Source of the DNA: Chiloscyllium plagiosum
Lineage: Eukaryota
Length of the DNA stretch: 64,000 bases
Assembly (NCBI RefSeq): GCF_004010195.1
Contig: NC_057719.1
Span: forward strand, 12,034,002-12,098,001
Direction: 5' to 3'
Position numbers and translations under genes: made by a program. Positions 1-64,000 of this stretch are shown here, one piece after another (position 1 is the first letter of the stretch; every line of letters begins with the position of its first letter). The notes under the pieces are model-generated. The model worked only from the letters and a program-made list of their open reading frames with translations. It was not told where the DNA came from and made no database searches.

Positions 1-44
1 GAAAAGGGACGTTTCGGGCAAAAGGCCTTCATCAGGAATGTAGG

Positions 45-1320
45 GTAGTCAACATGGATTTGTGCATATCTGACAAACTTGACAGCATTTTTTGAAGAAG
101 TAACAAAGAGGATTGATGAGGGCAGAGCTGTGGATGTGATCTATATGGACTTCAGTAAGACATTTGACAAGGTTCCCCATGGGAGACTGGTTAGCAAGGT
201 TAGATCTCATGGAATACAGGAAGAACTCGCCATTTGGATACGGAAATGGCTCAAAGGTGTAAGACAGAGGGTCGGGGTGGAGGGTTGTTTTTCAGACTGG
301 AGGCTTGTGACCAGTGAAGTGCCACAAGGATCGGTGCTGGGTCCACTACTTTTCATCATTTATATAAATGATTTGGATGTAAGCATAAGAAATATAGTTA
401 GTAAGTTTGCAGATGACACCAAAATTGGAAGTGTAGTGGACAGCGAAGAAGGTTACCTCAGATTACAACGGGATCTCGATCAGATGAGCAAGTGGGCTGA
501 GAAGTGGCAGATGGAGTTTAATTTAGATAAATGAGAGGTGCTGCATTTTGGAAAAGCAAATCTTAACAGGACTTTTACACTTAATGGTAAGATCCGAGGA
601 GAGGATAGAGACCTTGGAGTGCAGGTTCATAGCTCCTTGAAAGTGGAGTTGCAGGTTTATAGGGTGGTGAAGAAGGCGTTTGGTATGCTTTTCTTTATTG
701 GTCAGAGTACTGAGTACAGGAGTTGGGAAGTCATGTTGTGGCTGTGCAGGGCATTGGTTAGGCCAATTTTGGAATATTGCATGCAATTCTGGTCTCCTTC
801 CTATTGGAAGGATGTTATGAAACATGAAAGGGTTCAGAAAATGTTTACAAGGATGTTGACAGGGTTGGACAATTTGAGCTATAGAGAGAGGTTGAATAGG
901 TGAGGACTGTTTCCCCTGGAGCATCACAGGTTGAGGGGTGACTTTATAGAGGTTTATAAAATCATGAGGGGCATGGATAGGATAAATAGACAAAGTCTCT
1001 TCCCTGGGGTGAAGGAGTCCAGAACTAGAGAGCATAGGTTTAGGGTGGGAGGGGAAAGATACGAGAAAGATCAAAGGTGCAACCTTTTCTCGCAGAGGGT
1101 GGTACATGTACAGAATGAGCTGCCAGAGGAAGTGGTGGAGGTTAGTATGATTCCAACATTTAAAAGGCATCTGGATGGGATTATGAATAGGAAGGGCTTG
1201 GAGGGATTTGGGCCGGGTGCTGGCAGGTGCGACTAGATTGGATTGGGATATCTGGTCGGCGTGGATGAGTTGGACTAAAGGGTCTTTTTCCGTGCTGTAC
1301 ATCTCTCTGAACTCTATGAC
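45..1320 (+). mobile_element. CR1/HER1-type LINE, 5'-truncated, decayed RT and 3' tail
   Basis: MDFSKTFDKV, VPQGSVLGPLLF, KFADDTK; tail ...gctgtacatctct..actctatgactcta. Confidence 0.93.
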
Positions 1321-1578
1321 TCTACCTTTCAAGCCTCAAGTGATCAGCATTTAGACTCCTTTCACCACAACATTGTTCTCATTACAAATTGCTCAACCGG
1401 TTATGGGTTATGTTTCAGTGTATTGATGAGGCTTTATCGGGAATTCAGTGCACTATATTGGTCCTTATTCAAGAAAGGATATGTATGCATTGAAGTAGTT
1501 CAGACAAGATGTACTAAACTAAACTAGAATGAATGGGTTTTCTTAAGAGGAAATGTTAAATATGCTAGTCTTCTATCT

Positions 1579-2394
1579 AGGAGAAAGTGAGGACTGCAGA
1601 TGCTGGAGATCAGAGCTGAAAATGTGTTGCTGGAAAAGCACAGCAGGTCAGGCAGCATTCAAGGAACAGGAGAATCGACGTTTCGGGCATGAGCCCTTCT
1701 TCAAGAATGAGGAAAGTGTGTCCAGCAGGCTAAGATAAAAGGTAGGGAGGAGGGACTTGGGGGAGGGGCGTTGGAATTGCGATAGGTGGAGGGAGGTCAA
1801 GGTGAGGGTGATAGGCCGGAGTGGGGTGGGGGCGGAGAGGTCAGGNNNNNNNNNNNNNNNNNNNNNNNNNNNNNNNNNNNNNNNNNNNNNNNNNNNNNNN
1901 NNNNNNNNNNNNNNNNNNNNNNNNNNNNNNNNNNNNNNNNNNNNNNNNNNNNNNNTGCAGCGGATGCAGTAAATGATGTGTGTAGAGGTGCAGGTGAACT
2001 TGTGATCGATATGGAAGGATCCTTTTGGGCCTTGGAGGGAAGTGAGGGGGGGGGTGTGGGCGCAGGTTTTGCATTTCTTGCGGTTGCAGGGGAAGGTGCC
2101 GGGAGTGGAGGTTGGGTTGGTGGGGGGTGTGGACCTGACGAGGGAGTCACGGAGGGAGTGGTCTTTTCGGAACGCTGATAAGGGAGGGGAGGGAAATATA
2201 TCCCTGGTGGTGGGGTCCGTTTGAAGGTGGCGGAAATGTCGGCGGATGATACGCTGTACATGGAGGTTGGTGGGGTGGTAGGTGAGGACCAGTGGGGTTC
2301 TGTCCTCGTGGCGGTTGGAGGGGCGAGCCTCAAGGGCGGAGGAGCGGGAAGTGGAAGAGATGCGGTGGAGGGCATCGTCGACTACGTCTGGCGG
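1579..2394 (-). mobile_element. Penelope-like element 3' part with pLTR (contains N gap)
   Basis: Same sequence family as 14035-15105, 56320-57822 and 63795-64000; CpG-rich, so young; hammerhead motif at 1677-1705. Confidence 0.85.
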
Positions 2395-2779
2395 GAGTAC
2401 TAAGGTTCAAAAAAGTAAGAGGTGACGAGTGAGATATATACATCTTGAAGAGTCTCGATGAGAGATATGGAAAGTGCTTCCTGTTGTGGGAAAATTTATA
2501 ATTTGGAATCACTGCTTAGAATTAAGACAATGTTAAAGAGAGTACTTTTTCTTTGGGTGGTTTGTGAGTCATTGGAACTCTTCTCAAAACGCAGTGGTAG
2601 GGATGTTTATATTTTCAAGGTAGAAGTAAATAGATTCAAGATATTCTATGGTGTGAAAGATTTCTGGGAATCAATACAAATGTTGTGTAATCAAATTAAC
2701 CATTATCTTGTTAAATGACAGAGCAGGTTCACTTGGCCAAGTGGCCTATGCCTACTCCTAATTTGTATATTTGTATTTA

Positions 2780-3885
2780 GAATCATGGACCTATACAGAT
2801 GGAAACAGTCTGTTTGGTTCAACGTACCCATGCTGACCAGATATCTTAAACTGATCTAATCCCATTTGCTAGTATTTGGTCCATTTTCCTCCAAATCCTT
2901 CCTATTCATGTACCCATCCAGATGCCTTTTAAAATTGTAATTGTACCCACCTCCTTTGGCAGCTCATTCCATACATGATCCAACTTCCATGTGAAAAATT
3001 TGCCCTTCAAGGTCTTTTAAACTTTCCCCTCTCACCTTAAACCTGTGCCCTCTAGTTTTTAACTCCCCTATTCTGGGGAAAAGACCTTGACTGTTCACGT
3101 TATTCATGCCCCTCATGATTTTATAAACTTCTATATGGTCATCCCTCAGCCTCTGAGTCTCCAGGGAAAAAAGCCCAATGTATTCAGCCCCTCAATATAG
3201 CTCAAACCCTCCAATACCAGCAACAACCTTGTAAAACCTCTCTGAACAACATCTCTTCCATACCAGGGAAACCAGAATTTAATTTTAAAAGTGGCTTCAC
3301 AAATGTCCTGTACAGCCATAACATATCATCCCAACTCCTATACTCAATGCACTGACCAATGAATGCAATATGCCAAGTGCCTTCTTCACCACCCTGTCTA
3401 TTTGCAACTCCACTTTCAAGGAACTATGCATCTGTATTTCTCAGTCTCTTTGTTCAGCAACACTCCCTACGGCCTTATCATTAAGTGTATAAGTGCTTCC
3501 CTGATTTGCCTTTCCAAAATGCAGCACCTCACATTTACCTAAATGAAACTGCATCTGCTACTCCTTGTCCCATTGGTTCATCTGGTCAAGGTCCTGTTGC
3601 ACTCTGAGATAGCCTTCTTTGCTGACCACTACACAACCAATTTTGGTGTCATCTGCAAACTTACTGAACACCTCCGATATTCACATCCAAATCATTTAAA
3701 GAAATGGTGAAAATCAATGGAATTGGCAACGATTCTTTCGGCACACCACTGTTCACAGGCCTCCAGTTAAAAAAAAAATCCCTCTACCACCAACCTCTGT
3801 CTCCGACCTTTAAGCCAATTTTGTATCAAATTGGTTAGCTCTCTGAATTCCATGTGACTTAACCTTGCTAACCAGTCTACCATGC
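2780..3885 (-). mobile_element. CR1-type LINE fragment
   Basis: Reverse complement of the RT/3' region seen at 45-1320. Confidence 0.88.
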
Positions 3886-3973
3886 TGTTCTCAAGTTGGA
3901 GCAATACAAAATGTATTGTACTATAAGATTACAAACTAATAGGAGTCACTTAATTCATATAAGCAGGATTTCC

Positions 3974-3979
3974 TTTAAT
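3974..3979 (-). promoter_or_regulatory. Possible AK7 polyadenylation signal (ATTAAA)
   Basis: Variant PAS about 135 nt after the stop codon, in AT-rich unique sequence just before a CR1; not verified. Confidence 0.3.
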
Positions 3980-4113
3980 GGCACAAATTACATTTCCACT
4001 ACAACTAATTTTGCTAAAACACAATTTAAAAAGATAAAGTCTATCAAATATATCAAAACTGGTTTCTCATCTATATAATTTGGAGAAACAATTCAAAGTC
4101 TTCCACTTTCTCT

Positions 4114-4152
4114 TCATTCAACTTGTGGATTATGCTTGAACAGGTATTCAGC
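4114..4152 (-). CDS. AK7: AK7 last coding exon (AEYLFKHNPQVE*)
   Basis: ttttaag acceptor, phase 0, TGA at 4114-4116; matches the recalled vertebrate AK7 C-terminus AEYLFKNNP. Confidence 0.92.
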   Translation of the reverse strand, partial: AEYLFKHNPQVE

Positions 4153-4520
4153 CTTAAAAATTAAAAAAAAACATTTTAATATATTATTATGATTTGTCAA
4201 TTCTGGATTAGGATAACAGAGTTAGAATATGCAGGTGTATAAGGGAGACACAACTTAATTAGGACAATGGTAACCTCTTTCTAATCGTATGATTATCAGA
4301 GTATTAGTTCTGAAAAATATTAGATAATCAATGATAATTGTTTGACTAGAATTCCAGGTGCCTACATTTCTTTTCTGAGAGAAATCAACAGAGTACTACT
4401 GACTCCTGTGATGCCATGCATATTTCTTCAGCAGAAGAGGCTAAAATGTTAATATTCCCTGAAGCATGGGAATAAAGATGTTGGGTACTAAATCTGATGT
4501 GATTTATTTGCTTCATAGCT

Positions 4521-4829
4521 CTATCTTCTGAAGAAGGGTTACACCTGAAACATTGACTTCTCCTCCTCGTAATGCTGCCTGGCTTGCTGTGTTCTTCCAA
4601 CCTCCTGCTTGTCTATCTTGGATTCCAGCATCTGCAGCTTTTGATCTCTAATTAAGTTTGTACCACTGCGAAGCCTCGTCAAAGGATGCTTATTTTGAAG
4701 AAGTTCTCTACCTCCATCAGATGTGAATCCTGAAGAAAGGTTACAGCCGAAACAGTGAAACTCTCCACCTCCTGATGCTGCCTGGCTTTCTGTGTTCTTC
4801 TAGCATCCTGCTTGTCTACCTATCTTCTC
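4521..4829 (+). mobile_element. Two tandem short PLE pLTR units, each starting with a hammerhead motif
   Basis: ctgaagaagggttacacctgaaac (4528) and ctgaagaaaggttacagccgaaac (4730), each followed by the same tgctgcctggctt..gtgttctt..gtcta body. Confidence 0.75.
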
Positions 4830-4861
4830 TCATAGCTATTTAATTAGTCACAGTTATGTAA

Positions 4862-5416
4862 CTTTCTCCCTCTCACACACACAGGCTCTCTTGCTCTCTC
4901 TCTCTCTCTCTCTCCCTCTCTCTCTCCACATATGCACAAACATAAGTCTATGGAGTGAATTTGCATTTACAGAATTGTATTTGCAGATACATTCTATTTT
5001 GTTCAGAAAGTACACAATCTGTAGGTAGTCAATCCGTATGGCATTTTATAAATTCCTACTTTGGAAACAGAACCAGTCTTACTCAAGATTGGAATATATA
5101 CAGACTCTAACCTCACACCTTTAATGCACTGCCTGAGCTGAGATGTCACTTTTTTTAGAAAACCTTAAATTATCTCAGGAATTTGATTTGAAAGAAGTTC
5201 TGAGATTTACGTATTAATGAATCAAAACCTGCAACCTAATTTAAAAGATGAAAGACTTAACAGGAATTTAGGTTTGTTCAATATATTGCACCAGTAATGT
5301 TTTGCTATAAATTCTGTGTCCTATGAACATAGCTACCTGACAAAGGAGCAGTGCTCCAAAAGCTTGTACTTCCAAATAAACCTGTTAAACTTTAATTTGG
5401 TATTGTGTGATTTTTA
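4862..5416 (+). mobile_element. PLE-like 3' fragment with degenerate hammerhead and 12-bp TSD
   Basis: Flanked by ACAGTTATGTAA (4850-4861, 5417-5428); ctgacaaaggagcagtgctccaaaagct at 5337; related tails at about 27050-27130 and 45202-45235. Confidence 0.7.
4893..4926. repeat. (CT)n microsatellite
   Basis: Direct reading. Confidence 0.85.
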
Positions 5417-5630
5417 ACAGTTATGTAAGATATTGAATTGTTAGAAAACTGGTCATTTCACCCCCACACTGATCATGGCCATGCGCAGTATTGTTTACCA
5501 TAAGTGCAAAGTCCTCACAGCTCAATACTCTGCATGGATGAGTCACTGTTGGTTTGTGTTCTAATAGAGGAGAGTAATGAACAAGTTTAAGGGGGTCGTG
5601 GCACGGGAATCACTATTTTGTTTCACTTAC

Positions 5631-5789
5631 CAAGAAGTCAACTGGATCACTGGGCCTGATTTTGCAGCACTCAATCAGTCCCTTGGTTAGTGTTGGCATG
5701 ACATTCTGCATTAAATAATTTCGTAATGGGACTGAATGGGCTTCAAGAAATTCCTGTTCTTGTCTCTTTACCTCCTCCAGGCGCTTGCT
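5631..5789 (-). CDS. AK7: AK7 exon, DPY-30-like motif ([53 protein letters not shown])
   Basis: tacag acceptor, gtaagt donor, 159 nt open frame; PLRNYLM..VMPTL..GL.ECC..RP.DPVDFL motif. Confidence 0.96.
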
Positions 5790-7544
5790 CTGTATAAAAA
5801 TTCAAATATATTAACTTTTCAACATACACAAAGAGGTCATGGATCTAACCCATTTAATCCATCTGATTCACTAATGCCCTTTAGGGAAGGAAACCTTCTG
5901 TCTTTAACCAGTCTAGCCTAAAACTGACTGCAGAACCACAGCAATATTGTTGCCTGGCTTTCTGAAATGGGTTAGCAAGCCACTCAATTTACAGGAAATT
6001 AGGAATAGGCAACAAATGTGGGCGTTCATACCAACATGCCTTATCTTAAAAGAATAAAGAAAGGAAATGTGGATGGAGCAGAAAGGCAAAGTGGGTATAA
6101 AAGATCAGCCACAGTCAAAGTAAACAGAAGAAATCCCTCAAAAGGCCAAAGGTCCGTTCCTGCTCCATTTCTAATGTTCTTAATTATAAACACACATACA
6201 CAACTTTGTGCTGTTGAAAAAAAATACATAGAGACATACAGCATAGAAACAGATCCTCCGGTCCAACTCATCCACACTGACCAGACATCCCAACTGGCCT
6301 TGTCCCATTTGGCAGCATTTGGCCCATATCTCTCTAAATCCTTCTTTTTCGTATATCCATCCAGATGTTTTTTAAGTGTTGGAATTGCACCTACTTTGTC
6401 AAAGCTTTTACTCTTGTGCTCATTGAGCTAATTCATAAGAATACCAGAGATATCAGTGTAAGGGGAATAAACCATCTAGACTGTATGAGGACAGTGCTGA
6501 TTAGTTGCAGATGGCTTGGTAGAGATATTGCAATGGGCAATGCACCAAATAGATGATGACTAACAGTTAACTGCCAAGTTTGTTTAATATTTAACTTACT
6601 TAGGTTGACTCTGGTCAAGACATTGCCCTGAGAAACTTACCAGAGAATGTTGTTACCTATTAGACACAGTTTATTTACATGTCTGTAAAGAACAGAATGG
6701 AGTGTAAGGTTATTTGTAGCATCCAAAAATGTGCAGGTTGGTGAATTAGCCATGGGAAATGCAGGGTTACAGGGATGAGAGGAGGTTTGGGTGGGATGCT
6801 CTTCAATGGGCCAAATGGCCTACTTCCGCACTGTAGGGGTTCTATAATACCTATGTGTGTGGATGTGCCATACTGCAAGTGCAACTGACTCATTTGTGTT
6901 ATAGGCAGACCATTCTTCTGGCTTGCCAGCAGCATCCTATTAGCCTTCCAGAGTAAGCCAAGGTAGAGTGGCACTTGAAGTAATGACTACTCTGATCAGG
7001 TCATATCTCACTGTATATTGCACAAACTCATAAATAGGCCATAAGCCAAAGACCCGCGCAGAACCTGAGAAGTGCAAAATAATAAGGAAGAAATACTGAA
7101 GAATCAGATTTTGACTCTGAAGCTTCTGAGATCACTAAGTTCAGTTTTCATTCAAATATGAAGGATGTAGTCATTATGTTTGATCATGATTTGTGAATGT
7201 AAAAAATGAATTGAATTACATGATAGCTATATTTGCTCATTAGGCACAACAAAACTTGTAAAAATAAAAGGAAATATGTCAAATGCTGGTAAACTGGAAT
7301 AAGAACACAACTGCTGAACTTACATGGCGTCAGCATTTCTAAAAAGTACGGAGTGTAACATTCTTGGCAGATACCTTTCAAGGGAGCAGTTTGTTAATAT
7401 ACTGTTTTAAAAGCAGCACTGAAAAGATTTTATTTGAAAATGAGAAAATACTTACATTAGAGATGTGAGACATATTAGCTTTAGATACCAATTCTAGTCT
7501 GTTGGGGATAGTAATGCAAGACATTAATACGAATATGTTATGCA

Positions 7545-7778
7545 ATGATTAGAATGAGGTCAGTCAAGTGGAGGTCATAGAATATGAGCTCCCTAACTGG
7601 GGCTGTTAATCTGGTCCAATCTGGGAGTCCTGGCTGACAGCTCTAGACAGGAGTGTCAGAGGTTCTATCATTCTGAGAGCTGGCACCTAAGGAAGCTGGA
7701 TCAGTGTCAAGGACTTTCATAGTGTAAATAAAGGGTGACTTGGTGATGGGATACTGGCCTCTATGGTGTTTTCTTTCA
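7545..7778 (+). mobile_element. Solo LTR (Gypsy-associated family)
   Basis: Homologous to 59042-59272 and, reverse-complemented, to 42448-42580 that abuts the Gypsy pol remnant; ccaat, aataaa, ends ...tttca. Confidence 0.7.
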
Positions 7779-8319
7779 TGTTACTTATTACAGAGTGAAA
7801 AGTATATGAGAAATCAATCAAAGTAAATTGTGTAAGTAAATGTCAAATTATGGAACTGGACTAGTAGATGTAATTTGGAGGTTAATAATTATGAATGATG
7901 TTATTAACTGTTTTGATTGTCAGAACCAAAAGATTTGTTTATTTAAATATCAAGTGGATAACAAAAACCTGAAGGCAGGGAGAATTCTACACAGGATAGT
8001 CCTCATGAATTTCAGCCTGGTAGCTGTTAGTAGGACATAAAGGCATAGAGAGAAACTTTACCCATTGTAACATAAATATCAGCAGTTATGGATCTGCTGA
8101 CATCGTTTGTTCTTTATTAAAGAGATGGCACTGTAGCTGATCAATTTACCTTCATAGTTGGAGAAAAGCAAAACGTAGAAAGATAGCTTCTGACAGTGAT
8201 CAAATGGCATATTTTGATGCCCAGTTATATTTTTTCTGAGTATCACGGGCTACTGCGGATATTGGGTCTTATCTGAACTTGCAGTATGTTCCGTTTGTGA
8301 ATACATTTCCCCCACTTAC

Positions 8320-8540
8320 CCATTCCTCCCAGCGTGCCATTTTTTCTGCAGCTTCCTCTGCTTCCCTTCGTTCTCGCTCTGCAACTTCAGCAGCCTCTCT
8401 GGCCAGGCGCTCATCTGCCTGTCTGCGTTGTAGTTCTTTCAGCTCCTCAGGCGTTGGCCCATAGTTCTTAGCAGATCCCACGATTTTAATAATATCATCA
8501 ATGACTGGAGTGTTTTCAGCATCATTGTCTTGAGAAACAT
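8320..8540 (-). CDS. AK7: AK7 exon, coiled coil (DVSQDNDAENT...KNYGPTPEELKEL...EKMARWEEW)
   Basis: tttcag acceptor, gtaagt donor, 221 nt, phase 1 to 0; overlaps ORF 8269..8481. Confidence 0.95.
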
Positions 8541-8695
8541 CTGAAAGGAACAGTTATAGGCTGCACTTCAAGTTTTCTTGTACATTCACTGTAATCCTCA
8601 ACACAGTTGAAAATTTCTGTGTTGGAAATTGCATTTCAAATGCATATAGCTGGCTAAAATGACTTCTGCATTACATGTCTTTCCTTTATTTCATG

Positions 8696-9379
8696 TGTTA
8701 CAATACAGGGTTAACTCCTCTGCTAATTTAAACCCAACACACATAAAAGATTCACCCCGTGCTATAATTTGTGAAAATTCGAGAGGTAAAGAACTATCCC
8801 AAAGGTTACTATTTAAAATAAAAGTTAACAATTTTAACTAACAAACAACTATTTACAACTCATTTATCTAAACCTATCTTTTACCTTTCCTTCTACAATA
8901 CTGGTCCAATAAAACCCCCGATTAAGATTTACTGAAAAATTCTAATTCCATAACCAGCCAGCTGTCGAATCTTTTCTTGGTTTCTTCCTCTGTAAATTTA
9001 CTCTCCAGGTCGGTGTCGATCTTTGTTCCTGTGCAAACTCCTTCTCCAGGTACCTGTCAGAGAGTTCTTGCCAGCAGCCTACATTGGTTGGTCTTTTAGA
9101 AGTCCTGCCCCAACTGTTCAATTTTTCCCGGTCTTATACGCCAAAGCATTGGATCGTTTCATTGTTTTAATATTGTCAAAATATCAAATTCAAACTTGAT
9201 TGGAGTTTAGTATCTTGGGGCATAATTTAAACTGATTGGCCAAATTTGAATTTGTTTTGTCTCAGAGCAACTCCTAGCTGCTGAACCAAATGTTACATTG
9301 TAAATTCTCCAGCACTCTGTGTGCTTGCTAAGTCCTTCAACTCTCTTAAAGGTACACTACCCCTTACACCTTCATAACA
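8696..9379. mobile_element. Solo LTR, 684 bp
   Basis: TGTTA...TAACA termini with 4-bp TSD CATG (8692-8695, 9380-9383). Confidence 0.75.
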
Positions 9380-9939
9380 CATGTTCTTAATTACATGCCT
9401 TTAAACATTTGGTTGTTGGTATCACATCTGTATTCATAAACTTTATCACTTATTCATATTTTACCTATATTTTGTCAGTCCTATCAATAGACACCACTAC
9501 TGACCATAAAACTCAGGCTATTAATCTACATTTCTTTTTCTTTGTGACACTGACGAACCTTCTGTATATTTCTAGCATTTAAGTGTCTTATTTCAGATTT
9601 TTGATACTCACTGGTTTATTTTAAACAGAGATCACACTCTAATTAGATACATCCTTTGTCATGGAAATCACTAGTTATAATTCTATCAGAGCTAAAAGTA
9701 AAACATATATTAAAATGGGCAAATATATTTAAGAAATAAATGCAAAAGCATCCAAGATTTTCCATACACATTGTATCTTTACAGACAGGACTGAAGACAG
9801 CTGAGATACTTCTCCTTTGGGAGGGAGAGAAGGAAAATCAAAGAAAGTCCTCTCGAGTGACGGAGTTTAAAAAATGCATTCATATAGTGTTCTTCACAAC
9901 ATCAGGACATGTGATTTCACTACTTATGAAGAACATTAT

Positions 9940-10242
9940 TTTTAGATTTAGATTCCCTACAGTGTGGAAACAGGCCATTCGGCCCAATCAGTCCACACTG
10001 ACCCTCCGAAGAGTAACCTACCCAGACCCATTTCTCTCTGACTAATGCACCTAACACTATGGACAATTTAGCATGGCCAATTCACCTGACCTACACATCT
10101 TTGGACTGTGGGAAGAAACCAGAGCACCCAGACATGGGGAGAATGTGCAAACTCCATACAGACAGTCACCCAAGGCTGGAATCGAACCTGGGACCCTGGT
10201 GCTGTGAGGCAGCAGTGCTAACCACTGAGCCACCGTGCCGTC
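9940..10242 (-). mobile_element. HE1/V-SINE-type tRNA-derived SINE
   Basis: tRNA-like head ggcacggtggctcagtggttagcactgctgcctcacagc, B-box ggttcgattcc, V-core gtctgt.tggagtttgcacattctcccc. Confidence 0.9.
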
Positions 10243-10701
10243 CAGATTGTTGATATGCTTATCTACCTCTTTAAAATAACTCCCCCACTGCAATTTGACT
10301 TGTTCAATTAATAGCCTGGTTATTCATAGCACATATCATGATCTAATTGGATGGTATAACAGGCTCAATGGTCCATAGCAGTTCCTATTTTCCTGTCAAC
10401 TGTGAGCTTGGAAATTCCTTGTTAGTATACTGGTTATTATCCCCACTATCATGGAGGAGACTAGAGTTTAATCCGCTGAAGGGGAGTGGCTGATCTTTGT
10501 GTGATGGACTTTCCGTAAATAAGGGTTTCTTTTTGGGTGCTTGTGGCACATCAGTAGAGTCCCTGCATCTGAGCAAGAGGTCTGAGTTCAAGTCCCACCT
10601 CTTCCAGATGCGTAATAACATCACTGAACAGGTTGATTAGAAAATATAAAATATATCCTTGAATTTAAAATGAGTAATTCTAAGTGAGACCCTCCTGTGC
10701 T

Positions 10702-10942
10702 AAAAGTTGAGAATGTGATGCTGGCAAAGCACAGCATGTCAGGCAGCATCTGAGGAGTAGGAGAATCGATGTTTCAGGCATAAGCCCTTCATTAGGAATA
10801 GGCTCAAATCCAAAACCTACCTACCACAAATCTAAAATCTCCAGAAACAGTTACTCCTACTCCTTGGATGCTGATCTGCTGTGCTTTTCCAGCACCACAC
10901 TCTCGACTCTGATCGCCAGCATCTGCAGTCCTCATTTTCTCT
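10702..10942. mobile_element. Inverted pair of PLE pLTR fragments
   Basis: Minus unit with degenerate hammerhead (10767-10797), about 55 bp spacer, plus unit ending ctgcagtcctcattttct. Confidence 0.7.
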
Positions 10943-11931
10943 TAATCATTTTAAAAATACAACAACGTTTTGAACAGTTAACATCCACTCCTGGACTAGT
11001 ACTAAAAAAGATGGGAAGTTAAATCATGCAAAATGTCAAATAGCTACAGTCACAAGGCAGCAAACCATGGGTCCCAGGTGTGACACAGAGCTGCAAGTTG
11101 GTTGGCAAGAAAGTCTTGATGGCTGGTAGCAGGAGAAGCTTGAAATAGATAGAAAAAAAGGGCAGGGGGAAGAGCATAAGTGGAAGGACAAAATCTATGA
11201 GTGTAGAAGTGAGTGTTTTGTATGGGAAAAACATCAATGTTTGTTATCTCCCTTTAATACTTTGCAGGGCTTGTTTGTGTATGCGGAAATGTAGAGATCA
11301 TTAAAGTTTGCTATAGAAGACTTAGAGTCTAGAAAATGGGTAAGTTCGAGTAAAACAAACAGCATATTTTATCTGGGACCACATCCTGAAGTCCTCAAGA
11401 GGGCTTATAAATGTTGAAATCTACACCTTCACTTGTCCAGCTGTCTGGCTTGCTCTGTTCTTCCAGCCTCCTGTTTGTCTACCTTGGAATTCAGCATCTG
11501 CAGTCTTTTTTTTATCTCTAACCACATCATTCCAAGCTAAGACATTTTACTTGGTGGCTACATGGAGAATGATTAATATCAACCACAACTGAAGAGAAAA
11601 TATTCTAATATTTCCTGTAAATGATATCATGATTTGGTTTATTCAACACATTGGTACCATAAACTGTAGGTAAAAAGAATACAAGGCAATACATTTTAAA
11701 CATTTGTCTGCATCTTTGTCTTATGATTGCTCCACCAGAGGTGGCATTTAAATGAAAAGGAAGACAGGCTATCTTCATTCAATGCTCACCATATTCATTT
11801 GTTTTTCCCCAATGTTTAATAATGCTAACTTTCAGCAAAGGTTAAGTTAAAAAAAAGGAAATGATATAGGGCAAATTTCTGGGCATTTACTCCCTGAATT
11901 TAGGCAGTATCATGCTTCAAAGAAGACAAGG

Positions 11932-12144
11932 TAAAAACAATGACTGCAGATGCTGGAAACCAGATTCTGGATCAGTGGTGCTGAAAAAGCACAGCAGTTC
12001 AGGCAGCATCCGAGGAGCAGGAAAATCAACGTTTCGGGCAAAAGCCCTTCATCAGGAATAGATGAAGGGTTTTTGCCAGAAACATTGATTTTCCTGTTCC
12101 TCGGATGCTGCCTGAACTGCTGTGCTTTTCCAGCACCACTCTAA
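11932..12144. mobile_element. Palindromic hammerhead-bearing PLE mini-element with 16-bp TSD
   Basis: Inverted arms centred near 12058; TTCAAAGAAGACAAGG at 11916-11931 and 12145-12160. Confidence 0.85.
12025..12059 (-). ncRNA. Minimal type-I hammerhead ribozyme motif
   Basis: Minus strand attc-CTGATGA-A-GGGC-tttt-GCCC-GAAAC-GTT-gat; core intact. Confidence 0.7.
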
Positions 12145-12950
12145 TTCAAAGAAGACAAGGCTATTCAAAATGTATCAGTAAATAGATTTAACAATGTCAA
12201 TTCCACACTCAATATTTGCAATGTCCTTAGTAACGTCAGACTGTAAAGGATTGGAAAATGCAGTTTTCTGAATAAACCAGTCCCACACCCCAGTTTAATA
12301 CAGCTCAAAATACTCTCTGCAACATTAAGTTGGATGAATAGAATCTATTGGTTGTTTTCAGTTCAAGCTCATTGCCAAACACACAGCTGACCATCCAAAA
12401 GGGCCAAACAAGTACTAGCCTGAGCAAATCTCAGAAGTGGCAGCAACAACCAGCAAGAAAAGGGAGCCACAGACTCCTGAAAGACACCATACAACACACA
12501 CCAGGCAGCAGATATGGCCAGGAACAAGTGTTGGCTCCAGTAGGTGGCCCACAGCCTGATGAGTAGATTGCCTGGCAGCAATCTCCTCCACTTCCACTTT
12601 CAGAGAGCACACTACAGGAGGCACTGTAAGTCGAATGCTCCTTTTTAAAAACATTTTGAAATGTATTTTATTTTAACAGTTATTTGATTTATCAATGGCA
12701 GAATTTAACGATTTAAAGTATAGAATTTCAACTTAGAAGGTTCACATATAACATGTTCGTTATTTTTCTAATGAAGATCCTACAGAAACTAATTCCAGTT
12801 TTAAGATTTGTTCCTATGGGAATCAATGCCTTACTTAAAGTCGCAATTTTTAAAAAATGTAATGCCAACTTTGTCTGAATGTACATTGCATGGCCTGCTC
12901 CTAATCATATACTTTATGTTAGTAACTTAATTGACATCTATCAAGCTTAC

Positions 12951-13148
12951 CAATGTGCACAGGATGAATCTCAATCTCATCAAAATAATTAAGGAGTGTT
13001 TCGTCTTCTGTATTTTGTTCCCTATACTGGGCAAGATGGCGCATGAACTTGTCTTGTGTATAGTGGGTTCCAACCACAAGGCTCTCTGGCAGGTTTAAAG
13101 CACGATTCTTCAGGAACTCATTGGAAGCTTCCAAAGAAAAGATGTATT
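12951..13148 (-). CDS. AK7: AK7 exon ([30 protein letters not shown]...[15 protein letters not shown])
   Basis: ccacag acceptor, gtaagc donor, 198 nt, phase 1/1. Confidence 0.96.
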
Positions 13149-13799
13149 CTGTGGAGAAAAATTATAGAAACTTGAATTATTGCCATAGAAATGATATGCG
13201 AAAGGTCAGAAGAATGGGAATTTTTAAAATAAGTTACCAAGACAGTTTGAAGGCGGTATGGATAATAATGAGGACAAAGAAATAGTCAGAGGTAGCCTTG
13301 TTGAAATTTAAGACGTCAGGAGGAGAGAGAAGGTAAAGCTATTAGCGTTTAACTGGGTTTCAGAATTTCCACGTATGATAAAATTGAGTAATTGAGGCTT
13401 GCAGAGAAGTCAGAGAAGAAGGGATTGAGGTCTTCAGTGTAAGTGAATTCCACAAGGATGAGGAGTGAGTCATGACAGATTCAACTTTCAATGATGTATA
13501 AATACTGTGGCGTTTTCACCGGTTACCTTTGAGGGTCATCAAATGTCCATTTAGGAGTTAAGATGATGTAATGAAATGCACTATGGGATAGATTATACAG
13601 ATGGAGAGGGTAAGCTTGATAGTCTAAATGACCTTTGCTCCCTTAACTTTATTAATTTGATCAGCAACAGATAAGCGTCTATAACTGAAGATTATAGTTT
13701 CTGTTGGTACTTAAAGGTTGGCAGTAACAAAGAATAAAATATGACAGATATTATTGACATAGCTTTACAAAATCCTAAATGCAATGAATTATTGCTAAC

Positions 13800-13868
13800 C
13801 TGGAGTAATTACTTTGTCATATTGAGGTGATTTATTCAAGGTGGTTTCTTCTTCCTCATCTTCTTCAA
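13800..13868 (-). CDS. AK7: AK7 exon (VEEDEEEETTLNKSPQYDKVITP)
   Basis: gacag acceptor, gttagc donor, 69 nt, phase 1/1 bridging its neighbours; acidic stretch as in AK7. Confidence 0.88.
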
Positions 13869-14034
13869 CTGTCAATAAGACAAGACACATAAGGATTAAT
13901 TTAGACACTGGCGAATGCTAAAAGGCTTAGTAATGTCTGTGCTGCAGAGACACCGAAATACTATTACACACCTCTGGGTTTCTTTTTAACCACCCCAAAT
14001 CATCCATATGACAAAGTAAAAGTAAGAGAGAGGG

Positions 14035-15105
14035 AAGATCCAAGGAGCAGGGGAATCGATGTTTCGGGCAAAAGCACTTCATCAGGAATGAGGCTGTGAG
14101 GTGAGGGGTGGTGGAGAGAGGGAGTGAAGAGATAAATGGGAAGGGTGGGGCTGGGGGAAGGTAGCTGAGAGTGTGATAGATATATGGGAGAGGGGGTTAA
14201 TGATGATAGGTTGGAGAGGATGGTGCAGTGGATAGGTGGGAAGGAAGATGGACTGGAAGGACATGAGGGTGGTGCTGAGTTGGAAGGTTGGATCTCGGAT
14301 AAGGTGGGAGTAGGGGAAGTGAGGAAACTGGTGGAATCCATTTTGATACCATGTGGTTGGAGGGTCCTGAGGCAGAAGATGAGGCGTTCTTCCTCCAGGC
14401 GTCGGGTGGTTAGGGAGTGGCGATGGAGGAGGCCCAGGACCTGCAAGTCCTTGGTGGAGTGGGAGGGGGAGTTGAAGTGTGGGGTTATTTGGTCCTGGAG
14501 ATGTTCTCTGAAGCTTTCTGTTGAAGTAGGCGTCCTGCCTCTCCAATGTAGAGAAGACTGCATCAGGAGCAACAGATACAGTAAATGACATGTGTGGAAA
14601 TGCAGGTAAAACTCTGATGGATGTGGAAGACTCCTTTGGCGCCTTTGATGGAGGTGAGGCAGGGGGAGGTCCGAGTGCAGGTTTTACAATTCCTGCGGTG
14701 GCAGGGAAAGGTGGGTTGGTGCTGGTGAGGGGAGTGGGTTGGACCTGACAAGTCACGAAGTCTTTACGGAAAGTGGATGGGGTATGGTGGGGTCCGGTTG
14801 TAGGTGGTGGAAGTGGCGGAGGATGATGCGATGCAGACAGAGGTTGGTGGAGTGAAAGGTGAGGAGCGGGGTGGGGGGAGGTAGTTCAGTCCTTGTTGCG
14901 GTTGGGAGGGGTATATGGGGTTCGAGGGCGGAGATGTGGGAAGTGGATGAGATGTGCTGGAGGGCATCCTCAACCACTTGAGAGTGGAAACTGCGTCTTT
15001 AAAGAGTTTATGCTCGAAATGTCGATTCTCCTGCTCCTTGGATGTTTTTCCAGGACCAGACCTTTTGACGCTGATCTCCAGCATCTGCAGACCTCACTTT
15101 CTCCT
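14035..15105 (-). mobile_element. Penelope-like element fragment (GIY-YIG region) with inverted pLTR at its 5' end
   Basis: FPCHRRNCKTC, HVIYCICCS, RRLEEERLIFCLRTLQPHGI peptides; inverted pLTR 15001-15105. Confidence 0.85.
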
Positions 15106-15169
15106 GAGTGCACTGCTGAACTGCTTTGTGGGAGCTCTGCAGTGTTCTCAGAACAATCTTCGAGTAATA

Positions 15170-15500
15170 CAGTCATTGAGTCATATAGCGTGGACCCTTG
15201 GTTGTCCATGCCAACCATGTTCCCAAATCAAACTAATTCCACTTGCCTGCATTTGACCCATAGCTGTCCAAAGCTTTCTTATTTGTATACTTTATCCAAT
15301 TGTTTTTAAATATTGTAACTGTACCTGCATCCATCACTTCTTCTGGCAGTTCATTCGACATACAAAGCACTGTCTGTGTAAAAAGGTTGCCCCTCATATC
15401 CTTTTTAAATCTTTCTCCTCTCACTTAAAAAAAAGCCCCCTAGTTTTGAACTGCCACTCGAGAGAAAAGATACTTGCTAGTCACCTTATTAATTTTCAAG
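15170..15500 (-). mobile_element. CR1-type LINE 3' fragment
   Basis: RGERFKKDMRGNLFTQ peptide, CR1 3' tail. Confidence 0.8.
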
Positions 15501-16086
15501 ATTCATGGTGGTTAACCTCATAATGATGAGGCACATTCTCAAACATCATACTATGTGACAATTAGCAGTGGAGGAGGTGAGTGTGGAGACAACTACAACT
15601 ATTCTGGATAAGTCATTTCTGATTGACTTATCTGGCCGAGAAAGCAGTAAATGCAACACCAATTCCTCGGTTCTTGACATTTCCACGGTTCACTTTCACT
15701 GCATTACTGACAATCACAATGGCTATAATGCAAAAATCAAAATCGTCATCAAATAAATATTCCAAGTCAAATTAAGCATGTCATTTGCACCAACTAATCA
15801 TCCATGCTTTCCTTCAGGGCCTGTGTTCTTTATTCTTTCATGGGATGTGGATGGCACTGGCAAGACCAACATTCCTAATTGCTCTTGAATTGAGTGATTA
15901 ACTTGGCCATTTCCGAAGACAGTCAAAAGCCAATTGCTGTGGGTTCGAGTCACATGTAGGCCAGAATGAGTAAAATGGGCAGATTTCCAACTCTAAAAGG
16001 GATTAGTGAACTCGTCTTTTTAAAAACAGTAATCAATGATGTTTGATATAGTCACCATCCAAAGACTAGCTTTATATTCCAAAACA

Positions 16087-16382
16087 ATTCAGACTTTGAT
16101 GTATTTTGTTTATAAATTAACCAACTTCCAAATGGAAAAGGGGATAGATGTATGCATTTACACAAACAAACAAAGTCTTAGCCCACAGATCCCATTGCAG
16201 AAATGTCTTTTAAAGGGTTGGGTTAGTGGAAATGACGACCATTTAACCCAACCCTTTAAAAGACATTTCTGCAATGGGATCTGTGGGCTAAGACTTTGTA
16301 TGTTTGTGTAAATGCATACATCTATCCCCTTTTCCATTTGGAAGTTGGTTAATTTATAAACAAAAAACATCAAAGTCTGAAT
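16087..16382. repeat. Near-perfect inverted repeat, 139-bp arms, 18-bp spacer
   Basis: Arms 16087-16225 and 16244-16382; two mismatches seen by eye. Confidence 0.95.
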
Positions 16383-17054
16383 CTTAAACAGGATAAAGGT
16401 AGTTTATGCAAAATTACTGTTATAGTTATTCAAGTAAAATTCATAGTTTTACTCATGATATACACATACAAATTTTAAAAGTAGGCAAGGATAAAAGATG
16501 TTCATAAAGATGAAAGTAAGATCAGTCTCTATGATTATGGCAATAAATTTGGGTGATGTGGTTGTATTGGTTGAATAATTAATAGTATATACAAGTTGTG
16601 AAATGTGGGTGTGAGATTTTCAGCAGTTCAAAGCATGTCACAGAACATAGAACACAAAAAGTCATTCAGCACCTCATGAGAGGTATGAGTCTTAACAAGG
16701 ATTGTTGGTATGTGTATGGTGGGAGTGGGTCCATTGTGTCTGAAGCTACAGTTGGTAGGATGTGGTATTTGAGGATGCATTCACTCACTCCTCATTGTAT
16801 TTCTTGTCACACTACATTGAGGTCCTCAGAGGGTGATACCTGGCATTGGTTACTGGGGTTAGCTGGTCCCAATAACTTAGCAAAGTTCACCTGGAAAGCC
16901 TGCTTAACCTTTGTGGATTGATGACATCACTTCTTCCCTCTACTTCCTATACCACAGCCTCCAGTGTAGCTTCAGAAGAACATGGAGCCTGTTCTCTGCT
17001 AATTGCATGTCGCATGCTGTTCAGGGCTGTGCCTCATCATGATGAGATTATAGA

Positions 17055-17960
17055 GGCATAGAGTCATAGAGATGTACAGCATGGAAACAGACCCTTCGGT
17101 CCAACCCGTCCATGCCGACCAGATATCCCAACCCAATTTAGTCCCACCTGCCAGCACCCGGCCCATATCCCTCCAAACCCTTCCTATTCATATGTCCATC
17201 CAAATGCCTCTTAAATATTGAAATTGTACCAGCCTCCACCACATCCTCTGGCAGCTCATTCCATGCATGTCCAACCTTTGCATCTCTAAGTTGCCCCCTA
17301 GGTCTCTTTTATATCTTTCCCCTCTCACCCTAAACCTATGCTCTCTTGTTCTGAACTCCCCGATCCCAGGGAAAATACTTTTTCTATTTATCCCATCCAT
17401 GCCCCTCATAATTTTGTAAGGTCACCACTTAACCTCCGATGGTCATGGGAAAACAGCCCCAGCCTGCTTAGCCTCTCCCTGTAGCTCAGATCCTCCAACT
17501 CTGGCAACATCCTTCTAAATCTTTTCTGAACCCTTTCAAGTTTCACAACATGTTTCCAAACAAGTTCTGGGCTGAATTAAACTGCTCAGTTAGAGACCCA
17601 ACAGTGGCCTAGCCAATGTCCTGTACAGCCGCAACATGCCCTCCCAACTCCTGTACTCAATACTCTGACCAATAAAGGAAAGCATACCAAACGCCTCCTT
17701 CACTATCCTATCTACCTGCGACTCCACTTCAAGGAGCTATGAACCTGCATTCCCAGGCCTCTTTGTTCAACAACACTCCCTAGGACCTTACCATTAAGTG
17801 TATAAGTCCTAAGATTTGCTTTCCCAAAATGCAGCACCTCGCATTTATCTGAATTAAACTCCCTCTGCCACTTCTCAGCCCACTGGCCCATCTTGGTCCA
17901 GATCCTGTTGTAATCTGAGGTAACCCTCTTCGCTGTCCACTACACCTCCACTTTTGGTAT
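17055..17960 (-). mobile_element. CR1-type LINE 3' part
   Basis: Tail catagagtcatagagatgtacagc; RT C-terminal peptides. Confidence 0.9.
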
Positions 17961-19104
17961 GTCATATGATTATTCAGCAGTCACCAAATCAAATTCACTT
18001 TTAGAATTCTTTCAACATCTTGCTTCAGTCAACATGCACTTCTCTTTAAGTGGCTCAAAATGGCTTTAGCTGACTTTATATTGCCACTATCAGAAGCAAC
18101 ATTTGCAGCATAATCTCACTTCAGAATACCCATAACCATTTTCAAAATCGTGGCACAAGTTTCTCTGTTGTTTCTCATTTCTCCGAGTTAATTCTTTGTG
18201 TTTAATCCTTACCATTAGATGGCTTTGTTTTCTAATTATTTGTGTTGGTTTCTCATTCATTCTGTCACTTTTTCTCTCTCCTATTCTCTGTCATAGTCCC
18301 TCATTATCATCCCCTGTCTCTGTGCCTCACACATAATTTTTCCTCAACTATTTCAATATTTTTAAAAACCAAGCCATACAGCAAAATAGTGTGAATGAGG
18401 GTCAGGGTCATTAGCTTCATCTAGAATATGCTGCACTGAACAACAAGATTCACATTGTTATTTTCTAGGGATCTGTTTCTCCTTTGTTTATTTTTCTGCA
18501 ATAGACAGAAATAGAAATAGAAAGAATTAGAAAGTTGGGGAATTGAGAAAGAGAATAGACACTGGGATGAAGGCTGCAAAACGGAAAAGGGGCATATGGA
18601 TGATGTTCATGTCTGTTGCCTCCAAAATTGGCAACTTTTAAACTTCATGCTACTTTTTATTTAGCTTAGCTTATGGAATGTGGGCAACACTGACTAGGCT
18701 AGCATTTATTAAGCATCTTTAATTGCTCTTGAGAAGATGCTATTGAACCACTTTCTTGAGCCACATTGCAGTCCCAATAGTTCAGGTACATCATCAGTAT
18801 TGTTAGGGAGTTTTAAGTTTTGATCCAGCATCAATGAAGGAACACGGAGATAATTCCATGTCAGGGTGGTGTGTGAGTTGAAGGGGAACTCAAAGAGAGT
18901 GATGTTCTCATGTGTCTGCTACTTTTGTCTTTCTAGGTGAGAGATGTCGTAATTTTGAAAGGTGTTGTTAAAGAAGCCTTTATGTGTTACTGCAGTGCTT
19001 CTTATAAATGGTTTACGTGACTGCCATTATGCATTACTGATGGAGGGAGTGTAATTTCTGCAACAGGTTGGGATGCTAATCAAGTGGGGATACTTTGTCC
19101 TGGA

Positions 19105-19273
19105 AGATTAGATTAGATTAGATTAGATTACATTACAGTGTGGAAACAGGCCCTTCGGCCCAACAAGTCCACACTGACCCGCCGAAGCGCAACCCACCCA
19201 TACCCCTACATTTACTCCTTACCTAACACTACGGGCGCGCTGTGAGGCAGTAGTGCTAACCACCGTGCCGCCC
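19105..19273 (-). mobile_element. HE1-type SINE, internally deleted, (gatta)n tail
   Basis: Head gggcggcacggtggttagcactactgcctcacagc joined to the 3' part; tandem tail. Confidence 0.8.
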
Positions 19274-19519
19274 ACTGTAACACTCAAGATGTTGAACATC
19301 TTGAGTGTTACAGAAGTTGCACTGCTCCGGGCAAGTGGCAAATTTTCCATCAACTCACTGAAAAATAGCAATGGAAGGGATATGATTTTGTTTATTAAAC
19401 ATATTAACAAAAAGGTGTTCTCACAGGATATTCCTTAGTTTGCACAACATATAAGTATCTCTGCCTTACTCTAATCAACATCAATACAATCCTTTGGGCT
19501 GAAATGTGAAGTTGCACTG

Positions 19520-21432
19520 TGGAGAGATTGAGTGAATCCTTAGAAGAGTATAAAGATGGTAGGAGTATACTTAAGAGGGAAATCAGGAGGACAAAAATGA
19601 TACATGAGATAACTTTGGCAAATAGGGTTAAGGAGAATCCAAAGAGTTTTTACAAATGCATTAAGGACAAAACGGTAACTAGGGAGCAAATAGGGCCCCT
19701 CAAAGATCAGCAATGCAGCCTTTGTGTGGAGCCACAGGAGATGGGGAGATACTAAACAAGTATTTTGCATCAGTCCCTACTGTGGAGGAGGACATGGGAG
19801 ATATAGACTGTAGGGAAATAGATGATGATATCTTGAAAAATGTCCATATTACAGAGGAGGAAGTGCTGGATGTCTTGAAACGCATAAAGGTGGATAAATC
19901 CCCAGGACCTGATCAGGTGTCCCCGAGAACTCTGTGGGAAGCTAGGGAATTGATTGCCGGGCCCCTTGCTGAGATATTTGTATCATTGATAGTCAAAGGT
20001 GAGGTACCGGAAGACTGGAGGTTGGCAAACATGGTACCACCATTTAAGAAAGGTGGTAAGGTCAAGCCAGGAAATTATAGACCGATGAACCTGATGTCAG
20101 TGATGAGCAAGTTGTTGGATGGAATCCTTAGGGACAGGATTTACATGTATTTGGAAAGGCAAGAATTGATTAGGTATAGTCAAAATGGTTTTGTGTGTGG
20201 GAAATCATGTCCCACCAACTTGATTGGGTTTTTTTGAAGACGTAACCAAGAGGATTGATGAGGGCAGAGTGGTGGACGTGATCTATGTGGACTTTAGTAA
20301 GGCGTTTGACAGGTTCGCAAGGTTAGATCTCATGGAATACATGAAGAACTAGCCATATGGATACAGAACTGGCTCAAAGGTAGAAGGCAGAGGGTGGTGG
20401 TGGACAGTTGCTTTTCAGGCTGGTGGCCTGTGACCAGTGGAGTGCCACAAGGGTCAGTGCTGGGTCCACTACTTTTCGTCAACTAAATGATTTGGATGTA
20501 AACATAGGAGGTATAGGTAGTAAGTTTGCAGATTACACCAAAGTTGGAAGTGTAGTGGCTAACAAAGAAGGTTACCTCACAGTACAACAGGATCTAGATC
20601 AAATGGGCCAATGGCTGAGGTGTGGCAAATGGAATTTAATTTAGATAAATGTGAGATGCTGCATTTTGGGAAAGAAAATCTTAGCAGGTAGATATGATAG
20701 TGAAGAAGGCATTTGGCCCGGAAAGGCCATTTGTCATTCCCATCTTGGAATGGACACCAGCAGTCTGAATTGGTTGGCCAATGAGTGAAGAAGGCATTTG
20801 GTATGCTTTCCTTTATTGGTCAGAGTATTGAGCACAGGAGTTGGGAGGTCATATTGTGACTGTACAGGACATTAGTTAGGCCACTTTTGGAATATTGCGT
20901 GCAATTCTTGTCTCCTTCCTATCAGAAGGATGTTGTGAAACTTGAAAGGGTTCAGAAAAGATTTACAAGGATGTTGCCAAGGTTGGAGGATTTGAGCTAC
21001 AGTGGGAGGCTGTACAGGCTGGGGCTGTTTTCCCTAGAGTGTCGGAGGCTGAGGGGTGATTTCATAGAGGTTTATAAAATCATGAGGGGCATGGATAGGA
21101 TAAACAGATAAGGTCTTTCCCCTGGGATGGGGGAGTCAAGAAGTGGAGGTTATAGGTTTAGGGTGAGAGGGGAAAGATATAAAAGAGATCTAAGGGGCAA
21201 CTTTTTCACACAGAGGGTGGTGTGTGTGTGTGGAATGAGCTGCCAGAGGAAGTGATGAAGGCTGGTACAATTGCAACATTTAAAAGGTATCTGGAAGGGT
21301 ATATGAATAGGATGGGTTTAGAGGGATATGGGCCAAGCGCAGGCAAATGGGACTAGAATAGGTTGGGATATCTGGTTGGCATGGACGAGTTGGACTGAAG
21401 GGTCTGTTTCCGTGCTGTACATCTCTATGACT
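19520..21432 (+). mobile_element. CR1-type LINE, decayed ORF2
   Basis: DKSPGPDQV, PGNYRP, SKFADYTK, YKIMRGMDR; 3' tail. Confidence 0.92.
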
Positions 21433-21481
21433 TTATAACTGCAATTCTATTATGAAATTATTTTAAAGTGCAATAGCTCAC

Positions 21482-21610
21482 CACTGAAAAGTTCCTTGGT
21501 TTGTAAGTATGTCTTAGGATAGCCATCAAGAATAAAACCCTGGTTCTGGCAAGGCATCGATGACAACTTTTCCTTCATAAACTTGATGACAAATCCATCA
21601 TCCAAACGAC
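21482..21610 (-). CDS. AK7: AK7 exon ([43 protein letters not shown])
   Basis: ttgcag acceptor, gtgagc donor, 129 nt; adenylate-kinase GFILDGYPK motif. Confidence 0.96.
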
Positions 21611-22449
21611 CTGCAAAGTTGACAATGAAACAGTCCATCAGTTAGAATGCAGAGGGAAAAGTATCTATCATAAAAAACTAAAGTTGTTAGCAAAGCATAT
21701 CAAATCCTAAGTTGCATGGAGATGTTATGTACAAGGCAGCACATTTATGTTGAACCTTTATAAAGCCTGATTAGGCCAAAACTAATATATAACAAGGGAA
21801 TTCAGTACAGACTTAGTAGAATGATTCGTTGGACAGAATTTAGCTACCAAGTTAGACTGGAGAAGCTGGATTGCTGTTCTTAGAATAAAAGAGTTTCAGA
21901 GAAGATTTGTGGAAAGTGTACTAGATATTGATTGATTTAATTGAATAAAGTAGACAAAGGAAAGCTATTCTCACTGACTGATAATGCTAAGACTAGGCAA
22001 CAGAGGTTTTAGCTTTTGGGTAAGTTTTAGTTAAGGGATACAAGTGGAATTTGAGGAAGAACTTAAGATAGTGGCAGTGATATGGGACTCATTGCCTATA
22101 AAGGTGGCAGCAGCAGAATTTATGTAAAAGTGAAATTGGGTTGACACTTGATAGTAATTCATTTGAAGAGAGAGAGGGATGGAATGGGAAAACAGGATTG
22201 ACTGAATTGTCAGCATAGATTTGATGGGTTGTGTAAGTGTGGTAGACTGACACTTTAAGAGTTTGATTATGTGATGCAATGACATCATCCATTTTGGGTG
22301 AGAGGCAATTTAGTCCAACCTTGCTACCTGCAGAGCGAACGTTTCCTTAATAGCGTTCCTGTTATTCAACATTTCACTCTCCTGGTCCTTTTTGAAATGC
22401 AACAATTTGGTGTTAGTCAATGTTAATGAAATAGAAGGTCAGGAAAGAA

Positions 22450-24795
22450 TCAATGAAAGGAACTATTGATTTGGAGCAGATAGTATGGGAAAGTATTTAA
22501 TTGGGGGAGGGTGTTATTACAAAGCTATTAGGCAGGAACTGGTGCGCCTCGAATAGAAACAGATATTCTCAGGGAAATGCACAACAGAAATGTGGAGGTT
22601 GTTTCGGACCCACCTGCTGATAGTGCTGGACAGATTTGTCCCATTGAGGCAAGGAAGGGATGGTAGGTTGAAAGAACCGTGGATGACAAGGAATGTGGAA
22701 CATCTAGTCAAGAGGATGAAGCAAGTTTAATTAAGGTTGAGGAGGCAAGGATCAGACAGGGCTCTGGAGGGTTACAAGGTAGGCAGGAAGGAACTGAAGT
22801 ATGGACTTAGGAGAATGAGAAGAGGCAATAAAAAAAGCTTTAGCTTTTAGGGTAAAGTTAAGGAAAACTCGAAGGCATTCTACACTTATGTGAAGACCAA
22901 GAGGATGGCCAGCATAAGGGTAGGGCCAAAAAGGGCCTGAAGAAGGGTAGGGCCTGAAGAAGAGCTCATGCCCGAAACGTCGATTCTCCTGCTTGGATGC
23001 TGCCTGACCTGCTGTGCTTTTCCAGCAATATATTTTCAGCTCTGATCTCCAAGATCTGCAGTCCTTACTTTCTCCTTGCGGGTAGGACCAATCAGGGATA
23101 GTGGAGGGAATATGCCTGGAGTTGAAGGATGTTGGGGAGGTCGTTAATGAATACTTTGCTTCAGTATTCACTACTAAGAGGGACCTTGACTTTTTTTAGG
23201 ATAGCATGAAACAGACCAATATGCTTGAATGGATTGATGTTAAGAAGGAGGATGTGCTGAAAATTTTGAAAATCATGAGGACAGATAAATCCCCTGGGCC
23301 AGACGTGTTATTCCCTAGGTTATTACAGGAAGTGAGGGAAGAGATTGCTGCACCTTTGGCAATGATCTTGGCACCCTCACTGTCCACTGGAGTACTGCCA
23401 ATGATTCGGGGTCGGCAAATATTATTCCCTTGTTCAAAAACGGGAATAAGGATAATCCTGGGAATTACAGACCAGTCAGTCTCATTTCTGTTGTGGATAA
23501 AGTACTAGAGAGAATTCTGAGAAAGAGGATTTATGATTAATTGGAAAACCATAGTTTGGTTACAGGTAGTCAACATGGCTTTGTGAGGGGCAAGTCATGC
23601 CTCACAAACCTTGCTGAAACCTTTGAAGATGTGACAAGAAACATTGATGAAAGTAGAACAGTAGATGTGGTGTACATGGATTTTAGCAAGGTGTTTGATA
23701 AGATTCCCCATGGTAGGCTCATTCACAAAGTAAGGAGATATGGGATGCAGGGAAATCTCACTGTCTGGATACAGAAATGGCTGGCCCATAGAAAACAGAA
23801 GGTGGTGGTAGATGGAAAGCATTCAGCCTGGAGTTTGGTGACCAGTGGTGTTCTACAGGGATTGATTCTGGGACCTCTGCCCTTTGTGATTTTCATAAAT
23901 GACTTGGATGAGGAAGTGGAAAGGTGGGTTAGTAAGTTTGCCAATGACACGAAGGTTGGTAGAGTGGTAGATAGTGTGGAGGGCTGTTGTAGGCTGCAAC
24001 TGGTCATTAACAGGATGTAGAACTGGGCAGATGGAGCTCAACCTGGAAAGGTCACTCACTTTGGAAGGTCAAATTTGAATGGCAGAATACAGGGTTAAAG
24101 GCAGGATTCTTGGCAGTGTGGAGAAACAGAGGGATTTTGGGGTCCATGTCCACAGATCTCTCAAAGTTGCTACCCTAGTTGATAGGGTTGTCAAGAAGGC
24201 GTATGGTGTCTTGATTTCTATTGGCAGGGGATTGAATTTAAGAGCTGCGATGTTATGCTGCAGCTCTATGGAGCCCTGGTTAGACCACACTTGGAATATT
24301 GTGTTCAGTTCTGGTCACCTCATTATAGGATGGATGTGGAAGCTCTAGAGAGGGTGCAGAGGAGATTTACCAGGATGCTGCCTCGACTGGAGGACATGTC
24401 TTCTGAACAAAGGTTGAGGGAGCTAGGGTTTTTCTCATTGGAGCAAAGCAGAATGAGAGGTGACTTAATAGAGGTGTACAAGATGATGAGAGGCATAGAT
24501 AGAGTGGATAGCAGAGACTTTTTGCCAATTAGCGGAAATTGCTATCACAAAGAGACATAATTTTAAGGTAATTGGAGGAAGGTTTAGGGGAGATGTCAGA
24601 GGTAGGTTCTTTACTCAGAGAGTGGCGGGTACTGGTAGTAGAGTCAGAGACATTTAAGCAATTCTTGGATAGGCACATGGAAGATAGTACAATGAAGGGT
24701 ATGTAGGTTAATCTGATCTTAAAGTAAGGAGAAAAGATCGGCACAACATTAAGGTCGAAGGGCTTGTACTGTGCTGCATTGTTCTATGATCTACG
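22450..24795 (+). mobile_element. CR1-type LINE (second subfamily), decayed ORF2
   Basis: DKSPGPD, QHGFVRGKSCLTNL, MDFSKVFDK, SKFANDTK; tail gttctatgatctacgttc. Confidence 0.92.
22930..23078 (+). mobile_element. Short hammerhead-bearing PLE unit inserted in CR1
   Basis: ctgaagaagagctcatgcccgaaacgtc at 22954; flanked by gggtagggccaa / gggtaggaccaa. Confidence 0.8.
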
Positions 24796-24935
24796 TTCAG
24801 TGTAATGAGAGGGAGCTAGTCATTTCATCTGCATGCCATATTTGGACATACAACTTAAGGCAACATTTAAAAATTCTGCAACTCTAAGCTCTTTTTATTA
24901 ACAGGTTAAATAAATGCAAAATAAACATCGATTAC

Positions 24936-25062
24936 CCCCATTCTGCTCCATATTGTCTCTGACTTGGTCAAGGAGGTCCTGGGCATCTTTGATACCTGTG
25001 TCATCACCTTCTTCCTCAGCTTCTTCAGCTTCTTCAGTTTCAGGCTGTGTACTTTTTAATTC
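24936..25062 (-). CDS. AK7: AK7 exon (ELKSTQPETEEAEEAEEEGDDTGIKDAQDLLDQVRDNMEQNG)
   Basis: ttttag acceptor, gtaatc donor, 127 nt, phase 0 to 1. Confidence 0.93.
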
Positions 25063-25153
25063 CTAAAACCATTAACTTAATTTTAAACAAAGCTTTGAAC
25101 TTTTTTTAAAAATAAAAGCACTCTCAGCTCATTTCCAAAAGGCAAAAACTAGT

Positions 25154-25460
25154 GGGCGACACGGTGGCACAGTGATTAGCACTGCTGCCTCACAGCGCCA
25201 GAGACCCGGGTTCTATTCCTGACTCAGGCGACTGACTGTGTGGAGTTTGCACATTCTCCCCGTGTCTGCGTGGGGGTGCTCCAGTTTCCTCCCACAGTCC
25301 AAAGATGTGCAGGTCAGGTGAATTGGCCATGCTAAATTGCCCATAGTGTTAGGTAAAGTGGTAAATGTAGGGGAATGGGTGGGATGTGCTTCGGCGGGTC
25401 GGTGTGGACTTGTTGGGCCAAAGGGCCTGTTTCCACACTGTAAGTAATCTAATCTAATCA
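25154..25460 (+). mobile_element. HE1-type SINE
   Basis: tRNA-like head, V-core, (taatc)n tail. Confidence 0.9.
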
Positions 25461-26704
25461 AAAACAAGGTGGACATCAGCCACTGTTAGTCTGTGTTCAC
25501 GGTCTCAGTCGAGCTGGAAGGAAGTATGTCTCAATTGGTTTTAGTGCCTCTCGAATAAGTAATATGAGATCAACCCCAATTTGCAGATTGATTGCTATTC
25601 AGTAAACTCCCCTTCAGGTAAGAACATAGTTTGCGTGGATGTCAGCAGGTAGCAGGACAGTGATCAATGGTTAAACAGCTAACTGCTGACTGTAACTAGG
25701 TTTCCACATAAGGAATCCCCTGGCACCATGGAGTAGTGTAAGTTACCCTATCTTGGGGAAAAAAAAACTTGCAATGAAAAAAATGCAAGAGTAATTGTAT
25801 ACTTATAACATTGCCATAAGACCATAAAAAATAGGAATAGGAGAAGGTTGTTTGGCCTCTCGAGCCTGCTCCGTTATTTGATAAAATCATGGCTAATCTG
25901 ACATTTCTCACATCCTCTTTCCCCCACTTTCCCATACCCATTGATTCTCCTACTAATCATAAGCCTAGAAGACAGAAGAAAAAATCTCTTGGCAATGATT
26001 TAATTCTCCAGTGGCAAGTAACTGAAGAAATATAATAGCAATTCTCCTTTGAGTTCTCTGCCCAAAGACAAATTTGCTGCAATGTCCACTATGAATTGGT
26101 CTCAAATCTACTCCAGCGAGAACAGGGATTGAATTTTATTTTGTTGGCTCCAATCTGATCTACATCAGATGGAGCTATGGACACTGATGGTGGAAGTACT
26201 CATTTCTTTCCATTACATGACTGACCAGGAATCTCTTGCATACTTATAACCTGTCTTGGAAGGATTCATAAGTTGACATGCAACCTTTCAGCTACATTAT
26301 GAATGCATCAAGTCTTGGGGTAGCATTTCAACACAGAATTTCTAATTGAGAGGCAGGAATTCTACACAGTGCACCACAACACCTCCTCTTCATAATAGTG
26401 ACCCTCACATGCAAAGATCAACTATTAGGAAGGATGAAGAAATTTAAGCTTTGTACTTGAAAAAGTTGGCAATTAAAGTTTTTTTTTTGTTCATTTATGG
26501 GGCATGGACATTGCTGGCTGGCCAGCATTTATTCCAGTCCCTTGTTGCCCTTGAAAAGGTGGTGATGAGCTACCATCTTCTCAAGAATATTGAGATTGTT
26601 TTACATACAATCTAAAATGAAAGTACGGGGGGGATGTGTTTGGTTGGGTAAAGTGATCTTTTCTCATTCTTGACATTTTCTACGTCTTGTTAAAGTGAAC
26701 ATAC

Positions 26705-26833
26705 CAGATTTGCAATAGCTTCTTCAATGACATCTTTTATTTTGATATGGTGTAGCTTGTAGTGCTTAGCCAGCTTCTCTGCTATTGAGGTTTTTCCTAC
26801 TGCGGGAGGTCCCAGAATTGCGATTTTTAGTGG
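26705..26833 (-). CDS. AK7: AK7 exon with P-loop ([43 protein letters not shown])
   Basis: tcacag acceptor, gtatgt donor, 129 nt; Walker A GPPAVGKT. Confidence 0.97.
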
Positions 26834-27759
26834 CTGTGAAAAATAAATTGCAAAAACCCATTGACTACTTTGGCTTAAAATCAAAAAATCTTACAAGAGT
26901 TCCAGAAAGTAACAAAGAATCTGTAAACAATAAGGTAGAAAATAAACACAGAGAGGTATGCAGTTCAATATTCCTTTTTTGCTAATTAAGCACAATGTGG
27001 AGGTGCGGGTATTGGACTGGGGTGGATAAGATCAGAAGTCAGTAACTTGACCTGACAAAGGGGAAGCACTATAAAAGTGCATGATTTCAAATAAATCTAT
27101 TGCACTATAACCTGGTGTCATGTGACTTCTCAGCTAATTTAGCTAAGACTGTATTCTGGGAAGGTGATTGAAGGGCTGAGAATTTTAACTGCTGGGGTTC
27201 ATTAACATGTTGCCAGTCTGCATCTCACCTATGCAGAAAGACAAGAAGTAAATATTGGCTACTAGCACAGAGGGAATGGGGAAAATACAAAAGGGTTTCA
27301 GGAAGGGAAGATGGGAGAGAAAGATGGAGAGTGGTGAGGGCAGAGGTTGAGCAGGGGAAATCTTGTCTTTCCTCGTGGAGCCCAGAAGACCACACCTGCT
27401 TGGTATTTGTGAGTATTTAGTAATGAAGCAGAGGTGTGAAGACAATCTACTTCAAACATTCAGGGGATGAAAATAGCATAGTGATAATGTTACTGTAGTA
27501 ATCCAGTGAAACAGGTTCAAAATCCAATGACAGTCATTGGTGGAATATACACTCAATTAATAAAAACCTGGAATATAAAGCTCAACTTATTAATAGTCAC
27601 CCATGAACCTAGTGGCAAAAAAATTGTTTTGGATCGCTAATGACCACAGGGAAGGAAGTCTGATAGTCCTCTCCCAGACTGGCCGACTCATGACTCCAAG
27701 CCCACAACAATGACTGAGTGCTTAATTGTACTCAGCAATGGCCCAGCAACCCAGTCAGA

Positions 27760-30700
27760 GTCGCAGAGTCATAGAGATGAACCGTACGGAAACAGACCTT
27801 TCAGTACAACTTGTCCAGGCCAACCAGCCATCCGAAACTAATCTAGTCCCATTTGCCAGAACTTGGCCCGTATCCCTCTATTCACATACCCATCCAGATG
27901 CCTTTTAAATGTTGCAATTGTACCAGCCTCCACCACTTCATCTGACAGTTCATTCTATACACACACCACCCTCTGCATGAAAAGGTTGCCCCTAAGGTCC
28001 CTTTTAAATCATTTCCCTCTCACCCCAAACCTATGCCCTCTAGTTCTGGACTGCCCCACCGCAGGGAAAAGACCTTGCCTATTTATCCTATCCATGCTCC
28101 ATATGATCTTATAAATCTCAATAAGATCACCCCTCAGCCTCCAATGTTCCAGGGAAAGCAGCCACAGCCCATTCAGCCTCTATATAACTCAACCCCCCCC
28201 CCGACCTGGCAATATCCTTGTAAACCTTTTATGAACCCTTTCAAGTTTCATAATACCCTTTTGACAGGAAGGAGACCAGAATTCCACACACTATTCCGAA
28301 AGTGGCCTAACTGATGCCCTGTACAGCCGCAATATGACCGCCCAACTCCTTTGGTCAATACTCTGACCAATAAAGGAAAACATACCAAATGCCACCTTCA
28401 CTATCCTATCCACCTGTGACTCCATTTACAAGGAACTATGAACCTGCACTCTAAGTGTTGCACCAGCAACACTTCCTAGGACCATTAAGTGTATAAGTTC
28501 TGCCCTGATTTGCCTTTTCAAAATGCAACACCTCATATTTAACCAAATTAAACTCGATCTGCTATTCCTTGGCCCATTGGCCCATCTGATCAAGACCTCA
28601 TTGTACTCTGAGATAACCTTCACTTTCCACTATACTTCCAATTTTGGTATCTTCTGTAAACTTACCCCCAAATCATTTACATAAATGATGAAAAGCAGTG
28701 GACCCAGCACCAATTCTTGTGGCACACTATTGGTCACAGGCCTCCAGTCTGAAAGGCCACCCTCCACCCCTATCCCCTGTCTTCTACCTTCAAGCCAGCT
28801 CTGTACCAAATAGAACATAGAACATAGAACTGTACTGCACAGTACAGGCCCTTCAGCCCTCGATGTTGTGCCGGCCTTCTATCCTACTCTAAGATCAGAT
28901 TAACCCACATACCCTTCATTGTACTGACTTCCATCTGCCTATCCAAGAGTTGCTTAAATTTCCCTAAAGTGTCTGACTCTACTACCACTGCTGGTCGTGC
29001 ATTCCACGCACCCATCTCTCTCTGAGTAAAGAACCTAGCTCTGATATCTCCTGCAAGCCTTCTTCCAATTACCTTAAAAACCATCCTGGGAAAAATCTAT
29101 GGCTATCCACTCTATCTATTTCTCTCAACATCTTGTATATTTTTATCAAGTCACCTCTCATCCTTCTTTGCTCCAATGAGAAAAACCCTAGCTCCCTCAA
29201 CCGTTCTTTATAAGACATACCCCCCCAGTCTAGGCAAATCTCCTTTGCACTCTTCTAAAGCTTCCACATCCTTCCTATAATGAGGTGACCAAAAATGAAC
29301 ACAATATTCCAAGTGTGGTCTAACCAGGGCTCTATAGAGCTGCAGCATAACCTTGTAGCTCTTAAACTCAATTCCCCTATGAACGAAAGCCAACACACCA
29401 TACACCTTCTTAACAACCCTATCAACGTGGGTAGCAACTTTGAGAGATCTATGGACCTCAAGATCCCTCTGTTCCTCCACCCTGCCAAGAATTCTGCCTC
29501 TAACCCTGTGTTCTGCATTCAAATTCGACCTTCCAAAGTAAATGACTTCACACTTTTTCAGGTTGAACTCCATTTGCCACTAAACAGCCCAGTTCTGCAT
29601 TCTGTCAATGTCCCGTTGCAAGCTAAAATAGCCCTACACACTATCTACCACTCCAACAACCTTCATGTCATCAGCAAGCTTACTAACCCACCCTTCCACT
29701 TCCTCATCCAAGTCATTTACGAAAATCACAAAGAGCAGAGGTCCCAGAACCAATTCCTGCGGAACACCACTGGTCACCAAGCTCCAGGCTGAATATTTTC
29801 CATCTACCACCACCCTCTGTTTTCTATGTGTCTTCTATGAGCCAGCCACTTCAGTATCCTGACAGACAGGTTTCCCTCTATCCCAAATCTCCTTATTTTC
29901 TGAATGAGCCGATCATAGGGAACCTTATCAAACACCTTGCTAAAATCCATGTACACCACATCTACTGCTCTACCTTCATCAATGTCTTTTGTCACATTTT
30001 CAAAGGATTCAACAAGGTTTGTGAGGTATGACTTGCCCCTCACAAAGCTATGCTGACTATCTCTAATCAAGCTATGGTTTTCCAAGTAATCAAATCTAAC
30101 CTCTCTGAATCCTCACACATAAGACTGACTGGTCTGTAATTCCCAGGATTATCCCTATTCCCTTTCTTGAACAAGGAAATAACATTCGCCACCCTCCAAT
30201 CATCTGACATTATTCCAGTGGACAGTGATCATCGCCAAAGGTGCAGCAATCTTTTCCCTCACTTCCTGTAGTAACCTAGGAAATAACATGTCTGGCCCAG
30301 GGGATTTATCTGTCCTCATGATTTTCAAAATTTTCAGCACATCCTCCTTCTTAACATCAATCCATTCAAGCATGTCAATCTGTTTCATGCTATCCTCAAA
30401 AACGTCAAGGTCCCACTCAGTAGTGAATACTGAAGCAAAGTATTCATGAATGACCTCCTCTACTTCCTCCAACTCCAGGCATATTCCCTCCACTATCCCT
30501 GATTGGCCCTTCACTCATGCTGGCCATCCTTTTGGTCTTCACATAAGTGTAGAACATCTTCGAGTCTTCCTTAATCTTACACTAAAAGCTAAAGCTTTTT
30601 TATTGCTCCTTCTCATTTTCCTAAGTGCAAACTTCAGTTCCTTCTTGCCTATCTTGTAACCCTCCAGAGCCCTGTCTGATCCTTGCCTCCTCAACCTTAA

Positions 30701-33530
30701 TTAAACTTCCTTCATCCTCTTGACTAGATGTTCCACATTCCTTGTCATCCACGGTTCTTTCAACCTTCCATCCCTTCCTTGCCTCAGGGGCATAAACCTG
30801 TCCAGCACTATCAGCAGATGCTTCCTAAACGACCGCCACATTTCTGTTGTGCATTTCCCTGAGAACATCTGTTTCTATTCGAGATGTGCCAGTTCCTGCA
30901 TAAATAGCTTTGTAATTCTCCCTCCCCCAATTAAATATTTTCCCATACCATCTGCTCCTATCCCTCTCCATGAGTATAGTAATGGTCATGAAATTGAGAT
31001 AACTATCACCAAAATGATCTCTCACTGAGAGATCTGACAGCTCGCATGTTGCCAAGCGCCAAATCCAATAAGGCCTCCCCTCTGGTCAGCCTATCTATAT
31101 ATTGCATCAGGAACCCTTCCTGGACACACCTAACAAAAACTGTTTCATCGAAACTATTTGAACTAAGGAGGTTCCAATCAATATTAGGGAAGTTAAAGTC
31201 ACCCATGACACAGCCCTGTTACTTCTGTACCTTTCAAAAATCTGCCTCCCAATCTGCTCCTCCGTGTCTCTGTTGCTATTGGGGGGCCTGTAGAAAACTT
31301 GGGCGACAACACGCCATCCGAGTTTCTCGCTGACGACCACAAATGTCCTGTCTGTTCCTCTCACGATGGCTAGTTCTCCCTGTATTCATGTGATTTAACT
31401 GTGCTGACCAGTCTATCATGAGGAACCTTGTTGAATGCCATACTGAAGTCCATATACATCATGCACTACCATCATCAATCCTCTTCATTATTTCTTCAAA
31501 AACTCAATCAAGTTAGTGAGCCATGTTGACTGTCCCTAATCAGTCCTTGCCTTTCCAAATATATATAAACCCTTTCCCTCAAGATTCCATCCAACGACTT
31601 GCCCACTACTGATGTCAGGCTCACTGTTCTATAGTTCCTTGGCTTGTCCTTAACACCTTTCTGAAATAGTGGTACCACATGGGCCAACCTCCCGTCTTCC
31701 GCCACCTCATCTGTGACTATTGATGATACAAATAATTCAACAAGGGGCCCAGCAATCACTTCCCTAGCCTCCCACAGAGTTCTAGGTCACACCTGATCAG
31801 GTCCAAGGCTTTTATCCACCTTTATGTGTTTTAAGACATCCAGCATTCTCTCCTCTGTAATATGGACATTTTTGAATATGTCACCATCTATTTCCCCACA
31901 TTCTATATCTTCCATGTCCTTCTCCACAATCAACACTGATGCAAAATACTCATTTTGTATATGCCCCATCTCCTCCACATCGGCTGCCTTGCTGATCGTT
32001 GAGGGGCTTTATTATCTCCCTATTTACTCTTTTGTCCTTAATGTATTTATAAAATCCCTTTGGCTTCTCCTTTACCATATTTACCAAAGCTATGTTATGT
32101 CCCGTTTTTGCCCTCCTGATTTCCTTCTTCTGTGCACTCCTACTGCCTTTATACTCTTCTAAGGATTCACTTGATCTCTGCTGTCTATATTTGACATATG
32201 CTTCTTTCTTTTTCTTAACCAAACCCTGAATTTCACTAGTCATCCAGCATTCTCTACAGCCTCGCCTTTCACCCTAATAGGAATATACTCTGTCTGGACT
32301 CACGTTATCTCATTTTTGAAGGCTTCCCATTGTCCAGCCGTCCCTTTACCTGAAAACATCTGCCCCCAACCAACTTTTGAAAGTTCTTGCCAAATATCGT
32401 TAAAGTTGGATTTCCTCCAATTTAGAACTTCAACTTTTAGATCTGGTCTATCCTTTTCCATCACTGTTTTAAAACTAATAGAATTATGGTCACTGGCCCC
32501 AAAGCACTCTCCCACTGACACCTCAGCCACCTGCCCTGCCTTATTTCTCAAGAGGAGGTCAAGTTTTGCACCTTTTCTGATAGATTCATCCACATTTTCT
32601 TGTACACACCTAACAAATTCCTCTCCATCTAAACTCTTAACACTATGACAGTCCCAGTCTATGCTTGGAAAGTTAAAATCCCTTACCATAACCACCCTAA
32701 AGATATCTGAGAACTCCTTACAAATTTGTTTCTCAATTTCCCACTGACTATTGGGAGGTCTATAGTACAATCCCAATAAGGTAATCATCCCTTTCTCATT
32801 TGTCAGTTCCACACAAATAACTTCTCGAGATGTATTCCCAGTAATATCCTCCCTAAGTACATACGTAATATTATCCCTCATCATAAACGCCACTGCCCCT
32901 TCTCTCCTGTCCCCCTTCCTATCCTTGCTGTGGCATCTATACTCTGGAATATTAAGCAACCAGACCTGTCCATCACTGAGCAACATCTCTGTAATTGCTT
33001 AGAAATCCCAGTCCCATGTTCCTAATCATGCCCTGAGGAGATCTGCCTTCCCTGTTAGGCCTCTTGCGTTGAAATAAATGCAGTTTAATTTATCAGTCCT
33101 ACATCATTCTCTGCTTTGTTCCAGCCTGCCTGATTGTTTGACTTGCTCTTTTTCACAACCGTACCAATTTCAGACTGATCTCTTTCCTCACTATCCCTCG
33201 GGTCCTCCCCCTCCTCCCCAACCTCCATTCCTGCCTCCCCAAACTTACTAGTTTAAATCCGTCCAAACAGCTCTAGCAAATCTCCCTGCCAGTATATTCG
33301 TCCCCGAGCAATTCATGTGCAATCTGTCCTTCTTATACAGGCCACTTCTACCCCAAAAAAGATGCCAATGATCCAAAAATGTGAACTTTTGTCCCCTCCA
33401 CCAGTTCCTCAGCCATGCATTCATGTGCTCAATCCTCGTATTCCAGTTCAAGAGCAACAAAGGCTGGCTTTGCCAGCTCTTCACATTCCATTAGAGAATA
33501 AAGGAAAACAATTAATTCCCACAAAATTCA
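27760..33530 (-). mobile_element. Long CR1-type LINE (ORF1 esterase remnant, APE endonuclease, RT), interrupted at about 28811-31367 by another CR1
   Basis: FTFLDHW..FWGR.GLYKKDRLH (ORF1 SGNH-like), GLYYRPPNS, DFNFP, SDH (APE); RT rejoins across the insert (ctgtaccaaat|ggctagttctcc). Confidence 0.88.
28811..31367 (-). mobile_element. Nested CR1-type LINE (same subfamily as 22450-24795)
   Basis: (tagaaca)n tail at 28811; RT and APE peptides GDFNFPNIDW, FYRPPNS. Confidence 0.9.
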
Positions 33531-33554
33531 AACAAGGCTAAGGAGAAATAGAAT

Positions 33555-33765
33555 GACAGAATTACTACACTGTGGAAGCGGGCCACTTGGCCCATCAAGT
33601 CCACAACGAACCTCCGAAGAGAATCCCACCCAGGCCCAGCCCCCCCTCCATGCTATCCTTATAATCCTGTATTCCTCATGGATAATCAACCTAGCTTGCA
33701 TATCTCTGAACACTATGGACAATTTTGCATGGCTAATCCACGAAACCTGCACAACTTTGGACTGT
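33555..33765 (-). mobile_element. HE1-like SINE, partial
   Basis: acagtccaaagttgtgcaggt...ccatgcaaaattgtcc motif and 3' tail. Confidence 0.65.
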
Positions 33766-34327
33766 TGGAGTTACTTTGAAGCCAGATTGGTAGCACTTGG
33801 GATCTGTGTGTGGTTATTGGGTGCAGTTTTGAACACCTTTGATCCAGGTCTCACTTATGAAGAAAGATCATTTGGATGAGGGAAGCAAACAGTACTCCAG
33901 CATGATTCAAGGCTCTTTTTAACAGGTTGGGAGAAAATATGATGGAGAAGAGACAACAATAGAGATGAACTTTATATTCCTCTAGCTTTCTTCAAGCTGG
34001 GCAAAGTATCGATAAATTCTCACTGTCAAATGCAGGAATGGAATGAATGGTCCAAAGGACAGTAAGGCTGAGTGTGAGGACATCAAAATATTTTTAGACT
34101 GCAAAAAATTAAAACTTTAAATGATGGAAATGATCAACAGGCTAGTCAACACTTACGAAGAAAGAAATTAGAGTTCACATTTCAAGTTAGTGACCTTTTA
34201 TCAGTTTTTGCCACTGTTCAATCTTTCTATAAGATTGAAGGAATATGAAGATGAATTGGGCATGCAAAATACAACCTGCAAAAAAAATCACCATAAGAAA
34301 TTATCTTGAGATAATATACAGATTTAC

Positions 34328-34477
34328 CAGAAGTATTCGAGATTGCTTGAATTCTTTGAAAAGGTTCTGAATGTTTTCCACAATACCATTTTCAGCCACC
34401 CAGTGGATGTTGAAGTTTTCTTTGATGAAAAAAGCCTCCATTGTCAGATTCACCATCAAGTGATCAAGATCTGATTG
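34328..34477 (-). CDS. AK7: AK7 exon ([50 protein letters not shown])
   Basis: caacag acceptor, gtaaat donor, 150 nt. Confidence 0.95.
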
Positions 34478-35481
34478 CTGTTGGAGCAGAAAGGAGACTT
34501 AAATTTAAAATTTTGAAAGATTGAGCTTATTTTTTAAAACAAAACAAAATAAGGTTTGTCTTGTAGGTAAAATCAAAATTACAGTAGCTGTGCAATGTGG
34601 AAGATTCTGTTGAACCAAATCCGCTCGACGTTACAGAGCGAAACAATAAACATTAGAAACGTGAAGTAAATTTTGAAAATGCTGGTAATATTCAGCAAGT
34701 CAGGCAGCATCTGTGGAGAGATGCAGAGTTCATGTTTCAGACTTCTGGTGCTCAGTCATCAGCCTGAAAATTTATCTATGTTTCATAGTCTAATGGTGCA
34801 GCATTGTCTTATCATATTCCATTTAACATACTTATCTGCAATTGCTTTTCAAATGATGACGAAGCTCCTCAATTTCATAGTTTGCAATTGTTATTATTTG
34901 GAATGCATGTACAAAATAAACCAGTGTCACTTCCCCTTACAGCAAACAGCTCCCAGAGTACATGTTGTAATGGTTCCTCCTTTATGTCTTTTCTTCTCGT
35001 AATCTACCCTGTTTTACATTTTCCCTCTAAGAATGCCTGACAACTTCTTATTGCTCCAACATATCTCTGATTCTTATTTCCCATATTCTCCAGTCATGTT
35101 TCTTCTATCTACTTAGCTAATCTATCTCTTTCTTCTCATTTACTCATGACTTGCTATTCTGTCCTTTCCCAGTAATGGTTTCTAATCAGATTAGTGTGGC
35201 ATACAGAGTAAAAGATTCAATAAAATTCCCATATTTATAAAAGAAACAGAGGCCATACAAATAAGATTTTCAAACATGAAAGCTATAGAAGAAGGTAAGC
35301 ACAGCAGCATCTAATGTCTTCTATAAAAACAATCTGCTCTTTTTGTTCTAAGGAAATGAACAACAATAGAAAGGTTGTGATGACTATGGAAAGCCCCTTA
35401 TTTATTACTTAGCTAAATTAAATGGAAATTCAAAAGTTAAGCAGAAGGATGGTTAAAAATTGCAATAAATGATATACTAAC

Positions 35482-35556
35482 CGTCAAGTCATAGTTGAGC
35501 AGGGCATCTGCTTCAGGAATGTGTTGAACCTTGCCAGGCCCAAGTTTGCTGATCGC
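35482..35556 (-). CDS. AK7: AK7 exon (AISKLGPGKVQHIPEADALLNYDLT)
   Basis: tgacag acceptor, gttagt donor, 75 nt; ISK..GPGK.Q.IP motif. Confidence 0.92.
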
Positions 35557-35903
35557 CTGTCAAGATAATTACTATATTTACTTGCAGTCTCTAAAGATAG
35601 TAGAATTGGAATCTAGATTGAACTGTTCTTTCCAGAACTCTTAATTACCAAGTCATCCAACAGATAATTAAATGATATAGAACAGAAGGGCAATGGTTGA
35701 ATTTCTTACTTGATACAGTTTATCTTATGATAAGAAGAAATAACTATATAATGAATTATCATGTCTAAATGTCTCAAAGCACTTCATGTGATGAATCATG
35801 CATGCATTCATTCAGTGTTATACAAGCAAAAGAGACATACATACCATACTAATAACATCGAACAAGTAGAACTGACATAGATGGCTAGCTATTCTGTGCT
35901 ATT

Positions 35904-36030
35904 CCTGATGAAGTACTGATGCCCAAAACGTCGATTCTCCTGCTCCTCGAATGCTGCCTGGCCTGTTATGCTTTTCAAGCACCACACTCTTTACTCTGAT
36001 CTCCAACATCTGCAGTCCTCACTTTCTCCT
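35904..36030 (+). mobile_element. 127-bp solo hammerhead/pLTR unit with 12-bp TSD
   Basis: Starts cctgatgaag...; TTCTGTGCTATT at 35892-35903 and 36031-36042. Confidence 0.85.
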
Positions 36031-36748
36031 TTCTGTGCTATTGGTTGGGTGCATTATTGACCAGGAAACCGTGAGAACTCTTTTTCTTTGAAAATTTCTG
36101 TAGTAACTTTAACACTCTTGCGAAACACTTCAACACAATGATGCCCAGCAAATCAGCTGAAGGACAAGCAAATTGGAAGTGGGCGAACGTGTAATTTTCC
36201 ACTACTGGCTTCCATGCTGGTTTGGTATTCAATCCCACCTAAGCTATTTTATGTGAATTTCCTTTGGTCGGACTAACTGCCATAAAGTGGCGAGCAGTCA
36301 ACTGAACCCAATTATTATCAATTATGTAAAAGTTTAAGAGCACCATTCCTGTGCTGACAGGAATTTCTAGTCAGCGCTGAGGGTAGCCAACTTGACTATG
36401 ACTCCGTTTGGCTCAATGGATCAACCAAAAGACAGTTCCGAGATCCATAAGTGAATGGAACTGCAACCAGAGTTTCATAAAAATGGAGGAGGGGAATATC
36501 GGTAACGTATTCTTCACAAGTCAAAATTAAGTTAAGACAAGTTAAATAATATTTTATTCAAAGTATAAATGCACAATTAGAATTTATACACTTTATCACA
36601 TTAGAACAGTTTAAAACTTAGCTTCTTAGATTATAACAGTGTCTATAATTAAAAAGTATGTTATTGGCTGTGAAGCACTTTGAGATAGCAGGTGGAAGTG
36701 AAAGACACATAAATGCCTTTATTTCAGGAACAATCTCTAAGTCTTTAC

Positions 36749-36839
36749 CTTGATTATTTCTTTCATCTTGTGCTTTGAGTCATCCATTGCAAGAATGTAG
36801 TTTGTTTTTGGTCTTCGTTCTAATATGTTTTGTATAACT
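36749..36839 (-). CDS. AK7: AK7 exon (VIQNILERRPKTNYILAMDDSKHKMKEIIK)
   Basis: ttacag acceptor, gtaaag donor, 91 nt, phase 2 to 0. Confidence 0.93.
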
Positions 36840-37859
36840 CTGTAAGATAAGGCCAAAAACAGGTCACTCATAAACTCATTGGTCCAAAAATCACCCACAC
36901 TGAAATAACCACACGTACTCCATTTCCAAACAACTTGGAAATTTGAGATAGTTTAACAGGCAAAAATAATCAATCCAAATTCATCCGATATTTCAGCAAG
37001 TTTAAATGAGGGAGTGTTTCTCTTATCCCTATGGGAGGATCCACTAAGGTAGGATTGCAAGAGTAGGAAATAGTACAGCTGTATGCCTATCCTCTGATCT
37101 GCACAATTTCTGAGATCAGCTCCTGACTGGGAGTGAGGAGTCACTCCTTGTAACATTTCTGCTTATTATAAAAATCTGTTTATTCTCACCTCTTTGTTTG
37201 CTATTGAAATTAAAGGAAAATAGTTGTGATTGCTGAGTAATAAAAAGAAAAAAAAGTAACAATGTTTGAGGGACATATATTGGTTATTGCTTTGGGAATT
37301 CTCATTTCAAAATAGTGCCATGGGGTCTTTTATAGCCATCTGTCAGATGATCCAAGAGCTTAATGACTCACCTAATAAAGTACTTACGTCTTTTAAATGT
37401 TGTAATTATACCTGCATCCACCACTTTCCCTGACAGTTCATTTCATACACTAACCACTCTCTATGTGAAAAAGGTTGCCCCTCATGTCCTTTTTAAATCT
37501 GTCTCCTCTCAACGTAAAAGTAAACCCCCTACTACAATTAAGTAGTCCTTCATTTTTTTCACTAGTCTATTAACCTTCATTTTTATGCTGATGTCCTGGA
37601 GTGCCCTCTAATTCAGAGCTGAGTGTGCTGCCAATTGATCTACAGATTGCAGTGGTTGTGATGAAGTCAATGCTTGCTTTCAACAAGTACATTTACTTTT
37701 ATACATTTTGTTCTTTGGTTCTAAAAACAACTGTACATGTATCAGTACAGACATAAATATTGGTGCAACTGAAACAATAGAAGACAAGGAGAACCAAAAG
37801 ATAGAACTTTGCTCAGGAAAAGTATTCGAATTCCACAATATACTTTTTATCTCAACACC

Positions 37860-38160
37860 CTAGGGTGGGGTAGTTCAAAACCATGGGGTGTATTTTAAAA
37901 TGAGAGGAGAAAGATTTAAAAAGGACATGAGGGGCATTTTTATTTACACAGAGACTGGTTAGTATATGGAATGAACTGTCAGAGAAACTGATGGATGCAG
38001 GTACGGTTACAATGTTTAAAGACATAAGGACATGAATATGAAAGATTTAGAAGGATATGGCCCATATACAGGCAGGTGAGACTAATTTAGTTGGGAACAT
38101 GGTCAGCATGGACTGGTTGGACTGAGGAGATTGTTTCCATGCTGTATGGCTCTATGACTC
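37860..38160 (+). mobile_element. CR1-type 3' fragment
   Basis: gagaggagaaagatttaaaaaggacatgaggggc... tail ctctatgactc; an inverted relative lies at 37385-37530. Confidence 0.75.
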
Positions 38161-38539
38161 TTCGAGTCCATGACAATTAAGCCCTTGGAGCAGAAAGTAA
38201 GTGTGAGAGGCTTTCCTTAATGGTCAGCAACTTTATCAAATATCTGAGTCATTCAAATGAGGAAGATCCCAGATTCAAGCTCTTTTCAAGAGTTCAGTTG
38301 GTTCACCTCAGTTTTAGAGAATGGCAGAGAGCCACAATTGACACTATACTCAATTCAGCAAGGGCAAAATTCATCAAAGTATCATTCCTGATTACTGTCC
38401 AGTGAGCTCTGCTGTAAGGATAGGAAAGAAATTCACTTTAAATCAGTGTGCTAAGTGGGCATTAGTGCATCATCCATTTGACATACTCCAAGATTCAATA
38501 CATTTAAAATAAACAAAACTTTTTTTGAGAAGAGTTTTA

Positions 38540-41500
38540 GCTCAGTTTGAGGTTCTGAATGTAGGTTTGCTTGCTGAGCTGGAAGGTGTGTTTTCAGCCG
38601 TTTCGTCACTATACTAGGTAACATCTTCAGTGAGCCTCCAGATTAAGCATTGGTGGTGTAGCCCGCTTTCTATTGATATGTTTGGGTTTCCTTGGATTGG
38701 TGATATCATTTCCTATGGTGACACCATTTCCTATGGTGATGTTCTTTCCTGGTCTTTTTCTCAGGAGGTGGTAAATGGGATCAAAGACAGAAATCTAGAG
38801 AAATAAATAAGACCGACTTCCAAAAAATGAAACCAGATGGATCCAACACACCACGCTTCTATGAGTTACCCAAAATTCACAAACCAGGAGCCTCCCTCAG
38901 ACCCATAGTCTTGCTACCTGGAACACCAACTTACAGACTGACCAAGGAGCTACACCAAAGAGTAAAACACTTAGTAGAAGACTCATTCCACTCCATTCAC
39001 TCCATCCAAGAATTCCTCAAGACCTTCAAAGACGCCAAGATAGAAGAGGATGAAATAATGGTCTCCTTTGACGTAACAGCCCTGTTCACATCCATCAACA
39101 TCAACCTGGCCAAGGAAACACTGATCACATTATTAGGGGAACCAAAGACACATACACCAAACACCACATACACCAAACACCAAACACCACCAACTGCATC
39201 AGCAAGGACAGTATCGTCAAGCTAGTAGACCTATGTCTTACCACACACTTCACCTTCAACAACAAAACTTACAGACAAACCAATGGAACCATGAGATCTC
39301 CAATATCAGGGCTCTTAGCAGAGGCAGTAATGCAGAGACTCGAACAAACGGCTGTACAAACCATCCAACCCAAACTTTGGGTCCGCTACATGGATGATAC
39401 CTTTGTCATCATTAAACGGAACAAATTAGATGAAACCTTCAAGACCATCAATAATACCCTTACTGGTATAAAATTCACTAAGGGGAGCAAAACATCAACA
39501 AAATGTCATTTCGCAGTAGTGTGAACAGCCAATAGGGAACTTCAACAAGCGTCTACAAGAAAACAACACATACAAACCAAATATTGAACCACAGAAGCAA
39601 TCATCCCAACATCCACAAACAAAGTTACATTAGAACATTATTTCAATGAGTCACTACACACTGCAGCACAGAGGAACTACGCAGAGCAGAGGAAAACCAC
39701 CTATACAGTGTATTCAAAAAGAACGGGTACCCAATGAACACAGTCCGCTGATTTCTCAGCAACAAACCCAAAAAAGCAGACAAAGCACGTCCAGAAGCCC
39801 TAGCCACTCTCCCCTACATCAAAGACATCTCAGAAATGACTGCCAGACTACTCAGACTCCTTGGCATCATGGTAGCCTATAGACCCACCAATACACTAAA
39901 ACAGCAGCTAATGAACTTGAAAGACCCTATACAGACAACGAGCAAAATTAATGTTATTTACAAAATACCTTGCAAGAACTGTAACAAACACTACATTGGA
40001 CAAACAGGCAGAAAACTAGCCACCAGGATACATGAACATCAACTAGCCACAAAAAGACATGACCCACTCTCACTAGTATCCTTACACATGGATGAGGAAG
40101 GACACCACTTTGAGTGAGACAACATATCCTTCCGAGGACAAGCCAAACAGAAACACGCATGAGAATTCCTAGTAGCATTCCAACCTGAATTCTATCAACA
40201 AACACATTGACTTGGATCCCATTTGCCACTCCCTGAGAAAAAGAACAGGAAATGACATTACCATAGGAAATGTATACCATAGCAAAGATGAATGGAAAAT
40301 CGGAGGACTGGGAAGCTTTTAAAGAACAACAGAGGATAACTAAAAAGGAAATATGCAAAGAAAAAATAAGGTACGAAGGTAAAGTGGCCAAAAATATAAA
40401 GAAGGATAGTAAAGGCTTTTTTAGGTATGTGAGAAGAAAAAAAATGGTTAAGACTAAAATTGGGCCCTTGAAGACAGGAACGGGTGCATTTATTACAGGG
40501 AACAAAGAAATGGCAGAAGAGTTGAATTGGTACTTTAGATCTGTCTTCACTGGGGAAGACACGATCAATTTCTCAGATGTAATAGTGGCTGAAGGACTTG
40601 AACTGAAGGGAATTTATATTAGGCAGGAAATGGTGTTGGAGAGACTGTTAGGTCTGAAGGCTGATAAGTCCGCAGGACCTGATGGTTTGCATCCCAGGGT
40701 ACTGAAGGAGGTGGCTCTAGAAATCGTGGATGCATTGGTGATCATTTTCCAATGTTCTATAGATTCAGGATCAGTTCCTGCAGATTTGAGGGCGGCTATT
40801 GATGTCCCACTTTTTAAGAAAGGAGGGAGAGAGAAAACAGAGAATTATAGACCAGTTAGTCTGACCTCAGTGGTGGGAAAAATGCTGGAGTCAATTACAA
40901 AGGACAAAATTATGACACATCTGGATAGCAGTAACAGGATAGGTCAGAGTCAGCATGGATTTATGAAGGGGAAATCATGCTTGACTAATCTTCTGGAATT
41001 TTTTGAGGATGTAACTCTGAAGATGGACAAGGAAGATCCAGTGGATGTAGTATACCTGGATTTTCAGAAAGCCTTTGATAAAGTCCCACATAGGAGGTTA
41101 CTGAGCAAAATTAGGGCACATGGAATAAGGGGCAAAATACTGACATGGATTGAAAATTAGTTGGCTGACAGGAAACAAAGAGTAGTAATAAACGGCTTCC
41201 TTTCGGAATGGCAGGCGGTGACCAGTGGTGTGCCGCAGGGATCAGTGCTGGGACTGCAGCTTTTTTCAATGTACATTAATGATATGGATGAAGGTATTAA
41301 AAGTAATATTAGCAAATTTGCTGATGACACAAAGCTGGGTGGCAGGGTGAAATCTGAAGAGGATGTTAGGAGAATACAGGGTGACCTGGACAGGCTAGGT
41401 GAGTGGACGGATGCAATGCAGATGCAGTTTTATGTGGATAAATGTGTGGTTATCCACTTTGGTGGCAAGAACAGGAAAGCAGATTACTACCTAAATGGAG

Positions 41501-42415
41501 TCAAGTTAGGTAAAGGGGCAGTACAACGAGATCTAGGTGTTCTTGTACATCAGTCAATGAAAGCAAGCATGCAGGTACAGTAGGCAGTGAAGAAAGCTAA
41601 TAGCACGCTGGCCTTCATTACAAGAGGAATTGAGTATAGAAGCAAAGAGGTCCTTCTGCAGCTGTACAGGGCCCTGGTGAGACCGCACCTGGAATATTGT
41701 GCGCAGTTTTGGTCTCCAAATTTGACGAAAGACATTCTGGCTATTGAGGGAGTGCAGCGTAGGTTCACGAGGTCAATTCCTGGAATGGCGGGACTATCTT
41801 ACGGGGAAAGATTGGAGCAACTGGACTTGTATACGCTTGAGTTTAGAAGGCTGAGAGGGGATCTGATTGAGACGTACAAGATTATTAAAGGATTGGACAC
41901 TCTGGAGGCAGGAAGCATGTTTCCGCTGATGGGTGTATCCTGAACCAGAGGACACAGTTTAAAAATAAGGGTTAGGCCACTTAGAACAGAGTTGAGGAGA
42001 AACCTCTTCACCCAGAGAGTGGAGGGTGTATGGAATGCACTGCCCCAGAAGGCTGTGGAAGCCAAGTCTCTGGACACTTTCAAGAAAGAGTTGGATAGAG
42101 GTCTTAAGGATAGTGGAATCAGGGGTTATGGGGATAGGGAAGGAACAGGATACTGATTGAGGATGATCAGCCATGATCATAATGAATGGTGGTGCTGGCT
42201 CGAAGGGCAGAATGGCCTATTCCTGCACCTATTGTCTATTGAAATAACGTCGCCACAGGAAATGACATCACCAACCCAAGGAAACCCAAACATATAAATA
42301 GAAAGCGGGCTACACTACCAGTGCTTCATCCGGAGGCTCACTGAAGATATTACCTGGTATGGTGGTGAAACATCTGAAAACAAACCTTCCAGCTCAGCGA
42401 GCAAACCTACACCCA
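38540..42415 (+). mobile_element. Penelope-like element (second lineage): RT + GIY-YIG, 5' inverted pLTR, interrupted by CR1
   Basis: PRFYELPKIHKPG, MVSFDVTALFTSI, WVRYMDDTF, NVIYKIPCKNCNKHYIGQTGR; 38540-38785 is the reverse complement of the 3' end (40212-40270 plus 42241-42415). Confidence 0.93.
40271..42240 (+). mobile_element. CR1-type LINE (third subfamily), relatively intact 5'-truncated ORF2, nested in the Penelope pLTR
   Basis: One frame with few stops: DKSAGPDGLHPRVLKE, YLDFQKAFDKV, GVPQGSVLG, KFADDTK; tail ctattgtctatt; gaaat on both sides. Confidence 0.93.
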
Positions 42416-42447
42416 TAAATGAAATTTTATATTGAACAATAACTTCA

Positions 42448-44960
42448 TGAAATAACTCCACATTGGCCGATATCCCGTCGCCAAGTCACTCTTTATTTTG
42501 ACACGGAGAGTCCTTATCACAGATCCAGCTCCCTCAGAGCCAGTTCTCAGAGGGAACAGAACATTTGATACTCTTGTTCTCTTTTTTTTAGAGTCGTCTG
42601 TCTGGAATTGGTATTCCTGATGCCATTTTACCTTCTCCAGCTAGGTCCAGGAAGATCAGATTTAACCTGGTGCAGAGTCTTCTCCTTATTAGTAACACTG
42701 TCGGAGCTATCCCTGTAGTTGACGGGGGGTTGCCCTGTAATCAAATTGGAACTGGAACAGTTTTGTGTCTAGTGAAGTTGTAGGCTGTTTTTATCAGCCT
42801 GCCTTCAAAGTTTGGACTGTACTTTCTGCCAAATTGGATGAGGGAGTACTTTGGATGATGGATGGAATGGAGCTATCTTTAAATGTTGAATGACATTTGA
42901 ATTTAGGAAATACTCAAAATTCCCTGCAGGTAAACGACGGTCTGTTATCTGTAACCAACACTTCTGGGAGCCCATGTATTGCAAAAGATGCATGCAGTTT
43001 TTCTATCGTTGTCCCCCATGTTTGACAAATGAACGCTATGCACATACAGCCACTCTGAGTGCTCATCCACAATGACTAAGAACATTGAGCCCATTAAAGG
43101 ACATGCATAGTCGACATATAACCATCTAAGGTTTACCCGGCCATTCTTGCCAATGTGGGGGAGCTGTTGATGGTAATGTTTTTTCTTGTTGGCACTCTGG
43201 GCATTGCCACACCAGTGCAGCCACTAGGGATATCTTCTTGGCAACATCTGCATTTTGAAAACCTCTGATGACCCTGGTGTTCAGCCAATATCTGGCGGTA
43301 ACCTTCACTCAGGCAATCACACTTCCTCCTTATATTAATATGCCATCCTCTACTGTATTCTGGTCACTCCGGGTCGAAAACTTCTAGTTGTAATGGCTCT
43401 TTGGTTGCCCCTATTACCACCAGCTGTTTCAATTTTGCCAGGACAGGATATTTCTGCATCCAAAGTCTGATGTTGTCAGCTGTGACTGGAAGTGTGTCCA
43501 GAAAATTAAAAACCATTAAGACTCTTCCGATGGCTTTACCATCAGCAGTGTATCTGCCAGTGGGAGGTAGCTCAATACAGCCCCATTTGCTACATTAACT
43601 CCCAACTTACAATTATACGCACTTAGTATTAGAGCCCACCACTGAATTTGGCCTGATGCTATAAACGGCACTGCCCTATCCTCTTTAAGTAGACCTAGCA
43701 GGGGTTTATGGTTCGCTATTATTACATTTACATCTGTAAAGGTATTGGTGGAACTTCCTGACTCCAAATATGACCACCAAACATTCTTACTCTATGTGGG
43801 TGTTTTTATGATCTGCATTAGCCGAACTGCTGGATGTATACGCCCTTGGGTGTTCCTTTCCATTGGGCTACTGTGAGCTAATACTACCCTGATGCTGTGT
43901 GGGGAGGCATCACATGTCAATACCAGATCTTGCTTGGGATCATGGTGTGCTTAGAGGCTTAGTAGATGATGGCTGTTTCTTCACTTCCCTGAAATCTATG
44001 GCTTGGCTAAGCAACCATTTTCAAGGCTGACTCATTTTTTAAGAGTTGATGAAAAGATTCCACGATGGAGGCCAGAGTGTATATGAACTTTCTGTAATAA
44101 TTCACCTGCCCAATGGAAGACCTAAGCTCCCGTACAGAGTCGGGACACCTTTGATCATCCTCACTTTATCCTCCAACAGGTGTAATCCAGTCTTGTCAAT
44201 TCTGTAGCCCAAGTAGGTCATTTTGTATGTCTGGAACAAGATTTTTCTCTTCTACTGTCTGGATTAGATTTGATTAGATTCCCTACAGTGTGGAAACAGA
44301 CCCTTCGGCCCAAAAGTCCACACCGACCCTCCGAAGAGCAACCCAACCAGACCCATTTCCCTCTGACCAATGTACCTAACACTATGTGCAATTTAGCTTG
44401 GCCAATTCACCTAACCCGCTCAGCTTTGGACTGTGGGAGGAAACCAGAGAACCCAGAGGAAACCCATGCTGACATGGGGAGAATGTGCAAACTCCACACA
44501 GACAGTCGCCCGAGGCTGGAATTGAACCTGGGACCCTGGTACTGTGAGGCAGCAGTGCTAACCACTGAGCCACCATGCCACCCAAAGGAGAATATAGGAG
44601 AAATATCTAAGGACTATGTCCAAGTTTTCTTAGTGCTTCTTATTGATTTTCCCTGTTATTAGCACGTGAACTAGACAATAGTGACCTGGCGTAGACCTTG
44701 TAAAATGTTCTCCATTGCCCACTGAAAAGTTACACAGGCTGATGATACCCCAAATGGCAATCTTGTATATTGGTACAAACCCTTATATTGTATCATATTT
44801 CTGGAAATCCTCATCCAACCACAACTGCAAGTATGCATGGCTCATGTCCAGCATATTAAGTACTCTTTCAGATGAGGTCCAGAGAGATACAACAGCAGTT
44901 AGGCAGACAAAGGGAAGAATAATAGTGAGCCGGGAAGGAAGAAAAGCTGATAACAGGGAC
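42448..44960 (-). mobile_element. Decayed Gypsy/Ty3 LTR retrotransposon (RT, RNase H, integrase remnants, partial 3' LTR)
   Basis: Minus-strand KGLYQYTRLPFGVSSA (about 44740-44785), LVLTCDASP (about 43905-43930), NHKPLLGLL...WALILSAY, WPGKP; LTR portion 42448-42580. Confidence 0.85.
44263..44583 (-). mobile_element. HE1-type SINE nested in the Gypsy remnant
   Basis: Full tRNA head, V-core and gatta-type tail. Confidence 0.9.
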
Positions 44961-44986
44961 CAATAGTTGGTTTAAAAAAAGGGTTG

Positions 44987-45201
44987 AGGAGAAAGTGAGG
45001 TCTGCAGATGCTGGAGATCAGAGCTGGAAATGTGTTGCTGTAAAAGCGCAGCAGGTCAGGCAGCATCCAGGGAACAGGAGAATCGACGTTTCGGGCATAA
45101 GCCCTTCTTCAGGAAGAAGGGCTTATGCCCGAAACGTCGATTCTCCTGTTCCCTGGATGCTGCCTGACCTGCTGCACTTTTCCAGCAACACATTTTCAGC
45201 T
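44987..45201. mobile_element. Palindromic hammerhead-bearing PLE mini-element
   Basis: Arms 45022-45110 and 45113-45201 with a 2-nt spacer; young (CpGs intact). Confidence 0.88.
45082..45115 (-). ncRNA. Minimal type-I hammerhead ribozyme motif
   Basis: ttc-CTGAAGA-A-GGGC-ttat-GCCC-GAAAC-GTC-gat. Confidence 0.7.
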
Positions 45202-46230
45202 ATAACCTGGTGTTGTCTGATTTTTAACTTTGTACACAATTGGAAATTTAGCACTGAGCCCATGATGGATTTTACCATTTATCCTTCTGTAGAGGTCAGT
45301 CTTTGGGTGGTAGCAATGAGACAGACAGAACAAAGCTGCAAAGGCCAAGGGATTACATTTCTTTTACATCGAATATGAAAATGAAGCAGGATCCTCAGTG
45401 CAATAATGAGAGACTGCTGCACTGTTTGAGTTACCAACCTTTGTTAAAGAGCAAACTGAAGCTCATCTACTTTTCAGCTGAACTAAAAAGAACAGTAGGG
45501 GATTTACCCATGATGTATCCCTCAATCAACATCACATAGATTATCAGGTTACTGTCATCACATTACTGGTGTGAAAACTTCCTATATGAAAGTTTATTAT
45601 GACATTTTAGCAGTAGTTACATTTTAACAGTATTTCATTGACTATAAAGTCGCATCCGTGTTTCATGAAAGTTATTACATGAACACAAGTCCTGCTTTTT
45701 CTTTTGAACAGCATTTAGACCTAATACAGGAATCCAACAAGAGGCCAGTACATTCTGCAGAAAAGAAAATTGTCAAGGAAATGTTTGTTTGTCCTTCCAT
45801 TTCAGGCTGTACTAATATAATGGAATAAAACCAAAGAGAAAGTACAAGCAAGCCGTGCATTTAAACAGGACCAACCTCAACCGCAATAGCCCTATGAGGA
45901 ATCCAGATCCATTTATTAATCATATCCATATAATGTTGATGAATATTACACCTTTGAAGAAACTGACAATATAAAGTATAGCTTTCAGCTTAGGCTGAGG
46001 ACAATATAGTACAAGTCACAACTAGTTCCTCAGAGATCTAATTACCTTAAAAGACCAGTGAACATCTACAAGGCAGATTATCTATAATTATAATAATAAT
46101 AGTAGAATTGCAATATGCAACAGAATTCTATACTTGAGGCAGTTTGACAAACTATATTTCTATGGCTTAATTCAGCACGAGCACTGCACCATTGATATTG
46201 TCTGCTCCATTTTCTTCTGTCTACACTTAC

Positions 46231-46319
46231 CCAGCTAAATCTTTGACATGAATGGTTGGAACAACATTTTTTCCTTCTCCAAAGCATGGTATTGCTGGAT
46301 TCAGCCCAAGCCAGGCTTC
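46231..46319 (-). CDS. AK7: AK7 exon ([30 protein letters not shown])
   Basis: atttag acceptor, gtaagt donor, 89 nt, phase 0 to 2; PTIHV.DLAG motif. Confidence 0.95.
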
Positions 46320-46799
46320 CTAAATACAGAAAGAAAATTTGCACAAATCCAGCATTACACAAGTGCATTCTATTTGAAGCCTGCAAATTTTACGAGAATT
46401 AATTGCAATTAACATAAAATCATCAGTAAGATCAGACCAAAGTCGAATCTATTTTTGACAGATTCAGTGTAAGTAAAGTTCGGAAAAACATGACTTTTTT
46501 TTTAAAAACCATCAGATAATGTAGTCCCAATCACAAAAAGATAAAATGGATTTCATTAGCAAGGATGAGCCTTTAACAAAATAAAATATCCCAAAACTGA
46601 GGTCACAAAAATAGACAAACCTGGTCAAAGAGGTGGCATTTAAGGAGAATTTTTTAAAAAGAAATGAGAGGGATAATGACACAGAAGTTAGGGGTGTAAA
46701 TTCCAGAGTTCAGGGTCCAGGCAGCTGAAGGCATGGTCACCAGTTGTGGACTAATTAAATCAGAGCTGCTCAGAGGCCAGAAGTAGATGAGTACATTTT

Positions 46800-49370
46800 T
46801 TTGTTTGCCCATTCTTGGAATATGGGCCCATCCTTAGTAGAAAGGATGAGTGTGCTGGTGGGTGGTAGTGAACTGCCTTCTTGAACTACTGCAATCCAAT
46901 GCTGTTAGGGAGTGAATCTGATCCTGTAACAATGAAAATGATGATGTATTTCCAAACTTGGATGGTTCATGGCTTAGTAGGGAACCTGCAGGTAGTGGTC
47001 TTCATCTGTTTCTGTTGCCCTTGTCCTTCTAAATGCTGGTAGTCATGGTGCTGTATAAGGATGTTTGGTCAATTGCTGTGGTGCATCTTGCACATGGTAC
47101 ACTGTTGCTACTGTGCGTCTGTGGTGGAGGCACTGAATATTTGAGGATGTGGTGCCAGTCAAGTAGGCTGCTTTGTCCTGGATGGTAACGAGCTTTTTGA
47201 ATTGCACTCATCCAAGCAAGAGGAAAGTATTCCATCGCACTCTGGACTTGTGCCTTTAGAATATGGACAAGTTCTGAGAAGTCAGGAATTAAGTTGTAGA
47301 ATTCATAGCCTCTGAACTTCTGCTGTAGCCACACTATTTACATGGCTAGTCCAGTTCTGTTTCTTTTTAATTGTAACCATTTAAATTGTGGATAGTGGGA
47401 TTTCAGTGATGGTAATACAAATGGGGGTGACAAGTTCTGGAGCACAAGTCAGTAAATTCGCTGGAATATTTCAAGGTCCACTGACTTTGCAATATCCTGT
47501 ACCTTCAGCTATTTTTGATATTACATGGAGTGAATCAAATTGACTGAAGACTGGTATGTGATGCTGAGGACCACCAAAGAAGGCTGAAATGGATTGTCCA
47601 CTTTGCATTTCTGGCTGAAGATTGTTGCAGATGCTTCAGCCATATATTTTTCATTGATGTATTGGACTCCCCCATCCTTGTTGTTTAATTATCCAATTCA
47701 CAACTGGATGAACTGAGGTCTGACTACGAGTTGTGGAATTGCATGGCCCTTAGAATTGTTGATCACCCGCTGTTTATGTCATTTGACATGCACGTATTCC
47801 AGTGTTGTGACTTAACCGCGTGTTTAGGTGTGCCTAATGTTAATCCTGGCATGGCATCCTGCACTTTTCATTGAACTGGTGTTGATCCCTTGGCTTTATG
47901 GTAATATGCGATACACCAGCCATGAGGTTGCAGATTATATTGGAGCACAAGTCTGCTGATGCCAATGGCCGGAAAAAGTGAGGAATGCAGATGCTGGAGA
48001 TCAGCTCCTTGGATGCTATCTGACCTGCTGTGCTTTTCCAGCACCACACTCTTGACTCTGATGCCAGTGTTGAGTTGTTAGATCTGTTCAAATCCTATTC
48101 CACTTTGCACAATGGTAGTGCCTCACAACATGATGGAGGGTATCCTCAGTCTGAAGAAGGGACTGTGTCTCCATAAGAACTTTGCAGTGGTCACTCCTAC
48201 TAAAATTGTCATTGAGAGAAGCATTTGCAGCAGGCAGATTGGTGGGATGAGGTCCAATATGTTTTTTCGTTTGGTTGGTTCCTTCACCATTTGCCCTAGA
48301 TCCAATCCAGCAGCTATGTCCTTTAAGAGTCAACCAGGTCAGTTTGTAGTGATGCTACTGAGCCAATCTTAGTGATGGATGCTAAAATCCCCATACGAGA
48401 GTACATTCTGCATAGAGTATAGAGTCCTAGAGATGTACAGCACGGAAACAGACCCTTCGATCCAACCTGTCCATGCTGACCGGATATCCCAACCCAATCT
48501 AGTCCACTTGCCAGCACCCGGCCCATATCCCTCCAAACCTTTCCTATTCATATACCCATCCAAATGGCTTTTAAATGTTGCATTTGTACTAGCCTCCACC
48601 ACTTCCTCTGGCAGCTCATACACGTACCACCGTCTGCTTGAAAACATTGCCCCTTAGGTCTCTTTTATATCTTTCCCCCCTCACCCTAAATCTATGCCCT
48701 TTAGTTCTGGATTTCCCCACCCCAGGGAAAAGACTTTATCTATTTATCCTATCCATGCCCCTCAATTTTGTAAACCTCTATAAGGTCACCCCTCAGCCTC
48801 CGACACTCCAGGGAAAACAGCTCCAGCCTGTTCAGCCTCTCCCTGTAGCTCAAATCCTCCAACCCTGGCAACATCCTTGTTAATCTTTTCTGAACCCTTT
48901 CAAGTTTCACAACATCTGTCCGATAGGAAGGAGACCAGATTTGCACGCAATATTCCAACAATATTCTAACCAATGTCCAGTACAGCCACAACATGACCTC
49001 CCAACTCCTGTACTCAAAACTCTGATCAACAAAGCATCTTTGGAGAAGATCGACTCCAAGTGGAGTTTACCATGGAGGATTGCTAATTTATTAGTTGAGC
49101 AGAGCAGTAATCAGCAGGAGAATTTCTCATTCTTGTTTAATCTGATGCCATGAGACTTCATGGAATCTTGAATCTTCATGGAATGTTGAGAAATCCTATG
49201 GCAACTCCCTCCTGGCTGTATACCACCATGCAGCATCACATCTTGCTTTTTGGACAGGACATACCCAAGGGTGGTGATGTTGTCCAGGACATTATTCTGA
49301 GTATGACTATATCAGGCCATTACTTAATTAGTCTGTGAGACAACTCTCCCAAATTTGAAACTTGCCTCCA
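46800..49370 (-). mobile_element. Old, highly decayed non-LTR LINE (CR1/L2 group) with nested insertions
   Basis: QMVKEPTKRKNILDL and SDH endonuclease remnants, AQVQSAMEYFPLAW RT C-terminus; related 3' ends at 18660-19105 and 50060-50580. Confidence 0.65.
48413..49030 (-). mobile_element. CR1-type LINE 3' part
   Basis: LLEYCVQIWSP...RRLRGDLIEVYK; tail. Confidence 0.9.
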
Positions 49371-51144
49371 TTTAATAGTACAAATAGGAGAACTGTGAGG
49401 CTTGATAAGATTACAGGGATGGGAATGGCAAAACTATAGTATGCTTTGAAAACAAGAATCAGAATTTTAAAATCAAGGCACTATTTGATTTATGCCAACA
49501 CAGTTTAGCAAGCTTAGGAATAGTACTTGGATGAGATTTAGTGTGAATAAAGATAAGGGCAATAAAGTTTTAAATGACCACATTTATGGAAGGTGAGACC
49601 AGCTAAGAGTTCAATGGTATAATCAAGTTATGAGTTAACAAAGATTTGATTGAAGGTTTCAGCAGAATACAGAACATAGAGAATGCTGCAGAAGGCCAAC
49701 AGGTTTGGCTCTTTCTGTGGAATTTTAAAATACTTTTGACAAAGCTTACTTTGTCTTTTTAAAAGTATATTTTTAAAAACCCATTTTCAACACCTTTCAG
49801 TTGTAAGAAGAGTCATATGGGATTTGAAACATGAACTGGTATTCTCTCTTTCCACAGATGCTGCCAGACCAGTTGAGTTTCTTCAGCATTCTCTGTGTTT
49901 GCTTCAGGTTTCCAACATCTGCAGTATTTTGCTTTTATTTCAGAAGAATATGATCTTTCCTCGAAGCACTGCCAATTTATGTTTCTTTTCAAGAAAATAT
50001 CTGAAGTAAAACAACTTGCTCCTGGAAAATAAAATTGCATAACTTTAAAAAAAATGTCATAGGATGTGGGCATTAATGGGTAAGCCAGCATTTGTTACCC
50101 ATTCCATAATATCATTCAGGATGTGGTGGTGAACTATATTTTAAAACAGCTGCAATCCATCTGGAACACAGTACTATTAGAGAGAGAGTTCCAGAAGTCT
50201 GATCTAGTGACAGCAAAGGAGTAAGTCAGGAAGTTGTGTCACTTTCAATGGAATTTGCTGGTGAGGTCCCCAAGCTCCTGCTGCTCTTGTCTTTTTAAAT
50301 GATAGAGGTGAAGGGTTTGGAAGGTGCTGTTGAAGGAATCTTTGTGAATTCCTGTAGCACTTCTTGCCAAAGCTGGCACTGTTCATTGATGGAGGAAGAA
50401 ATGGATATTTAATATGGTGTATCCAGTGTCAATCAAATGAGCTGCTTTGTTGGTGGGGATTCACTGATGGCAATGTTATTGAATATAAAGGGTACATGGT
50501 AAGATTCTCTTTTGTTGCAGATGACAATTCCTAACACTTCCACTACATTAATATTACTTGCTACTTATCAGCTCAAACTTGAATAGTGAGTGGATTTGAG
50601 TGCAGGAATGGGGATGTCTTGCTGCACCTCTGCAGGTGTGTAATGAGACCACACCAGAGGTATTGTGTCCAATTTTGGTCTCCTTATTTGAAGAATAATG
50701 TTCTGGTTATGTAGGGATTATCAGATTGATTCCAGGAGTGGCAGGACTGACGTATGAAGAGACATTGGATCAGTTAGGACTATATTAGTTGGAGTTTGGA
50801 AGAATCAGGGGTTATTATAGAAATTTATAAAATTCTAGCAGAACTATATGAAATAGAACTAAAGGGGAAAAGGGATATGGAGAGAAAGTAGGAACAGTGT
50901 ATTAAGTTGGATAATCAGCCATGATCATATTTAGTGGTGGAGCAGACTCGAGAATGGAATGGCCTACACTTGCTCCTATTTTCTATATTTCTATGAATGT
51001 TGTCCAAGTCTTGCTGCATGTGCACAAAGACTGTTTCAGTATCCGATGAATTGTCAATGTTGTTAAATATTCTGCAATCAGTAGCGAACATTCCTAATTC
51101 TGTCCTAATGATAGAGAGATGGTCACAGTTGAAGCAAAGCAGGT

Positions 51145-51680
51145 GAGGCTGTGGCTTAGTGATAATGTCATTAGATTGATAATCTAGAGCCCCAGGTAGA
51201 CTGCTAAATGGACCTCTCTAACTTCAAGTAATGTTGATCTTGCTTATGTTGCTTTTTGCAACTTCTGTGCAGTGTAATTTGTGTGCCTTGCTCTGCCTAA
51301 GCAGCCTATGATCTATATGTCCTTGTTTGCGTTGATCTGCCTGTACTGCTTGCAAAATAGGCACATGTGACTACAATAAATCAAATCAAATCAAATTTCA
51401 AATCCCATTGTGGCAAACAGTGAAGTTTAATTTTCAAAAAACCTGGAATCAAAGACAGGCTGATGAACATGTAACCATTATCAACTGGAATGATAATCCA
51501 TCTGGTGCAGTAATGTTCTTTTGGAAAGGAAATATGCTGTCTTTATCTGGTGAACCAGAACCTGAATAATATGATTGACTCTTCATTATCCTCTGAAATG
51601 CCCTACACAGTCACCAATTCAAGCCCAATTAGGATTGGGGAACAAACACTGGCCCACACCCCTGCAAACATAAAATAAAT
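51145..51680 (+). mobile_element. Old tRNA-related SINE (second family); other copies at about 5830-6060, 15830-16085 (-) and 27475-27760
   Basis: Recurrent blocks tagtgataatgt, caaatcc, aaacctggaat, ctaatg...ggaaggaaa, ctctgaaatg. Confidence 0.55.
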
Positions 51681-52763
51681 AGGAAGATGATTAGGCCCAA
51701 TACACTACCCTGAGCAGCTCCTACAATAATGTCTTGTAACTGTTATGGACCAGTCCAAACCCCCTCAAAATATATTAAGAAGAGAATCTAGATCCTAACT
51801 TTATTCTTATGTTAAAGGTAAGGTGTTGCATTCCAGATTCAATTTGATTGGTCAAACTATCGATTTTAAGCAAAACACACTATACCTCTACACTATAGAC
51901 AAAATAAAATATAAAATTGGTTTAACTGGAACTATTGACATGCTTAACAAAATAATAGATACTTAATTACTACTAATTAACTGTTCCAATATAATAATAT
52001 CCATAAACATAGCCTTGGCAAAGGATAAATTTGGTAAAATAGATTGCCTCACATGCAATTCTGGCAGCAGGAAGAGTACCCCACATGAACCAAAAATAAA
52101 AAAGGAAAGATGAACTCAACTATGACTTAACAGAGAGAGGAATAAGAGCTCCCACACGCAACTTCCTTCAATACCCCAGCAACTACAGAAAGCTAAAAAT
52201 AAACATCTGGTTCTATGGGAGTTTGACTCTACCCATTCAGGCTTTTATTATTCCAAATTATAAAAAAAATCCCCAATGCCTCGTAAGATATTTCCTCTAT
52301 TGGCTTTGAGCAAACCACTTGGTACCTCTGTTTCAACTGTTCTTCATTAAAAAAAAGCTGCACAAAATACAAACAACCCAACCAGCTTCTTTTGTACTAA
52401 ATATTAATGCAGCCTGTACAGACTTTTCCCTTTGGTTCCCGTGGGACTTCAGTTTTGCTAGGGCTTACTGATGTGAAAGGCAGTCACTCTCATTGCATCT
52501 CTTGAATTTAACTCTTTTGTCCATATTTGGACCAAGACGTTACTGAGGTCAGAAATTGTCTGTAACTGATGGAGCCCAAACTGTGTGTCAATGACCAGGT
52601 GTTGCTAGGCAAATTTTGCTTACATCAACCTTCTATACACTTCTGTACATAGAGAACTGATGTTATGGTTCATATTTAAAGAATGTGTGCATAAATTACA
52701 GAAATTATTTATTCCCAACTAACACAAAAATAAAAAAAGGAAAGAGGATTCAACTATTACTTA

Positions 52764-53510
52764 TAGTCATAGAGCCATAGAGATGTACAGCACGGAAACA
52801 GACCCTTCGGTCCAACCCGTTCATGCCGACCAGATATCCCAATCCAATCTAGTCCCACCTGCCAGCACCCGGCCCATATCCCTCCAAACCCTTCCTATTC
52901 ATATACCCATCCAAATGCCTCTTAAATGTTGTAATTGTACCAGCCTCCACCACATCCTCTGGCAGCTCATTCCATACATGTACCACCCTCTGCATGAAAA
53001 AGTTGCCCCTTCAGTCTCTTTTATATCTTTCCCCCCTCACCCTAAACCTATGCCCTCTAGTTCTGGACTCCCCGACCCCAGGAAAAAGACTTTGTCTATT
53101 TATCCTATCCATGCCCCTCATAATTTTGTAAACCTCTATAAGGTCAGCCCTCAATCGCCGACGCTCCAGGGAAAACAGTCCCAGCCTGTTCAGCCCCTCC
53201 CTGTAGCTCAGATCCTCCAAACCTGGCAACATCTTTGTAAATCTTTTCTGAATCCTTTCAAGTTTTACAACATCTTTCCGATAGGAAGGAGACCAGAATT
53301 GCATGCAATATTCCAACAGTGGCCTAACCAATGTCCTGTACAACCTCGCATTTATCTGAATTAAACTCCATCTGCCACTTCTCAGCCCACTGGCCCATCT
53401 GGTCCAGATCCTGTTGTAATCTGAAGTAACCCTCTTCACTGTCCACTTCATCTCCAATTTTGGTGTCATCTGCAAACTTACTAACTGTAGCTCTTATGCT
53501 CGCATCCAAA
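52764..53510 (-). mobile_element. CR1-type LINE 3' part with internal deletion
   Basis: SKFADDTK and YKIMRGMDR peptides; tail. Confidence 0.9.
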
Positions 53511-54325
53511 TTAAATCAGGGATATTATCAGATACAAAGATATATAAAATTGCCAGAACAAAGTAACAAGCCAGAGGTTTAGGAATATTTTAGACTTTCA
53601 CAAAAGAGAACAAAATGTTTGATCAAGAAGCTGAAAATAGAATAACATGGTAAAATTGCAGGGATCATAGAAACAGATTGCAAAATCTTCTATGAATATG
53701 TGGAAAGAAAAATATTGCTAAAGTCAATTCTAGATCTATTATGAAAGACATGATAACAGAACATTTGGAAAGTAGTAATGAGATTGGACAAAGCCAACAT
53801 GGATTTATGAAATATTTATGAAATGCTTAATAAATCCACTGGAGGTTTTTCAAAATGTAACCAGGATATATTTTGATTTTCAGAATGCTTTTAATAAGGT
53901 CCTTCCTAAGAAGTTAATGGGTAATATATTGGTATGTATTGAGAATTGGTTGACAGACAGGAAATAGAGAGTGAGAATAAATGGGTAGTAGACAGTGCCT
54001 AATCGGGTACCACAACGACCAGTGTTTGGGCCCCATCTATTAATGATGTATGCAAATGACCTGGATTGAGGCCACCAAATAGAACATTTCCAAGTTTCAA
54101 AAACTGGGTGAGATTTTGAGTTGTGAGGAGGGTACAAGGAGGCTTCAGGGTGATTTAGGCAAGTTGAGTGAATGGAAAAATTCATGGCAGAAGCAGCACA
54201 TTGTAGATAAATGTGAAGTTATACACTTCAGAGTGAAAAACAAACAAAGAAATTAATTAAATTGAGAAATTGAGAAATGTGAATATACAAAGGGATCTAA
54301 TGGTTTTTCTATACCAGTCAATTAA

Positions 54326-54529
54326 CATAGACAGTTAGAAGGCTGGAAGAACACAGCAAGCCATGCAGCATCAGGAGGTACAGAAGTCGACGTTTCGAGT
54401 GTAACCCTTCTTCAGGACACCTGAAATGTTGACTTCTGTACCTCCTCTTGCTGCCTGGCTTGCTGTGTTCTTCCAGCCTCCTGCCTGTCTACTTTGGATT
54501 CCAGTATCTGCAGTTTTTTTTGTCTCTAA
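54326..54529. mobile_element. Palindromic hammerhead-bearing PLE mini-element nested in CR1
   Basis: Inverted arms around about 54410; minus-strand gtc-CTGAAGA-A-GGGT-tac-ACTC-GAAAC-GTC-gac (54386-54418). Confidence 0.82.
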
Positions 54530-54914
54530 TTAAAGTAGACAGACAAGTGCAACAAGCAATTAGGAAGGCAAATTGTATCTTGGCTGTAATTGCAAGAGGA
54601 TTTGCATTCAGAAGTAAAGATGTTTCACTGCAATTAAATAGGGCCTTGATGAAACTATATCTGGCAAATTGCATACAGTTTCGGTCTCCCTGACTAAGAA
54701 AGGATATATTTGCCATAAACAGAATGCATTAAAAGTGCACTAGGCTGATACCTGTAATAGAAGAACTGTCCGAGATTGGTTGGACTCGGCGTGTTTTCAT
54801 TTGAATTTAGAAGGATGAAAGCAGATCTGATTAAAACATAAAATTCTTACAGAGCTGAATGGACTAGATGCAGGGAGGATGTTTCTTCTAGTTGGGGATA
54901 CAGGATATGCAACA

Positions 54915-55225
54915 GGGTGGCACGGTGGCTCAGTAGTTAGCACTGCTACTTCACAGCACTAGGGAACTGGGTTCGATTCCAGCCTTGGGTGGCTGTCTGT
55001 GTGGAATTTGTATGTTCTCCCTATGTCTGCATGGGTTTCCTCCCACAATCCAAAGATGTGCAGGTTAGGTGAACTGGTCAAGCTAAATTGTCCCACAGTG
55101 TTCATGGATGTGTAGGTTAGGTGCATTAGTCAGGGTAAAAGTAGAGGAATGGGTCTGGTAGGTTACTCTTCAGAGGGTTGGTGTGGACCTGCTGGGCTGA
55201 AGGGCGTGTTTCCACACTGTAGAGA
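54915..55225 (+). mobile_element. HE1-type SINE
   Basis: gggtggcacggtggctcagtagttagcactgc... head and V-core. Confidence 0.88.
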
Positions 55226-55561
55226 TCCTATCCATTTAGGACTGAGATATGGAAAGGTTTCTTCACTTGAAGGGTAGTGAACCTGTGGAATTTTCTACCA
55301 CAGAAAGCTGTGGAGGTCATGTCATTGTGTATATTCAAGAAACAAATAGTTAATTTTTCAGATTTTAAAGGCATCAAGGGGTATTGGGCGAAATTGGGAA
55401 TATAGCATTGAGATTGAGGATCACCCTGATCATACTGAATGGGAGTGCAGGCTTGAATGGATAAATGGTCTACTATTGCGCCTAGTTTCTGTGTTTCTAT
55501 ACTGCAGGTCAAGTTAAAGTCTCTATGTACTCACAAGTGTCATGAAATAGTAAAACATTAC

Positions 55562-55645
55562 CTTAAAAAAGTAGTGAAAAACACTTTCTTCCATTCCATA
55601 AACAAGCCCAGAAGCAACAACAAATGTAGTAAATCTGCGCTTCTT
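55562..55645 (-). CDS. AK7: AK7 exon (KKRRFTTFVVASGLVYGMEESVFHYFFK)
   Basis: ttttag acceptor, gtaatg donor, 84 nt; VVA.GL.YG motif. Confidence 0.94.
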
Positions 55646-55770
55646 CTAAAATAAAAGATATAGAAAATATTTTCTTCACAATCAAATCAATGCACCATTG
55701 ATAGTCATTCATTAATGAAATTATATATTACTATATAAAACAGACTTTTACAATCATTGACCACATGGAA

Positions 55771-56160
55771 GAATGACAAGAAACCTTATTGAAACAAAAG
55801 ATTCTTAAAGGACTTGACAGGGAAGATGCAGAAATGTTCTTTCCCCTTGAGGGAGAGTCTAGGACCAAAGGGCATAATTTCAGAATAGGGGGTCGCACAT
55901 TTTTGCAACAGTAATGGGGAGCAATTTCAACTCTCAGATGGTTGTGAGTCTGTGGAATTTTTTTTCACAGAGGGCCACAGAAGCTGACTCATTAAGCATA
56001 TGCAAGGTTGGCCTAGTTTTTTTTAATCAGCAAGGGAATCAGGGTTATGGAGAAAAGGCAGGAAAGCAGAGTTGTGGATTATCAGGTCATCCATGATCTC
56101 ATTGAATGGTGGAGTAGACTCAATGACTGAATAGTCTATTTCTGTTCCTATGTCTGTGGT
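55771..56160 (+). mobile_element. CR1-type 3' fragment
   Basis: ggagagtctaggaccaaagggcataatttcagaata..., tail tctgttcctatgtct. Confidence 0.75.
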
Positions 56161-56319
56161 AACTTTACTAACAACCTTTAGCTGAAAAAAATGGTAACAA
56201 ATACCAAACTAAATAAATTTCAAACCTTTTACAGACAGCATCAAGATCAACTTAAAATATAATGTACCAATCATGTATACGGTGCAATTTTTTGATGGGC
56301 CTCGCACTGTTGAGGTTTC

Positions 56320-57822
56320 ACAAACACCTTCCACCCTGACCTCAAGTTCACCTGGACCATTTCGGACACCTTTCTCCTCTTCCTGGACCTCTCCATCTTC
56401 AGTTCCAGTAACCGACTCTACACGGACATTTACTTCAAACTCACCAACTCCCACAGTAACCTGGACTATACCTCCTCCTACTCCTGCTCCTGTAAAAACG
56501 CTATCCCTTACTCCCAATTCCTCCTCCTCCACTGTATCTGTTTCCAGGAAGAACAATTCCATTCCAAAACATCCCATATGACTTCCTGTTTCAAGAACCG
56601 CAATTTCCCCTCCCACATGGTCACCAATGCCCTCCAGTGCATCTCCTCCACTTCCCGCGTGTCTGCCCTTGAACCCCACCCCTCCAATTGCAACAAGGAT
56701 AGAACCTCACTGGTCCTCACCTTCTACCCTACCAATCCCCAGAAATAGCAAATCTTTCTCCGCCATTTCTGCCGCCTTCAGTCAGACCCCACCACCCATT
56801 ACTGTCGTAAATGTGCGACCCCGTATTCTGAAATTATGCCCTTTGGTCCTAGACTCTTCCTCAAGGGGAAAGAACCTTTCTGCATCTTCCCTGTGAAGTC
56901 CTTTAAGAATCTTTTGTTTCAATAAGGTTTCTTGTCATTCCCTCTTCACCCCTATCTGCAATCCGCAAAGACCATTCCCTCCATGACTCCCTAGTTAGGT
57001 CTACACCCCCACCAACCTACCCTCTACTCCCAGCACCTTCCCTTGCCACCCCAAGAGGTCCACACGCCCAACAATCTACCCTTCACTCCTGGCACCTTCC
57101 CTTGCCACAAGAGGTGTAAAACCTGTGTCCACACCTCCCCCCGTCACCTGCATCCAAAGCTCCAAAGGATCCTTCCACATCCAGTAGAGATTTTCCTGCA
57201 CATCCAAACACCTCATTTATTGTGTCCAGTGCTTTCAATATGGTCTCTTGTACATTGAGGAGACAGGACACAAACTTGCAGAGTGTTTCAGAGAACTCTC
57301 TGGGGCATACGCACCAAACAACCCCACCTCCCTATGGCCGACCACTTCAACTTCCCCTCCCAATCTGCCGACGACATGCAATTCTTGGGCTTCCTCTACC
57401 GCCAAATGCTAGCCACCCGACGCCAGGAGGAAGAATGCCTCATCTTCCACTTTGGGACCCTTCAACCACATGGCATCAACATTGATTTCACCAGTTTCCT
57501 CATCTCCTCTTCCTCCACCTCATCCCAGATCCAACCCTCCAAATCGGCACTGCACTCTTGAACTGTCCCAACTGTCCATCTTCCTTCCCACCCATCCACT
57601 CCACCCTCCACTCCGACCTATTACCATCAACCCCCACCTGCATCTACCTATCGTTTTCCCAGCTATCTTTCCCCCAGCCCCATTCCCCCACTCCTGCTCT
57701 GTCAGCCCACTTCCCAACCCCTTAACTTCCTGATGAAGGGCTTATGCCCAAAACATTGACTCTCCTCTTCCTCGGATGCTGCCTGACCTGCTGTGCTTTT
57801 CCAACACCACACTTTTCAACTG
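56320..57822 (+). mobile_element. Penelope-like element, RT C-terminus + GIY-YIG + pLTR
   Basis: PGTFPCHKRCKTC, tacattgaggagacagga (YIGET remnant), RRQEEECLIFHFGTLQPHGINIDF; hammerhead remnant at 57730-57760. Confidence 0.88.
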
Positions 57823-59041
57823 ACACTGTTTACCCTCAAGCTCCAATCGAATGCTTGCAATGGCAACCAAGTCCTATCCTCACACTCTTGTCACTCCTGT
57901 CCTGTTTCATCCTTTCTCATTCAACCACCATTTCCATCTTGCTGTGAATGCCAATATACTCTCTTTGTAATTTTTCCCTCCTTCAGGATTTGACCTCCAG
58001 TTGGCACTGGAGTAGCTGAGTTCTTTTAACCATACAGGGAAATCCCAAGCACGGACATTGTTCCACAATCACTTCCCCCATCAAAAAGAATAATGTTGCC
58101 TTGTTCCATATTTATACTCTTTATATTAATTTTCATGATCATTAGAAAGGATCTATATGATAACTTGATGTTCTTACTAGCCACATTAAGGATATAGTAA
58201 CAGAAAAGTTAATTAGACTAATGAACTCCATTTTAATTTCTACTTATCTCCCCTGGTTTCCTAACCATTAATACCCTGAATAAAAACACATGAATCTCAG
58301 ATTTTTAAGTTTCCAATTGATCCTAGCCTCAATTGCTTGCTGGGGAGAAACTTGACATTGTGGATCAACTGTCCATCATCAAACTACTCATTTTTATTTT
58401 GGAAAATTTTTATGTTGGATTCTATAGCACCACGCTGAAGCACAATGCCAACTGTGTGCTCAGGGAACAAGCTGATAAACTTCCCTGTAAAAAACATTAC
58501 ATATCAATGCTAAACAATGAAGTCATTCTTAATGTATTTCACTTCTTTCTTGACAACAAAAGGCTGATGTAATGTGAAAGAATGTATTAAAAGCAGAAAC
58601 AACATTCTTCAATATGATTCACTGTAATTTTCTCTTACATCCTCTGAAAATAAAGTTTGTCAATGTTGATTAAAAAAATTAAAAGCTAGTTGACATAGAA
58701 CTTGTTTGAGTCACTCGTGATTTGATGGATATAATGAAAAGGATGCAACTACACACACTATAGGAAGGATATGATTGCACTGGAAGGGGTGCAGAGGAGA
58801 CTCACATTGCATTTAAATGGAACATTTCAGGTATGAAGAGAAGCAGATAAACTCGGATAAGTGAAGGTTCAGGGATATGGATACACAAGATATGGATATA
58901 CATGATTACGAGAAGTATGGGGGTAAATAGAAAGTAGCTATTAATTGAAAGATCAAGAACAAGGGGATACAATTTTAAAGTGAAAGGCAGGAGGTTTAGA
59001 GGGACTTTGAGGGAAAGAATTTTCACCTCAAGTTTAGTGAT

Positions 59042-59272
59042 TGTAATGAGGTCAGCCATGTCGACTTCACAGAATATGAGTTCCCTGATTAGGACTATTT
59101 AGTTGGTCCAATCAGGGGGATCCCTGGCCAAACAGATTAAAAACAGAAGTGTCAAACATCCTGACAGTCTGAGACCTGGTTCTGACGAGACTGCACCAGA
59201 GTCAAGGATTTTCTATGTGTAAACAATGGATGACTTAATGATGGGATACTGGCCTCTGTGGAGTTATTTCAC
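59042..59272 (+). mobile_element. Solo LTR inserted in a CR1 3' fragment (58740-59465)
   Basis: TGTAAT...TTTCA; homologous to 7545-7778 and 42448-42580. Confidence 0.72.
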
Positions 59273-59469
59273 AGAGGGGATATGGAATGAACTGCCTGGC
59301 AGTATAGTTGAGGTGAGTAACCTCACAACTTTTAAAAAGTACTTGGATGAACACTTGAAGTGTCATAACATTCAAGGCTATGGATCTAGTGAAGGAACAT
59401 GGGACTGCTGTAGGTCCAGGTATATTTTTGGAGGTTCAGATTTCCTGTGTGACTCTATGATTCTATATG

Positions 59470-60800
59470 AATTAGATGCAGGACGAAGGCCATCAGGTCT
59501 CTCTTTCTCACTCCACTATTCAATAAGATTATGGCTGATTGGATTGTAGCAGCAGATTTGCATTTCTAAATACCCCTGATAATCTTTCATCTCCTTGCTT
59601 AGCAAGAATGTACGTAATTCTGTTCTAAAGATATTCAAAAATACACTGCTTCCACCAGCTTTTCAGGGAGAGAGTTTCAAAGATTCATGAAACCCTATAC
59701 CCCAAGAGAGAAAACAAGCCACCTTCTCTCTGTTTTAAATGGGTGATCCATGATTATTAAATACTGAACCCATGTTCAGTGGGCACATCCTATTCCCATA
59801 CGTGGACACATTCTTTTCACATCCACCCTGTCAAGACCCCTCAAGATCTTCTATGTTTCAATCAAGTCACCTCTTACTCTTCTAAATTCCAGCAGGTATA
59901 AGCCAATCCTCTCCAGCTTTTCCTCGTAGGACAGAACACAACCCTCACTCCCCACCCCCATTACAGGTATTAATCTTGTAAACCTTCTCTGAACTGCCTC
60001 CATTGCATTAACATCCTTCTTTATAAGTGACCAATAATGTACACAATACTCTAGATGGGGTCTCCAGAGTCCTGTATACTTGAAGCATTTCCTCTCTACT
60101 TTTGTATTCAACTCCCCTCATGATAAATGAAAATAATCTATTAGCTTTCCTAAATACTTGCTTTTACTTGCATACAAACCTTTTCTGATTGATGTATGAA
60201 GATACCCAGAACCCTCTGCATCTCAAAGCACTGCAATCTCTTTGGTAACCATCTTATGTCCTCTGCAAAACTGACTATCCCACCTTTCTTTGTGTCATCA
60301 GTGAATTTGGACACCATATCTTCTGTCCTTTTTTCTAAATCATTTGCATAGATTGCAAATAGTTGAGATCCCTATAGCACACTATTTGTTGCATTTTATT
60401 AATCTGAGAAAGATCATTATGCTTACTCTCTGCCTTCTGTTAGCCAGCCAATGTTTCAAGCCATGCCAATACACTACCCCTACACATGAGCTTTTACTTA
60501 TCACAGTGACCTTTGACTGACGTCCCATAAAAATGCCTTCTGGAAATGTAAGTACTCTACTTCCAATGTTTCTCTTTATTCACGGCATGAATTACCTCTT
60601 CAAATAACTCCAATAGATTGCCCTTTCATAAAACCTTGTTGACTCTGCCTGATTACTTTGAACTTATTTAAGTGATCTGCTGTAGCTTCTTTAATATCAG
60701 CTTCTAATATTTCCTTTATTACAGATTTAATCTAACTGGCCTGTAACTTCCAGGTTTCTGTCTCATTTTCCAATCTGAATCAAGGGTGTTTTAGAAAATT
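59470..60800 (-). mobile_element. Old CR1-type LINE
   Basis: RPHLEYCVHYWS...EFRRVRGDLIET peptide; older pieces continue at 61270-61397 and 62560-62880. Confidence 0.75.
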
Positions 60801-61397
60801 AAAACCAATGTATCAATGTATCTACCAATGTTATCAAGTAATATATATGCATGATGGTATAATTTTCCCTCTCATAATGTTGCCAACTCATGTCATGCAT
60901 GGTTGTATAGGTGTGGCAGTTTTCCTTTACCTTGTCCAAGGATCTAATCTAGAAACTTTAGTATTTGTACAATTGTGTATTAATTGATTGATTGATTTAC
61001 TGTTACGTGTTCTGTATTACAGGGAAAAACTTTGTTTGTGGGCAGGACAAGCAGATCATAGTAAGCAAGGATGTACAGATCAGAGGTTGTAAAAAGACTT
61101 AAGCAGAGACATAATTTAAGTTTAAAAGTGTAGAATGATTATAAGAAGTTTTAGAGTTAAATCTGCTGTTGGGAGCACGCAAGGAGTTGAATGGTGTCAG
61201 CACCATTGGAGTGTAAACATTATTCTATATAGTGAGGCCTGAGTCAAAATACCTATTCAGTTTCAGCTACTAATTTCTTATTTTCCATTATTAATTATCC
61301 AGTCTCATTCCGAGAGCACCAATGCTCACTTAGTTAACTCCTTTCTTCTTTAAATAGTTAGAGAAATTCTTACCATCTGTCTTTATATTTCTAACTA

Positions 61398-62560
61398 GTC
61401 ATAGAGTCACAGAGATGTACAGCATGGAAACAGACCCTTCGGTCCAACCCGTCCATGCCGACCAGATATCCTAACCCAATCTAGACCCACCTGCCAGCAC
61501 CTGGCCCATATCCCTCCAAACCCTTCCCATTCATATACCCATCCAAATGTGTGGAGCCACAGAAAATGGTGGAGATACAAAATGAATATTTTGCATCAGT
61601 ATTTACTATGGAAAAGGATATGGAAGATATAGACTGTAGGGAAATAGATGGTGACATCTTGCAAAATGTCCAGATTACAGAGGAGGAAGAGCTGGATGTC
61701 TTGAAACGGTTAAAGGTGGATAAATCCCCAAGATCTGATCAGGTGGGAAGCTAGAGAAATGATTGCTGGGCCTCTTGCTGAGATATTTGTATCATTGATA
61801 GTCACAGGTGAGATGCTGGAAGACTGGAGGTTGGCAAACGTGGTGCCACTGTTTAAGAAGGATGGTAAGGACAAGCCAGGGAACTATAGACCAGTGAGCC
61901 TGACCTCAGTNNNNNNNNNNNNNNNNNNNNNNNNNNNNNNNNNNNNNNNNNNNNNNNNNNNNNNNNNNNNNNNNNNNNNNNNNNNNNNNNNNNNNNNNNN
62001 NNNNNNNNNNNNNNNNNNNNNNNNNNNNNNNNNNNNNNNNNNNNNNNNNNNNNNNNNNNNNNNNNNNNNNNNNNNNNNNNNNNNNNNNNNNNNNNNNNNN
62101 NNNNNNNNNNNNNNNNNNNNNNNNNNNNNNNNNNNNNNNNNNNNNNNNNNNNNNNNNNNNNNNNNNNNNNNNNNNNNNNNNNNNNNNNNNNNNNNNNNNN
62201 NNNNNNNNNNNNNNNNNNNNNNNNNNNNNNNNNNNNNNNNNNNNNNNNNNNNNNNNNNNNNNNNNNNNNNNNNNNNNNNNNNNNNNNNNNNNNNNNNNNN
62301 NNNNNNNNNNNNNNNNNNNNNNNNNNNNNNAGATAGGATAGTGAAGAAGGCATTTGGTATGCTTTCCTTTATTGGTCAGAATATTGAGTACAGGAGTTGG
62401 GAGGTCATGTTGTGGCTGTACAGGACATTGGTTAGGCCACTGTTGGAATATTGCGTGCAATTCTGGTCTCCTTCCTATTGGAAAGATGTTGTGAAACTTG
62501 AAAGGGTTCAGAAAAGATTTACAAGGATGTTGCCAGGGTTGGAGGATCTGAGCTACAGGG
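61398..62560. mobile_element. Young CR1 with inverted internal segment (3' end minus 61398-61548; upstream ORF2 plus 61549-62560; spans N gap)
   Basis: Tail agtcatagagtcacagagatgtacagc directly joined to plus-strand EPQKMVEIQNEYFASVF. Confidence 0.85.
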
Positions 62561-62924
62561 TGTTCCCTCCTTAATTTTGGTCATTCTTTTTTCTTATATT
62601 CTGTCCAAGTTTCTAGCCTACCACTTATCTTTGGAAAATTATATGCTTTTACTTTTTGTTTGATGTCACAATCTTCATAGTCAACTACTGAATATAGTTC
62701 CATTTCTTTGGTTTTTTTAATTCATTGGGATACATTCTATGAAATATCCTCCGAAATGTTTGTCAATGCATCTCAATTGACTCATTTAACCTAATTTGTC
62801 AATTAATTTTAGCCAGCTCTGCTCTCATGCCCTCATAGTACCCCTTACTTAATTTTTAAAAAAATAGCCTTGGACCCATATTTATGGCATGAGAGACTCA
62901 TCCAAAATTAGGAACTGAACATAT

Positions 62925-63263
62925 TTTAGAATTAGAATTCCTATAGAGTGGGCCAAAGGGCCTGTTTCCAACAAGTCCACACCAAACCCCTCCAAAGAGT
63001 AATCCAATCAGACCCATTTCCCTACCATACGTTTACTTCAGACTATTGCACCTAACGTACACATCCCTGCACATTATGGGCAATTTAGCATGGCCAATTC
63101 AGCTAACCTGCATATCTTTGGACTGTGGGAGGAAACCGGAGCATCCAGAGGAAACCCAGGCAGACACAGGGAGAATACACAAACTCCACCTGAGGCTGGA
63201 ATTGAACCTGGGTCCCTAGTGCTATGAGGCAGCAGTACTAACCATTGAGCCACCGTGCCACCC
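62925..63263 (-). mobile_element. HE1-type SINE
   Basis: tRNA-like head at 63225-63263, V-core. Confidence 0.88.
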
Positions 63264-63511
63264 AAGCTGCATTTTACTTAGTATTTCAAATCAAGTATGC
63301 AAACACAGAAACTAGCTATTTTGCCTAACTAACTATCCCTGAAATCAAATATGCTACATTTCTCAGGTACTCTGATGTTGCACATTTCATATTCTTGCCA
63401 ACGTTCAGCTAAAGAAGTTTCTCCTAAATTCTCAACAACACTGGACTATTAAAGCTGCGCACAGGAAGTTTACTTTTTTTAAAGTTCAAGGTATTTTCTG
63501 TGATAACATAC

Positions 63512-63613
63512 AGTTTTTCCAAGTTTGATAACTAGTTTCTCAAGGCTGAGGTGATCCTTAAAGTTTGGATGGGCCTTTCTTCTACGATACTCATCTTCTG
63601 TTAACACATCTTC
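63512..63613 (-). CDS. AK7: AK7 exon, most 5' in window ([34 protein letters not shown])
   Basis: ttttgcag acceptor, gtatgt donor, 102 nt; YRRRK.HPNF.DH motif; upstream exons outside the window. Confidence 0.94.
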
Positions 63614-63794
63614 CTGCAAAAAAAGGAGTTTATTTGAGTTTTTATGGCAATAAAACACATTACAACATCAAAAGCAAATGTAAAAATATACATCACCTTA
63701 TCATTAAATGCAGAATGTATGTATCATGGAGAGTGTACAAGGCAGCAATTAAAGCATTCAGATTTTTTTCTCCAAATTTCCTTTCTCATTAAGG

Positions 63795-64000
63795 TGAAAG
63801 TGAGGTCTGCAGATGCTGGAGATCAGAGCTGGAAATGTGTTGCTGGAAAAGCGCAGCAGGTCAGGCAGCATCCAAGGAACAGGAGAATCGACGTTTCGGG
63901 CATAAGCCCTTCTTCAGGAATGGGGAAAGTTTGTCCAGCAGGCTAAGATAAAAGGTAGGGAGGAGGGACTTGGGAGAGGGGCATCGGAAATGTGATAGAT
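63795..64000 (-). mobile_element. Penelope-like element 3' end/pLTR, runs off the window
   Basis: Near-identical to 1579-1790. Confidence 0.85.
63886..63921 (-). ncRNA. Minimal type-I hammerhead ribozyme motif
   Basis: attc-CTGAAGA-A-GGGC-ttat-GCCC-GAAAC-GTC-gatt; core intact. Confidence 0.7.

Follow-up and report, generated by a model that had tools for sequence, protein, structure and literature searches.

Minimal hammerhead motifs in and beside the bamboo shark AK7 gene are probably decaying relics of several Penelope-like element lineages

The window analyzed here, a 64-kb stretch of bamboo shark DNA, includes 14 coding exons of the adenylate kinase 7 gene (AK7) located by tblastn on the minus strand. 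A preliminary description of the window, made from the letters alone, had placed AK7 on this strand, and the placement is borne out by the tblastn exons and by the exon at 34328-34477, which has a PDB adenylate kinase 7 match (E 2.7e-17) and 100% identity to Chiloscyllium AK7. The reading frame is intact and nearly identical to that of relatives. The start of the gene lies past the right end of the window, and intact hammerhead copies are counted below for the in-window part only. AK7 exons and introns further upstream may carry more free hammerhead copies.

4117-63613, minus strand: AK7 coding exons, residues 161-710 (PDB match and tblastn)
63613-63512, 55645-55562, 46319-46230, 36838-36750, 35555-35480, minus strand: AK7 exons 1-5 as listed (approximate, tblastn)
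34477-34328, 26833-26705, 25062-24937, 21611-21477, 13836-13801, minus strand: AK7 exons 6-10 as listed (approximate, tblastn)
13149-12952, 8541-8320, 5789-5628, 4152-4117, minus strand: AK7 exons 11-14 as listed (approximate, tblastn)

All 16 sites listed earlier as hammerhead motifs bear a recognizable copy at the place and on the strand given. The full motif ascribed to them (CTGA(T/A)GA, stem II, GAAAC and GTH) is recognizable in 16/16 but intact with a 4-bp stem II in only four. These four, with C3 at 63917, 54415, 45112 and 12055, are all on the minus strand; they pass a strict descriptor requiring the full core plus a 4-bp stem II, and are exactly the copies previously called intact (12025, 45082, 54386 and 63886). 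In 200 Markov resamplings of the window the descriptor matched 0.005 times on average, with a maximum of one, compared with four observed, which excludes chance matches.

A complete core in type-I order (C3-A9, G12-A15.1, U16.1, H17) is present in 6/16 copies, while the other 10 have one or two core lesions, for the most part CpG decay. The copies with C3 at 35 and 22954 keep the single-stranded core with a stem II mismatch and with stem I lost or reduced to 1 bp. Single lesions are C3>U at 1704, G16.2>A at 4528, 14085 and 42341, G12>A at 35905 and U16.1>G at 38630; the copy at 4730 has lost the palindrome; and double lesions are found at 5337 (G8>A and G12>A), 10795 (G5>A and G16.2>A) and 57730 (G12>A and G16.2>A). 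Every copy has the extra nucleotide after A9, between 9 and 10.1. Stem II is paired in 57 of 64 cells, and the 10.1-11.1 pair closing helix II is G-C in 12 copies, G-U in two, A-U in one and mismatched in one. Stem III had been described as reduced to a 4-nt palindrome; the type is confirmed, but the palindrome is kept in only 9/16, the 15.1-16.1 tetramer being ACGT in eight, AGCT in one and lesioned in seven (five of them ACAT). The stem I length of merely 2-3 bp given earlier holds, family A having a 4-bp helix II and a helix I of 2 bp plus a U-U mismatch. No Rfam hammerhead covariance match was found in the window, either at the gathering score or among the nine matches at E<=10. Judged from sequence, the assignment of these sites as minimal type-I hammerheads in the pseudo-LTRs (pLTRs) of several Penelope-like lineages is supported.

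The earlier listing left out a fifth lineage (E; ~49803+, 34762- and 34196-), partial copies at 27051+, 11393+, 15002+, 10842+ and 48002+/47971-, and the inverted arms adjoining three of the four intact copies. The copies and elements are as follows.

8-39, minus strand: family A hammerhead running off the window, core intact, one stem II mismatch, stem I unpaired
1579-2406, minus strand: putative Neptune-type remnant downstream of the AK7 stop, with zinc-finger linker, GIY-YIG start and pLTR with C3>U hammerhead (1677-1705), interrupted by an N run (1846-1955)
4527-4821, plus strand: partial tandem of family B in the last AK7 intron, antisense to the gene; the repeat period is 202 nt, neither hammerhead is intact, and a short direct repeat flanks it
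5331-5415, plus strand: pLTR of family D whose palindrome is AGCT, with lesions G8>A and G12>A; a more decayed second copy lies at 27049-27135 (plus)
10700-10941, both strands: family A inverted pair, arms ~40 nt apart; in the minus arm, lesions at G5 and G16.2 disrupt the hammerhead (C3 at 10795)
11929-12142, both strands: family A head-to-head inverted pair with 16-nt target-site duplication; minus arm with intact hammerhead 12025-12059 (C3 at 12055, cut triplet GUU)
14038-15105, minus strand: 5'-truncated putative Neptune-type remnant (14038-14995; tblastn with RT/GIY-YIG relatives P0019 and P0020) with broken hammerhead (C3 at 14085) and, at its 5' end, an inverted pLTR (15002-15105, plus)
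22953-23076, plus strand: solo family A copy, antisense to AK7 and flanked by a 10-nt target-site duplication with one mismatch; the core is intact, stem II has a mismatch and stem I is down to 1 bp
34650-34769 and 34119-34196, minus strand: further decayed copies of lineage E (nhmmer, profiles from window copies)
35901-36030, plus strand: family A solo copy, 12-nt target-site duplication, G12>A, two stem II mismatches
38520-42418, plus strand: family C (Poseidon-type) element with inverted pLTR, broken RT and GIY-YIG frames, LINE insertion and direct pLTR
44987-45206, both strands: family A head-to-head inverted pair; minus arm with intact hammerhead 45082-45115 (C3 at 45112)
49673-49929, both strands: decayed inverted pair of the fifth lineage, E (nhmmer, profiles from window copies)
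54325-54530, both strands: family B head-to-head inverted pair; minus arm with intact hammerhead 54386-54418 (C3 at 54415), truncated plus arm from ~54417 bearing the tail
56317-57821, plus strand: putative Neptune-type remnant with a family A pLTR at its end, whose hammerhead (C3 at 57730) has lesions at G12 and G16.2
63792-63998, minus strand: family A element 3' end, made up of upstream sequence, the hammerhead and a tailed downstream part of 100 nt; over 207 nt it has 93% identity to the element end 1579-1785, and it stops ~180 nt short of the acceptor belonging to exon 63613
63886-63921, minus strand: family A hammerhead, intact and free of fold-back (C3 at 63917), predicted cut 63890/63889

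That several Penelope-like lineages are involved, as first proposed, is supported by RT and GIY-YIG remnants directly upstream of five copies. Such remnants precede the copies at 1704, 14085, 57730 and 42341, and the 63917 copy has the same element end as 1579-1785. Families A and C thus stand at the 3' end of RT/GIY-YIG remnants, with most Pfam scores slightly under the curated cut-off. The ORF at 1648-2406 is 73% identical to shark protein P0019, which itself has weak RVT_1 and GIY-YIG matches, and includes a CX4CXXC zinc-finger motif (CNRKKCKTC) also present in P0019, P0020 and P0031. This linker, a feature given for the Neptune clade in 10.1101/2021.04.23.441226, points to a Neptune-type element for family A, an assignment made by motif rather than by tree, and Nematis also has the motif. 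The family C element consists of an inverted pLTR (38520-38789, minus; C3 at 38630, U16.1>G), broken RT/GIY-YIG frames (38740-40117; RVT_1 E 1.4e-4 and GIY-YIG E 3.9e-4, both below the Pfam cut-off), a LINE insertion (~40208-42239) and a direct pLTR (42241-42418; C3 at 42341, G16.2>A), the arms being 88% identical over 171 nt. In this family A9, the extra U and G10.1 form an AUG that opens a 35-codon frame. Families B and E have downstream sequence in common with A, and family D, placed here by its motif and with no ORF remnant in the window, is a candidate Penelope-like family. No intact element ORF was found in the 64-kb window.

Insertions are either solo, tandem or head-to-head inverted copies of 130-290 nt, or ORF-linked copies. 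Head-to-head inversion occurs in eight places, and several copies have target-site duplications of 10-16 nt, a structure published for Penelope-like elements (10.1101/2021.04.23.441226; PMC3846280). Family A is highly abundant in the genome, with a summed contig depth of 1.5e7 on the pLTR compared with 11-22 on the flank (a depth, not a copy number). Short copies do not begin at the cut site but at an initiator-like A that lies four (to five) bases ahead of the core; genomic copies most often have their 5' edge at 63921-63922, on the A of an initiator-like TCATTCC, and this sequence doubles as the 5' strand of stem I. Short family A copies end at two clusters ~40 nt apart. Because of this fixed start before the core and the two end sites, the short copies were probably copied from uncut RNA. 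Most would arise by reverse transcription from one of two internal sites ~40 nt apart and would stop at one set position, four to five bases ahead of the core. Going further, one might propose that the hammerhead is the first 36 nt of the shark Neptune-type transcript, that 85-130 nt solo copies represent the whole uncut 5' leader copied by run-off, and that cleavage, needing a second RNA or element protein, takes off the cap (together with the AUG in family C, which is Poseidon-type), as a dose-dependent off-switch and not an insertion-template step; we regard this model as speculative and rather unlikely.

Pairing in the stems differs between lineages: 10.2-11.2 is G-C or U-A, 10.4-11.4 is C-G, U-A, A-U or G-C, 15.2-16.2 is C-G or G-C, and 2.1-1.1 is C-G or A-U (four lineages tabulated, with no statistical test). 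The covariation originally reported for stem II therefore stands between lineages but not within family A, where none of ten copies has a compensated change. Changes in family A are as frequent in the core as downstream (7/130 compared with 27/379, p=0.68), and five of the seven core changes are at CpG. At the level of genomic copies the core is thus no more conserved than the rest of the pLTR, which counts against the ribozyme claim of the preliminary description, and the conservation above neutral expectation that would mark host exaptation was not seen in this family-level (not single-locus) test. At non-CpG positions 2/100 core and 25/360 downstream sites are changed (p=0.09), a weak hint of constraint or an effect of the chosen comparison set. 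Among DNA contigs aligned to the 63917 copy, G12>A occurs in 8.4% and G16.2>A in 10.2%, and a non-core CpG is changed in 8.1% (~14% of CG-bearing copies). Within AK7, 4/7 sense but 0/8 full-span antisense copies are intact (p=0.026, post hoc; p=0.12 counting 22954). At 123 metagenome loci, found by a pattern leaving stem I unspecified, the first four positions of stem I pair in 120/126, 117/125, 113/125 and 93/125 motifs, with several pair types.

The AK7 pre-mRNA had been thought to carry several usable dimer partners, and predicted folding speaks against this. Three of the four intact sense copies are directly preceded by their own reverse complement, giving predicted hairpins of 75-90 bp and -124 to -172 kcal/mol: -124.1 kcal/mol (z -17) at 54325-54530, -172.1 (z -29), near-perfect and with its loop on C3-U4, at 44987-45206, and -145.5 (z -24) at 11929-12142. 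The predicted probability of the stem II pair 10.1-11.1 in these is 1e-4, 5e-15 and 1e-10, compared with 0.94 for the 63917 copy in a 300-nt context. By this modeling the latter would alone, among the intact sense copies of the window, be free to fold; the 171 nt around it fold no better than shuffles (z -0.55). Its designed double-hammerhead fold has -13.3 kcal/mol, compared with -16.4 for two monomers and -21.9 for the best co-fold; these nearest-neighbor energies leave out the tertiary core, magnesium and proteins. With ten cores damaged and hairpins predicted to lock up three of the four that are intact, the motifs are likely inert and not cutting AK7 RNA.

Very probably, at least five Penelope-like lineages inserted independently in and beside AK7, and the motifs there are inert, neutrally decaying pLTR relics rather than an AK7 RNA-cutting device. 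In an active element, by analogy with published work on other species, two RNAs would pair through the ACGU or AGCU palindrome into a double hammerhead, which would cut after GUC slowly and likely with the aid of an element protein. Three of the intact copies in AK7 pre-mRNA would be base-paired to an antisense arm of their own that is transcribed before them, so that a single free copy, with a stem I of 2 bp, would be left in the window. It has to be weighed whether intact copies in one AK7 pre-mRNA nevertheless pair as double hammerheads and cut enough to matter for AK7 output: all four are on the sense strand, they have the ACGU palindrome and the C-G and U-A pairs of stem I in common, so that mixed dimers are possible on paper, and the 63917 copy folds stem II. 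With three of them predicted to be tied up by an earlier-transcribed antisense arm, all four lying in separate introns 9-33 kb apart, a 2-bp stem I, unfavorable dimer energy, core decay matching the flanks and an AK7 frame that is intact and near-identical to relatives, we consider this extremely unlikely.

Low-rate cutting of the free 63917 copy in trans, when it pairs with one of many family A RNAs from other loci or is aided by element protein, and with no selected role, is less improbable, though still unlikely. Run X19 contains family A RNA of both strands, with depths reaching ~750 and ~450 reads, and cleavage aided by protein has been published for an element of the anole (PMC11167929). 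Against it, the dimer would be held by just a 4-bp intermolecular helix and 2-bp stems I, and the 2110 aligned family-wide reads show no position, the cut site included, at which the ends of many molecules pile up, a weak test in a fragmented single-cell library (~2% of the run, with ~1 read on an AK7 exon and nothing locus-specific). That the motifs arose by chance or are kept for a non-catalytic reason, for instance as a promoter or a site for protein binding where the element RNA starts, would fit the absent Rfam match and the overlap of other constraints with the motif (the initiator-like sequence in the family A stem I strand, the AUG in the family C core). It is made very unlikely by the excess over resampled windows, by lineages with unrelated flanks sharing 13 core bases yet swapping pairs in stems I, II and III, and by the stem I pairing at metagenome loci.

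Amniote intronic hammerheads HH9 and HH10 are single-copy, have full helices acting as monomers, and are kept across species. Like them, shark copies occur on the sense strand of a host intron; unlike them, they are high-copy, minimal and decaying. Closer counterparts are the minimal hammerheads in pLTRs of metazoan Penelope-like elements (Cervera and de la Pena 2014, PMC4209133), which have low in vitro activity even as dimers. In the parts of that account drawn on here, they likewise are type-I with a palindrome at 15.1-16.1 for helix III, an extra nucleotide 9/10.1 and G10.1-C11.1, form several consensus families per genome, mostly as single dispersed copies with nearby opposite-strand pairs, and are known from Poseidon and Neptune elements of fishes, whereas sharks, the host here, are not named. 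The family A helices are shorter than those of Schistosoma (helix II/I of 7-8 and 4-5 bp), and a 2-bp helix I is known in Drosophila virilis (PMC4209133).

In the green anole Poseidon element PAc (Frangieh et al. 2024, PMC11167929), cleavage is protein-assisted and dispensable for insertion, and RNA-seq ends are absent at the cut site. As in PAc, copies include uncut ribozyme, and the two end clusters ~40 nt apart resemble its two tail-defining reverse-transcription starts; unlike PAc, family A is apparently Neptune-type, has no intact ORF in the window and is known here from sequence. Animal non-LTR retrozymes are also short hammerhead repeats derived from pLTRs, described in a 2026 preprint that takes in one chondrichthyan genome (10.64898/2026.07.22.740005). 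In contrast to their head-to-tail arrays, there is one two-unit tandem here with both cores broken (4527-4821), the rest being solo, inverted or ORF-linked.

The locus adds a shark example to an RNA class described in 2014 (PMC4209133) and, as found, matters little. Tallying intact-looking sense copies overstates the risk to a host gene, because a fold-back insertion hides the ribozyme it carries. What the hammerhead does in Penelope-like elements is left unsettled by two of the papers cited here (PMC11167929; 10.1101/2021.04.23.441226). If the fixed 5' edge is the transcription start, the many short shark copies would map that start and two reverse-transcription starts, making the role of the hammerhead testable.

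All 16 hammerhead sites listed in the preliminary description hold a copy at the place and on the strand described, each with the reported extra base after A9. Using a strict descriptor (CUGANGA, an optional extra base, a 4-bp stem II, GAAA, a complementary pair and UH), we found four matches across the window, each lying on the minus strand and with C3, the position by which copies are named here, at 63917, 54415, 45112 and 12055, against a mean of 0.005 in 200 local Markov resamplings of the window. A one-mismatch descriptor also required four pairs and so left copies 35 and 22954 outside its count; both were scored by hand, and both combine a weak stem I with a mismatch in stem II. With these two, the single-stranded core is complete in six of the 16 copies by hand scoring, and the remaining ten have one or two core lesions. 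Stem II is paired in 57 of 64 cells across the 16 copies, and stem I is indeed short, at 2–3 bp. Rfam searches of the window at the gathering score and at E<=10 returned no hammerhead match; the microRNA-model matches (45062-45162, 12018-12096 and 16188-16280), which score far under the gathering threshold, were rejected as nothing more than long hairpins. Profiles built from the window copies identified further copies beyond the 16, among them those of a fifth lineage in a more advanced state of decay, near 49803, 34762 and 34196. Overall, the original observation is partly confirmed and its class assignment is right.

The copies are carried by several lineages of Penelope-like elements. Family A (Neptune-type) accounts for 10 of the 16 sites and lies at the 3' end of element remnants at 1579-2406, 14038-14995 and 56317-57821, whose matches are shark proteins similar to RT and GIY-YIG (most Pfam scores being slightly below cut-off); the remnants also contain the CX2-5CxxC linker motif, a feature of Neptune and Nematis elements (10.1101/2021.04.23.441226). 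Family B (3 of 16) has downstream sequence in common with family A, and family D (1 of 16), with an AGCT palindrome, is without an ORF remnant within the window. Both sites of family C (Poseidon-type; 2 of 16) flank a single element:

38520-42418, plus strand: family C element with broken RT and GIY-YIG frames, an inverted pseudo-LTR (pLTR) at its 5' end and a LINE in its 3' part

The remaining copies are short insertions, either solo or head-to-head inverted. Flanking direct repeats with at least 8 matching bases were found for five of nine insertions examined, the best being those at 11929-12142 (16 nt) and 35904-36030 (12 nt); the other four insertions showed no clear target-site duplication. 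We counted eight inverted arrangements, most with the last 40 nt on only one arm; an inverted copy with a one-sided tail has also been described for Penelope-like elements (10.1101/2021.04.23.441226; PMC3846280). The right flank of the inverted pair at 45082 (45203-45225, plus strand) resembles the downstream part of a family D pLTR, which suggests that one Penelope end inserted into another. Other features in the window include short frames at 42800-44250 on the minus strand that look by eye like an LTR-retrotransposon pol/integrase remnant, two pieces of which had no Pfam match, and a long inverted repeat at 16087-16382 (hairpin centre near 16235) with microRNA-model matches below the gathering score, which is unrelated to the hammerheads and possibly a small DNA transposon.

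The preliminary description also read the stem II differences as covariation. Across the four tabulated lineages the core is kept, while stems I and II and the palindrome (C-G versus G-C) differ in their base pairs; on these four lineages the covariation is real, and it reflects selection while their ancestors were active. Within family A the claim fails, as all stem II changes among the ten copies are uncompensated or wobble. When the loop positions and the five variable columns downstream are left out, 7 of 130 core cells are changed compared with 27 of 379 downstream (p=0.68). Five of the seven core changes are at CpG, and at non-CpG sites alone the counts are 2/100 in the core versus 25/360 downstream (p=0.09). 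In DNA contigs of sequencing run X15 (90% likeness, depth-weighted), G12>A reaches 8.4% and G16.2>A 10.2%, while change at a non-core CpG is 8.1%, or about 14% counting CG-bearing copies only. Family A is very abundant: summed X15 depth on the pLTR, which is not a copy number, is 1.5e7 versus 11-22 on unique flank.

As an outside comparison only, we searched metagenome contigs (12 of 64 parts scanned) with a core pattern that left stem I unspecified, and found the same core in 123 loci of other hosts. Stem I positions 1-4 pair there in 120/126, 117/125, 113/125 and 93/125 motifs, whereas stem I of shark family A is weaker. A family A downstream pattern matched 0 stretches in metagenome contigs and thus added no shark copies.

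Family A copies share a fixed 5' edge, an initiator-like A four bases before C3. Around the 63917 copy, 5' edges have their best support at 63921-63922 (100 and 63 reads in the RNA run X19, 96 contigs in X15 and 22 in run X1), where support means loose letters with low agreement, and depth drops 4.5-fold in DNA and 4.9-fold in RNA from bin 63895-63919 to 63920-63944. Fold-back joints in other copies fall at the same edge (63910-63921, 9 reads). Within the window, the match to the element end upstream of C3 is limited to 3-5 bases in five of six short family A copies and to one base in the sixth. The six best edges listed per run, beyond which 501 further entries lie, do not include the cut site, 63890/63889; depth also declines gradually across the motif, and a minority of copies may start at the cut site. 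The best-supported 3' edges form two clusters, 63792-63796 and 63833-63840, about 40 nt apart. In addition, the X15 contig across the 3' junction of this insertion (63588-63820) has a depth of 11.3 versus 22.1 on the neighbouring unique contig; the insertion or haplotype may be heterozygous, but filtered records could explain the difference.

With the family majority base taken at 63923, the sequence at the 5' edge reads TCATTCC, and the edge coincides with its A. The initiator consensus is YYANWYY, which this sequence fits. Drosophila Penelope is reported to have an internal promoter with an initiator (PMC2377424) and rotifer pLTRs to carry an initiator-like TCACT (PMC3846280), and in family C TCACT lies over stem I and C3-U4. 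The edge may instead be set by microhomology at ATT, the motif preferred by the endonuclease of the anole Poseidon element (PMC11167929). In four groups of the metagenome loci (L001-L123), ungapped identity between copies also drops within 10-20 nt ahead of C3, and an inverted copy lies at most 150 nt upstream of 13 of the 127 motifs; both fold-back pairs and a 5' edge close to the ribozyme may therefore be general.

The exon at 34328-34477 matches adenylate kinase 7 (AK7) chains of solved structure and is 100% identical to Chiloscyllium AK7. The window contains 14 of its coding exons, on the minus strand, from 63613 to a stop near 4116. This puts the four strict matches in sense, each in an intron of its own; the copies at positions 8 and 1677 are 2.4-4 kb beyond the stop codon. 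The idea that one AK7 transcript carries several usable dimer partners was not borne out, as three of the four intact copies (45112, 12055 and 54415) have their own reverse complement directly ahead in the direction of transcription and are predicted to be held in hairpins:

44987-45206, hairpin of 45112: -172 kcal/mol, z -29, 10.1-11.1 pair probability 5e-15
11929-12142, hairpin of 12055: -146 kcal/mol, z -24, 10.1-11.1 pair probability 1e-10
54325-54530, hairpin of 54415: -124 kcal/mol, z -17, 10.1-11.1 pair probability 1e-4

Because the antisense arm is transcribed first, each hairpin would form as the core emerges. The same pair has a probability of 0.94 in copy 63917, and the other sense copies in AK7 (38630, 14085 and 10795) are all broken, so that, on these predicted folds, one free intact copy is left within the stretch of AK7 that the window covers. 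The designed double-hammerhead fold of 63917 reaches -13.3 kcal/mol versus -16.4 for two monomers and -21.9 for the best co-fold. A comparator with a 5-bp stem I also fares worse as a dimer (-21.9 versus -23.4 kcal/mol for monomers), so this energy method gives no preference to such dimers even with a longer stem I.

Intact copies in the gene number 4/7 in sense versus 0/8 in full-span antisense (p=0.026; p=0.12 with 22954 counted). We rejected selection as the reading of this post hoc and borderline excess and treat it as a post hoc fluctuation, though it counts against the relic reading. Downstream divergence of the four intact copies is also among the lowest, the three family A ones being changed at 1-3 of 43 non-CpG sites. 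The inference drawn for the host gene is not supported. The three near-perfect 75-90 bp intronic hairpins (44987-45206, 11929-12142 and 54325-54530) are themselves likely dsRNA substrates for editing or small-RNA production in the AK7 pre-mRNA.

Run X19 gave 2110 reads on 63270-64000 from ~2% of the run, nearly all from other family copies; with about one read on the AK7 exon, these are family-level, not locus-specific. Run X20 contributed 0 reads to this region. We saw no place where many RNA molecules begin or end, in what is a weak family-level test on a fragmented library. One read orientation shows more A-to-G changes on the ribozyme strand than the other at 63823, 63838, 63861, 63894 and 63903; at A15.1 (63894) they occur in 66/536 versus 10/387 reads by orientation, and in 0.3% of DNA contigs. 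They may come from a few dominant expressed loci that carry variants, or from A-to-I editing of inverted-pair RNA; editing is not claimed, as two of the five sites are known subfamily variants.

The shark AK7 copies belong to an already described hammerhead class, whose description from 2014 already includes the extra base and the palindrome, as well as pairs on opposite strands and several families in one genome (PMC4209133). Among the papers listed by our literature searches none treats the shark motifs, although the supplements of that 2014 paper may list sharks, and a 2026 preprint includes one chondrichthyan (10.64898/2026.07.22.740005). A search of titles and abstract openings, with thin coverage of subscription literature, found no report of a fixed 5' edge at the ribozyme.

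Dimers of minimal hammerheads are reported to cut after GUC, with low rates in vitro (PMC4209133; PMC6765202). In the anole element, cleavage needs the element's protein and is dispensable for insertion, the main template is uncut RNA, and two internal reverse-transcription starts define the tail (PMC11167929). The present analysis establishes the anatomy, element context, decay, abundance and fixed edges of the shark copies. The shark elements would behave like the anole element, with the two 3' edge clusters corresponding to two reverse-transcription start sites and each insertion then decaying without selection. In family C, A9, the extra U and G10.1 form an AUG that opens a 35-codon frame (38520-38624, minus strand, and 42347, plus strand), an arrangement as in the anole Poseidon element (PMC11167929). 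Cleavage of family C RNA would part the start codon from the ORF, as it does in that element.
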